Shown piece after piece: positions 1 to 64,000 of a stretch of DNA of 64,000 bases (the stretch's first letter is position 1; each line of letters starts with the position of its first letter). Below the pieces are notes generated by a model. That model saw only the letters and a list, made by a program, of their open reading frames with translations. It made no database searches and was not told the DNA's origin. Origin of the DNA: Haliotis rufescens (taxonomy: Eukaryota); NCBI RefSeq assembly GCF_023055435.1, contig NW_025963857.1, positions 28,892,001 to 28,956,000 on the forward strand, in the 5' to 3' direction. The position numbers were made by a program, and so were the translations under genes.

Positions 1-494
1 CGCTTAAACCAGGGGAATATGCTCGATGCTTCCTTGGTATTGGTAGCAATATTATTAGTTATGGTGTCTTTAGTTTGCCGTATACGGTGTCATATTAGGT
101 GAGCAGGAAAATATTTTCCTTCTTACACAATATGACAACCTTCACACAGGCCATAATTGAAGAGTTCTGTGGAACAAGCCTGGCTGTATTATCTCGATTT
201 TACATTAAGTTGTAAAAGAAATAAATGGAAAAATACTTAAATGACTGTGAACATAATATTTTGATGAGTTTTTGATCAATTCCATATTTTATAATCAACC
301 TGTCTTTTTGCTTTTTCCGTGGTTACCAACGAAAACTGAATAATTTAACAAAAATCCTTCCGTACGATTGTGTGTGTATAATGTGTGAATCAGAAGTAAA
401 GTCATTGGGCATAGTTTGAGCGGGGTGCTTAAAAGGGAAAACAGGGTACATGTACATGTATTTGTCAGGTGGTAATTGTGAATGGACATGTCTT

Positions 495-750
495 CGGGAA
501 GATCCGGAGTGGAATAGGTCTTCAGCAACCCATGCTTGTCGTAAGAGGCGACTAACGATATCGGGTGGTCAGGCTCGCTGACTTGGTTAATGCATGTCAT
601 CGTATCCCAATTGCGTGGATCGATGCTCATGATGTCAATCACTAGATTGTCTGGTCCAGACTCGATGACTTACAGACCGTCGTCATCGAGCTGGAATTTT
701 GCTGAGTGCGGCGTTGAACAACCAACCAACCAACCAACCAACCAACCAAT
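495..750 (+). mobile_element. SINE-like family C (CCCATGCTTGTCGTAAGAGGCGACTAA core, Nin-domain-like; CAAC tail)
   Basis: Dispersed ~260-bp repeat with many copies in the window. The Nin-domain assignment is from recall of the core motif. Confidence 0.85.
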
Positions 751-830
751 CAGAACAGCGTTATTATATACTGAAGAAAAAATGCTTAGTAATCATGGAT
801 AGTTTTAGGGACATTTTTTTTATAGTGAAG

Positions 831-989
831 TGAGTATATGGTTTTACGCCGCTTTAAGCAATATTACAGCAACATCACGGCGGGGGACACCAGAAATGGG
901 CTTTACACATTGTACCCATGTGGGGATTCGAACCCGGGTCTTCGGCGTGACGAGCGAACGCTTTAACCACTAGGCTACCCGACCGCCCC
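831..989 (-). mobile_element. SINE family A (tRNA-Asp-like head, ~165 bp, ACTC tail)
   Basis: Box A TAGCCTAGTGG, GTC anticodon loop, box B GGTTCGAATCC. TSD TTTTATAGTGAAG at 818-830 and 990-1002. Confidence 0.9.
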
Positions 990-1245
990 TTTTATAGTGA
1001 AGACAAAACACACAATTATAATATAATATCCCCAAAAATATTAATTATCCCTAACTTGTGTGTTCAGTATATGTGGGCATTGCCATCAATAGAGAAGCTA
1101 TTATGTGGTGGAAGTTCCATGTCATCTAAAACGAATCGATTTAGAGAAAATATTTCTCCTCTTGTCCCCGAATATCTCCTAAAAAAAAGAAATAGCCACA
1201 GGCTGTAAAATATCATCTACGTAGATGAAAGCATCATCTTCGTAG

Positions 1246-1513
1246 TTGGTTGGTTTTTGTTGTTTTACGCCGCACTCAGCAATATTCCAGCTATATGACG
1301 GCGGTCTGTAAATAGTCTAGTGTGGACCAGACAATCCAGTGATTTACACCATGACAATCGATCCACGCAATTGGGACCGATGAAATGCATCAACCAAGTC
1401 AGCGAGCCCGACCACCCGATCCCGTTTGTCGCCTTTTACGACAGGCATTGTCGGCTTTTACGGCAAGCATGGGTTGCTGAAGACCTATTCTACCCCGTGT
1501 CTTTACGGGTCAC
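1246..1513 (-). mobile_element. SINE-like family C
   Basis: TSD CATCTTCGTAG at 1235-1245 and 1514-1524. Confidence 0.88.
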
Positions 1514-1747
1514 CATCTTCGTAGATGATACTGCTTACATCTTGGTATCAATATTGTCTCGAGTTATCGACACTAGTTTGCTTTACTTTTAACCAATTTT
1601 CGAACTGCGTAACTTCATAAACGTTTAGTTCAATAATTTCTCCTCGAGTTTTATGCAAAGTAGTTCGAAAGACGCTTCATTCCAGTTACGATTCCATAGT
1701 GGGCAAAGTTTTATTTTCGATCCCTTTCTCGAGCCCATCCATATTAA

Positions 1748-1753
1748 TGTGTG

Positions 1754-1795
<42 letters not shown>
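1748..1795. repeat. (GT)n microsatellite
   Basis: Direct inspection. Confidence 0.95.
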
Positions 1796-1797
<2 letters not shown>

Positions 1798-2067
1798 TGA
1801 GTGAGTTGGGTTTAACGCCGCTTTTACCAGTATTACAGTTATATCACGGCGTGACAGCTTAATGTGGGAGGAAAGCCCGAAGTGATGCAGGTCTCAGACG
1901 TTTACCACTGCGGTGAAACCCACGAGCACGGGTATGGTGCTGACAAACCTAGAAACATAATCGGGGCGAACCGGGTTCGAACCCACAATCATAGGTTTCT
2001 GGCGTGCCCAAGGGACACAACTCTGCACAGCGAATCGCGGCCAGCCTTACTGGCCCACCCGTGCCCC
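1794..2067 (-). mobile_element. SINE family B
   Basis: Reverse complement of 16568-16864. Confidence 0.88.
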
Positions 2068-2810
2068 CTTTTAAACCTGTGAATAGGACATAAAGTGTGA
2101 GTACCTTCATAATAGCAACCAAACAGTTTCTGTACTACCTAAGACGCCTGTAGTATCATCAACAAATTGGGAGAGCAAATAATCAATGTTGCCAAGGGAT
2201 GCCAAGGTTACCGCCCGTAATAAAAAGATATATGGAGATAAAGGCGACATCCTTTAGAGTATGTCAGATTCTCTGTTGATAAGATTCCCTCAACTTTTAT
2301 GATCGGAAATGACATGTTAAATAAACTTCAAGATCTTATCACCAATATTGAATCAAGTGAAAAAACACGGAACGATATAGACATGCCATACAAGGACTTT
2401 TGTTATATTTTCAAGAGTGAGATGGACTCAAAACAACAAAGGTAGACATAGGTAGATATAATGCGATTCTATAGATGTAAACACATTTTATGATACATTT
2501 GTGAGGTTAAGGTTGATTTTGACAGCCCGGGCCAAGTTGGGCCGAAGACAGACGAAATATTTTTGATATAAATATGTTGAGAATGTAGAGGGAAAATATT
2601 GCTTCACTTTGAGCAACGTGTTTGCTTTAAATACCACGATCTGTGACACTATAAAGTGTCATATAGGTAGTTAGCAACTGGCATGCCAATATCGGATGCT
2701 AGTGATTTAAAAATATAGTACAGTTTCTTTTGGACGCTAGTTAGGTTGGAGTATTGCTGATAACAATTAAAAAAACAAATTAACAAACATACCATATGGA
2801 ACATATGTTC

Positions 2811-2850
2811 CATACATACATACATACATACATACATACATTCCTACATA
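2811..2850. repeat. (CATA)n microsatellite
   Basis: Direct inspection. Confidence 0.9.
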
Positions 2851-3119
2851 CAGACATGCATGCATGCATAAAATGTAAAGTTCCCACTGTTTTAATATTC
2901 TATCTTGTCAGTTAAATTATATCAGGATAATTCATCTTGTGCAGTAGTTCATTGTGTCCTGGTGTCATTTGTACTAACACACTGGTAGTTCAAATGTTGG
3001 ATTCAATATATGATCATTGTTTGTCATTGTAAAAAAAGATAGCACTTGATAATATTTCTGTAAAACATGTCCAGTCATACAAACAGATAAATCATGTTGA
3101 ATTTCATGTGTCGTATGAG

Positions 3120-3197
<78 letters not shown>

Positions 3198-3360
3198 CAT
3201 TGAATACATTGCACATTCCCACTGTTTAGATAGTTTTGTGTCAATAAATTCTATCATAACTTTCTCTGTGTCTTCAATCTCAAACGGTTGATCATTCTGG
3301 CCGAAGAGAGTAGACGAGCTTTCTGTAATGTTCGTTAAAAGCAAGATATCAAGCATTGAT
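2850..3360 (-). mobile_element. Possible LINE ORF2 3' relic interrupted by a (CA)n(TA)n microsatellite; possible further LINE piece at ~2250-2430 (+)
   Basis: Weak resemblance of broken frames (KLSKQWECAM..; VLSFFTMTNNDH) to post-RT regions of CR1/L2-group LINEs. Confidence 0.35.
3121..3193. repeat. Compound (CA)n(TA)n microsatellite
   Basis: Direct inspection. Confidence 0.95.
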
Positions 3361-3550
3361 AAATTAAATCTGTTCCAAAGATCAACTGCTTGATAACAAT
3401 TTCTGTACCACCAGTTGTTTCTCGTGGCCGTTTGTCATAACTGCCTGACGAAGTATACAGTCGGTATGGTTCACAAGCAAGTTGTGCAGTACATTAATTT
3501 CCATGTTCAATTAATCAATGTTAAATATTATCCGTGTGTTTATTCACATA

Positions 3551-5351
3551 CTATTCAAATCTGAAAACTTTCACGTACGTATAGCTGGAAACATACAGCA
3601 GACCATCATCATCCAGACAGATGCCAACAGGATACTCAGGGCAATACAGTGGTTTGAAAACATCTCTGACAAACTGCCCCGACTCTGTCAGCTGAATTAC
3701 CCTGTTGGAGCCACTGTCTACAAGCAGGATGTCGCCTGTGCTGGTTGATGTGATACCTCCGGGATATTTCAGAGCTTTGTTTCCTGTGGGAGTGTAGGTG
3801 AAAACAATTTTGCCTTCACTGGTCACAGATACCAGGGATTTTACTGTCCATTCACTAACCAACAAGCTGTTATTCCTCGTAACGTGAATATAGAAGGGGT
3901 TCTTTATCACACCTGTGTTGATAGATTTAAGAACATTCCCTTTCATATCCAGCACGTCAACAGAGGCACGACTGTCGTTACCACCTGCTACCAGTTGTGA
4001 AGAGTTCAGACAGGCTAACCCATAATACATCTTCTTTGTCTTCACAGTTGAGAGTAATGAAGGCTCAGGGTCAAAGTTGATGAAAGCTATTTGTCGTGAG
4101 GCTGGCAGAGTAACAGCTGCCAAAGCTTCACCCACCTTAGCTACTCGACTTGGACCAGTGGGAAGATCGAGACATTTCTGGATGAATGTTTTGTTTGAAG
4201 TATAACATGCATGAAGTCTACTGATTGAATTATCTGTCACAACAGTTACCTTGATACCATGAACAGTCAAAACTGCAACATCATTCAATGCACCGTACGT
4301 GTGTCCCTGCCTGCTGCAGTCAATTGTTTGCAGGGGACGCCGAGCAATTCCGATCTTCAGCTCATCCAAAGATCTCCTCAGCTTGGGGAGTTCGATGGTC
4401 AGAATGCTTTCAAAATCCGATCGTATTGATGACATCTTATCAGTGTAAGTTTTACTCTCCCTCAATTGGTTCCTTGTTTGATTGATCCGAGTTTCTTTTA
4501 CAAGAGGCGTCATGGCATCAATGGTTTCAACATCATCACACTTCCTGTGTTTGATGCTGCAGCATACAGTACAAATTGCCATCCTGCAATCTTTGCAAAA
4601 CAGTTTTATCTTCTCGTCCTTGTGAATTCTGCACATAGAGCTTGGAACCTTTGGTTTCCTATTCCGTAAGTCAATCACTTTATGGTCACGTAACCTTGGC
4701 ACCCTATTGTGCTTCATGACACACCCATCACAGAAAACATCGTCACAAATGGTGCACAACATGGTGGCTGGAGTTGTGTCCCCATCTCGTTTGCACACAC
4801 CACAGACATCAAGATCTGAACATAAAACACGATTTACTGATTATTTATTCAATTCAAACACGTCCACATAAATATATATTTTGTAAGCACCAGACTCAAG
4901 AGACAGAACATAATAATTATAAAATGTCTCGATTTTTCGCCGAAGCCTATTCTATTGGTCTCAAAAGATAAACAGTCAACAACACATGAAAGGATCACTG
5001 AGAACCAGTGATGACACCAGGGCAATCTTAAACGTTTCTTAAAGCGTATTATAATTAAATACCTTGCGATCCCACCAAATCGTCTATCAGGCCCTGTATG
5101 ACGTGGCTTGGTTTCAGACAATTGACCCATTCATGTACTGATCTGTCAGGAGTGGCCACCCTCGTCAGTTGTCTGCAGGAGGGACATGGAATGGATCTGG
5201 CTTGTATTGCTCCTGGCTGTGTTTTGGTGTATTTCAGCAGACACGACTTACAGAATGTGTGATTGCACTGAAGTGATGCAGGGTCTGTGAACACCTCTCT
5301 ACAGATGACACAGGTCAGATGGTTGTCTGTTATCCTTTTAGCGACGGCCAT
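3551..5351 (-). CDS. TRIM gene copy 1 (RING, B-box1, B-box2, shortened coiled coil, NHL-like propeller); join(5063..5351, 3551..4815), 517 aa
   Basis: RING exon MAVAKRITDNHLTCVIC..CNHTFCKSC..CPSC. Donor AAG|GTATTT at 5063/5062 and acceptor TTCAG|AT at 4816/4815 join in frame (phase 1) to the 3551..4798 ORF. That ORF has two B-boxes and NHL-like repeats (YPGGITSTSTGDILLVD, PVGICLDDDGLLYVS). No internal stop. Confidence 0.9.
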
Positions 5352-5687
5352 ATCTAATGGAAACATTAATATAAAGCGTTAAGACGGACCAGTTTCCATT
5401 GGACATAAAAGGCAAAATAGCGGTGATACATTCTATGAATGGATCACTTACAATCAGTAATGACACAGGTGTTTGAGGGTATTCCAAGGCAGATCAAGGA
5501 CAGGTCCCCAATATCCGATGCTTGTCACAAGATGATTTAAATGAGGGGGCTGCAATGTGTCACCTTCATTGAGAGTGTGGCATCGTTCACCAGCGACATG
5601 GGTTTTATTCATGCTATAAACAAGTGTTTGGCTGTGACTCCATTGAGTTTACTGGACACAAGCATGTATTTTGCATATTTGAAAAGC

Positions 5688-5690
<3 letters not shown>

Positions 5691-5752
<62 letters not shown>
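5691..5752. repeat. (AC)n microsatellite
   Basis: Direct inspection. Confidence 0.95.
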
Positions 5753-5754
<2 letters not shown>

Positions 5755-5955
5755 TAAATAATCGAGTCTGGACTAGACAATCGAGTGATTGACATCATGA
5801 GCATCGATCTACGCAATTGGGATACGATGACATGCATCACCCAAGTCAGCGAGCCTGACAACCCTATCCCGTTTGTCGCCTCTTGCGACAAGTAAATTCG
5901 CCTCCTACGACATGCATGAGTTGCTGAAGACATTTTCTAACCCGGATCTTCACGG
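5752..5955 (-). mobile_element. SINE-like family C in the 5' intron of copy 1 (further partial copies at ~6741-6985, ~7295-7462, ~8405-8592, ~11960-12120)
   Basis: Homologous to 495-750. Confidence 0.8.
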
Positions 5956-6169
5956 ATAATAGGTACATAAGTATAAACACTACCACCACTGCATTACTCT
6001 GTTCAGATATGACTGTTTGGTGTCACAAATACGTGATATATACAACATTATGATTGCATTGTCTTAGAAGACCCAATAGTTCATTTCACATGTCACATTT
6101 GTTTCAACCTTCAAGTCAGGACATTTGAGACTGAATTTTCAAGCTTCTTTCGTTATCGAATTGCAATTT

Positions 6170-6380
6170 ACCTTGATGTCGACTATACTTCAAATCTGTG
6201 AGTGCTTTTAAGACGAGTCGTGTGTAATAGATCAACAGTGACCAAGTGTTTTACCTTTACAGGTACTGCAACATGGACGAGCACTCGAGGTAAACAACGT
6301 CTCACTTCCTGGCTGACGCTTCACTGATGATCACGTGGTTATACCTGCTCGGCGTTAATGTATGCGATCACGTGACACGC
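6170..6380 (-). promoter_or_regulatory. Putative promoter / non-coding first exon of copy 1: twin E-boxes, ETS site, splice donors
   Basis: TCACGTG at 6331 and TCACGTGA at 6368; CCAGGAAGTG (minus) at 6303-6312; AAG|GTAAA donors at 6255 and 6172. The module is conserved upstream of the other copies. Confidence 0.6.
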
Positions 6381-6984
6381 GATACTCCATCACTGTGACA
6401 TACTTTCTCAGAGCAGCTGTGAGCTGTCAGCTGTTATATCATATTGAGAGAGTTTAGTTTGAAGAAGTATGATTGGAATGGCAAGTACAATGCTTCTCTA
6501 CACCTAATCTGTAAAATCCACTGTGGTTAATGCTCAGATACCATGTATGAAATACACACAAGACAATACAATATATTATGTATAATTCAAATTTGATCAG
6601 CTATGTGCAATTTTCTTACATAAGATTCCCACTAACTTCATAATGGACACTTTATTACTATAAATCTGTAATTTCAACCTGTGTACGTTAAACTAAATAC
6701 ATACTTTTTATTCGTACACTGGTATCTAAGTGTACTGTTTGCTTGTTTGTTCGTCAGCAATATTCCAGCTGTATGACGGTGGCCTGTTTTTAATCTGGAC
6801 TGGTATAAACTACCCAGTGATTGATATTGTGAACAACGTTCCACGCCGACGGGGAACGGTAACGCGCTACCCACCAAATCACTGAGTGCGACCACCCGAT
6901 CTACCAAGACGCCTCTAACGACAAACATGAGCCCTTACCTGCAAAGCCGTCATGGAGCTGAAATATTGCTAAGTGCTGCGTTAA

Positions 6985-7147
6985 ACACACACAAATACAC
7001 AGGCATACATACAGACACACACACATACACACAGATACTCACGCATACACAGACACACGCACACACATTCACAGGCACAATCACACAGACAGACACTGAC
7101 ACTTACACACACTTACACACACACACATTCACACACAAACACACACG
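6985..7147. repeat. Degenerate CA-rich simple repeat
   Basis: Direct inspection. Confidence 0.85.
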
Positions 7148-7689
7148 TACCTGAAAGACCACCTGTGTAAGTATAAATGTGACATTTGAAGGTGAAAGGA
7201 CAGGTGATTAATATCATGAACATCGATCGACGCAATGGGGATGACATTCATTTACTCTGGATGTGAATAATGTCTTTCAACTGTTGATGTTTGTTTATTT
7301 GTTTGTTTGCCGCACCAGCAATATTCCATCATGAGAATCGATCCACGTAATTGGGATACGATGACATGCATCAACCAAGTCAGCGAGCCCGACTACCCGC
7401 GTTCTTTAGTCGACTCTTACGACAAGCATAGTCACCTTTCACGGGAAGCATGGGATGCTGAAGAAAAATACAAAGCAAATAAGCACATATAATATATCTG
7501 ATATATCTTGACGCCCATACATATTTAAATGAGTTTGAGTTTTTGAAATGATGTAAACGCTGAGATTGCTATTACATTTCTGGGGAAATCCTGAAAATTC
7601 CTCGCATGTATAAAAACAGAAGCGCTGTTTCCGTTCATTTAGACACTTTAATCTTGAACTCAACGTCTTTTGCATACATTCGACAACGA

Positions 7690-7902
7690 CAGAGTGCTTA
7701 ACTGTGATCGAATATCCTTCCAATCTATGAATTTACAGTGACCTGTCGTATTACAAATACTGCAAGTACAGGATGTCAAACCTCAGAGTACTTAACTGCA
7801 TTCCTGTGATCGAATATCCTTGCAATCTATGAATTTACAGTGATCTGTCGCATTACATTTACAGCAAGTACAGGATGTCAAACGTCAGAGTTCTTAACTG
7901 CA
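7690..7902. repeat. ~100-bp direct tandem duplication
   Basis: TGTGATCGAATATCCTT..CAAGTACAGGATGTCAAAC..CAGAGT.CTTAACTGCA occurs twice. Confidence 0.85.
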
Positions 7903-9145
7903 TGCCCTAACGCCCTGACGTCATTCTGATCGTGAGAGTAAAGTAATAGACAAACTGTAACGGGGGCCCTTTAAAGTGAGACCGACGGTAGGTGTTGATA
8001 TATCTGTCTGCGAGTGAAGCAGGAAACTGTAAATCGTAACTGACACTGTCGTGTCCGTTAAACTGAACTTATGAATGCAATGCATAGAAACCAAACAATC
8101 CTTTCCTCTGGTCTTTTCAAGTCTGTCAACAGTTATATTTAGTGTGTTTGGTTAAACGGTAGAGCTAACCAGTTATAGTGGCAGAGAGATTAGGGTGTCA
8201 TTTGAGTGTGATGTCATGGTAACCAATGAAGTCACAATGGTCTGCAACGCATTGTGATGCAATTAAATTGCAGCGATATCTTCAGTGTAGATATCGCTTG
8301 ATCTCATCCAAGCGATATCTCCTGTGGGAGCCAGTTTTGGATGATAAATCACCATTTGAATGTGAATCTTACAATCATCACTTAACCCGCGGACACTCTG
8401 AGTTAAAATAGGTCCCCAGCAGCAGGCTGTTTGAAAGAGGCGAGTAATTAGATGCCATCGTATCCCAATTGCGTAGATCGATGCTCATGATGTCAATCGC
8501 TGAATTGTCTGGTCCAGACTCGATTATTTATAAACCGACGTAATATTGCTGGGCGCGACGTTAAACAACAACAAAAACAAACAAACAAACCAATGTACAA
8601 TATTTACATTTTAAACAGCAGTGTAACTGCTTGGAGTTATGCAATATGACATGGTGAAATACTGATAAAGGGACGTAACTCTGATAACACTATGCCAATG
8701 TTTGCAGCACTGTAAACAATACACTTCCCACTCCGTATGAACTACACATTACACAGTACAATAAATCATGTCAAATTCAAATTCTATTTGCAATGCTCCA
8801 TTTTATAACACATGCAAAATACCCGTTTCCTCCTGAAATACATAGACTGTAAACTTTACATAACACGGTTTAGACAGGACTTGTGACCATAGCTCTGTAT
8901 ATGTTTAACCTATGTTGAACTAAATACATAATTGACAAATAAACACTGATCTTTAATTAACTTCTAATATTAAGGAACATCGCCTTTTTAAGAATAACTA
9001 AACACGTGCTTCAAGTGTAGATGACAATGTCACAAATGATGATTATTTCCGCCAGTGACCCCTTGGGTAGACAGTGACCTCCTGGTTGTGGTCACCTGTC
9101 ACTGATGATCACGTGATACAAAGTTGCTGTGCGAGGAGGAGGAGG

Positions 9146-9640
9146 TGTGTGATCACCTGACGCATTAAATCTGACGTTAACAGCTGGGATCTGTCAACAG
9201 TGTTCATATCCAGCATAACGGTATCTATATTGAATATATACATAGTTATACAACTAAACATCTCTATATGAGGTTATTTGGTGTTGTTTGGGGTGTGTCT
9301 GTGTGCTCACGTAACGCATGAAATCTGGCGTTAACAGCTGGGATCTGTCAACAGTGTTCATATCCAGCATAACTGTATCTATATTGAATATATACATAGT
9401 TATACAACTAAACATATCTATATGAGGTTATTTGGTGTTGTTTGGGGTGTGTCTGTGTGATCACGTAACGCATGAAATCTGACGTTAACAGCTGGGATCT
9501 GTCAACAGTGTTCTCACCCAGCATAGCTGTATCTATATTGAAATTATACATAGTTGTAAACTAAACTGATCTACATGAGGTTATTTGGAGTTATTTAGGG
9601 GTGTGGGAGTGGGTGTGATCACTTGACCCATTGAATCTGA
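9146..9640. repeat. 154-bp tandem repeat (~3.2 units) attached to an orphan TRIM promoter copy (9060-9160)
   Basis: CAGCTGGGATCTGTCAACAGTG at 9181, 9335 and 9489. The unit resembles 15940-16035. Confidence 0.9.
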
Positions 9641-10146
9641 TTGTGTGTCATCATTGTCCATGTTATTCACTGCTTGTTAGTTTATTTCAATAACAGAAAG
9701 CACACATTTGGGGAATGGAAGTCGGTCTTTTGTGTGACAAGCAGTAGCTCTCAGTGAAGATAACATTGTACAATGATGACCATGTTTGATATGACACATG
9801 ATCGGTTTCTTCATTTCACAAGTTGTGAGGTACAAATAACCGCCTCTGTTGACAAGAGGATGGAGCGTCTGCCCGAGTAGGGTGGTTCGATCACCTGGCA
9901 CTCGGCATTCAGGGGATAACACAAGGTCTGGTCTGATGTAAAACCCAGTTTCACCTCTTCAGTGTTCGCTCCGGCTGAGCTTATAGTATCCAGTGCAAAT
10001 TAGCATCATACTCTATAAGAACGTTACTTTCTCGATACGATGTATTTGTGACAATACACTCTGTAAGCAGTGGCAGTAGTGATGTCGGACATTATCGATC
10101 GAATACCTAGTTTACGATTTCGCAGCTAGGCCTGATTCCTAGTCAG

Positions 10147-10346
10147 CTTAATGTTGGAGGAAAGCCCGAAGTGATGCAGGTCTCAGTGAAACCCACGAGC
10201 AGGGGTATGGTGCTGACAAACCTAGAAACATAATCGGGGCGAACCGGGATTCGAACCCACAATCATAAGTTTCTGGATCGCCCAAGGGACACAAATATGC
10301 AGAGCGAATCGCGGCGCCTTAAACGACTGGGCCACCCGTGCCCCCA
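10147..10346 (-). mobile_element. SINE family B, partial (another decayed copy at ~10698-10875)
   Basis: Homologous to 1860-2067. Confidence 0.8.
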
Positions 10347-11281
10347 GAACCTGAATAAATGTGTATGTATATACAGGTGGTGCCATAACTTCATAATATG
10401 TTTGTGCTGCAAATTTAGAAAACCAAACCTGTCTATTGTCTTACGTGTCGACTGCAGATGGTCCGTTTCTTATTTGCTGGCTTCAGAGTGTCCCCTTTCG
10501 CCGTCGTTGAACTGCGAGTTCAAAGTTCTCTCTGATTTGTCGAGGAGATCTTACTTGTAACACTGTTGGAATGCGCAAAAGTCTCGTTCGCCAAAACTCA
10601 GTCCGACAAACGGACTCAAGACAAAACGGCCCCAAACACTTGCAAAGACGGCCCAATATCATAACTGTATAACAATATTAAAATAAATGATGAATCAGTG
10701 AGTGAGCTGGGTTTAACTCGCTGACAACAACGAGCACGGGTACCTGGTGCTGACAAACCAAGAAACATAATCGAAACAAATCGAGATCCGAATCAACGAT
10801 CATAGGTTTCTGGTGTGCCCAAGGGACGCAACTCTGTTCAGCGAATTACGGCTCCTTTGACAACTGGACCACTCGTTAATTTCCAACTGATATTTATTTA
10901 GATGACTGAGGTTACAACAATTTCCCGCAACAATACTTTTACATCATCACGACGTTTAATTATAAAAATGTAACACAATTAGAGATAAACAGTACTCAAA
11001 GTTCAATATATGATTTACTGATTCCAGGATTGTATTCAGACCAATGTATATAGTTAATTTAACATAGCTTCAAGCATAGACATAACAGTTTCACCATTTG
11101 TGATTGTAATTTGGATCCTGAAATTAAATGAGACTTTATGCTGTTAGTGGTACTACAACTTCATGCCCGAACATCGTGGAGGAAGATCTAGAGTGGATGT
11201 TAATATTATAATGCCAAATTTATAAGCGATATATAGCAATTGTATTAGGCAATTAACCAGCTATACCTACTCACTGACTGG

Positions 11282-11282
<1 letters not shown>

Positions 11283-11329
<47 letters not shown>
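11283..11329. repeat. (TA)n microsatellite
   Basis: Direct inspection. Confidence 0.95.
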
Positions 11330-11331
<2 letters not shown>

Positions 11332-11399
11332 CCATACGGAGAATAATAAGACCATCACATGACCTAAGGACAAAATAATAGCAATGATTTATGTTCAAC

Positions 11400-11580
11400 A
11401 GCTATGACTTTGTGACACCAAGGATGTGACATGAGTGGAGTCACCAGACTTTGAGGTGCTATAGGACGTTGGTTCACACGAATGTTATCCCTTACGTGTT
11501 CCTGAGCACTGAGTTCCGGATTCTCGGCTGGCCAAGTCAGCACCAGCATGCTCCCATTCCTTAAAGCAACCACTGGTACA
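11400..11580 (-). mobile_element. Tc1 transposase C-terminal fragment
   Basis: VLTWPAENPELSAQEHVRD resembles WPAxSPDLxPIEHxWD. Confidence 0.55.
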
Positions 11581-12595
11581 CCAGTTGTGCGTGGGCCTGG
11601 TTGAATTCAAACCAACGACTAATCCTATGCATCTAGTATATGAGGTGCTGCGGGGTTGTGGTGGGCACGACGTTCAAATTCATCCTACATATGATCCATG
11701 AAGCTGAGATCCGAACTTTTAGTTGGCTAAGGCAGTACCCAGGTACGATAAAGAACCCCTTGCCATACAACGGATGAGGTCTGTCCTGTGGCTGTAGGTG
11801 GTGCCATCCATACTAATCCACCAGGTTTCACTGTCTATGCTACACTGCTGGTTTGACTCAGCAATTTGTAAAATCGAGAATCACCCCGATTCGCTAATGC
11901 ACACGAAGCCGTACCCACTAAGTTCTTCAACGTAGGCATTTTTGGGTAAGAATTCATCCCCACCAACCTATGATTGTTGTGAGAAGCGACATATTGGATC
12001 GGGTGGTCAGGCTCGGTGACTTGTTGGACCGCTTCTCATGGTTCCAAACTCCATGGATCGATACACATGATCTTTATACCAAGGAGAGCCATCATATAGC
12101 TTGAATCACTTGCTGACCGCACATTAAATGTTTGTCATCTGCAGTTATCTTGATGTTAAACACTGTCCGATGACGTTTTCATCCTGTAGCTTGCAAACAC
12201 GATTGCCAACTTTTCACCACTTAATCACCTGCAAGGGATTGTCCTAAACTCAACATTCATTTAATTATGAACTGAATCTGTGTCTTAAAGCAACGAATAT
12301 TATCTGACGGTCCTCAATTTACATTTACGTCTGTGACACATTTTCACATCAACGTCACCGTCCATGTGGTGGTGAATGAAGGCTGACAATGACTGCTTGT
12401 TTGGAGTTCTCTCTGGATGCGTTGTTAAACTATCCCTTTCATTTAACAAACTGTTACCTGTGGTTTCTTGGAGCTCTTCGGCTATTTCTCACGTCATTCA
12501 TAAGGTCAGTATGGTTCAAAAGCAAGTTATACATTACAGTAATTTACACCTTCCATTAATCAATATTATACTAAAGTGCTTTATATATTTATACT

Positions 12596-14463
12596 TTATT
12601 CAAAGGTAAATACTTTCACGGATTCAGAGCAGCTGACATACAGCAAGCCGTCATCATCCAGACAGATGCCACCAGGACAAAATAGACCATCCCGTGCTGT
12701 GAGAATATCTCTGACAAACTTTCCCGACTCTGTCAGCTGAATCACCTTGTTGGAGCCATTGTCTACAAGCAGGATGTCTCCTTTCTTGGTTGTTGTGATA
12801 CCTCGAGGCCATGTCAGAGCTCTTATTCCTGTGGGAGTGTATGTGAAAACAGTTTTGCCATCCCTTGTCACAGATACCAATGACTTTACTTCTCCTTCAC
12901 TTACTACCACATTGTTATTCCTCATGACATGAATATATAAAGGGTTCATTATAACACCTGTTTTGATGGATTTCAGAACATTCCCTTTCCTATCCAGTAT
13001 GTCAACAGAGGCACGACTCTCAATACCACCTGCCAGAAGTTGTGAAGAGTTCAGGCAGGCTAACCCATAATATTCCGTCTTTGTTTTCACAGTTGACAGT
13101 AATGTAGGTTCTGGGTCAAACTTGATGAAAGCTATTTGTCGTGTGTCTGGCAGAGTAACAGCTGCCTGAGCTCCATCCAGCTTAGCTATTTGAATTAGAG
13201 CAGAAGGTAGCTGGAGACATTTTTTAAAGGATAGTTTGTTTGAAGTATAAAATACACTAAGTCTATCATAATCTAACACCGTAGTTACCTTGATACCATC
13301 AACAGTCATTACTGAAACGTCACTCAAGTCACAGTCTGTGTATCCCTGTCTGCTACAGTCTAGTGTTTGCAGGAGAACAGGAGAAGACGTCCGGTCACTC
13401 AGGCCCTGAACAACCCTGACCTCCCCCAGCTGCACCTCAGCTACATATCTCAATAGCTTGTCTGTGTCATGTGTGAAGATAATACTGGAAGTTATTGGTG
13501 TCTTGTCCTCACTTGTGTCTTCAATTCTGGATACACCCACAGACCCATACATACCATACATGTCTTCTACACAGTTTCCCTCTACGGCTTTGTTTGTGAA
13601 CTCATGCCGCTGCTGATGCAGCTGGAGGTCGATCTCCTGGGACTTTCTGAAGGCTTTCAGTTCTTCTACACGTTTTTCTGTTAGTTTGTCGATGCGCTCC
13701 AGCAATTCCTTTTCTTTTCTCAGAAGAACATCTGTAGCAGCCATGCATACTTTCTGAACTTGGTCTTTCATCACTTGTGCGTTCTTCGATAGCTTTTCAA
13801 TTTCAGAGTTTGTTGATGAAATTACATCATTGTAAGATTTAATTTTATTCTTTTGCGTCCTAGTTTCATTGATCAGAGTTTTCTTTACAAGAGGCGTCAT
13901 GACATCTATGGTTTCAACATCATCACACTTCCTATGTTTGATACTGCAGCATACAGTACAAATTGCCATCCTGCAATCTTTACAAAACAGTTTTACTTTT
14001 TCGTCTTTGTGAATTCGGCACATAAAGCTTGATGCCTTTGGTTTCCTGTTACTATGAGTACGTACATCGATCACTTCATGATCACGTAACAGCGGCATCT
14101 TCTTGTGCATCTTGAGACATCCATCACAGAAGACATCGTCACAAATGGTGCAGTACATTGTTCCTGGAGTTGTCTCCCCATCTTCTTTGCACACGCTACA
14201 AGCCTCAAGATCTGAACAGAAAGCACGGAGTCTTACAAATAATGCAATTGCCAGAAAACATACTCACTTACTATTACTATTAGACATTCATTTTGTATAT
14301 ATACTATGTATAGTTACAAGATTATTCAATCCAACACTTATATAGAAAACTGCATTTTATATCAGTGACAGGACATTAAACCGTTTCATTATTTCCTACC
14401 TGGCGATGCCTCTAAAATGTCCATCAGCCCCTGTATTACTCGGCGTGGTTTGAGCTGGCTCAT
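12596..14463 (-). CDS. TRIM gene copy 2, RING-less: intact B-box/coiled-coil/NHL exon 12596..14211; possible start at in-frame ATG 14463 in the decayed RING exon (559 aa)
   Basis: 532-aa stop-free ORF. Acceptor TTCAG|AT at 14212/14211 and donor CAG|GTAGG at 14400/14399 are retained. In-frame ATGs at 14463 and 14424 (MSQLKPRRVIQGLMDILEASP). The start site is inferred. Confidence 0.7.
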
Positions 14464-14656
14464 CCACTCCTCTACTGGACTGTCAGGGATGTTAACCTTC
14501 GTCAGATGTCCACAGGGGGGACATGGGACGGACTTGGTTTGAATTGCTCCTCAGAGGCCTTACAGAATGTATGTGGTAGGATGGATTATTGAACATCTCT
14601 GCGGACAAAAACACAGGTCAGGTGGTTGTCTGTTAACTTCTTAGCGGTGGCAATTT
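14400..14656 (-). pseudogene. Degenerate RING exon of TRIM copy 2
   Basis: Homologous to the other RING exons (ATAKKLTDNHLTCV ... SVPCPPC ... VEEW). The start codon is ATT at 14654..14652, a frameshift and stop follow LTCV, and deletions remove the central RING ligands. Confidence 0.85.
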
Positions 14657-15709
14657 CTAATGAAAAGACATCATATGATTAAGTTTTGGTTTCAATACGA
14701 GTTTGTCACATTAAACTTTGTTGATGAGAAAATAAACCCTTATTTATTCTCTTTTCTATGCTCTACTTAAGTATCTGTTAATTCTGACTTTTGATACTCA
14801 GGAACCACCATGTTTAAAGTTTTATGCTTACTGTGATCATACCAAAAGAACATCAAATCATGTTGTCAACGTGTGACCTTACCTCAGTGAGTGACACTGT
14901 TCCTCGTCTGTATTTACAACCCAATCTAATTTTGCATGCTGCTTAAAGCGTCTGTCTGTCTGTCTGACTATCTATCTGTCTCTCTCTGAGTTAAGTTATA
15001 CTTGTGAATACTTAAAAAAACACTGTTTTATTTTTGTCTCTTGCAGAACACAATACGTCAGTTACAATATATCAGTGTATTTTGTGCAATATATCATTGC
15101 CTCTTGCTGTCATTGGTACTAAATAATTGTGTCGCTGAAATGCTGGATTTAATATATATCAACTGAAAGAAAGCACCTGATTATATTTTCAAAGAACATT
15201 TTCAGACATGCTTATACGTAGAGCATTTTACATTTAAACGAGTTCTTGTGTCCTATGTGATGTTATGTGGAACAAATAAAGGGACATAACTCTAATCTTG
15301 ATATGCTTAGTCCGCGACCCCAGTAATAACACTATATGCACCGCCACTGCATACATTGTATCTCTGTTCAAGTGGTTTTAGGGTACACAACAATGCCAAA
15401 CCTACAACAATGTTGTTTATATGTTTTGACAAGACCTGATAAACGGCCAGGCAAAAGAAAATTTACATATGAAAAACAATGGATTATCGGAATGTTAATA
15501 GGCTGAAAACAGACGACTAAACACTGCAAACTTAAGGTCGAAAACACAACTGTGACACCCGTATCAAACAAATCACCATCGAATAATTCTTTCTTGTTTG
15601 TTTCCCGTTTAGCCGTCATCAAACATTAGTGCATGCTTGCCCTGCAGTTTAATATATTTCACATGTCACACTTACTTTAACATTCAAGTCACGGCTTATG
15701 AAGTGCAAT

Positions 15710-15955
15710 TTGCCTTGATGTGGACTATCTATCTATGAAATTCTCAACACGATTCAGTGTAGATTGAATGCGAAATAAAAATATTTAAGATATTTTTCGA
15801 CAGTGATCTCGCGTTTTACCTTTACAGATACGGCAACATTGATGAGCACACGGGGTATACAGGGACTCACTTCCTGGTTGAGGCCACCCAACACTGATCA
15901 TGATCACGCCACACGGAGTTTCTAAAGGGGAAGAGGTATGTGATCACGTGACACA
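15710..15955 (-). promoter_or_regulatory. Putative promoter / first exon of copy 2
   Basis: CCAGGAAGTG at 15868-15877, TCACGTGA at 15944-15951, AAG|GTAAAA donor near 15819. The proximal E-box is disrupted. Confidence 0.55.
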
Positions 15956-16567
15956 TGTAACCTGACGTTATCAGTTAAGACCTGTCAATAGCGTTGTCAA
16001 ACTACGGTAGATTATTTATATTGAAATTCCACAAAGATTTATTGCTGTGACCTCGTCACAATATGGCTGAAATATTGCCGATGTGACGTTAAACTTTAAC
16101 TCACTCACTCACTATTATAACCTGTAATTGAAATGTATGTCAAACAAGTGACAAAATAAACATAAATCTTTAATGAACATCTCCGCCTTAGGAACAACTA
16201 AACGATAGACAATGCACAGATGCTAAAATGTTAAATGTAGGAGTGTAAACGACAGTTAAATATAGGACAATAAATGCGAAAGTTGACACAAATGATGTCA
16301 TGTGAGCCCAGATAGAAAGTAAAACAATAATATAAAATGGTAGATACTTTAATAGGGGTCCTTTAAAGTAAAACAGACGAAAGGTGTAGATTATGTGGAT
16401 GATCCAGAGGAAGGGGTTGGTTGGAAGGGGTTGGGATGGGGTGGTCTGGGGGTGGCCAAACTGCATACAAATGGATTATTATTTGATTTTGTTGTTGTTG
16501 CTATGATATAGCCGCAATATCTTTATTGTAAACCCCATAACTCACTCACTCACTCACTCGAGTTTCT

Positions 16568-16864
16568 GGGGGCACGGGTGGCCCAGTCGTCTAAGGCGCC
16601 GCGATTCGCTGTGCAGAGTTGCGTCCCTTGGGCACGCCAGAAACCTATGATTGTGGGTTCGAATACCGGTTCGTCCCGATTATGTTTCTAGTTTTGTCAG
16701 CACCATACCCGTGCTCGTGGGTTTCACCGAAGTGGTAAACGTCTGAGACCTGCATCACTTTGGGCTTTCCTCCCACATTAAGCTGACACGCCGCAATATA
16801 ACTGTAATACTGTTATAAGTGGCGTTAAACCAAACTCACTCACTCACTCACTCACTCACTCACT
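16568..16864 (+). mobile_element. SINE family B (tRNA-Leu/Ser-like head with widely spaced A and B boxes, ACTC tail)
   Basis: GTGGCCCAGTCGTCTAAGGCG ... GGTTCGAATACC. Flanking direct repeat CTCGAGTTTCT. Inserted into the ACTC tail of an older SINE. Confidence 0.88.
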
Positions 16865-17149
16865 CGAGTTTCTCTGTCAACAGATGTAAATGGTAGAGTG
16901 ATCAGCATCTCGCGATACAGGAAATGAGTACTGAGTGGGTATGCTAAGTTCAATTAACTTGTAAGTCACCAGTAGTATGAAGGAACCACTTTATTGACAA
17001 GAGGATACAGTAAAATTATTAATTTTCTAAAAAGAGCAAGATAGACCGGATACTTGAACAACTTCCACTCGTGTTCAACCACATGATGCATAAACCTGAT
17101 CACCAATTCTAAATGTGTAAACAAACTGTTTTCAGGGAATATCTTAAAG

Positions 17150-18305
17150 GAAGTACATAGTGTAACATCAACATAGCAATATATCGGTCCCGAAGAGACG
17201 CAAATGCCGAGAGATATTGGTATGGCGAATATGGGCGCTTCACAGGGCCAACATCCGATGACGGTGCCAGGTACAACAATGCACCGGTACAACCAGAGAG
17301 GACACACCAGGGACAGGCCAAGGAGTGGTTAGACCATGTGTCATGATCCCCCGAGATGACCGCTATCTGTGACCTTTGTATCTTCGCAACCGTTTCCTGA
17401 CGGTGAGTTTTAGGCCGCAGCATCAGCCAATACACTGTGACAAGAAGACAACGTGCTGCTGGGATTCGGGCCTACCTTACGGTGGCATGACCCCGACCCA
17501 GTCGATGGCAGCGACGTGATTGGCAGAGGATGCTCGTCAATGATGAGTTAGATCCACCTGTTCAATGCAGATGGAAGAATCCGGGCGTACCGACGAAGAG
17601 GAGAGAGATCAGCTACAGGATGCGTCCAGGAGGAACAGTCCTTTAGTAGGGGAAGCATTATGGTCTGGGGAGATATGCAGTGATATGAAAACATGTCTTG
17701 TTATCCATGGAAACTTAAATGCCCAGAGCTACATGGATGAAATCCTTCAACCTGTTCTCACCCCCCTTCTCCGCCAGCAGTTTCAGGGTGTTTGTTCCAG
17801 CAATATCATGCTAAGACCATACTGCCCTTCTGACGCAAGATTCCTGGTAATCACGATCTTGGATCCTGACCGGTTTTGCCTTGGCCAGCCCACTCACCGG
17901 ATCCATCGACAATTGAACACCACTTGGACCCCTTTGACAGGCAGGTCAGAGAATAGCTCCAGCATCCCACAGCTATGATTGAGCTTGAACGAGTCCCAGT
18001 GGTAAATAGAAGCCAGATCCAAAATGACAAATGTCGGCAATGAGACGGTGGATGTTTGCCTATCCACTCTTGGATTAATGAACTCGCTAGATTATTTCAC
18101 ATGTAAATTCACTTTATGACCCCTCAGTTGTTTACATGCCTTGGACGTTTCTGTATGTAACGTCATCTTGGTTGTTTTCTTTATCACGTTCTCACACAAT
18201 ATTTAGATTATTGTTCAAATATACTGTACATTGTTACCATACGTGTTTTGCTTCATTTTCTTGCCATTTTAGATGATACTTGGTTTCTTTTGTTCGTCAT
18301 TTTAT
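17150..18305 (+). mobile_element. Degenerate Tc1-like transposon
   Basis: Broken frames read RPRV..DDRYL..LRNRF, W+RMLVNDE, GNLNAQSYMDEILQP, WPAHSPDPSTIEHHLD. Boundaries are approximate. Confidence 0.8.
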
Positions 18306-18309
18306 ATAT

Positions 18310-18425
18310 GTAGTGGTTCCCGGGTTTGATCCCCCAAATTGGTACACTGTGTTTAGCCCATTTCTGTTGTCCCTACCCGTGACATTGCTGGAATATTGCT
18401 AAAAACGCCGTAAAACCACACTCAG
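18310..18425 (+). mobile_element. Head-deleted SINE family A (same insertion duplicated at ~26075-26190, ~34278-34395, ~59334-59450)
   Basis: GTAGTGGTTCCCGGG.T.GAT.CCC..GCTGGAATATTGCTAAAAAC with identical flanks in four units. Confidence 0.8.
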
Positions 18426-18712
18426 TCTTTGATACCAGAGATACATTAAATGGAGGGGAACAATGAACTTTTCTTGAAAACTAAATTCCCCAATATATAC
18501 CGTTTTGTTAATTAAATCTGGCAAAGAATCGGCATTCAATATATTATAATTTCATACTTTGAAGTTTACACTGTTTCTTTCATGCTGACTGGCTGAAGGG
18601 GTAGTCACGTGATCTGATATTTGGAGTTCACAAATCTGTGAAAGGACAAAAAAATTGACACGATGTGAACATTTTTGTGTGAAATTGATCGTGTGAACTT
18701 TTGCCGGAACTA

Positions 18713-19776
18713 CGAGGGCCATTCAATATATAACCAGCCTGAGCTATTTATCAGATCTTAACGGTTGCATGTTTGTCACGTGCTGTGCACCAATGTATGT
18801 CACGTGCATAGACAAAGTTTCACTGAGGAAATTGTATTTGAAGTCACACACGTGATCTATAAAGATGGCAAGGGTAGATTCTGCCAAATTTTCGTCAAAG
18901 GTTGAATACAGGGCTGTTATTAGGTGCCTCTACTTAAAAGGGAAACCGGGAAAGGAGATACATGATGAATTGTCAGATGTTTATGGTGACAGTGCACCTT
19001 CGTATGCACAGGTCAAATTCTGGGTTGTAGACTTTAAGAGGGGTCGGGTGAACCTGGAAGATGAGCCACGCCCTGGCAGGTCTGTAGAGGTGACCAATGA
19101 CCAAACCAATGAAGCTGTGAGACAACTGGTTGTCAAAGACAGGCGAATTAAGGTGTCAGAAATGGCCAAGGCCTTGGACATTTCAGAAGGAAGTGTCCAT
19201 ACAATTTTTCATGATCGTCTGGGTATGAGGAAGGTGTCTGCCCGATGGGTCCCGAAATGTCCGAGTGATGATCAGAAGCGTCAATGTGTCAGGCACGTTT
19301 GACGCAATGCAGTCGGGATGCAGACAACTTTATGGAGAGTACTACTCCGATCTCCTGGACCGTTTGCGGACTGTTATTCTTGCCAAACGTCGTGGAAAGA
19401 TCACAAAAGGTGTGCTGCTCCAACATGATAATGCCAGAGTGCACACCTGTCGACTTGCGGTTGCCGCAGTGAAGCGAAGGGGTTCAAAGTATTGCCTGAT
19501 CCACCTTACTCACCAGACCTGGCACCAAGCGACTACTTTCTCTTCCCAAACTTAGAGAAAGAACTGGCGGACGTCATTTCCGGTCCGTGGATGAACTCAC
19601 GACAGCAGTGGAGGGGTGGTTACACGAACAACCCCATGGTTTCTATCACAACGGGCTTTTAGCTCTCACACATTGCTGGACAAAGTGCATAGACCTCAAT
19701 GGTGATTATTTGGAAAAAGAAGAAGTGAGGAGCAGTAGCAAATAGGTGAGGCTGGTTATATAATGAATGGCCCTCG
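18713..19776 (+). mobile_element. Mariner DNA transposon, internally deleted and frameshifted
   Basis: Inverted repeats CGAGGGCCATTCA.TATATAACCAGCCT at both ends, with TA at 18711-12. Transposase N-terminus 18865..19302 (HTH, ARWVPK), LLQHDNARVH, and PPYSPDLAPSDYFLFP near 19502. The region with the first catalytic D is missing. Confidence 0.93.
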
Positions 19777-21048
19777 TTCTTTCCGGGGGTTCCCCGAATT
19801 CTCGTTCGGTGTTTACGATCAACTCGTTTTTCTATTTTCTTTTTAATACCTGTATTTATCAGCAATATAATTAATTTAGTATTTTTGCCTGGTCTTGTAA
19901 CATTTCATTTGACTTATAAATAAAGAAATGCTTTGGTTCTGGTGATTGATGTCGTCTAGCTGCTTGATGAAACAAAATGGATTGTCCTTGCGGTGATTTG
20001 GATATGGAATGGCTATCTTTCAATACTGATTACGCAAGTGAAGAAAATTAATTCTGTAAAATTACTGAACGAAATTGATTTATTGAGCGATATTGACTTT
20101 GATGCTTTGTTTTCGGAAAAGGCAGAAATCTAGCACAAATGAAAACAATGTCGTTCCCTGCTCAGATGTGGCCGCTGACACAGAGCAAACGCGATTGCTC
20201 CTGATCAATCCCAAACTAAAATCCGATTTACTATCGTATCGTGGAAAAAGATCTAAGATTTTGAGAAACCATAAAACATAAAAAAGGTAAGGAAAGGAAC
20301 TCAAATTTAAAAAAAACAAACACTTGCCTACCTGTTTTATCGATTGGTCATCGGAGATGAGAAAATATCTGTAGACGGAATTAGAAATCTACTATTCCGG
20401 TTTCTGAGTTGGCCGACCTTCTCCGTGCGTTCTCGGCCGAGAAGCGGCGGCACATGAGGAGTGACGGGGCACAGAAATGAAGCTGGCATCAGGTCATACA
20501 GTAGGTCCATCTCAGGTGACAAGAAACACCAGCTAAGCAAAGTATTACAGCACACACGACAAAACTCCAAATATAACACACCCTGACGTTGAGAATTAAC
20601 ACAAAACACACACGTTTCAGAGCACTCGGTTCAATCCCCACCAGTCCATTCCGCATCGTCCGAATCGGTTTGCGATTATCCAAACACAAGCCACACATTC
20701 ATAATCGGGGATATTCCCAATTTGCTCGGGGTTTACTGGTCGCGGTGTTTTCCATAACTACTCCATAAACGTCACTTTCAACAGCAGAAAGTATAAATTT
20801 CATCCTCATGTTCCCGTTCGACTCGAAATGCACCTCTTTACAAACTTATGTGACGTCATATATAAATCCGGTTGATCGGTGCATCGAGGTCATGTTTATA
20901 TTTTTGTTCAACTTCATGTAACCTATTTTTAAGCTTTGATTTATCCCAAATATTGTTTGTAAATTTGTTCAGAGAATGAAATTATGTTGACATATTTCTA
21001 GATTATGACAACGGTTTCTACCTAGTATTACGCCTTACTTTGACGTTA

Positions 21049-21214
21049 GGGGCGGTCGGGTAGCCACGTGGTTATAGTGTTCGCTCGCCACGCCGAAGAC
21101 CCGGGTTCGATTCCCGACATGGCTACAATGTGTGAAGCCCATTTCTGGTGTCTCCCGCCGTGATATTGCTGGAATATTGCTAAAATCGGCGTAAAACTAT
21201 ACTCACTCACTCAC
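21049..21214 (+). mobile_element. SINE family A
   Basis: Full copy with TSD TACTTTGAC(G/A)TTA. Empty sites are visible in the paralogous units near 26430, 34625 and 59665. Confidence 0.92.
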
Positions 21215-22285
21215 TACTTTGACATTATGTAAACGGGTGCAAATTTCAAATAATAAAGATACATTGTAAACCGAAATCAGTTTTGTCGTCACCATGTGTA
21301 TATTGGCCATGGAGGTTATGAATCAAAGCTAATTATTTGTTTCCAGAATGACAAGGAACAAATAAATTCAGCGATCAAGGTAAACGTCCATTATACTCCT
21401 TCAGCACATAGTTTCTCCCCACACAACATACCTGTGTATGTATCCGACATGAATGAAGACGCTACACCTCAAGCAGCGACGTCTGTTACATATCAAAGTA
21501 GTGTGTAGAAATAGACATAGCGTTTAGGCATCATTTGTAAACACTTCATTAACCCTCTGTAAATAAATGCGACTAAACCAATTCATAATCATAATGATCA
21601 GTCCACTGTTCGGAAACACTTTCGGCCGCCTCCGTGGTCTAGTGGCCAGTGTCCGCCCGGAGAGAGGAAGGTTCGGGGTACGACCTCCGGATGTGTCATA
21701 CTAAAAGACGTCAAAAGATGTACTTATTGTTGCCCTGCCTGGCGCTCTGCTTAGAAAGAAGGAAGATAGCCTGGAATTATGGAACAAAGAAACTACGCTG
21801 TTATATGGAATAATCAGTTTTAAAACTCAACTATATTTCTCAAGTCAACACCAACACATTTACTAGTTCTTCCATAGTTACGTCCCTTATACAGGCCACA
21901 TCCCGAATCCCGGTTCGCCCAGATTTCTTGTTGTCTTGGTTTGTCAGCACGATATCTGTGCTCCAGTCTCATTTCGTGCTTTCCTCGCTGCGGCATGGTA
22001 TCTCAGTGAGCTAGCACTATAAATCGTCATATGTCCGGACTAGTACAAGCAGCCGCACACACACACACCCACCCACACCCACACCCACACCCACCGATCG
22101 GTATACCTTCTTTTGTCCCTCTGATTATTATTCATCCCAGCTAAGCGTACACAAAAGTGTACAGCGTTGACGCATTTTACTCTCAATTCTTCAAAATAAC
22201 ATATCATTACAACCATTTTATCACTTTCAAGTGTGATTTTGTCTTCCAAATGCGAACCTCTGGACAGATTGAATAACTATCGCAG

Positions 22286-22594
22286 GCAATATAGCAACGT
22301 ACATGCACGTATGTGTGTGTCTGCTTGTAATAGTCCGGACTGATGCCGATATATAGTGATAGCTCACTGAGATACCATGCCGCAGTTAAACATGAATACT
22401 CCACTCAGACAAAGTATACTGACTCCGAGCCGATCAGTCCTTGTTGTATATTTAGCCCCTTAATGTCGAGCGCCAGGCAGGGTAACAAGAAGTACTATCT
22501 TTTAACGTCGTTTGGTATAACGCGGCCGGGGATCGAATCCCGGACCTTCCGCTCTCCGGGCGGTCACTCTACCACTAGACCACGGAACCGGTCC
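22286..22594 (-). mobile_element. SINE family D downstream of copy 3
   Basis: Same insertion; tail deleted. Confidence 0.85.
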
Positions 22595-22825
22595 TATCGC
22601 AGGAGTCATGTGTAGGGATCGTGTGAAGCGATGTTGAAACAATCAGATGCAAGTGTACCTGTCCACCACTCCCTGTGTGTTCTCAACCCATCTAAAAACA
22701 CACGTGAAACACACAGTCGTTGTCCCCAAAAGTATTTCACTCCCATGTCCGGTTCATTCAGCACAGATTTACAAGCAGTTTGGAGATTTGCAATCAGTTA
22801 GGTCTTGTATACAGCGTATGTGTGG

Positions 22826-24285
22826 CTCTATTTCAGTCAATCCTTCACAAAGGCGGATACTTTCACATGTTACAGTAAGAAGGTTCAGGGTTAAAGTTGA
22901 TGAAAGCTATTTGTAGTGTGTCTGGCAGAGCTGCATGAGCTTCGCCCACCTTAGCAAGTCGCCTTGGACAACCTTGACCTCCCCCAGCTGCACCTCATCT
23001 ACAGATCTCCTCAGTTTATCTGTGTCATGTGTGAAGACAATGGTGGATGGTATTGGTCTCTTGTCCTCACTTGTGTCCTTATCTCTGGGTGCTACGGTCA
23101 TAGTCTCATATATATCATACATGTCTGCTACACAGTGTGACGTCACGGCTTTGTCTATGAACCCATGCCGCTGCTGATGTATCTGGAGGTCAATCTCCTG
23201 GGACATTATGTAGCCTTTCAATTCTTCTACACGTGTCTCAGTGAGTTGGTCGATACGGTCCAGCAGTTTCTTTTCTTTTCTCAGAAGAACATCTACAGCT
23301 GCCATGCGTACTTTCTGAACTTGGTCTTTCATCTCCTGTGCGTTCGTCGATAGCTTTTCAATTTTCGAATTTGTTGAAGAAATATTATCAGTGTAAGTTT
23401 CAATTTTTTTCTCTTGGTTTCTAGTTTCAGTTATCAGACTTTCTTTTACAAGAGACGTCATTGTATCTATGGTTTCAACATCATCACACTTCCTGTGTTT
23501 GATACTGCAGCATACAGTACAAATTGCCATCCTGCAATCTTTACAAAACAGTTTTATCTTTTCATCTTTGTGAATTCTGCACATAAAGCGCTGTACCTTT
23601 GGTTTCCTGTTACTATGGATACGTAAGTCAATCACTTCATGGTCACGTGACAGCGGCATCTTCTTGTGTAACTTGAGACATCCATCACAAAAGACATCGT
23701 CACAAATGGTGCACCACACAGTGCCTGGAGTTGTCTCCCCATCTTCTTTGCACACGCTACAGGTATCTAAACATAAAGCACAGCGTGTCACAAATGATGC
23801 CATTTCTAGAAAACACAACCACATACTACAACTTTGAATACAAATTTTGAATGCACACGCGCCATAGTTGCCAGATGTTTAAATGTCAATATAAACCAGC
23901 TCACTTCGAACTCAATCCTGCTCACTTTAATAAATATAAAACTGCATTTCCAATACCTTGGTGTGCAAGACATGAAAACGTTTTAAATTTCCCTACCTGA
24001 CGATTCCCCAAAGTCGTCCATCAGCCCCTGTATCACATGACTTGGTTTCAGCTGACTGACCCACTCCACTACTGGACTGTCAGGGTTGGCCACCTTTGTC
24101 AGTTGTCTACAGGAGGGACATGGAATAGACTTGGCTTGAATTGCTTCAGGCTGTGTTTTGGTGTATTTCAGAAGACAGGACTTACAGAAAGTGTGATTAC
24201 ACTGAAGTGTGGCAGGGTCTGTGAACACCCCTGTACAGATGACACAGCTCAGATGGTTGTCCGTCAATTTCTTTGCGGTGGCCAT
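22826..24285 (-). pseudogene. TRIM gene copy 3: RING/B-box/coiled coil intact, propeller largely deleted; join(23997..24285, 22907..23766) = 382 aa truncated product
   Basis: Donor CAG|GTAGG at 23997 and acceptor TTTAG|AT at 23766. After GEVKVV the sequence jumps out of frame to the RRLAKVG..LPDT..IAFINFNPEPS blade, then to the terminal HVKV..FVKD segment, so there are at least two large internal deletions. Confidence 0.85.
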
Positions 24286-24919
24286 TTCTGAGGGAAAGAA
24301 ATCGTCAGACTTAGCTATGTCTTCAGTACGAGTTTATTTCCCATACATTTGATGACTGTGACATTGATACTCATGACACTCCATGGCTTAAGTTTTANNN
24401 NNNNNNNNNNNNNNNNNNNNNNNNNNNNNNNNNNNNNNNNNNNNNNNNNNNNNNNNNNNNNNNNNNNNNNNNNNNNNNNNNNNNNNNNNNNNNNNNNNNN
24501 NNNNNNNNNNNNNNNNNNNNNNNNNNNNNNNNNNNNNNNNNNNNNNNNNNNNNNNNNNNNNNNNNNNNNNNNNNNNNNNNNNNNNNNNNNNNNNNNNNNN
24601 NNNNNNNNNNNNNNNNATATACACACACCATTTTGATTCCATGTTCAGCTACGGGTCCTGTGTCCAGTACAATGGTCTTCTGATAAAGGGGCATAACTCG
24701 AATATTCATATACAAATTTGCGACGCCAGTATAAACACTGCCACCACTGCATAACTGTGTTCACGCTTGGATTCTTGAAACAAACACGTGCGACATATGG
24801 TAACGTCGTTTTGAAGACACCTAACTGTACATTCAACATATGTTAACATGTTACACTTATTTCAACCTGCAAGTCAGGACTCGAGGAATGTTCAAGCTGC
24901 TTTCGTTATTGAAGTTCAA

Positions 24920-25170
24920 TTTACCTTGATGTCGATTATATTTCAAATATATGAGTGGTTTTAACACGAGTCTGTGTGCAAATTCGAAAACAACTTATTC
25001 CAGTTACATTTAAACATACATATATTGTGTTACCTTTACAGATACCGCAACTTGGACGAGCACCCGGGGTAGACTGTTTTTCACTTCCTGGTTGTTGCCT
25101 TAGCCACACTGATGATCACGTGACATGTTCAAGCCATCGGGGAGAATGAATGTGATCACATGACACGCGA
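24920..25170 (-). promoter_or_regulatory. Putative promoter / first exon of copy 3
   Basis: ETS motif 25082-25091, TCACGTGA at 25116, TCACATGA at 25156. Confidence 0.55.
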
Positions 25171-25559
25171 TACTCGTACACTGTGACACGGTTTCTCAGA
25201 TCTATTGTGAGCTGTCAGCAGATATATCATGTTGTGAGAGTGTATTGTGACGAAACACTATTGGAATAACAAATACAATGCTCCCAATACAACGTCATAT
25301 GTGAAGTACTGTGCGCCATGTTCAAATACTATAATATATAAAATACACAGTACACAGTACAGTAAATCATGAATCATTCAAGTTATATTTGCAATGAATC
25401 ACTTTATAAATATATTCGTTGAAATAAACAGAATAAATAAGCTGTTGTGTTGTTCTTAGCAGAGAAAATGTCAATTCTAACAACAAGAAAACTGTAGAAA
25501 TTAAACCTTCTCATAATGCTCCAAGTCAGAAGACATTTGTCACTATGCACATGGGATCA

Positions 25560-26045
25560 CAAATACAAACAAGGTGTTCGAAATGATCTGGTATAATAGA
25601 GGTAAAAACCCTACCTGCCACTCTGTCTGATCCCCTGTTTCAAGTGTATTAACCTAATTAGCAGCAAAGGTAAACTTAGTCTGGTACGCATTTTCCCGTG
25701 TTCTCCTCTTTTCTGAGAGCTTCTTGTCCAAACATGGAGTCATGCGCTTTTCTGGTCTCTTTCTTCACAAAGTCCACGAGACTGTCAAAATTCAGAACTG
25801 AATCCCTCTCCCCCAAGTTCTGTATAAGACCCCTGAACTTCTGATATTGACTGTGAGGGTAGTTTTCCAACTATTCTGTTAATATTCTCAGAGAAGTACT
25901 CTGACATTAGGCACACTTTGTATAGCATTCCGACATTCACACAGGCAAATTGAGAAATCATCAAGTGCCAACTCACATTGAAACATATGTCTTCATAGCC
26001 ACTTTTCGATTGCATAAATACTTCATTTGTGATTGGCCAATCACA
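25560..26045 (-). mobile_element. BEL/Pao gag relic, duplicated with the TRIM unit
   Basis: Homologous to 42500-42995. Confidence 0.55.
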
Positions 26046-27849
26046 GTGTTTCTTTTGGTCGTCATTTTATATATGTAGTGGTTCCCGGGTTCGATTCCCC
26101 ACATTGGTACACTGTGTTTAGCCCATTTATGTTGTCCCGAGCCGTGACCTTGCTGGAATATTGCTAAAAACGGCGTAAAACCACACTCACTCTTTGATAA
26201 CAGAGATACATTAAATGGAAGGGAACAGTGAACTTTTCTTGAAAACCACTAAATTCCCCATTATAAAATATATACCGTTTTGTTTATTAAATCTGGCCAA
26301 GAATCGGCATTCAATATATTGAATATATCATTTAACAAACATGTCTTTCTAATTTAGATTACTATCACCCAGTGGGCGGGCAATTTTTGTGTTCTGTAAC
26401 CATGCCAACGGTTTCTACCTAGTATAACGCCTTACCTTGAAATTATGTAAACGGATGCAAATTACAAATGCATAACTGTTTAATATAATAAAGATGCATT
26501 GTTACACGAAATCAGTTTTATCGTGACCATGTGTATATTGGCCAGAGAGGTTATGACATTTTCTGTTACAATATGCAAACAAGTATTCAAGGTTAATACC
26601 CACATGATACCAAAATAATCTAAGCCAATTATTTGTTTCCAGAATGACAGGGAACACATAAGTTCAGCGATCAAGGTAAACGTCCATTATACTCCTTCAG
26701 CACATAGTTTCTCCCCACACAATATACCTGTGTAGGTATCCGACATGAATGAGGACGCTACACCTTAAGCAGCGACGTCTTTTGTCAGCTGTTATATATC
26801 AAAGTAGTGTGTAGAAATAGACAAGGTATCATTTGTAAACACTTCATTAACCCTTTGTAAATAAAACGACAAAACCAATTCATAATGATAATGATCATTC
26901 CACTGTTCGTAACCAGTCTTGACCGCCTCCATGATCTAGCGGAAGGCTCGGGGTACGGCCGGCTGCGTCATACCAAAGGACGTCAGAAAATGGTACTTGT
27001 TGTAACCCTATCTGGCGCTCGGCATTAAGGGGCTAAAACAAGGACTGGTTGCCTCGGAGTCAGTATGCTGTGTCTGAGTGAGGTATTCATGTTAAACTGC
27101 GGCATGGTATCTCAGAGGGTTAGCACTATCAACTCGGCCAGACTATTACAAGCANNNNNNNNNNNNNNNNNNNNNNNNNNNNNNNNNNNNNNNNNNNNNN
27201 NNNNNNNNNNNNNNNNNNNNNNNNNNNNNNNNNNNNNNNNNNNNNNNNNNNNNNNNNNNNNNNNNNNNNNNNNNNNNNNNNNNNNNNNNATAATCTTGAA
27301 CGCGACGTTGAACCCAATTTCTCCTGACCTCAACTCGTAAACACTTTCACACTGAATGACACCGACCCCGACATAATAGCTGTTACTGCTGACTAGACAA
27401 TCACAGTGCCGCTATGGTTACAGCTGAATACAATCGGGTACATCATGAAAGTGTGTGTGTCGCATAAAATATGCTTAGGAAGGTGGAAGACAGCTGGTAA
27501 AAATAGAACAAACAAACTTCGTTTTTATTTGCAATAACCACTTTTAAACTCCGTCATATTTGTCATGTCAACACCAACACATTTACTAGTTCTTCCATAG
27601 TTACGTCCCTTATGCAGCCCACATCCTGAATCCCGGTTCGCCCTGACAATTTGTCTTAGTTTGTCAGCACCATATCCGTGCTCCTGCCTCATTTCGTGCT
27701 TTCCTCCCACATCAAACTGACTCACCATGATATAACTGACATAATGTTTAACGAGGCATCAAAACCAACTAACTCTGTTCCTTAACAGGAACAGTAATCT
27801 CATCCGCTAAATGACAGAAACATAACATACGCACCCACAGCATGACTAA

Positions 27850-28750
27850 TAAAAAATGCATTTGTAGACGCTTATTTATATTGAATTGATATTCATATTT
27901 CGTCCAATGACCACCACAAACGACGTCTTCCTGTTTGCAGTGGTAGTCAGTAACCACACGGGAATAGATCAAGTGTTACATGAGTAAACTAAACACATGA
28001 AAAGGACAAATACGTGGATGTTGTTAATCGAATGCAGACATATATCTCGACGAGTCTAACTGATCCAAATAAACACAGACGTCGCCATAAATCTCTAAAC
28101 TTACATGTCAGACATTTCAACTAGGAAAGAAATACAGGGTTGAAAAAACTTATTAAACATTTTAAATTACTAATAAATAGTTTGTTTATTTACAAGCAGT
28201 TTCATCATACTCACATGTCTCTAAATTGATTGATTAATTGTCATTTATACCGACAGTTACAAATGCAAACATCAAAGTTCATGGCCATGTCATTCGAAAT
28301 TAATGTAAATGTTGATAAATTTCTATTTGAACTAAGTACTGGCATTTAAGGAAATTTCTAACAACTTGTAGTTGGTGCGATACATGCAGATGACATCTAA
28401 ACTGAGGAGCAATAGAACCCTAGTATATACTTCTACATGTTTTTGGTGTTAGATATAATTTGATTTAAAACTTTTAAAATAAAATTAAAAATTCAAAAAA
28501 AGAAATCGCATAATACACAAGAGGTTATGAGTATCTCGGACATCTCATCTTTGAAAAACAATAAATTTGTTTACAACATTTCAAACATGGTAGGGGCCAT
28601 GTTGCTGCAAATTCATTTCTTGCGTCAGTCTTCACTGAATTTGTTTACACAAATCTACCCAGACACAGATGACGTTTTACACACTTTTGCAGGAATGAGT
28701 GATGGTTAAATAGAAATGATCAAAATTAACAACAGTTTTTTACATTTTCA
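27850..28750 (-). mobile_element. Possible old LINE 3' relic (paralogous at ~36500-37400 and ~61330-62250)
   Basis: LPLQTGR resembles the LPIETGR motif. Heavily decayed; the duplication among units is clear. Confidence 0.4.
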
Positions 28751-29498
28751 ATTACAAAAAAACCCGATCGGTATATCTTGTTTTGTCCCTCTGACTATTA
28801 TTCGTCTCAGCTAAGGGTACACCAAAGTTATTTCACTTTATGTTTCGCAATGTCTATACGTAAAGTATTTCCGTTGATAATTAATTAGCTGGGCTTTTGA
28901 CAGATAATCAATGCGAATAATATTTATACACCCTTAATTCAATCTATAAAAACCTTACCAACATTTGGTGATAAATCGAGACATAATGTTTTTAATAATC
29001 ACAGTGGATGAATATTTACCTCTTGGATTCTACGACGAGTGACAAAACGTTTAACTTGAAAGAATCAGAGTAGAGCTATTCTTGACCGCGATCGAGACGG
29101 ATTTTCTATTGGTAGTCCGACATTTTTGCCAATCGATCCCTTCTTTTGTAATATTTCCTGATAAACAAGGGAACACGATACTGCCCCTCATTCTGTTTTT
29201 AGTAATAAACGCAATAGAGTTTCCTGTGTAGTGTATGTAATGACGTTATACTCACGCTCTTGGACATACATATATGTTTATCAGACAATATTAAAAGACA
29301 ACCCTCTTTTCCGAGGTCACAGTGTAAATATAACTATTCGTCTCTGTTAGAAAGTATACCGCTTTGACGCTTATTGCTCTCAATTCTTCAATACGACATA
29401 TTTGACGCCATCATTACAACCATTTCATCACTTTCATTTGTGATTTTGTCTTCCAAATGCGAACCTCTGGACAGATTGAATAACTATCGCAGGAGTAA

Positions 29499-29848
29499 GG
29501 TGAGGTGAAATTGGGTTTAACGTCGCGTCCAAGATTATTGCAATATAGCGACATGCATGCACACATGTGTGTGTCTGCTTGTACTAGTCCGGACTGATGC
29601 CGATATATAGTGCTAGCTCACTGAGATGCCATGCTGCAGTTTAACATGAATACCCCACTCAGACAAAGTATACTGACTCAGAGCCAATCGGTCCTTTTTG
29701 TTTATTTAGCCTCTTAATGTCGAGCGCAAGACAGGGTAATAAGAAGTACTATCTTTTGACGTCGTTTGGTATAACGCGGCCGAGGATCGAACCCCGGACC
29801 GTCCGCTCTCCGGGCGGACACTCTACCACTAGACCACGGATGCGGTCC
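29499..29848 (-). mobile_element. SINE family D downstream of copy 4 (same insertion as 38119-38650)
   Basis: Same flanks as the copy 5 element. Confidence 0.85.
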
Positions 29849-30113
29849 TGTCGAGGAGAGATCGATCGGGTGAAGCGATGTTGAAACCATCAGCTGCAAA
29901 TGTACCTGTCCACCACTCAACCCATCTAAACGCAAGTCAAACACAACAGTCGTTGTCCCCAAAAGTAATACATTACCATGTCCGGTTCATTCAGCACAGT
30001 TTTACAACCAGTTTGGCTATTTGCAATCAATTAGGTCTTATATACAGCTTATGTGTGGCTCACAGCTAGCTTCTACATGACAGAGTAATGTCTATCTATT
30101 TCAGTCAATCCCT

Positions 30114-32218
30114 TCAAAAGGTGAATATTTTCACAGAATAGAGGCCGGTAACGTAAAGCAAGCCATCATCATCCAGACAGATACCACGAGGACGCTCAAG
30201 GCCATCATGGTGTGTGAGAACATCTCTGACAAACTGCCCCGACTCTGTCAGCTGAATCATCCTGTTTGCGGCTCTGTCTACAAGCAGGATGTCTCCTGTG
30301 CTGGTTGTGTAGGGGTGTAGGTGAAAACAACTTCACCATCACAGGTCGCAGATACGAGGGATTTTACTGCAGCATCACTGAATAACAAGTTGTTATTTCT
30401 GGTGACATGAATATAGAATGGGTTCTTTATCACACCTGTGTTGATAGATTTAAGTACATTCCCTTTCATATCCAGCACGTCAACAGAGGCACGACTGTCG
30501 TCACCACCTGCTACCAGTTGTGAATAGTTCAGACAGGCTAACCCATAATACTCCCTCTTTGTCTTCACAGTTGAGAGTAATGAAGGCTCAGGGTCAAAGT
30601 TGATGAAAGCTATTTGTTTTGTGTCTGGCAGAGTAACAGCTGCCCGAGCTCCGCCCACCTTAGCCAGTCGTCTTGGACAAGTAGGAAGCTGGAGACAATT
30701 CTGGATGAGTGTTGTGTTTGAAGTATAACATGCATTAAGTCTACTACTACCATTACCTGTCACAACAGTTACCTTGATATCATGAACAACTAATACTGCA
30801 ACATCAAAACAAACCCTTGCAGAAGGCCCTATGTCTCCCTGTCTGCTACAGTCTATTGTTTGCAGGAGAACAGGAGAAGACGTCCGGTCATACAGACCTC
30901 CATAAACCTTGACCTCCCCAAGCTGCACCACAGCTACAGATCTCCTCAGTTTATCTGTGTCATGTGTGAAGACAATGGTGGATGGTATTGGTCTCTTGTC
31001 CTTACTTGTCATCTTATCTCTGGATGCTACAGACAAAGTCTCATATATATCATACATTTCTGCTACACAGTGTGACGTCACGGCTTTGTCTATGAACTCA
31101 TGCCGCTGCTGATGCATCTGGAGTTCAATTTCCTGGGACTTTCTGTGGGCTTTCAATTCGTCCATACGTATCTTAGTGAGTTGATCGATACGATCCAGCA
31201 GTTTCTTTTCTTTTCTCAGAAGAACGTCTACAGCTGCCATACGTACTTTCCGAACTTGGTCTTTCATCTCCTGTGCGTTCGTCGATAGCTTTTCAATTTT
31301 CGAATTTGTTGATGAAATATTCTCAGTGTAATTTTCAATTTTTCTCTCTTCGTTTCTAGTTTCAATTATCAGACTTTCTTTTACAAGAGGCGTCATTGTA
31401 TCTATGGTTTCAACATCATCACACTTCTTGTGTTTGATACTGCAGCAAACAGTACAAATTGCCATCCTGCAATCTTTACAAAACAGTTTTATCTTTTCAT
31501 CCTTGTGAATTCTGCACATAAAGCGCTGTGCCTTCGGTTTCTCGTTACTATGGATACATAAGTCAATCACTTCATGGTCACGTGACAGCGGCATCTTCTT
31601 GTGTAACTTGAGACATCCATCACAAAAGACATCGTCACAAATGGTGCACCACACAGCGCCTGGAGTTGTCTCCCCATCTTCTTTGCACACGCTACAGGTA
31701 TCTAAACATAAAGCACAGCGTGTTACAAACAATGCAATTTCTAGAAAACACAACCACATTGCACAACTTTTAAAACATACTGTATGTTTACGAGCCATAG
31801 TTGTTAGGTGTATAAATGTCAATATAAACCAGCTCACTTCGAACTCAATCCTTCTCACTTTAATAAATATGAAACTGCATTTCCAATATCTTGGTGTGCA
31901 AGACATGAAAACGTTTAAAAATTCCCTACCTGACGATTCCCCCAAATCGTCCATCAGCCCCTGGATGACGTGGCTTGGTTTCAATTGACTGACCCACTTC
32001 TCTACAGGACTTTCAGGGTTGGCCACCTTCGTCAGTTGTCTGCAGGAGGGACATGGAATAGACTTGGCTTGAATTGCTTTAGGCTGTGTTTTGGTGTATT
32101 TCAGCAGACACGACTTACAGAATGTGTGACTACACTGAAGTGTGGCAGGGTCTGTGAACACCTTTGCACAGATGAGACAGGTCAGATGGTTGTCCGTCAA
32201 TTTCTTTGCGGTGGCCAT
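30114..32218 (-). pseudogene. TRIM gene copy 4 with C-terminal frameshift; join(31930..32218, 30278..31701) = 570 aa
   Basis: Same splice sites as the paralogues. A ~37-nt deletion near 30308 relative to copy 5 shifts the frame after FTYTPT. The remaining blades (GDILLVD..PRGICLDDDGLLYVT) continue in another frame to ~30114. Confidence 0.85.
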
Positions 32219-33129
32219 TTCTGATGGAAAGAAATACTCCGACTTAGCTATATCTTCAGTACGAGTTTATGAAAATATATTTCATGGTCCTAAGTATCTC
32301 CAATGATCTATTCTTGATCATAATAAAACACACATACACACACAAACAGACACACACATACATGCATAATTACACACACACACACACACACACGTACATA
32401 CTCCACACNNNNNNNNNNNNNNNNNNNNNNNNNNNNNNNNNNNNNNNNNNNNNNNNNNNNNNNNNNNNNNNNNNNNNNNNNNNNNNNNNNNNNNNNNNNN
32501 NNNNNNNNNNNNNNNNNNNNNNNNNNNNNNNNNNNNNNNNNNNNNNNNNNNNNNNNNNNNNNNNNNNNNNNNNNNNNNNNNNNNNNNNNNNNNNNNNNNN
32601 NNNNNNNNNNNNNNNNNNNNNNNNNNNNNNNNNNNNNNNNNNNNNNNNNNNNNNNNNNNNNNAGCTACGGGTCCTGTGTCCAGTGCAATGGTATACTGAT
32701 AAAGGGACATAACTCTAATATTCATATACAAATTTGCGACTCTTGTATAAACACTGCCACCACTGCATTAATCCGTTCACACTTGGATTCTAGATCTCAC
32801 AAGCACGTGCGACATATGGTTACGTCGTTTTGAAGAGACCTAACAGCACATTCAACATCTGTCAACATGTTACACTTATTTCAANNNNNNNNNNNNNNNN
32901 NNNNNNNNNNNNNNNNNNNNNNNNNNNNNNNNNNNNNNNNNNNNNNNNNNNNNNNNNNNNNNNNNNNNNNNNNNNNNNNNNNNNNNNNNNNNNNNNNNNN
33001 NNNNNNNNNNNNNNNNNNNNNNNNNNNNNNNNNNNNNNNNNNNNNNNNNNNNNNNNNNNNNNNNNNNNNNNNNNNNNCTTCAAGTCAGGACTCGAGGAAT
33101 TGTCAAGCTACTTTCGTTATTGAAGTTCA

Positions 33130-33380
33130 ATTTACCTTGATGTCGACTATATTTCAAATATATGAGTGGTTTTAACACGAGTCTGTGTGCAATGAATCCG
33201 AAAACAACATATTCCAGTTACATTTTATCAGACATCTATTGTGTTACCTTTACAGATACGCAACCTGGACGAGCACCCGGGGTAGACTGTTTATCACTTC
33301 CTGGTTGTTGCCTCAGCTACACTGATGATCACGTGACATGTTCAAGCCATCGGGGAGAATGAATGTGATCACGTGACACG
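33130..33380 (-). promoter_or_regulatory. Putative promoter / first exon of copy 4
   Basis: ETS motif 33295-33304, TCACGTGA at 33329 and 33369. Confidence 0.55.
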
Positions 33381-33759
33381 CGATTCTCGTACACTGTGAC
33401 ACAGTTTCTCAGATCTATTGTGAGCTGTCAGCAGATATATCATGTTGTGAGAGTTTATTGTGACGAAACATTATTGGAATAACAACGTCATATGTGAAGT
33501 ACTGTGCGCCATGTTCAAATACTATAATATATAAAATACACAGTACACAGTACAGTAAATCATGAATAATTCACATTATATTTGTAATGAATCACTTTAT
33601 AAATATATTCGTTTTATGTTGAAATAGACAGAATAAACAAGCTGTTGCGTTGTTCTTAGCAGAGAAAATGTCAATTTTAACAACAAGAAAACTGTAGAAA
33701 TTATACCTTCACATATTGCTCCAAGTCAGAAGACATTTGTCATTATGCACATGGGATCA

Positions 33760-34248
33760 CAAATACAAACAAGGTTTTCGCAATGATCTGGTATAATAGA
33801 GGTAAAAACCCTACCTGCCACTCTGTCTGATCCCCTGTTTCAAGTGTATTAACCTAATTAGCAGCAAATGTAAGCTTAGTCTGGTACGTAGACAGTGCAC
33901 CTTCCCGTGTTCTCTTTTCTGAGAGCTTCTTGTCCAAACATGGGGTCATGCGCTTTTCTGGTCTCTTTCTTCACAAAGTCCAGTAGTCAAAATTCACAGC
34001 TGTCTCCCTCTCCCCCAAAGTTCTGTATAAGACCCCTGAACTTCTGATATTGACTGTGAGGGTAGTTTTCCAACTATTCTGTTAATATTCTCAGAGAAGT
34101 ACTCTGACATAATGCACACTTTGTATAGCATTCCGACATTCACACAGGAAAATTGAGAAATCATCAAGTGTCAACTCACACTGAAACATATGTTCTCATG
34201 GTCACCTTTCGATTGCATAAATACTTCATTTGTGATTGGCCAGTCACT
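33760..34248 (-). mobile_element. BEL/Pao gag relic, duplicated with the TRIM unit
   Basis: Homologous to 42500-42995. Confidence 0.55.
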
Positions 34249-37200
34249 GTGATTCTTTTGTTCGTCATTATATATATGTAGTGGTTCCCGGGTTCGATTC
34301 CCCACATTGGTACACTGTGTTTAGCCCATTTCTGTTGTCCCCAGCCATGACCTTGCTGGAATATTGCAAAAAACGGCGTAAAAACACACTCACTCTTTGA
34401 CAACAGAGATATATTAAATGGAAGGGAACAGTGAACTTTTCTTGAAAACCACTAAACTCCCCATTATATACCGTTTTGTTAATTAAATCTGGCCAGGAAT
34501 CTGCATTCAATATATTGAATATATCATTTAACAAACATGTCTTTCTAATTTAGATTACTATCACCCAGTGGGCGGGCAATTTTTGTGTTCTGTAACCATG
34601 CCAACGGTTTCTACCTAGTATTACGCCTTACCTTGACATTATGTAAACGAAAGCAAATTACAAATGCATAACTGTTTAATATAATAAAGATGCATTGTTA
34701 CACGAAATCAGTTTTATCGTGACCATGTGAATATTGGCCTCAGATGTTATGACATTTTCTGTTACAATATGCAAACAAGTATTCAAGGTTAATACCCACA
34801 TGATACCAAAAGAATCAAAGCCAATTATTTGTTTCCAGAATGAGAAGGAACAAATAAATTCAGCGATCAAGGTAAACGTCCATTATACTCCTTCAGCACA
34901 TAGTTTCTCCCCACACAATATACCTGTGTATGTATCCGACATGAATGAGGACGCTACACCTTAAGCAGCGACGTCTGATGTCAGCTTTTATATAGGTTAG
35001 AGAGGTAGGTTCGGGATACGACCTCCGGATGTGTCATACCAAAAGACGTCAAAAGATGGTGCTTATTGTTGCCCTGCCTGGCGCTCTGCATTGAGAGGCT
35101 ACAATAAGAAATGGTCTGCTCGGAGTCAGTATACTGTGTCTGAGTGGGATATTCATTTTAAACTATAAACTCGGCGTAAATTCAGACTAATGCAAGCACA
35201 GAGAGAGAGAGATGAAGAGAGAGAGGGGGAGAGTTGCACGCACGTCGCAATATAAGTGCAATAATCTTGAACGCGACGTTGACCCAATTTCTCCTGACCT
35301 CAACTCGTAAACACTTTTACACTGAATGACACCGACACCGACATAATCAGCTGTTCTTGCTGACTAGACAATCAACAGTGCTTTATGGTTACAGCTGAAT
35401 ACAATTGGGTACATCATGAAAGTGCGTGTGTCGCATAAAATATGCTTAGGAAGATGGAAGACAGCTTGTATTTGCAATAACCAGTTTTAAACTCCATCAC
35501 ATCACGTCAACACCAACACATTGACTAGTTCTTCCATAGTTACGTCCCTTATACAGGCCACATCCCGAATCCCGGTTTGCCCTCATATCTTGTCTCGGTT
35601 TGTCAGTACGATATCAGTTCTCCAGTCTCATTTCGTGCTTTCCTCACTGCGGCATGGTATCTCAGTGAGCTCGCACTAAAAATCGGCATAAGTCCNNNNN
35701 NNNNNNNNNNNNNNNNNNNNNNNNNNNNNNNNNNNNNNNNNNNNNNNNNNNNNNNNNNNNNNNNNNNNNNNNNNNNNNNNNNNNNNNNNNNNNNNNNNNN
35801 NNNNNNNNNNNNNNNNNNNNNNNNNNNNNNNNNNNNNNNNNNNNNNNNNNNNNNNNNNNNNNNNNNNNNNNNNNNNNNNNNNNNNNNNNNNNNNNNNNNN
35901 NNNNNNNNNNNNNNNNNNNNNNNNNNNNNNNNNNNNNNNNNNNNNNNNNNNNNNNNNNNNNNNNNNNNNNNNNNNNNNNNNNNNNNNNNNNNNNNNNNNG
36001 TAATAATCGTGAACCCGACGCTAACCCAATTTCACCTCACCTCGTGCTTTCCTCCCATATCAAGCTGACTAATCATCATATAGGTGAAATGGGGTTTAAC
36101 GTCCAAGATTATTGCACTTATATAGCGACGTGCATGTACGTGTGTGTGTTTGTGTGGCTGCTTGTACTAGTACAGACTGATGCCGATTTATAGTGCTAGC
36201 TCACTGAGATACCATGCCGCAGTTTAACTTGGATAACTCAGACACAGTATACTGACTCCGAGCCGACCAGTCCTTGTTTTAGCCCCTTAATGCCAAGCGC
36301 AAGACAGGGTAACAACAAGTACCATCTTTTAACGTCTTTTGGTATGACGCGGACGCTCTACCACTAGACCACGGAGGCGGTCCCACCATGATATAACTGA
36401 CATAATGTTCAAAGAGGCGTTAAAATCAATTCACTCACTAACTCTGTTCCTCAACAAGACAGTAATCTCTGCCACTACTGATGACAGATAATGTATGCAT
36501 TTGAAGATGCTTATTCCTTTTTTTATTGAATTGATTTTCATATTTCGTCCAATGACCACCACAAACGACGTCTTCCTGTTTGCAGTGGTAGTTGAATTGA
36601 TCAAGTGTTACATGAGTTAACTAAACACATGAAAAGGACAAATACGTGCATGTTGTTAATCAAATGCAGACATATATCTTTCTGAGTCCACCTAAATAAA
36701 CACAGGCGTCGCAATAAACTCATAAACTTATATCTCAGACATTTTAAATAACAAGGAAAGACAGGATTGAAAAGACTCATTAAACGTTTTAAAATACTTA
36801 TAAATGGTTTGTTTATTTACAAGTAGTTCCATCATACTCACATGTCTCTAAATTGATTGATTAATTGTCATTAATACCGAAAGTTACAAATGCAAACAAC
36901 AAAGTTCATGTATTCCAAGTCATGACCATGTCATTCGAAATTCTTGTAAATGTTGATAAATTTATATTTGAACTATAAGAACTGGCATAAAAGGACATTT
37001 CTAACAACTTATAGTGGGAGCGATACATGCAGACGCCATCTGAACTGACGAGCAATAGAAACCTAGTACATACTTCTACATGTTTTTTGGGTGTTAGATA
37101 TAATTTGATTTAAAACTTTTAAAATAAAATTAAAAATTGAAAAATAAAATCGCATAATACACAAGAGGTTATGAGTATCTCGGACATCTCATCTTTGAAA

Positions 37201-38118
37201 AACAATAAATTTGTTTACAACATTTCAAACATGGTAGGGGCCAAGTGGTTGCAAATCCATTTCTTACAGCAGTCTTCACTAAATTTGTTTACACACATTT
37301 ACCCAGACACAGATGACGTTTTACACACTTTTGCAGGAATGAGTGATGGCTGAAGAGAAATGCTCAAACTTAACAACAGTTCTTTACATTTTCAATTACA
37401 AAAAAACCCGATCGGTAAACCTTCCTTTGTCCCTCTGATTATTATTCATCCCAGCTAAGCGTACACCAAAGTTATTTCCCTTTATGTTGCGCAATGTCTA
37501 TACGTAAAGTATTTCCGTTTATAATCAATTAACTGGGCTTTTGACAGATAATCAATGCGAATAATGTTATACACCCTTAATTCATTCTATAAAATAAGGT
37601 GATAAATCGAGACATAATGTTATTGATAACCACAGTGGATGAATATTTAACTCTTGGATTCTACGACGAGTGACGAAACGTTCAAATCTAAAGAATCAGG
37701 GTAGAGCTGTTCTTGACCGCGATCGAGACATTTTGCCATTCGATCCCCCTTTTGTAATCTTTCCTGATAAACAAGGGAACACGATACTGCCCCTCAGTCC
37801 TGCCCCTGCCCCTGCTTTTAGTAATAAATGCAATAGTGTTTCCTGTGTAGTGTATGTAATGACTTTATACTCACGCTCTTGGACATACATATATGTTTAT
37901 CATGCAAGATTAAAAGACAACCCACTTTTCCGAGATCACAGTGTAAATATATTAACTATTCGTCTCTGTAATAAAGTATACCGCGTTGACGCTTTTTGCT
38001 CTCAATTCTACAAAATAACAAATTTTCCGCCATCATTACAACCATTTCACCTCTTTCATGTGTGATTTTGTCTTCATAATGCGAAGAACTGGACTGATTG
38101 AATAACTATCGCAGGAGT

Positions 38119-38650
38119 AAGGTGAGGTGAAATTGGGTTTGGTTAGTGAGTGAGTATGGTTTTACGCCGCTTTTAGCAATTTTCCAACAATATCACGGCG
38201 GGGGTCACCAGAAATGGGCTTCACACATTGTACCCATGTCGGGAATCGAACCCGGGTGTTCGGCGTGACGAGCGAACGCTTTAACGCTTTAACCACTAGG
38301 TTACCCGACCGCCCGGGTTTAACGTCGCGTCCAAGATTATTGCAATATAGCGACGTGCCTGCACGTATGTGTGTGTCTGATTTTACTAGTCTGGACTGAT
38401 AACGATTTATAGTGATAGCTCGCTGAGATACCATGCCGCAGTTTAACATGAAGACTCCACACACACACAGTATACTGACTCAGAGCCGATCAGTCCTTGT
38501 TGTATATTTAGCCCCTTAATGTCGAGCGCCAGACATCGTAACAAGAAGTACTATCTTTTGACGTCGTTTGGTAAAACGCGGCCGGGGATCGAACCCCGGA
38601 CCTTCCGCTCTCCGGGCGGACAATCTACCACTTGACCACGGGTGCGGTCC
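38119..38650 (-). mobile_element. SINE family D (tRNA head, Meta-domain-like core) downstream of copy 5
   Basis: TGGT.AAGTGG and GGTTCGATCCCC boxes. TSD TATCGCAGGAGT at 38107-18 and 38651-62. The Meta-domain assignment is from recall. Confidence 0.88.
38141..38314 (-). mobile_element. SINE family A nested in a family D SINE
   Basis: TSD GGGTTT at 38135-40 and 38315-20. Uninterrupted host copy at ~29510. Confidence 0.9.
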
Positions 38651-38927
38651 TATCGCAGGAGTCATATGTAGGGATCGGGTGAAGCGATGTTAAAAAAATC
38701 AGATGCAAGTGTACCTGTCCATCACTCACAATGTGTTCTCAACCCATCTGAACGCACGACAAACACAACAGTCGTTGTCCCCAAAAGTAATTCGCTCCCA
38801 TGTCCGGTTCATTCAGCACGGTTTTACGAACAGTTTGGCTATTTGCAATCAGTTAGGTCTTGTATACAGCGTATGTGTGGCTCACAGCTAGCTTCTACAC
38901 GACAAAGTAATGTGTATCTATTTCAGT

Positions 38928-41079
38928 CTATCCTTCACAAAAGGTGAATACTTTCACATGATCATCGCTGGTAACGTAAAGCAAGCCATCATCATCCAGA
39001 CAGATACCACGAGGACTCTCAAGGCGATCATGTTGTGTGAGAACATCTCTGACAAACTGCCCCGACTCTGTCAGCTGAATCACCCTTTTGGTGCCTCTGT
39101 CTACAAGCAGGATGTCTCCTGTGCTGGTTGTTGTGACACCTCGAGGATATTTCAGAGCATTGTCTCCTGAAGGGGTGTAGGTGAAAACAACTTCACCATC
39201 ACAGGTCGCAGATACCAGGGATTTTACTGCAGCATCACTGACTATCAAGTTGTTATTTCTCGTGACATGAATATAGGATGGGTTCTTTATCACACCTGTG
39301 TTGATAGATTTAAGAACATTCCCTTTCATATCCAGCACGTCAACAGAGGCACGACTGCCGATACCACCTGCTACCAGTTGTGAAGAGTTCAGACAGGCTA
39401 ACCCATAATACTTCTTCTTTGTCTTCACAGTTGACACTTGTGTGGGTTCAGTGTTAAAGCTGATGAAAGCTATTTGTTTTGTGTCTGGCAGAGTAACAGC
39501 TACCCGAGCTCCACCAACCTTAGCTACTTGCTTTGGAACAGCGGGAAGATCGAGACATTTCTGGATGAGTCTTTTGTTTGAAGTATAACATGCATGAAGT
39601 CTACTATTAAACCTATCTATCACAACAGTTACCTTGATACCATCAACAACTAATACTGCAACATCAAATAAACTATCGACCCAGGTCCAGATGTCTTCCT
39701 CTCTGCTACAGTCTATTGTTTGCAGGAGAACAGGAGAAGACGTCCGGTCACTCACATCCTGAACAACCATGACCTCCCCCAGATGCACCTCAGCTACAGA
39801 TCTCCTCAGTTTATCTGTGTCATGTGTGAAGACAATACTGGATAGTACTGGTCTCTTGTCCTCACTTGTGTCCTTATCTCTGGATGCTACAGCCACAGTC
39901 TCATATATATCATACATGTCTCCTACACAGTTTGACGTTACGGCTTTATCTGTGAACTCATACCGCTGCTGATGCATCTGGAGCTCAATCTCCTGGGACT
40001 TTCTGTTGGCTTTCAAGTCTTGTACACGTGTCTCAGTGGGTTGGTCGATACGATCAAGCAGTTTCTTTTCTTTTCTCAGAAGAACGTCTACAGCTGCCAT
40101 GCGTACTTTCTGAACTTGGTCTTTCATCTCCTGTGCGTTCGTCGATAGCCTTTCAATTTTCGAATTTGTTGAAGTAATATTATCAGTGTAAGTTTCAATT
40201 GTTTTCTCTTGGTTTCTAGTTTCAGTTATCAGACTTTCTTTCACAAGAGGCGTCATTGTATCTATGGTTTCAACATCATCACACTTCCTGTGTTTGATAC
40301 TGCAGCATACAGTACAAATTGCCATCCTGCAATCTTTACAAAACAGTTTTATCTTCTCATCCTTGTGGATTCTGCACATAAAGCGCTGTGCCTTTGGTTT
40401 CTCGTTACTATGGATACATAAGTCAATCACTTCATGGTCACGTGACAGCGGCATCTTCTTGTGTAACTTGAGACATCCATCACAAAAGACATCGTCACAA
40501 ATGGTGCACCACACAGTGCCTGGAGTTGTCTCCCCATCTTCTTTGCACACGTTACAGGTATCTAAACATAAAGCACAGCGTGTTACAAATAATGCAATAT
40601 CTAGAAAACACACTCACATACTACAACTTTTAATACATACTGTATGTTTACGGGCCATAGTTGTTAGGTGTATAAATGTCAATATAAACCAGCTCACTTC
40701 GAACTCAATACTTCTCACTTTAATAAATATAAAAACTGCATTTCCAATACCTTGGGGTGCAAGACATGAAAACTTTTCAAAATTCCCTACCTGACGATTC
40801 CCCCAAATCGTCCATCAGACTCTGTATAATGTGGTTTGGTTTCAGCTGTCTGACCCACTCCTCTACTGGTCTAGCAGGGTTGGCCACCTTCGTCAGCTGT
40901 CTACAGGAGGGACATGGAATAGACTTGGCTTGAATTGCTTGAGGCTGTGTTTTGGTGTATTTCAGCAAACAGGACTTACAGAATGTGTGACTACACTGAA
41001 GTGTGGCAGGATCTGTGAACACTTCTGTACAGATGACACAGGTCAGATGGTTGTCCGTCAATTTCTTTGCGGTGGCCAT
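38928..41079 (-). CDS. TRIM gene copy 5, full-length RING/B-box1/B-box2/coiled-coil/NHL-like E3 ligase; join(40791..41079, 38928..40561), 640 aa
   Basis: ATG 41079 lies 2 nt after an AG acceptor. Donor CAG|GTAGG at 40791, acceptor TTTAG|AT at 40561. All Zn ligands are present and there are no stops. Architecture resembles TRIM2/3, TRIM56 and TRIM71, but orthology cannot be assigned. Confidence 0.93.
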
Positions 41080-41879
41080 TTCTGATGGAAAGAAATAGTC
41101 CGACTTAGCTATGTCTTCAGTACGAGTTTATAAAAATATATTTCATGGTGCTAAGTATCTCCAATGATCTATTCTTGCAGTGATCATAATAAAACACACA
41201 AACAAAAACACNNNNNNNNNNNNNNNNNNNNNNNNNNNNNNNNNNNNNNNNNNNNNNNNNNNNNNNNNNNNNNNNNNNNNNNNNNNNNNNNNNNNNNNNN
41301 NNNNNNNNNNNNNNNNNNNNNNNNNNNNNNNNNNNNNNNNNNNNNNNNNNNNNNNNNNNNNNNNNNNNNNNNNNNNNNNNNNNNNNNNNNNNNNNNNNNN
41401 NNNNNNNNNNNNNNNNNNNNNNNNNNNNNNNNNNNNNNNNNNNNNNNNNNNNNNNNNNNNNNNNNNNNNNNNNNNNNNNNNNNNNNNNNNNNNNNNNNNN
41501 NNNNNNNNNNNNNNNNNNNNNNNNNNNNNNNNNNNNNNNNNNNNNNNNNNNNNNNNNNNNNNNNNNNNNNNNNNNNNNNNNNNNNNNNNNNNNNNNNNNN
41601 NNNNNNNNNNNNNNNNNNNNNNNNNNNNNNNNNNNNNNNNNNNNNNNNNNNNNNNNNNNNNNNNNNNNNNNNNNNNNNNNNNNNNNNNNNNNNNNNNNNN
41701 CGACGCTTGTATAACCACAGCCACCACTGCTTAAATCTGTTCACACTTGGATTCTAGAAACAAACACGTGCGACATGTGGTTACGTCGTTTTGAAGAGAC
41801 CTAACAGTACATTCAACATCTGTTAACATGTTACACTTATTTCAACCTGCAAGTCAGGCTACTTTCGTTATTGAACTTC

Positions 41880-42130
41880 AATTTACCATGATGTCGACTA
41901 TATTTCAAATATGGGTGGTTATTAACACGAGCCTGTGTGCAATGAATCCGAAAGCAACATATTCCAGTTACATTTTAACAGACATCTATCGTGTTATCTT
42001 CACAGATACGCAACTTGGACGAGCACCCGGGGTAGACTGTTTTTCACTTCCTGGTCGTTGCCTCAGCCACACTGATGAACACGTGATATGTTCAAGCCAT
42101 CGGGGAGAATGTATGTGAACACGTTACACG
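41880..42130 (-). promoter_or_regulatory. Putative promoter / first exon of copy 5
   Basis: ETS motif 42045-42054, CACGTG at 42080. The distal E-box is mutated to CACGTT. Confidence 0.55.
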
Positions 42131-42499
42131 CGATACGATTTCTCAGATCTATTGTGAGCTGTCAGCAGATATATCATGTTGTGAGTGTTTATTGTGACGA
42201 AACATTTTGGAATAACAAATACAATGCTCCCAATACAATGTCATATGTGAAGTACTGTGCGCCATGTTCAAATACTATAATATATAAAATACACAGTACA
42301 ATCAATCATGAATCATTCAAATTATATTTGCAAAGAATCATTTTATAAATATTTGTTTTCTGTTGAAATAAAAAGAATAAACAAGCTGTTGCGTTGTTCT
42401 TAGCAGAGAAAATGTCGATTCTAACAGAAAACTGTAGAAATTGTACCTTCTTATAATGCGCGCTCCAAGTCAGAAGACATTTGTCATAATGCACATGGG

Positions 42500-43420
42500 A
42501 TCACAAATACAAACAAGGTTTTGGCAATGATCTGGTATAATAGAGGTAAAAACTCCAACCTGCCACTCTGTTTGATTCCCTGTTTCAAGTGTATTAACCT
42601 GATCAGCAGCAAAGGTAAAATTAGTCTTGTTTGCAGATAGTGCACTTTCCCGTGTTCTCGTCTTTTCTGAGAGCTTCTTGTCCAAACAAGGGGGCACGCG
42701 CTTTTCTGGTCTCTTTATTCACAACGTCCACTAGACTGTCAAAATTCACACCTGTCTCCCTCTCCCCCAAGGTCTGTATAAGACCCCTGAACTTCTGATA
42801 TTGACTGGGAGGGTAGTTTTCCAACTATTCTGTTAATATTCTCAGAGCAGTTCTCTAACTTAAGGCATTCTTTGTATAGCATTCCGACATTCACACAGGA
42901 AAATTGAGAAATCATCAAGTGCCAACTCACACTGAAACATATGTCTTCATGGTCACCTTTCGATTGCATAAATACTTCATTTGTGAATGGCCAGACTCTG
43001 TGTGCACTTTCTACCTAAGTGTAATCATCTTCACCACACAGAGAATCTGTATGTTCTTCTACCAGCTTGAACTACAACCATGTACATGTATATTGTCTTC
43101 TTTCGAATCCGTGCCGTACTGAAGGCCTTTCTCTGCCCCCTTTCTAATCCTAGCCTCTGCTCTACCATCAGTACTCGTGAAATCATCATCATCTCTCTTA
43201 GGTTTTCTTTCATCATTACTCATGTTTGTATACAATTGCTATATTTGTTCTTCTTAGCAGATAAAATAGCCAGCTCCATCAACAAGCAAACTGTAGACTG
43301 TAATTGTATCTTCTCATCATACCCTAAATCATCATACATTTGTCCTTATGCACATGAGATCAAAGTTCAGTTCAGAGTCTATGTTGCAGTTGTAAGAGTC
43401 ATACTTGTTATAGATTGACT
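42500..43420 (-). mobile_element. BEL/Pao-like LTR retrotransposon gag relic (longest copy)
   Basis: SENINRIVGKLP..QKFRGLIQ..VNFDSLVD.V.KETRKA..P.FGQEAL resembles BEL/Pao gag. Frames are broken. Confidence 0.6.
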
Positions 43421-43849
43421 GCAGTACATTATATTATGATGTAATACTATCACAATATTAATATATTAAACTTCACCAAAAATATACATTTTTTGACAAA
43501 GCCTACCTTTGTTAGATACAATCGACCTGAAACATGTCAGTCAACTCACATAACTAAGATTTCGATTAAATAACCTTTAATTGTTAAGTAAATAAGTTTG
43601 AAAAGCCCTCACAAAGAACGTGTTGCGACATCTGCTTTTAGACCTCGCGCAAAGCGAGCGAGTTTTGAATGCATCAAACAGCTGAGAAAACCATGTAAAA
43701 TACAGACTAAATACTAAGATACAGATTAAATACTCCACAACCCCAATATAAACACCAGCACCACTGCAGACACTGTTCACATGCGGATTTAAGGCGTCAC
43801 TAGCACGTGAGATATTCAACAGTATCGTTACGATATTTTCCAAAGACCA

Positions 43850-44200
43850 ACTTGTACATTTCACACAGCACACTTATTTCAACATTCACACTTATTTCAA
43901 CATTTACATGTATTTCAACAAAGCCACGACTTGAACATGAAGTACAATTGACGTCATGTCGACTATCATTTCAATCTCACAAATCTATGAGTGTTTTTCA
44001 AGAATGATTCGGTGTTTGGAAGAATGATTACGAAAACAAAAGATTCAGGTTATTTTTCAACAGAGAATTAGCGTTTTACCTTTACATACAGCTTCATGCA
44101 CCACCACCGGGGTCAAACAACGTCTGTCTGTCTGGTTGACGCCTCCCACACTGATGATCACGTGACACGATATTCAGATAAGCTGTGAGATGTCATCAGA
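43850..44200 (-). promoter_or_regulatory. Orphan copy of the TRIM promoter module
   Basis: TTTTACCTTTACA..CAAACAACGTCT..CACTGATGATCACGTGACACG matches 6250-6380. The ETS core is lost. Confidence 0.55.
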
Positions 44201-44580
44201 CACATTAGCAATGTCCCGTTTGTTACCACCAGATATTCATTTCCTGCTGAAATACTACTGTACAACTTTGAAAGGACTTGTGACCAAACATCTTCAACTC
44301 AAACATGTGTCAAAGAACACAATAATTGGCAAACAAACATTTATCTTTAAAAACTTCTCATATGAACACAACACGCGCGCGCTTTCCTGAAAACTACCTT
44401 TTCAGTTATAAGTGTTAATTTAGACGACTGTTAACTTTAACCATATACTTCGATATATGTCTTTGGAATAACGTTATGGTAAAAATATCTGAACATGAAA
44501 AATACAAATTGAACTTGAAATACAATTGTGCCAATAATCACAAATAATAAATGGGATATTTCTTAACGTTCACACTTTTC

Positions 44581-44980
44581 TTAAGTCAGATGGTTGTCTG
44601 TTAACTTCTTAGTGGTGTCCATTTGTGATGGCAAGTCGTCTGATTAAATTATCGGTTCAATACGATATTCTCCAAAGGAACCTTTATTCGGACATGGTAT
44701 GCCGATTATCTATTTCTGTTACTTTTAATGTAAAGGATCTGTTAACTCTGACAGTCATACTATTCCATATTCCATTCCATATGTGAGCATAATAAAAGAC
44801 CATATTATGTTGACCACAATTACCCTTACTATTTTAATACCCCATATTCCAGTTGGTATTTCGGGACAGATCAAGAATAAGATGTAGTTCCCCACAAACA
44901 AGTGCTTATCGCAAGACCCGACTTAAGTGTAGAATGGTCTGTCAACACCTCTGCACAGATAACAAAAGTCAGGTGGTTAT
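44581..44980 (-). pseudogene. Two fragments of TRIM RING exons plus copy-2-like upstream intron sequence
   Basis: 44622..44581 reads MDTTKKLTDNHLT*. ~44980..44925 reads NHLTFVICAEVLTDHSTL. 44640-44830 resembles 14670-14885. Confidence 0.75.
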
Positions 44981-45206
44981 TACAACAACTACTACTTGTN
45001 NNNNNNNNNNNNNNNNNNNNNNNNNNNNNNNNNNNNNNNNNNNNNNNNNNNNNNNNNNNNNNNNNNNNNNNNNNNNNNNNNNNNNNNNNNNNNNNNNNNN
45101 NNNNNNNNNNNNNNNNNNNNNNNNNNNNNNNNNNNNNNNNNNNNNNNNNNNNNNNNNNNNNNNNNNNNNNNNNNNNNNNNNNNNNNNNNNNNNNNNNNNN
45201 NNNNNN

Positions 45207-45680
45207 GGAAGGAGTTATTGACCATCTCGTGATCTTGTCTTTTTTTTAATAAATCCAATGAAATCATTTATATCTTTGAATTTTCTGTCCCCTTTGACAC
45301 TAATGTGATTGACAAGATTGAGGAAAAACATGGCAAATATGCTTTCGAAATGTCACGCTTCCCAAGTACCATGTTGTCCGACTCCCCATTGTTCTCGGTG
45401 AGTTAGGTTTGGTACCTCCCAATCTGTTGACTGACATTGGGAGAGTACACGGATTCGCTACCAGGAATACAACCCTTCTGATAATCTGGGTAATGCAGAA
45501 GGCTGCAGTGTTGGGGAGTCTTCCTGGGAGAAGTCCCATTCGCTGTCTGGGCTGCGTGTAGAGGGGGCAAGGGCCCTGAGCTGATGTTGAGCCTAACCAG
45601 TCTGACTGTGCCAACATCACCCAAAAACATTTTGCTGCATTTTTTATTTTAATCTGTAAATAATAATAACAATAACAATG
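45207..45680 (+). mobile_element. 3' end of an RLE-type (R4/Dong-like) non-LTR retrotransposon
   Basis: Broken frames read DLVFFNKSNEIIYIFEFSVPFDTNVIDKIEEKHGKY and LPIVLGELGLVP..MQKAAVLGS, a restriction-like endonuclease C-terminus. Ends in a TAA/CAA-rich tail. Confidence 0.75.
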
Positions 45681-46729
45681 ACATTTTTACAGCACTGAAA
45701 CTCATAGAACTTAGATATATGCTCAAAGCGCTAGCAGCATGTATATATACATAGATACAAGAGTCTGTATAAATGTCACTGATAAGCAGTCGGCATTTTT
45801 TATGGATAAAAATAGTTGGATTGTGTACAGGATTTCGTCATGTTGCCTGTGTGCATAACAACAAGACATGAAGGGAGATCAGTTATCATTCAATGTAGGT
45901 ATTGTCGCACTAAATCAAATAAGGGCATTGTCATCAAAATGTCATCCAAACGACTCGTCAGGCTACAACCCCCAATTCCTTTTCACCGGATGGCCTATAC
46001 CACAGCTAAAACAGGCTGTTTATATGACCAATATATCAGTTGATGTTATTTAAAATTATACACTTATATAAATACTATACATGTTTTAAACGCCAGTGTT
46101 GATGTTGAAGAGAGACCATGGGAGTATCGCTCAGTCAGGAACTAACTCCATCCTCACTGTGAGTCCTACATGTTGAACTATCTGTGAATTTGGATGGGGC
46201 ATACGCATGATTCAAACTATGTTCTACTTACTTAGATCTAGAGAACGCCACCTTCATCACAACAGTCGGACAATCAAGACTCAAAGATTACAGTTCACAT
46301 GATATGAACACAGCGGGATATTATGGACTGGCGCACTTCAGATTACATCTGTAGAAGCTGATCCTCCATAGCCACGAGTGATATAGTGTGTTGGTGGTGG
46401 TAAATGTTATGCAAAGGTCAATTCTAAACCATATTGTTATGTGCAAGACCAATAAAAAATCACGATCGACTCGCGATACATGGAAATCTAAGCTAAACCG
46501 CGAACAAACGAACAATTATAATTAAAGTTATTGTAAATTTAAATAAACTGGGCGGCAAAAGAAAGTATAGGTCGAGTTCCATGATCGATAACAAAAATAA
46601 CAAGAAGATGTTTTGTTGTTAATTATAATGTAACCTAGGGAGGGGTAACAAATGATTGATGAACCACAGTTTGAATGAAATTGTGCAATCACAGGTAATG
46701 AAAGCTCAAGGTAAACACAGGTGGGGTAA

Positions 46730-47800
46730 GAAATTTCATTTTCAAAAGTTGTCTGAAATATCACAAAAAATTGTCAGACACACTACAAGTTCATTGTCGA
46801 CACAGTTGCCTTCAATAGTGTGTATAACCTCCAGCTGCCTCAAGGCATGCTGTGATACGCCGCCTCATCGATGAGGTCAGTCTTCTGATGACGTGGACTT
46901 GAATCCGTTGCCACTCGTCTCTCAGGGCCTGCTGCAATTCTTGTCTGTTGACGGGAGGCTGATGGCGTGCTCAACTCTGTCTGTCAAGATGGTCCCACAG
47001 TTGTTCAATGGGATTCATATCGGGTGAATGGGCAGGCCAGGGCAAAACGTCAACGTTCTGTTGGTTTGGGGAGTTCCGAGTCAGTCTTTGCAGTATGGGG
47101 CCTGGCATTGTCGTGTTGAAACAATGCACCCTGCTGTTGGTTTTGTCAGAACGAAATGCACAACAGGCTGCAACATTTGGTCTCTCTACACTGCACAGCG
47201 TTCAGGTTTCCCTGTATAATCACAAAAATCAGTCTTCTGGTCTCCAAAAATATCGCCCCCGCCGAATGGATGGACCTCTCGAATACACGCCGGAGCCAAA
47301 CGTTCCCCTCTTCGTCGATAAACTCGTTCTCTGTCTTAAACCGACTTTCATCACTAAACAGCACTCGACGCCAATTTCTCAATTACCAGCGTCGAACCTG
47401 CCTCGCCCATCGCAGTCTCAGGCGTCGATGTTGAGCAGTCAGAACCATTCCAGCAGCACGAAGTCGTCGTAGTACTGTACGTTGGCTGATGGGATGTCCC
47501 AACGCTGTTGCTGCCATCGCCGTCGCCGTTACGAATCTGTTTCGCAGGTGAATGAGCCGTATCTGACCGTCTTCCAGTGGTGTTGTCACTCGGGGTCGTT
47601 CGGTTCCAGGCCTGTCCTGTGTTCTTTTCTGTCTGCCTGTACCGTTGAATTAACCTGGCTACTGTCAATGGTGTACAACCAAACCTTCTGGCAAATTGGA
47701 CGTGTGTTGACCCCATTTCGGCCATGGCATTGTTGGCTTTAATCCGGACTTGTACCAGCAGCAACACATGCACAAACATACGTGCATGCACGTCGCTATT
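46730..47800 (-). mobile_element. Degenerate Tc1-like transposon
   Basis: HLRNRFVTA..ISQRTVLRRL, NWRRVLFSDESRF, WPAHSPDMNPIEQLWD in broken frames. Confidence 0.88.
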
Positions 47801-48109
47801 TTAGTGCAATAATCGTGGATGCAACGTTAAACACCATTTCACCTCACTTAGGTATGGATGTTACAGTCAATGTGTAAAATGACTAAGATTTTCATCTAGG
47901 CAATTTACAATCTGTCTTAATATTTCAGTACTTTTTCAAACTGATTGAAATATCGATCCATTTATTATATTATAATCTCACCACCCAGTGTCTTCTGGCT
48001 TCTAATCATTGCATAATTTGTCTATTGTAATGATTAAAACCCATCTTAATAATTTTCATTCAATTTGTCAAATACATGGACATATTTTTCGGTCAACCTG
48101 ACTAAAAAA

Positions 48110-49060
48110 GACTCTTCCAAAAGGGAAATGCAAGCCAGATTTGTGTTAGGTAGGAAAATACATTTATACGAGGAACCGTACAAGGTGTTAAGCCAAAATG
48201 TTGTGGAGAGAACACTTGGTGATTGTAGTCATCACAGTTATCGGTACATAGGAAAAGTGAAAGGTGAAGGTCAGCTCCGAACAATAAAGCGTATGTCCCC
48301 CGTTGGAACCGATAGCGGCCTGACATCTCCTGCCTATGGAAGAGACGAGTATGCGAATCACGTCCTTTGGAATGGTAGCCCACTCGGCCTGCAACGCAAA
48401 AGCCAACTGCTGCAACGTCTAGGGGTTGTGGCTGACGTCGGCGGAGCCGTCTATCCAATTTATCCCACAGGTGCTCTGTCGGGTTCAAATCCGGGGATCT
48501 GGGTGTCCAAGGGAGAACATCAAGGTTCTTGGTGTGTAGACAAGCTCTTGTGGTCCGTGCTGTATGCGATCGAGCGTTGTCCTTCTGGAATACACCGTTG
48601 CCGTTGGGAAGACGTGTGGTAGGAGAATTTCGTTGATGTATCGTTGAACCGTAATATGGATCAAACCTGTCCGGGGATGATGAGAGATAGCCGCCCACAT
48701 CATAACGCTAACCCCACAAAACCTGTCCAATTCCTGTACACAATTTCCAGTGTAACGTTCTCCCCGACGTCTGTAGACCAGTGCTCTTCCATACCTTCGA
48801 TGGAGGAGAAATCTTGATTCGTCCCTGAACCAGACATCTCCCCATCGCAGGTGAGGACATACCCTGTGTTGACGACTCCACTGCAGTCGTTGATCGGGAT
48901 TCCCCTGCCTGAAAACGGCCGATGACGTTGTTTTTTGCACTTCTTGTTAATATTGGCATGTTGTTGAACTGTCACTGATCGAATGACACAACATTCAAGG
49001 CCTTAGTAAAGTTTCAAAATGTTTCACTATCGACATGTGGATGCTATTTCAGTGACAAAA
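48110..49060 (-). mobile_element. Degenerate Tc1-like transposon
   Basis: VWFRDESRF, FQKDNARSHTAR, WTPRSPDLNPTEHLWD. Confidence 0.88.
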
Positions 49061-50137
49061 AAATGCCTGATGCAATTCCCGATTTTGACATATGTTATCA
49101 GGTGAATAATTGACATGTCTTCGTATGTGTTTGTGACAGGTGACACCGGTGGGGCAGGATACGCTCACCTTTTCACAAACACCTGGTATCAGTACTATTT
49201 AATAGTGATTAATAAACACATACTTATCGTACAATGGATACAATTTTGCCGCTCTTATTACAACGCCTGATTATAATGCCGCCTGTCTACTGTCAACTGT
49301 CATGTGGATATCAACATCGACAGAGACAGAGGATCATTTAAATGACTTTTTTATGCCTTAGTTAGGTTGACGTTTCATAAAGTTATTTTGAAAAGTAATC
49401 ACACAAGCACTGCAACAATAGCCGTGAACTAAAATTGATACATACATGGGGGTTTACGGGGACACCCATGTTAGTATTGTTGATAATCATGTCTGACACA
49501 CCCGTGGAAATTCCAACGTAAAATAGGTCCCAGGTGTACTCGTAACTGATTAAATGGTGATTGGTTGTTGATAATTTTGTGCAACGTTTCACCGACTACG
49601 GATATCGTAGCTCATGATATTAAGCCCTCGTTAGCATGGTTCAGATTCGATTTTCTACAGACTGTGTTATAGTTGCTTTGTGAAAAAGGAACTCGATCAC
49701 ACCTTTATGTTCAAACTAAGTTCCATAACAGTGAAGGGATTCGATAATGGAATTGACTTACATGACATTTTGCTGAAAATATTTTTTTAGATGAAATTTT
49801 CAGAATACTCCTTTTGCTCAAGTAGAGGATATTTACTTGACGCTGATGACCCTGTGCTAGCTGACAATGCAGGTAATTGAGATTCAAGTATATGTGTTGC
49901 TGGTCTTTGTTTAACACAATGGATGTGATTAATAATAACTATACATATACTGGGATACATGTTACGTTCATGTTAATGCAGCAAAATGAAAATAATTAAT
50001 GTCCAGAAAGGCGAAAGGCGAATTTTAAGCCCATGATAAAACAAACATCAAATATCATACATGTTTTAAAGCCGCCCTAAAGTGATAAGTCTACTGTCCT
50101 GCTCTGAGTGAGATAGTAGGAGTACTGACTGCAATCC

Positions 50138-50352
50138 ACCCGGGTAGAGAATATGTCTTCAGCAAGCCGTGCTTGCTGTTAAAGGCGACGACGTCAGGCT
50201 CGCTGACTTGTTTGATGCATATCATCGTATCCGAACTGCGTAGAGTGATGCTCATGATGTTAATCACTGGATTTTCTGGTCCGGGTTCGATTATGTACAG
50301 ACCGACGTCATATATAGCTGGAATTTTGCGTGCGGCGTTAAACAACAAACAA
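50138..50352 (+). mobile_element. SINE-like family C
   Basis: Homologous to 495-750. Confidence 0.8.
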
Positions 50353-50569
50353 ATTAAACAAAAATGGCTACAAACCTACTGTGAATCCTGGCTTTTGTAC
50401 CTATTTATTCAGTTGGTGTGGAATATACATGATTCTAACTACCTTTTACTTACGTTCTACTATATGACCTATATATTAAAATAGCAAGCACAAGGACTAG
50501 ATAATGCCTCCTCATTAGTGACAGTCGTATAACAATGACAATCATATGAGATATAATTGTAGTTACTCA

Positions 50570-51420
50570 CCTAACAGTAATTCGTTATCTGTATTTATCA
50601 ATATCGTGTGTCTCCGTTGGGTTCAAGACACGTCCGCACACGACGTCATACAGAGCTCGTCAGACGTCGGGTTACCAGTACTTCATCCGTGTTAAGCTTC
50701 GTCAGTTTGCAGGAGGATAGGTCGTGTTCTAATCTAATGGTCAAGGTAGTCCCAGCGGTGTTCAAGTGGCGACACGTCAAGGACGCGAGCTGACAAAGGC
50801 AAAACGTTGAATTGACGTTATTGAATAGCAGATGGTGGTGTTTGTGATCTTGTGCTGCCATGTTGAACAATATCCGTGTGTTTATATTACTTGTAGGAAG
50901 GGACCCAATATCTCACGCTTCATGTAATGTTGTGCTGTGAGATTAGCATTGAACACAGCAAATTGAGACTTTTTCACACAAATCCAAGCTAAAAATCTTG
51001 CCGCTGCCACTACACTGAGCCATGAATTCTTCCCGATGAAGATACAGATGTGCTCTACCATTCTGCTCTGAAAAGCTGGAACCAGCTCTGCCCAGACACA
51101 AAATTACTTCCTGTTCTGTCATCGTTGTGCAGAGCGCACACACGTCTTTGACGTCGATTATTACGTGTCAACAATGACCACCATTAAAGTCGATAAGCCA
51201 CAGTGACGCGGACGCCTGGATACCGTGAAACAGCTGATATGTCGTCGGGCAGTTCATGCTGATGACGTCACAGCCAAACGTTGATTCCTCAAATGAAACA
51301 TAGGCTAACAGGGCTAGGTCATTTGGTGTAGTGACACGTGGTCGGTCTGTCCTTGGTCTGTCGGCCCTGTCTGTCATTATCGTGACAGAAAGCTGGTGAT
51401 GTTTCATGAGTGCAAGCAAG
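50570..51420 (-). mobile_element. Highly degenerate Tc1-like transposon
   Basis: DRPRTDRPRVTTP near 51350; SARVLDVSPLEHRWDYLD (decayed WPARSPDLSPIEHLWD) near 50770. Confidence 0.7.
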
Positions 51421-54221
51421 ATGTGTAGCGATTATGTCAAGTCTGTATTCCAACTACAGCTTACCAATTACCCTTTCTCTCGGTACTGCCAATATACATG
51501 ACATACAGTATTGCTGTTGATTTCTTTACCCCTTGTGCATTGACGAATATTCTGAGTAGTTTTATACCAATATGCATCATGTTATCATACTGCGCCAGTA
51601 TTCCCAATGTTAGAGAATACAGTAGGTTCACACGAAAACCAGCAGACAAAAGCAAGCTTTCAGTTGCACCCCTGTCTGTTGCATGTCCACAATAAGTTTT
51701 ACATGATTATCGAAATTATTTTTGTAGTTTATCTTGCTCTTCAGTCTATTCAGAATTGCATGCTTTGACATCGCACTTGAACATTGGTAGTTCATGGATG
51801 TTTTCTATAAGTTGCGTCTAAAGGCGAAATCAACGTATGAACTGAAAGACCCAATGAATTTATCAATCCACGTAAACTTATTATGTTGTCTAACCCTTTC
51901 CTTTTGCATGAACATGAATAGTGTTTCAATATCAGCCAGGCCGTGGTGGATAAAGTGCTGTTTTTCATGCCTCAGTTTATGTTCAAACAACCCGATCATT
52001 TATTACTGTATGCTGGGAAAGTAAACCGACCGGACAACATATTAATACAGTCAGAGGCCTTTGATAAGGAAAATCTTTCAAAACTATGACATCATTTGCC
52101 CTGTCAAGGAAAATTACATAGAATTTATTAACTAAAAGCATATGCTTTCACACAAGATTATAATATACGTAATGCACCCTAGATTGGTTAATACAGTGTC
52201 CAGATAATATCAGCGTGGTGATACATACCACCATTCACCAGATAGTTATGCTGTATCAGATAACGGTACTTGAGAGATATAGGGTATCTCATTTACCATG
52301 TGATGCTGTCATGTACATATTTGCCCGTTGATCTTCGGACTGGTAGTTAAGAGACCTAGTTGTTGCTTTTCCACGTGGCTTTGGCGTGTTTTCAACACAC
52401 TGATAGCACTGATGCTGGTACAAGAACAAATATTACACTCAACTGTAGCTTACTTTAATATTTAATTCATGAACAAAAATTGGTCAGAGCTTTTATTTAG
52501 CCCCTGCATGCACTGGACACCATTGTATCGTTTCGTAGTAGCCTTCACTAGTCTGCTTGGCTAACTGACTGTATTGACTGTATTGCATGGGAACAGAAGA
52601 CAAAAGAGTCCCTTGTACCATATCCACTATACCATAACCATACGTTTATGAATCTCCATAAAATAGTGATGATCCTAGGTGTCCGCGAAAAGTACAGCAT
52701 ATCCTCCTCCACCGGGGGCATCCGTCAAATTGTTTACAAAACACAGTACAGAAACTGAACGACAACACCATCACTGACTGATCCAGTGTGTTAGCAACAT
52801 CAAGATGTCCAGCATTTGGATTACCATCATTGCAGCTACATGTACATGTACACATGCATGATTGCGTAGTTTATGGTATCACTATGTGTGGCTAACCAGA
52901 AGGTTCCAGGGTACTCTTAAGTCATCGTCACAACACATGACGTCACACTGCAATGTTCTCATACATATCTGCCATTTATTCAATGCGACTCTTGCTATTG
53001 ACGAATCATAATGGAATGGTTTATGCTATAAATGCAATGAGATTATTCGTTAGTATGAGAGAAGGAAAAAGCTCAATAGCATGCAAATGTGTGTCCGAGT
53101 TTGGTACGATTCTATGTATGACATTGTATATATTGTTAGATGCAATCAGCACTTTATTGATTTCTCAGTTTTTGCAACTCAAATCGAAATTATCTTTGTA
53201 GTTGTATAACAAGTAGCACTTGCCATTTCTGTATTTGATATTGCGAATATCAAACTGGTCCAGTGAATGGATGTAGAATATTTGTTTCGTTTCAAATAAC
53301 ATCAGAATGAATCTTCTATATCAAAGCTTTATACCATAAGCTCAGTTAATGAACAAGAAAGGGGATGAAACGTTCCTCATTTATTACGGATAAAAAACAT
53401 TGTCTAATGTCTGAGAGAAGTAACCTTTTTTGAATAGTCTGTGACTGAGTGACTTGGACGAAACGCCGGTTTTAGAAAGTAAAATGTGCCGGTTGATGTC
53501 CATGTCAGGACAATGTAATGTCATAGGGGACACCAAATCACATAATGCCGCAACAACGTGTTATCACCTCTTCGCATTTTTGTTTAAGTTTTTTTACACA
53601 AACGTAATTTCGCGTCTGTCGTTAGTGCTTTTGATACATCTATGGGAAATATTAACCTCCATCAATCAGTTTTTTTGTCTCATCTTCTTTAAATAACTTG
53701 AGACGAGTCGCCAATATTTTGCAACTTGCTTTAAAAGTTGCAAAAAGTAAAATGACAATAGTTAAAGCATTATAAGTTAAAGAAACCTCGACTGATGAGA
53801 GCGATCCTTCAGATTAACAAAACATTGCATGAATTTAGCAAGGATCACAAGGAGAGTTCAGGCCTCAGCAGAGTCTTTGTATACAAACAATGCCAGTTAG
53901 TAACACAAACCCATTGGGGGATCGTTGACTAAGATATTTCAGGCAATATAATTGAATTCACTGAGACTCGGTTGTATTAAACCCAAATCAATAGAAAACA
54001 GGAAGAAAATCTTGACATAATTATAAATTAATATCATGCTGAGCAAGGTATCGTTAACATAATCTTGAGGGTCACGTCAGCACCGTATTTTTGTACCAAA
54101 ATTGAGCAAAAGTTATTCTAAATTTCAAATATCTAAATCACTCAGTAGACACATAATACACATGTAACTGAAATACTGTTCCAAGCGTCTTTACACCATC
54201 CACGCCAACTACATGTACGTT

Positions 54222-54442
54222 ATAGCGGAGGCGGTCTCTAAATAATCGAGTTTGGACCAGACAATCCAGTGACTGACATCATGAGCATCGATCCACGCAA
54301 TTGGGATTCGATGACATGAATCACCCAAGTCAGCGAGCCTGATCACCCGATCCCGTTAGTGGCCTCTTACGACAAGCATAGTCGAATTTTATGGCAAGCA
54401 TGGGCTGCTGAAGACTTATTCTTACCCGGATCTTCACGGGTC
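54222..54442 (-). mobile_element. SINE-like family C
   Basis: Homologous to 495-750. Confidence 0.85.
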
Positions 54443-55309
54443 CTCCAGCTACGTGAAATGATTTTGTACACACATTTGTTACATTACTGTTGAACTATTG
54501 TGTGATCAGATATGACTTGTGTTCAGTGGTACCAACTGAAAAGGTTACACATACACTATTCATACAAAAGATATAGGGTATACAATATACAGAAACTCGA
54601 TGAGATGTTGTTATGTAAGGTTGTGTACCCAACACATACAGTCGCCTAGTAAATGGCCTGACAATTACATTGTCATATTAATTCATATATTTGTTATATA
54701 TCTAGTGAAATCTATGTTTCATTTTAGTTAAATAACACTTTATGCCGAAATTACATTTTAGTCTGCCTGCAGACTAAGGACCATAAGACTGTATAATATA
54801 ACGAATAACAATTGTATCTCATGTTGTGACCCTTTGCGCAGCGCATTACTATTTTTTTTACATGTACATTACACAACAATGTAGAAATTGTAGAAACATA
54901 CTTGACTCCATGTGCAAATAGATATGCTGACAATCACACACTATAGTTCACAACAAAACCAGGCTAAAGTTATCGATAATACCATTTTGTCGTGGAATTA
55001 ATTGTTGACTGATCAGACGAAAGACATAAACTATGATTCACAACAGACTAATATTACAAATGCAATGCTAATCAATGATGTATTATTGAGCGCTTTGTGC
55101 TAACTTGATGATCGTAATTTCAGGAAACTGTATAACTATATGTGCATTTCCATCGCTGCTAATAGGAACATTAAGCTAAATAGTTATGAAGACCCTATTC
55201 ACGTTACATTTCACATGTAGCGGTTATGCGATCAGTTCTCATTATTTCAGTCTTGTACACATGATCCACACACAGACTGTTCATCAAAGTAATTTTCATA
55301 TTGATGAAT

Positions 55310-57430
55310 TCAATGTTTTTCAAAACCGTATACTCTTACGTAGCGACTGTTTACATACAACACACTGTCATCATCCAGACAGATATTGTGGGGATAATGC
55401 ATGCCATCCTTTTGTGTGAGGACATCTCTGACAAACTGCCCCGACTTTGTCAGTTGAATCACCCTGTGGGTGTCTCTGTCCACAAGAAGGATGTCTCCTG
55501 TCCTGATTGTTGTGATACCTTGCGGGTATGTTAGAGCTCTGTCTCTTGTGGGAGTGTAGGTGAAAACAGTTTTGCCTTTTCTGGTCACTGACACAATTGA
55601 TCTTACTGTTACTTCACTAACTACTAACTTGTTTTCCCCAGAAACATGTATTTCATGTGGGTTCCTTGTCACACCTGTCGAGATAGATTTAAGTATATTC
55701 CCTTTCATATCCAGCACGTCAACAGAGGCACGACCATCGTAACCACCTGCCAGGAGTTTTGAAGGGTTCAGGAAGGCTAAACCACCATACTTCCTCCTTG
55801 TTCTAACAGTTGAGTGTAATGTAGGTTCTGGGTCAAAGTTGATGAAAGCTATTTGTTGTGTGTCTGGCAGAGAAACAGCTGCCCGAGCTCCACCCACCTT
55901 AGCTATTCGCAATGGCTGAGTAGGAAGCTGGAGACATGTATTGAAGGATGTTTTGCTTGGAACGTAACATGTGCTGAGTCGACAATGTAAATAATCTATC
56001 ACAGTAATTACCTTGATACCATGAACTGTCAACACAACAACATCACGCAAATCATAAAACATGTCTCCAGATCTACAGTCAATTTCGTGCATGAGAACAG
56101 GAGAAGACGTCCGGTCACTTAGACCTCCAACAGTCTTGACCTCCCCCAGCTGCACCTCATCCACAGATCTCCTCAGTTTATCTGTGTCATGTGTGAAGAC
56201 GATAGTGGATGGTATTGGTCTCTTGTTCTCACTTGTGTCCTTATCTCTGGATGCTACAGCAACAGTCCCATATATATCAGACATGTCTGCTACACAGCTT
56301 GCCTTCACGGCTTTGTCTGTGAACTCATACCGCTGCTGATGCATCTGGAGGTCAATTTCCTGGGACTTTCTGTAGGCATTCAATTTTTCTACACGTGTCT
56401 CAGTGAGTTGGTCGATGCGATCAAGCAGTTTCTTTTCTTTTCTCAGGAGAACGTCTACAGCTACCATACGTTCTTTCTGAACTTTGTCTTTCATCACTTG
56501 TGCGTTTATCAATAGGTTTTTAATTTCCAAGTTTTGTTGATGAAATGTTATCATTGTAAGTTTTAATCTTCTTCTCTTGGTTTCTAGTTTCATTGATCAA
56601 TGTTTCTGTTACAAGAGGCATCATGGCATCTATGGTTTCAACATCATCACACTTCCTGTGTTTGATACTGCAGTATACAGTACAAATTGCCATCCTGAAA
56701 TCTTTACAAAACAGTTTTATCTTCTCATCCTTGTGAATTCTGCACATAAAGCGCTGTACCTTTGGTTTCTCGGTACTATGGATGCGTAAGTCAATCACTT
56801 CATGGTCACGTAACCGTGGCATCTTCTTGTGTAACTGGAAGATATCATCACAAATGGTGCACCACATTGTACCTGGAGTTGTCTCCCCATCTTCTTTGCA
56901 CATGATACAGGTATCTAAACATAAAGCACAGCACGTTACCAAAAATACAATTTCTAGAAAACACAATCACATAATACAACTTAATAATACTGTATGTTTA
57001 CTGGCCATAGTTGTTAGGTGTATAAATGTCAATATAAACCAGCTCACTTCGAACTCAATCCTTCTCACTTTAATAAATATAAAAAACTGCATTTCCAATA
57101 CCTTGGTGTGCAAGACATGAAAACGTTTCAAAATTCCCTACCTGACGATTCCCCCAAATCGTCCATCAGCCCCTGGATGACGTGGCTTGGTTTCAGTTGA
57201 CTGACCTACTTCTCTACTTGACTGTCAGGGTTGGCCACCTTCGTCAGTTGTCGACAGGAGGGACATGGAATAGACTTGGCTTGAATTGCTTTAGGCTGTG
57301 TTTTGGTGTATTTCTGCAAACAGGACTTACAGAAAGTGTGATTACACTGAAGTGTGGCAGGGTCTGTGAACACCTCTGTACAGATGACACATGTCAGATG
57401 GTTGTCCGTCAATTTCTTTGCGGTGGCCAT
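55310..57430 (-). pseudogene. TRIM gene copy 6 (exons 57142..57430 and 55310..56914), disabled 5' half
   Basis: TGG>TAG stop at 57208..57206. In-frame deletion in B-box1 (CDDIFQLH vs CDDVFCDGCLKLH). B-box2 C>F and C>Y. +1 frameshift at ~56532. The 3' ORF to 55310 is stop-free. Confidence 0.88.
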
Positions 57431-57544
57431 TTCTGATGGTGAGAAATAGTCCGACTTAGCTATGTCTTCAGTACGAGTTTATGAAAATATATTTCATTGT
57501 GCTAAGTATCTCCAATGATCTATTCTTGCAGTGATCATAATAAA

Positions 57545-57817
57545 ACACATACACACAAACACACACATGCATGCATAATTACACACACACACGGNNNNNN
57601 NNNNNNNNNNNNNNNNNNNNNNNNNNNNNNNNNNNNNNNNNNNNNNNNNNNNNNNNNNNNNNNNNNNNNNNNNNNNNNNNNNNNNNNNNNNNNNNNNNNN
57701 NNNNNNNNNNNNNNNNNNNNNNNNNNNNNNNNNNNNNNNNNNNNNNNNNNNNNNNNNNNNNNNNNNNNNNNNNNNNNNNNNNNNNNNNNNACACAGGCAC
57801 ACACACACTCATACATA

Positions 57818-57848
<31 letters not shown>

Positions 57849-57893
57849 AGATAGATATAGATATAGATACAGACACACATACACACACACACA
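57545..57893. repeat. CA / TA / (ATATAG)n compound microsatellite spanning an assembly gap
   Basis: Direct inspection. N gaps occur at the same position upstream of copies 3, 4 and 5. Confidence 0.9.
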
Positions 57894-58189
57894 CCATTTT
57901 CATTCCATGTTCAGCTACTGGTCCTGTGTCCAGTACAATGGTATACTGATAAAGGGACATAACTCTAATATTCATATACATGTTTGCGACGCTTGTATAA
58001 ACGCTGCCACCACTGCTTAAATGTGTTCACACTTGGATTCTAGATCTCACAAACACGTGCTATATATGGTTCCGTCGTTTTGAATGGAGACATAACAGTA
58101 CATTCAACATCTGTTAACATGTTACACTTATTTCACCCTGCAAGTCAGGACTCGAGGAATTTTCAAGCCACTTTCGTTATTGAACTTCA

Positions 58190-58442
58190 ATTTACCTTGA
58201 TGTCGACTATATTTCAAATATATGGGTGGTTTTAACAGGAGCCTGTGTGCAATGAATCCGAAAGCAACATATTCCAGTTACATTTTAACAGACATCTATT
58301 GTGTTATCTTCAAAGATACCGCAGCGTCGACGAGCACCCGGGGTAGACTGCGTTTCACTTCCTGGTTGTTGCCTCAGCTTGCACTGATGATCACGTGACA
58401 TGTTCAAACCATCGGGGGGAATGTATGTGATCACGTGACACG
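58190..58442 (-). promoter_or_regulatory. Putative promoter / first exon of copy 6
   Basis: ETS motif 58356-58365, TCACGTGA at 58391 and 58431. Confidence 0.55.
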
Positions 58443-58809
58443 CGAATCTCGTACACTGTGACACAGTTTCTCAGATCTATGGTGAGCAGTCAGCAGATAT
58501 AACATGTTATGAGAGTTTATTGTGACGAAACATTATTGGAATAACAACGTCATATGTGAAGTACTGTGCGCCATGTTCAAATACTATAATATATAAAATA
58601 CACAGTACACAGTACAATAAATCATGAATCATTCAAATTATATTTGTAATGAATCATTTTATAAATATATTCGTTTTATGTTGAAATAAACAGAATAAAC
58701 AAGCTGTTGCGTTGTTCTTAGCAGAGAAAATGTCAATTCTAACAACAAGAAAACTGTAGAAATTATACCTTCACATATTGCTCCAAGTCAGAAGACATTT
58801 GTCATTTTG

Positions 58810-59305
58810 CACATGGGATCACAAATACAAACAAGGTTTTCGCAATGATCTGGTATAATAGAGGCATAAACTCCAACCTGCCACTCTGTCGGCAAGTGTA
58901 TTAACCTAATTAGCAGCAAGGTAAACTTAGTCTTGTTCGCAGATAGTGCACTTTCACATGTTCTCGTCTTTTCTGAGAGCTTCTTGTCCAAACATGGGGT
59001 CATGCGCTTTTCTGGTCTCTTTCTTCACAAGTCAACGAGACTGTCAAAATTCACTACTGTCTCCCTCTCCCCCAAATTCTGTATAAGACCCCTGAACTTC
59101 TGATATTGACTGGGAGGGTAGTTTTCCAACTATTCTGTTAATATTCTCAGAGAAGTACTCTGACATAAGGTACACTTTGTATAGCATTCCGACATTCAAA
59201 CAGGAAAACTGAGAAATCATCCAGTGCCAACTCACACTGAAACATATTTCTTTATTGTAACCTTTCAATTGCATAAATACTTCAGTTGTGATTGGCCAGT
59301 CACTG
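58810..59305 (-). mobile_element. BEL/Pao gag relic, duplicated with the TRIM unit
   Basis: Homologous to 42500-42995. Confidence 0.55.
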
Positions 59306-60156
59306 TGTTTCTTTTGTTCGTCATTTTATATATGTAGTGGTTCCCGGGTTCGATTCCCCACATTGGTACACTGTGTTTAGTCCATTTCTGTTGTCCCCAG
59401 CCGTGACATTGCTGGAATATTGCTAAAAACGGCGTTAAACAACACTCACTCTTTGATAACAGAGATACATTAAATGGAAGGGAACAATGAACTGTTCTTG
59501 AAAACCACTTAATTCCCCATTATATACCGTTTTGTTAATTAAATCTGGCCAAGAATCAGCATTCAATATGTTGAATATCATTTAACAAACATGTCTTTCT
59601 AATTTAGATTACTATCACCCAGTTGTGTTCTGTAACCATGCCAACGGTTTCTACCTAGTATTACGCCTTACCTTTACCTTATGTAAACGGATGCAAATTA
59701 CAAATACATAACTGTTCAATATAATAAAGATGCATTGTTACACGAAATCAGTTTTATCGGGACCATGTGGATAATGGCCATGGAGGTTATGACATTTTCT
59801 GTTACAATACGCAAACAAGTATTCAAGGTTAATTCCCACATGATACCAAAAGAATCAAAGCCAATTATTTGATTCCAGAATGACAAGGAACAAATAAATT
59901 CAGCGATCAAGGTAAACGTCCATTATACTCCTTCAGCACATAGTTTCTCCCCACACAACATACATGTGCATGTATCCGACATGAATGAAGACGCTACACC
60001 TTAAGCTTCGACGTCTGTTACATATCAAAGTAGTGTGTAGAAATAGACATAGCGTTTAGGCATCATTTGTAAACACTTCATTAACCCTTTGCAAATAAAA
60101 GCGACAAAACCAATTCATAATCATAATGATCAGTCCACTGTTCGGAAACACTTTCG

Positions 60157-60530
60157 ACCGCCTCCGTGGTCTAGTGGCCAGTGTCCGCCCGGAGAGAGGT
60201 AGGGATACGACCTCCGGATGTGTCACACTAAAAGACGTCAAAAGATGGTACTTCTTGTTGTCCTGCCTGGCGCTCTGCATTGAGAGGCTACAATAAGGAA
60301 TGGTCTGCTCAGAGTCAGTATACTGTGTCTGAGTGGGGTATTCATGTTAAACTATAAACAGGGCCTGAATTCAGACTAGTACAAGCACACACAGAGAGAG
60401 ACACAGAGATGGAGAGAGGGGGGGGGGGGGGGGGGGGGGGGAGAGAGAGAGAGAGAGAGAGTTGCATGCAAGTCGAAATATAAGTGATATAATCTTGAAC
60501 TCGACGTTGAACCCCATTTCACCTGACCAC
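60157..60530 (+). mobile_element. SINE family D, plus orientation (paralogous at ~21624-21752, ~26921-27325, ~34997-35300; extra minus copy ~36083-36383)
   Basis: GACCGCCTCCGTGGTCTAGTGG..AAAAGACGTCAAAAGATGGTACTT..CCTGGCGCTC core. Confidence 0.82.
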
Positions 60531-62448
60531 AACTCATAAACACTTTCACACTGAATGACACCGACACCGACATATCAGCTGTTAATGCACGGACGTTGAA
60601 TCAATACTGACTAGACAAACACAGTGCCGTTATGGTTACATCATGAATGTGTGTGTGTCGCGTAAAAGAAGGAAGACAGCTTCGAATTATAGAACAAAGA
60701 AACTACGCTGTTATATGGAATAATCAGTTTTAAACTCAACCATATTTCTCAAGTCAACACCAACACATTTACTAGTTCTTCCATAGTTACGTCCCTTATG
60801 CAGACCACATCCCGAATCCCGGTTCGCCCAGATTTCTTGTTGTCTTGGTTTGTCAGTACGATATCTGTGCTCCAGTCTCATTTCATGCTTTCCTCACTGC
60901 GGCATGGTATTTCAATGAGCTAGCACTAAAAATCGGCATAAGTCCGNNNNNNNNNNNNNNNNNNNNNNNNNNNNNNNNNNNNNNNNNNNNNNNNNNNNNN
61001 NNNNNNNNNNNNNNNNNNNNNNNNNNNNNNNNNNNNNNNNNNNNNNNNNNNNNNNNNNNNNNNNNNNNNNNNNNNNNNNNNNNNNNNNNNNNNNNNNNNN
61101 NNNNNNNNNNNNNNNNNNNNNNNNNNNNNNNNNNNNNNNNNNNNNNNNNNNNNNNNNNNNATAATCTTGGACGCGACGCTAAACCCAATTTTACCTCACC
61201 TCGTGCTCTTCTCCCACATCAACCTGACTCACCATGATATAACTGACATAATGTTCAAAGAGGCGTTAAAATAAATTCACTCACTAACTCTGTTGCTCAA
61301 CAGAACACTACTGATGACAGATAATGGATGCATTTGAAGGTGCTTATTGCATTTTTTATTGAATTGATTTTCATATTTCGTCCAATGACCACCACAAACG
61401 ACGTCTTCCTGTTTGCAGTGGTAGTCAGTAACCACAAGGGAATTGATCAAGTGTTACATGAGTAAACTAAACACATGAAAAGGACAAATACGTGCATGTT
61501 GTTAATCAAATGCAGAAATATATCTTTCTGAGTCCACCTAAATAAACACAGGCGTCGCAATAAATTTATAAACTTATATCTCAGACAGTTTAAATAACAA
61601 GGAAAGACAGGATTGAAAAGACTCATTCAACATTTAAAATTACTTGTAAATGGTTTGTTCATTTACAAGTAGTTCCATCATACTCACATGTCTCTAAATT
61701 GATTGATTAATTGTCATTAATACCGAAAGTTACAAATGCAAACAACAAAGTTCATGTATTCCAAGTCATGGCCATATCATTCGAAATTCATGTAAATGTT
61801 GATAAATTTATATTTGAACTATAAGCACTGGCATTAAAGGTAATTTCTAACAACTTATAGTGGGTGCGATACATGCAGAAGCCATCTGAACTGAGGAGCA
61901 ATATAAACCTAGTATATACTTCTACATGTTTTTTGGTGTTAGATATAATTTGATGGAAAACTTTTAAAATAAAATAAAAAATAAAAAAATTAAAAATCGC
62001 ATAATACACAAGAGGTTATGAGCATCTCGGACATCTCATCTTTGAAAAACAATAAACTTGTTTACAACATTTCAAACATGGTAGGGGCCATGTGGTTGCA
62101 AATTCATTTCTTGCGTCAGTCTTCACTGAATTTGTTTACACACATTTACCCAGACACAGATGGCGTTTCACACACTTTTGCAGGAATGAGTGATGGTTAA
62201 ATAGAAATTATCAAAATTAACAACTGTTCTTTACATTTTCAATTACAAAAAAAACCCCGATCGGTATACCTTCTTTTGTCCCTTTGATTATTATTCATCC
62301 CAGCTAAGCGTACACCAAAGTATACCGCGTTGACGCTTTTTACTCTCAATTCTTCAAAATAACATATCATTACAACCATTTCATCACTTTCAAGTGTGAT
62401 TTTGTCTTCCAAATGCGAACCTCTGGACAGATTGAATAACTATCGCAG

Positions 62449-62665
62449 GCAATATAGCAACGTACATGCACGTATGTGTGTGTCTCCTTGTACTAGTCCG
62501 GACTGATGCCGATTTATAGTGATAGCTCACTGAGATACCATGCCGCAGTTAAACATGCATACTCCACTCAGACACAGTATAACGCAGTATAACGCGGCCG
62601 GGGATCGAACCCCGGACCTTCCGCTCTCCGGGCGGTCACTCTACCACTAGACCACGGATGCGGTC
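62449..62665 (-). mobile_element. SINE family D downstream of copy 7
   Basis: Same insertion, with the same tail deletion as the copy 3 flank plus an internal deletion. Confidence 0.85.
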
Positions 62666-62938
62666 CTATCGCAGGAGTCACATGTAGGGATCGTGTGAAG
62701 CGATGTTGAAACAATCAGCTGCAAGTGTACCTGTCCAGCACTCCTTGTGTGTTCTCAACCCATCTAAACGCACGTCAAACACAACAGTCGTTGTCCCCAA
62801 AAGTAATTCACTCCCATGTCCGGTTCATTCAGCACAGTTTTACAAGCAGTTTGGCGATTTGCAATCAATTAGGTCTTATATACAGCGTATGTGTGGCTCA
62901 AAGCTAGCGTCTACATGACAGAGTAATGTCTATTTCAG

Positions 62939-64000
62939 TCAATCCTTCGCAAAGGTGAATACTTTCACATGTCCATCGTCGGTAACGTAAAGCAAACCAT
63001 CATCATCCAGACAGATACCACGAGGACGCTCAAGGCCATAAAGTTGTGTGAGAACATCTCTGACAAACTGCCCCGACTCTGTCAGCTGAATCACCCTGTT
63101 GGTGCCCGTGTCTACAAACAGGATGTCTCCTGTGATGGTTGTTGTGACACCTCGAGCATATACCAGAGCTTTATCTCCTGTAGGGGTGTAGGTGAAAACA
63201 ACTTCGCCATCACTGGTCACAGATGCCAGAGATTTTACTTCCTCATCACTGAATATCAAGTTGTTATTTCTGGTGACATGAATATAGGATGGGTTCTTTA
63301 TCACACCTGTGTTGATAGATTTCAGTACATTCCCTTTCATATCCAGCACGTCAACAGAGGCACGACTGTCGTCACCACCTGCTACCAGTTGTGAAGAGTT
63401 CAGACAGGCTAACCCATAATACTTCCTCTTTGTCTTCACAGTTGAGAGTAAAGAAGGTTCAGGGTTAAAGTTGATGAAAGCTATTTGTTGAGTGTCTGGC
63501 AGAGTAACAGCTGCCTGAGCTCCGCCCACCTGTGCCACTCGCCTTGGACCAGTAGGAAGCTGGAGATATTTCTTGATGAGTGTTTTGTTTGAAGTATAAC
63601 ATGCATTAAGTCTACTATTAAACCTATCTATCACAACAGTTACCTTGATACCATCAACAACTAATACTGCAACATCTAATAAACTATCGTAAAAGGTCAA
63701 GATGTCTATTGTTTGCAGGAGAACAGGAGAAGGCGTCCGGTCACTCACACCCTGAACAACCTTGACCTCCCCCAGCTGCACCTCATCCACAGATCTCATC
63801 AGTTTATCTGTGTCATGTGTGAAGACAATGGTGGATGGTATTGGTCTCTTGTCCTCACTTGTGTCCTCATCTCTGGATGCTACGGCCACAGTCTCATATA
63901 TATCATACATGTCTGCTACACAGTTTGACGTTACGGCTTTGTCTGTGAACTCATACCGCTGCTGATGCATCTTGAGCTCAATCTCCTGGGACTTTCTGTG
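62939..64000 (-). CDS. TRIM gene copy 7, 3' part (coiled-coil end and NHL-like propeller); 5' end beyond the window
   Basis: Stop-free ORF closely similar to copy 5, ending KVFTFAKD*. Confidence 0.85.
   Translation of the reverse strand, partial: HRKSQEIELKMHQQRYEFTDKAVTSNCVADMYDIYETVAVASRDEDTSEDKRPIPSTIVFTHDTDKLMRSVDEVQLGEVKVVQGVSDRTPSPVLLQTIDILTFYDSLLDVAVLVVDGIKVTVVIDRFNSRLNACYTSNKTLIKKYLQLPTGPRRVAQVGGAQAAVTLPDTQQIAFINFNPEPSLLSTVKTKRKYYGLACLNSSQLVAGGDDSRASVDVLDMKGNVLKSINTGVIKNPSYIHVTRNNNLIFSDEEVKSLASVTSDGEVVFTYTPTGDKALVYARGVTTTITGDILFVDTGTNRVIQLTESGQFVRDVLTQLYGLERPRGICLDDDGLLYVTDDGHVKVFTFAKD

What the first reader, a model, noticed from the sequence alone, without database searches (positions are those of the whole stretch)
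3551..41079. Neighbouring paralogues each lack a different TRIM module
Seen: copy 1 lacks most of the coiled coil, copy 2 lacks the RING, copy 3 lacks the propeller, copy 4 lacks the last blades, and copy 5 is complete. In copies 1-3 the retained parts are stop-free with intact Zn ligands and splice sites. Known: TRIMs dimerise through the coiled coil, and RING-less or C-terminally truncated forms can act as dominant negatives or adaptors. Inference: the locus may encode a mix-and-match set of sensor-only, ligase-only and full proteins rather than only decaying copies. Plain birth-and-death decay remains the null hypothesis.
Basis: partly seen in the sequence, partly recalled or inferred. Interest (0 to 1): 0.7.

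Follow-up and report, generated by a model that had tools for sequence, protein, structure and literature searches.

The report
Abalone TRIM array keeps truncated copies
In a fast-turnover row of duplicated abalone TRIM ubiquitin-ligase genes, two shortened copies (one without the ligase part, one without most of its pairing helix) are also found in a sister species and likely still work, while the two copies with broken tails are likely just decaying.

Summary
The window holds seven copies of a RING-B-box-B-box-coiled coil-NHL gene in a tandem array of an abalone; its translations are identical to Haliotis rufescens RefSeq models. The lesions are real but unequal. Copy 2 is an old RING-less gene. 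Its RING exon is still present but broken, an in-frame Met at its end gives a 559-aa protein, the B-boxes stayed under purifying selection (dN/dS about 0.1-0.2), and H. cracherodii has the same protein. Copy 1 lost 105 residues of coiled coil in frame, is spliced, and has a 517-aa orthologue with the same deletion; selection since the deletion is only weakly shown. Copies 3 and 4 carry frameshifting deletions on short branches, with no orthologue found that shares them, and look like neighbouring dead copies. Only 6 of 17 aligned cluster copies are intact. Four random lesions would hit three or more modules 55% of the time. Verdict: birth-and-death array in which one or two truncated forms were kept; the mix-and-match complex is untested.

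The parts
5063..5351 (-). Copy 1 coding exon 1: intact C3HC4 RING
   Evidence: spliced to 4815 in contig 21 of run X19
3551..4815 (-). Copy 1 exon 2: B-box1, B-box2, about 42 aa of coiled-coil helix fused in frame to the last short helix, six-bladed NHL-like propeller; junctions near 4385-4392 (315 bp lost) and 4348-4355 (36 bp lost)
   Evidence: the 315-bp junction is bridged without gaps by contigs of runs X9, X18 and X19; orthologue P0001
14400..14654 (-). Copy 2 broken RING exon (start lost, +1, -10, -25 bp), still with acceptor and donor; two short upstream ORFs (ATG at 14596 and 14524)
14461..14463 (-). In-frame ATG that opens the RING-less 559-aa protein; a second in-frame ATG at 14424 is shared with most intact paralogues
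   Evidence: RefSeq P0111 and H. cracherodii P0007 both start here
12596..14211 (-). Copy 2 exon 2: open B-box1, B-box2, coiled coil, NHL
   Evidence: B-box dN/dS 0.11-0.23
23997..24285 (-). Copy 3 RING exon, intact
22907..23766 (-). Copy 3 exon 2: B-boxes and coiled coil, then a 226-bp frameshifting deletion at about 22968 and an out-of-frame tail; further 6-, 1- and 472-bp deletions follow
31930..32218 (-). Copy 4 RING exon, intact
30114..31701 (-). Copy 4 exon 2: 37-bp deletion at 30308 shifts the frame (stop 30278-30280); the last two blades lie downstream out of frame
   Evidence: blade count inferred from the copy-1 model
38928..41079 (-). Copy 5, complete 640-aa RING-B1-B2-CC-NHL gene (exons 40791-41079 and 38928-40561)
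44584..44999 (-). Two decayed RING-exon scraps
55322..57430 (-). Copy 6, dead: nonsense codon at RING-exon codon 75, 15-bp deletion in B-box1, +1 frameshift
62945..64000 (-). 3' part of copy 7, an intact gene that runs past the window end

Best explanation
This is a tandem array of abalone TRIM-NHL genes with many broken copies, in which RING-less copy 2 likely works as a non-catalytic binding scaffold, coiled-coil-less copy 1 likely works as a stand-alone ligase, and copies 3 and 4 are likely recent decay. Shown: the array turns over by segmental duplication, and most copies in it are broken. Shown: the RING sits in its own exon with an in-frame Met near its 3' end, so a RING-exon lesion leaves a complete B-box-coiled coil-NHL frame. 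Shown: in copy 2's lineage the RING exon decayed while the B-boxes barely changed. Inferred: copy 2 binds targets through its propeller and dimerises through its intact coiled coil without ubiquitinating, so it would shield targets or dampen RING-bearing paralogues. Inferred: copy 1 brings RING and propeller close on one chain and cannot form the usual antiparallel dimer, so it would need RING or B-box contacts, or clustering on a target, to be active. Inferred from fast propeller evolution: the targets are pathogen-derived or otherwise fast-changing.
For: Turnover: 143 scored matches among 440 candidates genome-wide. The cluster is triplicated in blocks at 94-99% identity. 6 of 17 aligned cluster copies are intact, and 39 of 56 loci fetched elsewhere are intact (my tally). 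Copy 2: the -10 and -25 bp RING lesions are shared by all three duplicates. On that branch, RING-remnant dN is 0.15-0.22 against B-box dN 0.02-0.05 at dS about 0.2, and B-box dN/dS is 0.11-0.23 with upper limits 0.34-0.50. Among the three duplicates the B-boxes show 1 replacement and 6 silent changes (p = 0.0009). An unselected 1611-bp exon would stay open over 0.10 substitutions per site with P = 0.004 from nonsense changes alone. H. cracherodii has the same 559-aa form with 7 differences, against 15-25 expected if neutral. Exon 2 is covered by RNA-labelled contigs of X9, X17 and X18. Copy 1: H. cracherodii orthologue of 517 aa with the same deletion. Gap-free contigs of three organism labels cross the junction, and one contig is spliced. 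The propeller is predicted with high confidence and matches TRIM NHL domains. Branch dN/dS is 0.40-0.44 in the B-boxes. Copies 3 and 4: frameshifts, branch dS 0.03-0.05, copy 3's 90% cluster mate in H. cracherodii is full length, and copy 4's cluster is a singleton.
Against: Over all of exon 2, copy 2 and its duplicate differ by 10 replacement and 6 silent changes (dN/dS 0.59, not significant). That duplicate also lost the first in-frame start by a 1-bp deletion. Two upstream ORFs precede copy 2's start, and translation is not shown. Contigs cannot separate copy 2 from its 96.6%-identical duplicate, and the RNA label of the runs is a guess. For copy 1, 12 interspecies differences are compatible with neutrality at the low divergence estimate (P = 0.34; 0.009 at the high one). 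Three of them hit near-invariant B-box2 columns, and its RING and B-box dN/dS are higher than in most sister copies. Copy 3's four lesions all fall after the coiled coil, which hints that its RING-B-box-coiled coil part may be kept. NHL dN/dS near 1 fits relaxed selection as well as diversifying selection. No function was tested.
Confidence: 0.62

Rival explanations
1. Full mix-and-match: sensor-only, ligase-only and full proteins are all kept and assemble into hetero-oligomers that tune ligase output.
For: Copy 2 is a kept RING-less form with a full coiled coil. Beyond the window, four copies of a propeller-less RING-B-box-coiled coil gene are all open. Copy 3's lesions cluster in the propeller. 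TRIM2 and TRIM3 paralogues interact and modulate each other (PMC9732051, passages).
Against: The module pattern is expected by chance (P = 0.55). Copies 3 and 4 have no orthologue found with the same lesion. The four propeller-less copies show 24 replacement and 7 silent changes, dN/dS 1.07. Copy 1 lacks most of the pairing helix. A four-bladed remnant as in copy 4 would likely misfold (inference).
Confidence: 0.15
2. Plain decay of all four: copies 1 and 2 are transcribed pseudogenes whose frames have not yet been hit.
For: The family has dN/dS 0.6-1.0 even among intact copies. RING-exon-only lesions occur in 3 of 56 other loci, about what length predicts. Copy 1's interspecies changes include conserved B-box2 sites. 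The species split is only 4.3 Ma (10.1101/2024.09.16.613283, passages).
Against: For copy 2, the contrast between the decayed RING exon and the conserved B-boxes on one branch, the 1:6 replacement-to-silent count and the low odds of frame survival. For copy 1, every internal indel seen keeps the frame.
Confidence: 0.18
3. The lesions are assembly errors or rare alleles.
For: Single-base and short frameshifts in near-identical tandem copies are typical assembly errors (general knowledge); this stays open for copy 4 and partly for copy 3.
Against: Copy 1's and copy 2's forms recur in an independent H. cracherodii assembly, copy 1's junction recurs in contigs of three runs, and copy 2's lesions recur in two duplicates.
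Confidence: 0.05

Closest known systems
TRIM-NHL proteins without filamin domain (TRIM32/Thin, TRIM56 type); also TRIM2, TRIM3, TRIM71
   Same: RING-B-box-coiled coil order with a C-terminal six-bladed propeller. The best fold matches are the NHL domains of Thin (6d69), TRIM2, Brat, TRIM71 and TRIM3; the profile search also hits TRIM3, TRIM2, Brat and the TRIM28 RBCC.
   Different: Only 15-18% identity over the propeller; no filamin domain among the Pfam hits; more than 140 copies in tandem arrays rather than a few conserved genes. All 108 listed hits at E <= 1e-30 that carry a name are from Haliotis.
RING-less 'incomplete' TRIMs (human TRIM29, TRIM44, TRIM66; Drosophila Brat)
   Same: B1-B2-CC plus C-terminal domain without RING, as in copy 2. 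PMC2533329 lists six human RING-less TRIMs (passages); that Brat lacks a RING is recalled.
   Different: Here the dead RING exon is still in place and still spliced (inferred from contig depths), the loss is confined to one abalone subfamily, and RING-bearing sister copies sit next door.
Coiled-coil-less TRIMs (human TRIM48, TRIM52)
   Same: RING and B-box kept, coiled coil missing, as in copy 1.
   Different: TRIM48 and TRIM52 end right after B-box2 (PMC2533329, passages). Copy 1 has an internal in-frame deletion and keeps a whole C-terminal propeller and both B-boxes.
TRIM2-TRIM3 paralogue pair
   Same: Precedent for an inactive paralogue modulating an active one (PMC9732051, passages).
   Different: That contact uses filamin and coiled coil, and both proteins have RINGs. 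No interaction is shown here.

Membership tests
TRIM (RBCC) family | N-terminal RING with eight Zn ligands | tested here: met
   Copies 1 and 5 pass Pfam zf-C3HC4 and zf-RING_UBOX cut-offs; copies 3 and 4 by alignment. Not met in copy 2, whose RING exon is broken.
TRIM (RBCC) family | One or two B-boxes after the RING | tested here: met
   PF22586 and PF00643 above cut-off in copies 1, 2 and 5; ligands kept in copies 3 and 4.
TRIM (RBCC) family | Long coiled coil after B-box2 | tested here: inconclusive
   Copies 2-5 keep about 165 residues that align with the TRIM28 RBCC (profile 14-296); no coiled-coil predictor was run. Copy 1 lacks 105 of them and has one 55-residue helix of low confidence, so it is an 'incomplete' TRIM.
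TRIM (RBCC) family | E3 ligase activity and antiparallel dimerisation | not testable with these tools
   Needs biochemistry.
TRIM-NHL (class VII) | C-terminal six-bladed NHL propeller | tested here: met
   PF01436 above cut-off in copies 1, 2 and 5; copy-1 model confident over the propeller, top matches NHL domains. Not met in copies 3 and 4.
TRIM-NHL (class VII) | RNA binding by the NHL top face | not tested
   Residues were not mapped; at 15-18% identity and dN/dS near 1 the ligand is unknown.
Birth-and-death multigene family | Tandem duplicates of mixed age with intact and dead copies side by side | tested here: met
Dominant-negative or adaptor paralogue system | Truncated member co-expressed with, and binding, the full member | not testable with these tools
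   Contigs give no cell-level co-expression; binding needs co-purification.

The most novel reading that the evidence does not exclude
Abalones have evolved, inside one expanding TRIM-NHL array, a modular set: a coiled-coil-less RING-B-box-NHL ligase that works without the canonical TRIM dimer (copy 1), a RING-less decoy or adaptor (copy 2) and propeller-less ligase-only forms (copy 3 and the four copies beyond the window), with the exon layout (a spare Met at the end of the RING exon) repeatedly giving birth to RING-less regulators.
Probability: 0.2. Interest if true: 0.7.

Novelty: new variant of a known kind. Interest (0 to 1): 0.42.

Why it matters
RING-less TRIMs are known, but here the birth of one can be read in place: dead exon, rescue start, conserved remainder. 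Copy 1 is a natural, spliced, species-shared TRIM with RING, both B-boxes and a whole propeller but little coiled coil. That makes it a ready test of whether a TRIM ligase can work without the coiled-coil dimer. The family itself (over 140 copies, fast-evolving propellers) is a candidate variable immune-recognition repertoire in a farmed and threatened mollusc; I found no paper describing it in the listings.

Tried and rejected
1) Predicted homodimer of copy 1 (residues 97-517): no verdict (score 0.00); not used either way. 2) Runs X9, X13 (RNA-labelled) and X5, X6 (DNA) laid on copy 3: none of the 32 listed pieces bridges either deletion junction, and loose ends there continue as intact paralogue sequence. 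217 pieces were not shown and a lack of cover proves nothing, so fixation and expression of copy 3 stay open. 3) The run search listed no holder on record as RNA; the RNA labels are guesses, except where a contig is spliced. 4) Whole-gene dN/dS as a dead-or-alive test was rejected: intact copies give 0.6-1.0. Branch values come from three-way pairwise distances, are noisy, and may be disturbed by gene conversion. 5) P0028/P0042 as a second conserved RING-less pair was rejected: 87% identity is too low for strict orthologues, and the H. rufescens RING exon has a single 1-bp insertion. 6) P0113 as the strict orthologue of copy 3 was rejected: 91% identity; it is only the nearest H. cracherodii relative found. 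7) No close full-length relative of the propeller-less type beyond the window was found (best 47% among 10 longer hits; weak evidence). 8) No earlier scan findings matched. 9) Paper searches for a coiled-coil-less RING-B-box-NHL protein or an abalone TRIM array listed none; I saw only titles and abstract openings, and the library is incomplete. 10) No cluster copies in 20 kb on either side of the array (L077-L080).
Full report
Setting. The window is G000:C79:28892001-28956000 of a 1.33-Gb animal genome. The spliced translations of copies 1-5 are identical to RefSeq models of Haliotis rufescens. Each copy lies on the minus strand with a RING exon, a short intron and one long exon for B-box1, B-box2, coiled coil and NHL propeller. 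The C-terminal half of copy 5 finds 143 scored matches among 440 candidates in the genome. The local array runs on for about 200 kb past the window and is duplicated in blocks of 94-99% identity.

The observation. Copy 1 has in-frame deletions of 315 and 36 bp. Copy 2 has not lost its RING exon; the exon is broken by a lost start and +1, -10 and -25 bp changes, while exon 2 is open. Copy 3 has a 226-bp frameshifting deletion after the coiled coil, followed by 6-, 1- and 472-bp deletions. Copy 4 has one 37-bp frameshifting deletion. Copy 5 is whole. Splice sites and retained Zn ligands are intact. Copies 3 and 4 hit the same module, and four lesions placed by length would hit three or more modules with P = 0.55. 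The window also holds RING scraps, a dead copy 6 and part of an intact copy 7.

Base rate. Of 17 cluster copies aligned to copy 5, 6 are intact, 1 lacks the coiled coil, 2 are RING-less with an open exon 2, and 8 are otherwise broken (one stop taken). Four further copies of a distinct propeller-less type were examined apart. I fetched 56 loci for the best matches outside the cluster, out of the 143 listed. By my tally, 39 are intact, 12 are broken in exon 2 or fragmentary, 3 have a broken RING exon with an open exon 2, 1 lacks B-boxes and most of the coiled coil, and 1 is unclear. That sample was found with the propeller, so it misses propeller-less copies. This is birth-and-death turnover.

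Copy 2 is an old, kept RING-less gene. The -10 and -25 bp lesions are shared with two duplicates beyond the window. An in-frame ATG at 14463 gives a 559-aa protein with both B-boxes; RefSeq and an H. cracherodii model both start there and differ at 7 residues. With the published split of 4.3 Ma, mutation rate 8.6e-9 and 6-year generations (10.1101/2024.09.16.613283, passages seen), neutral divergence is 0.012, or about 0.02 with ancestral diversity (my estimate). That predicts 15-25 replacements; P(7 or fewer) is 0.016 or less. On the branch to copy 2, the old RING frame has dN 0.15-0.22 while the B-boxes have dN 0.02-0.05 at dS about 0.2 (dN/dS 0.11-0.23). Among the three duplicates the B-boxes carry 1 replacement and 6 silent changes (p = 0.0009). 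An unselected exon 2 would stay open over 0.10 substitutions per site with P = 0.004 from nonsense changes alone, and far less with indels (nonsense share and indel rate; the neutral span is my estimate from the RING dN). RNA-labelled contigs of X9, X17 and X18 cover exon 2; one X17 contig stops aligning at the acceptor, and the same depth reappears in the RING remnant, which I read as splicing. Against: over all of exon 2, copy 2 and its whole duplicate show 10 replacement and 6 silent changes, not significant. The duplicate lost the first start, two upstream ORFs precede it, one duplicate is cut short by foreign sequence, and contigs cannot tell the duplicates apart.

Copy 1 is a shared, spliced, coiled-coil-less gene. 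H. cracherodii has a 517-aa orthologue, 98% identical, with the same deletion. Contigs of X9, X18 and X19 (three organism labels) cross the 315-bp junction without gaps, and X19 contig 21 joins 5063 to 4815. The model has a confident propeller (blocks mostly 85-96 pLDDT), a single 55-residue helix of low confidence in place of the coiled coil, and unreliable Zn domains. Its best fold matches are NHL domains of Thin, TRIM2, Brat, TRIM71 and TRIM3. Branch dN/dS is 0.49 in the RING (interval to 1.02) and 0.40-0.44 in the B-boxes (intervals to 0.84-0.89), but this branch includes time before the deletion. The 12 interspecies differences fit neutrality at the low divergence estimate (P = 0.34) but not at the high one (P = 0.009), and three lie at near-invariant B-box2 positions. 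I rate it likely functional, perhaps under relaxed constraint.

Copies 3 and 4. Both sit in a young, star-like subfamily with branch dS 0.03-0.05 and uninformative dN/dS. Copy 3's 90% cluster mate in H. cracherodii is a full 638-aa protein, though at 91% identity it is not a strict orthologue; copy 4's cluster has one member. Copy 4 would leave an unclosed four-bladed propeller (inference). Copy 3's lesions all fall after the coiled coil, which may mean that the front part is kept, or may be one complex event; an unselected front part would stay open with P = 0.04-0.48. Whether either lesion is fixed or expressed is open.

How it likely works. Intact copies are predicted E3 ligases that dimerise through the coiled coil and bind targets through a propeller whose dN/dS is about 0.8 among intact copies, against 0.34 in the RING; this suggests changing targets but also fits relaxed selection. 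Because a Met lies at the end of the RING exon in most copies, RING loss yields a ready-made B-box-coiled coil-NHL frame. Usually this is a stage of decay (3 of 56 loci), but in copy 2's lineage it was kept, likely as a non-catalytic scaffold or damper. Copy 1 would be a short, non-canonical ligase. Hetero-oligomers are plausible by analogy with TRIM2 and TRIM3 (PMC9732051, passages seen) but are not shown.

Comparison and novelty. Human 'incomplete' TRIMs include six without a RING and two without a coiled coil, the latter ending right after B-box2 (PMC2533329, passages seen). Copy 2 is thus a new member of a known type. Copy 1, with an internal coiled-coil deletion and a whole C-terminal domain, is a variant I did not find in the listings. 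Searches listed no paper on this abalone family; only titles and abstract openings were seen, and supplements of abalone genome papers, which I did not read, may list the expansion. Verdict: new variant of a known kind, interest 0.42.

Noticed in passing
L002:5791-7096 (minus), with three duplicates further along C79 (about +110, +173, +206 kb in window coordinates): A distinct propeller-less RING-B1-B2-coiled coil gene (P0117, 379 aa) in four copies, all open, each followed by heavily decayed remains of another copy. The copies differ by 24 replacement and 7 silent changes; a Logan protein (P0122, 94% identical) ends at about the same place; the best full-length relative is 47-56% identical.
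   Followed up: partly
L057, L062, L063: RING exon broken by a single lesion with exon 2 open; RING-less database models such as P0028 start at the Met near the exon end, so many 'RING-less' database entries may be recent breaks.
   Followed up: partly
L070:4087-5760: A distant family member with a RING exon and an NHL frame but no B-boxes and little coiled coil; H. rubra P0067 and H. asinina P0073 models also lack the coiled coil (gene models unchecked).
   Followed up: no
P0126 (H. cracherodii, 1328 aa), P0127 (H. asinina, 1284 aa), P0125 (1219 aa): Double-length models that look like two family units fused; real read-through or annotation joins.
   Followed up: no
window 30278-32266: Copy 4's intron has no stop in frame, giving a 662-aa stop-to-stop frame through exon 1, intron and exon 2; likely chance.
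   Followed up: no
window 18856-19745: Broken ORFs that resemble a mariner/Tc1-type transposase (resemblance recalled, not searched) between copies 2 and 3; similar fragments at 17547-17978.
   Followed up: no
window 5970-6593, 15658-15954, 24728-25384, 33078-33577, 41854-42323, 57995-58639: Conserved blocks upstream of each copy; every RING exon has an AG acceptor just before the start codon, so an untranslated first exon likely lies upstream.
   Followed up: no
window 4658-4662: Run X18 carries 9 extra in-frame bases here, matching the length of the other paralogues; the 9-bp loss in copy 1 is therefore not shared by all organisms that share the big deletion.
   Followed up: no
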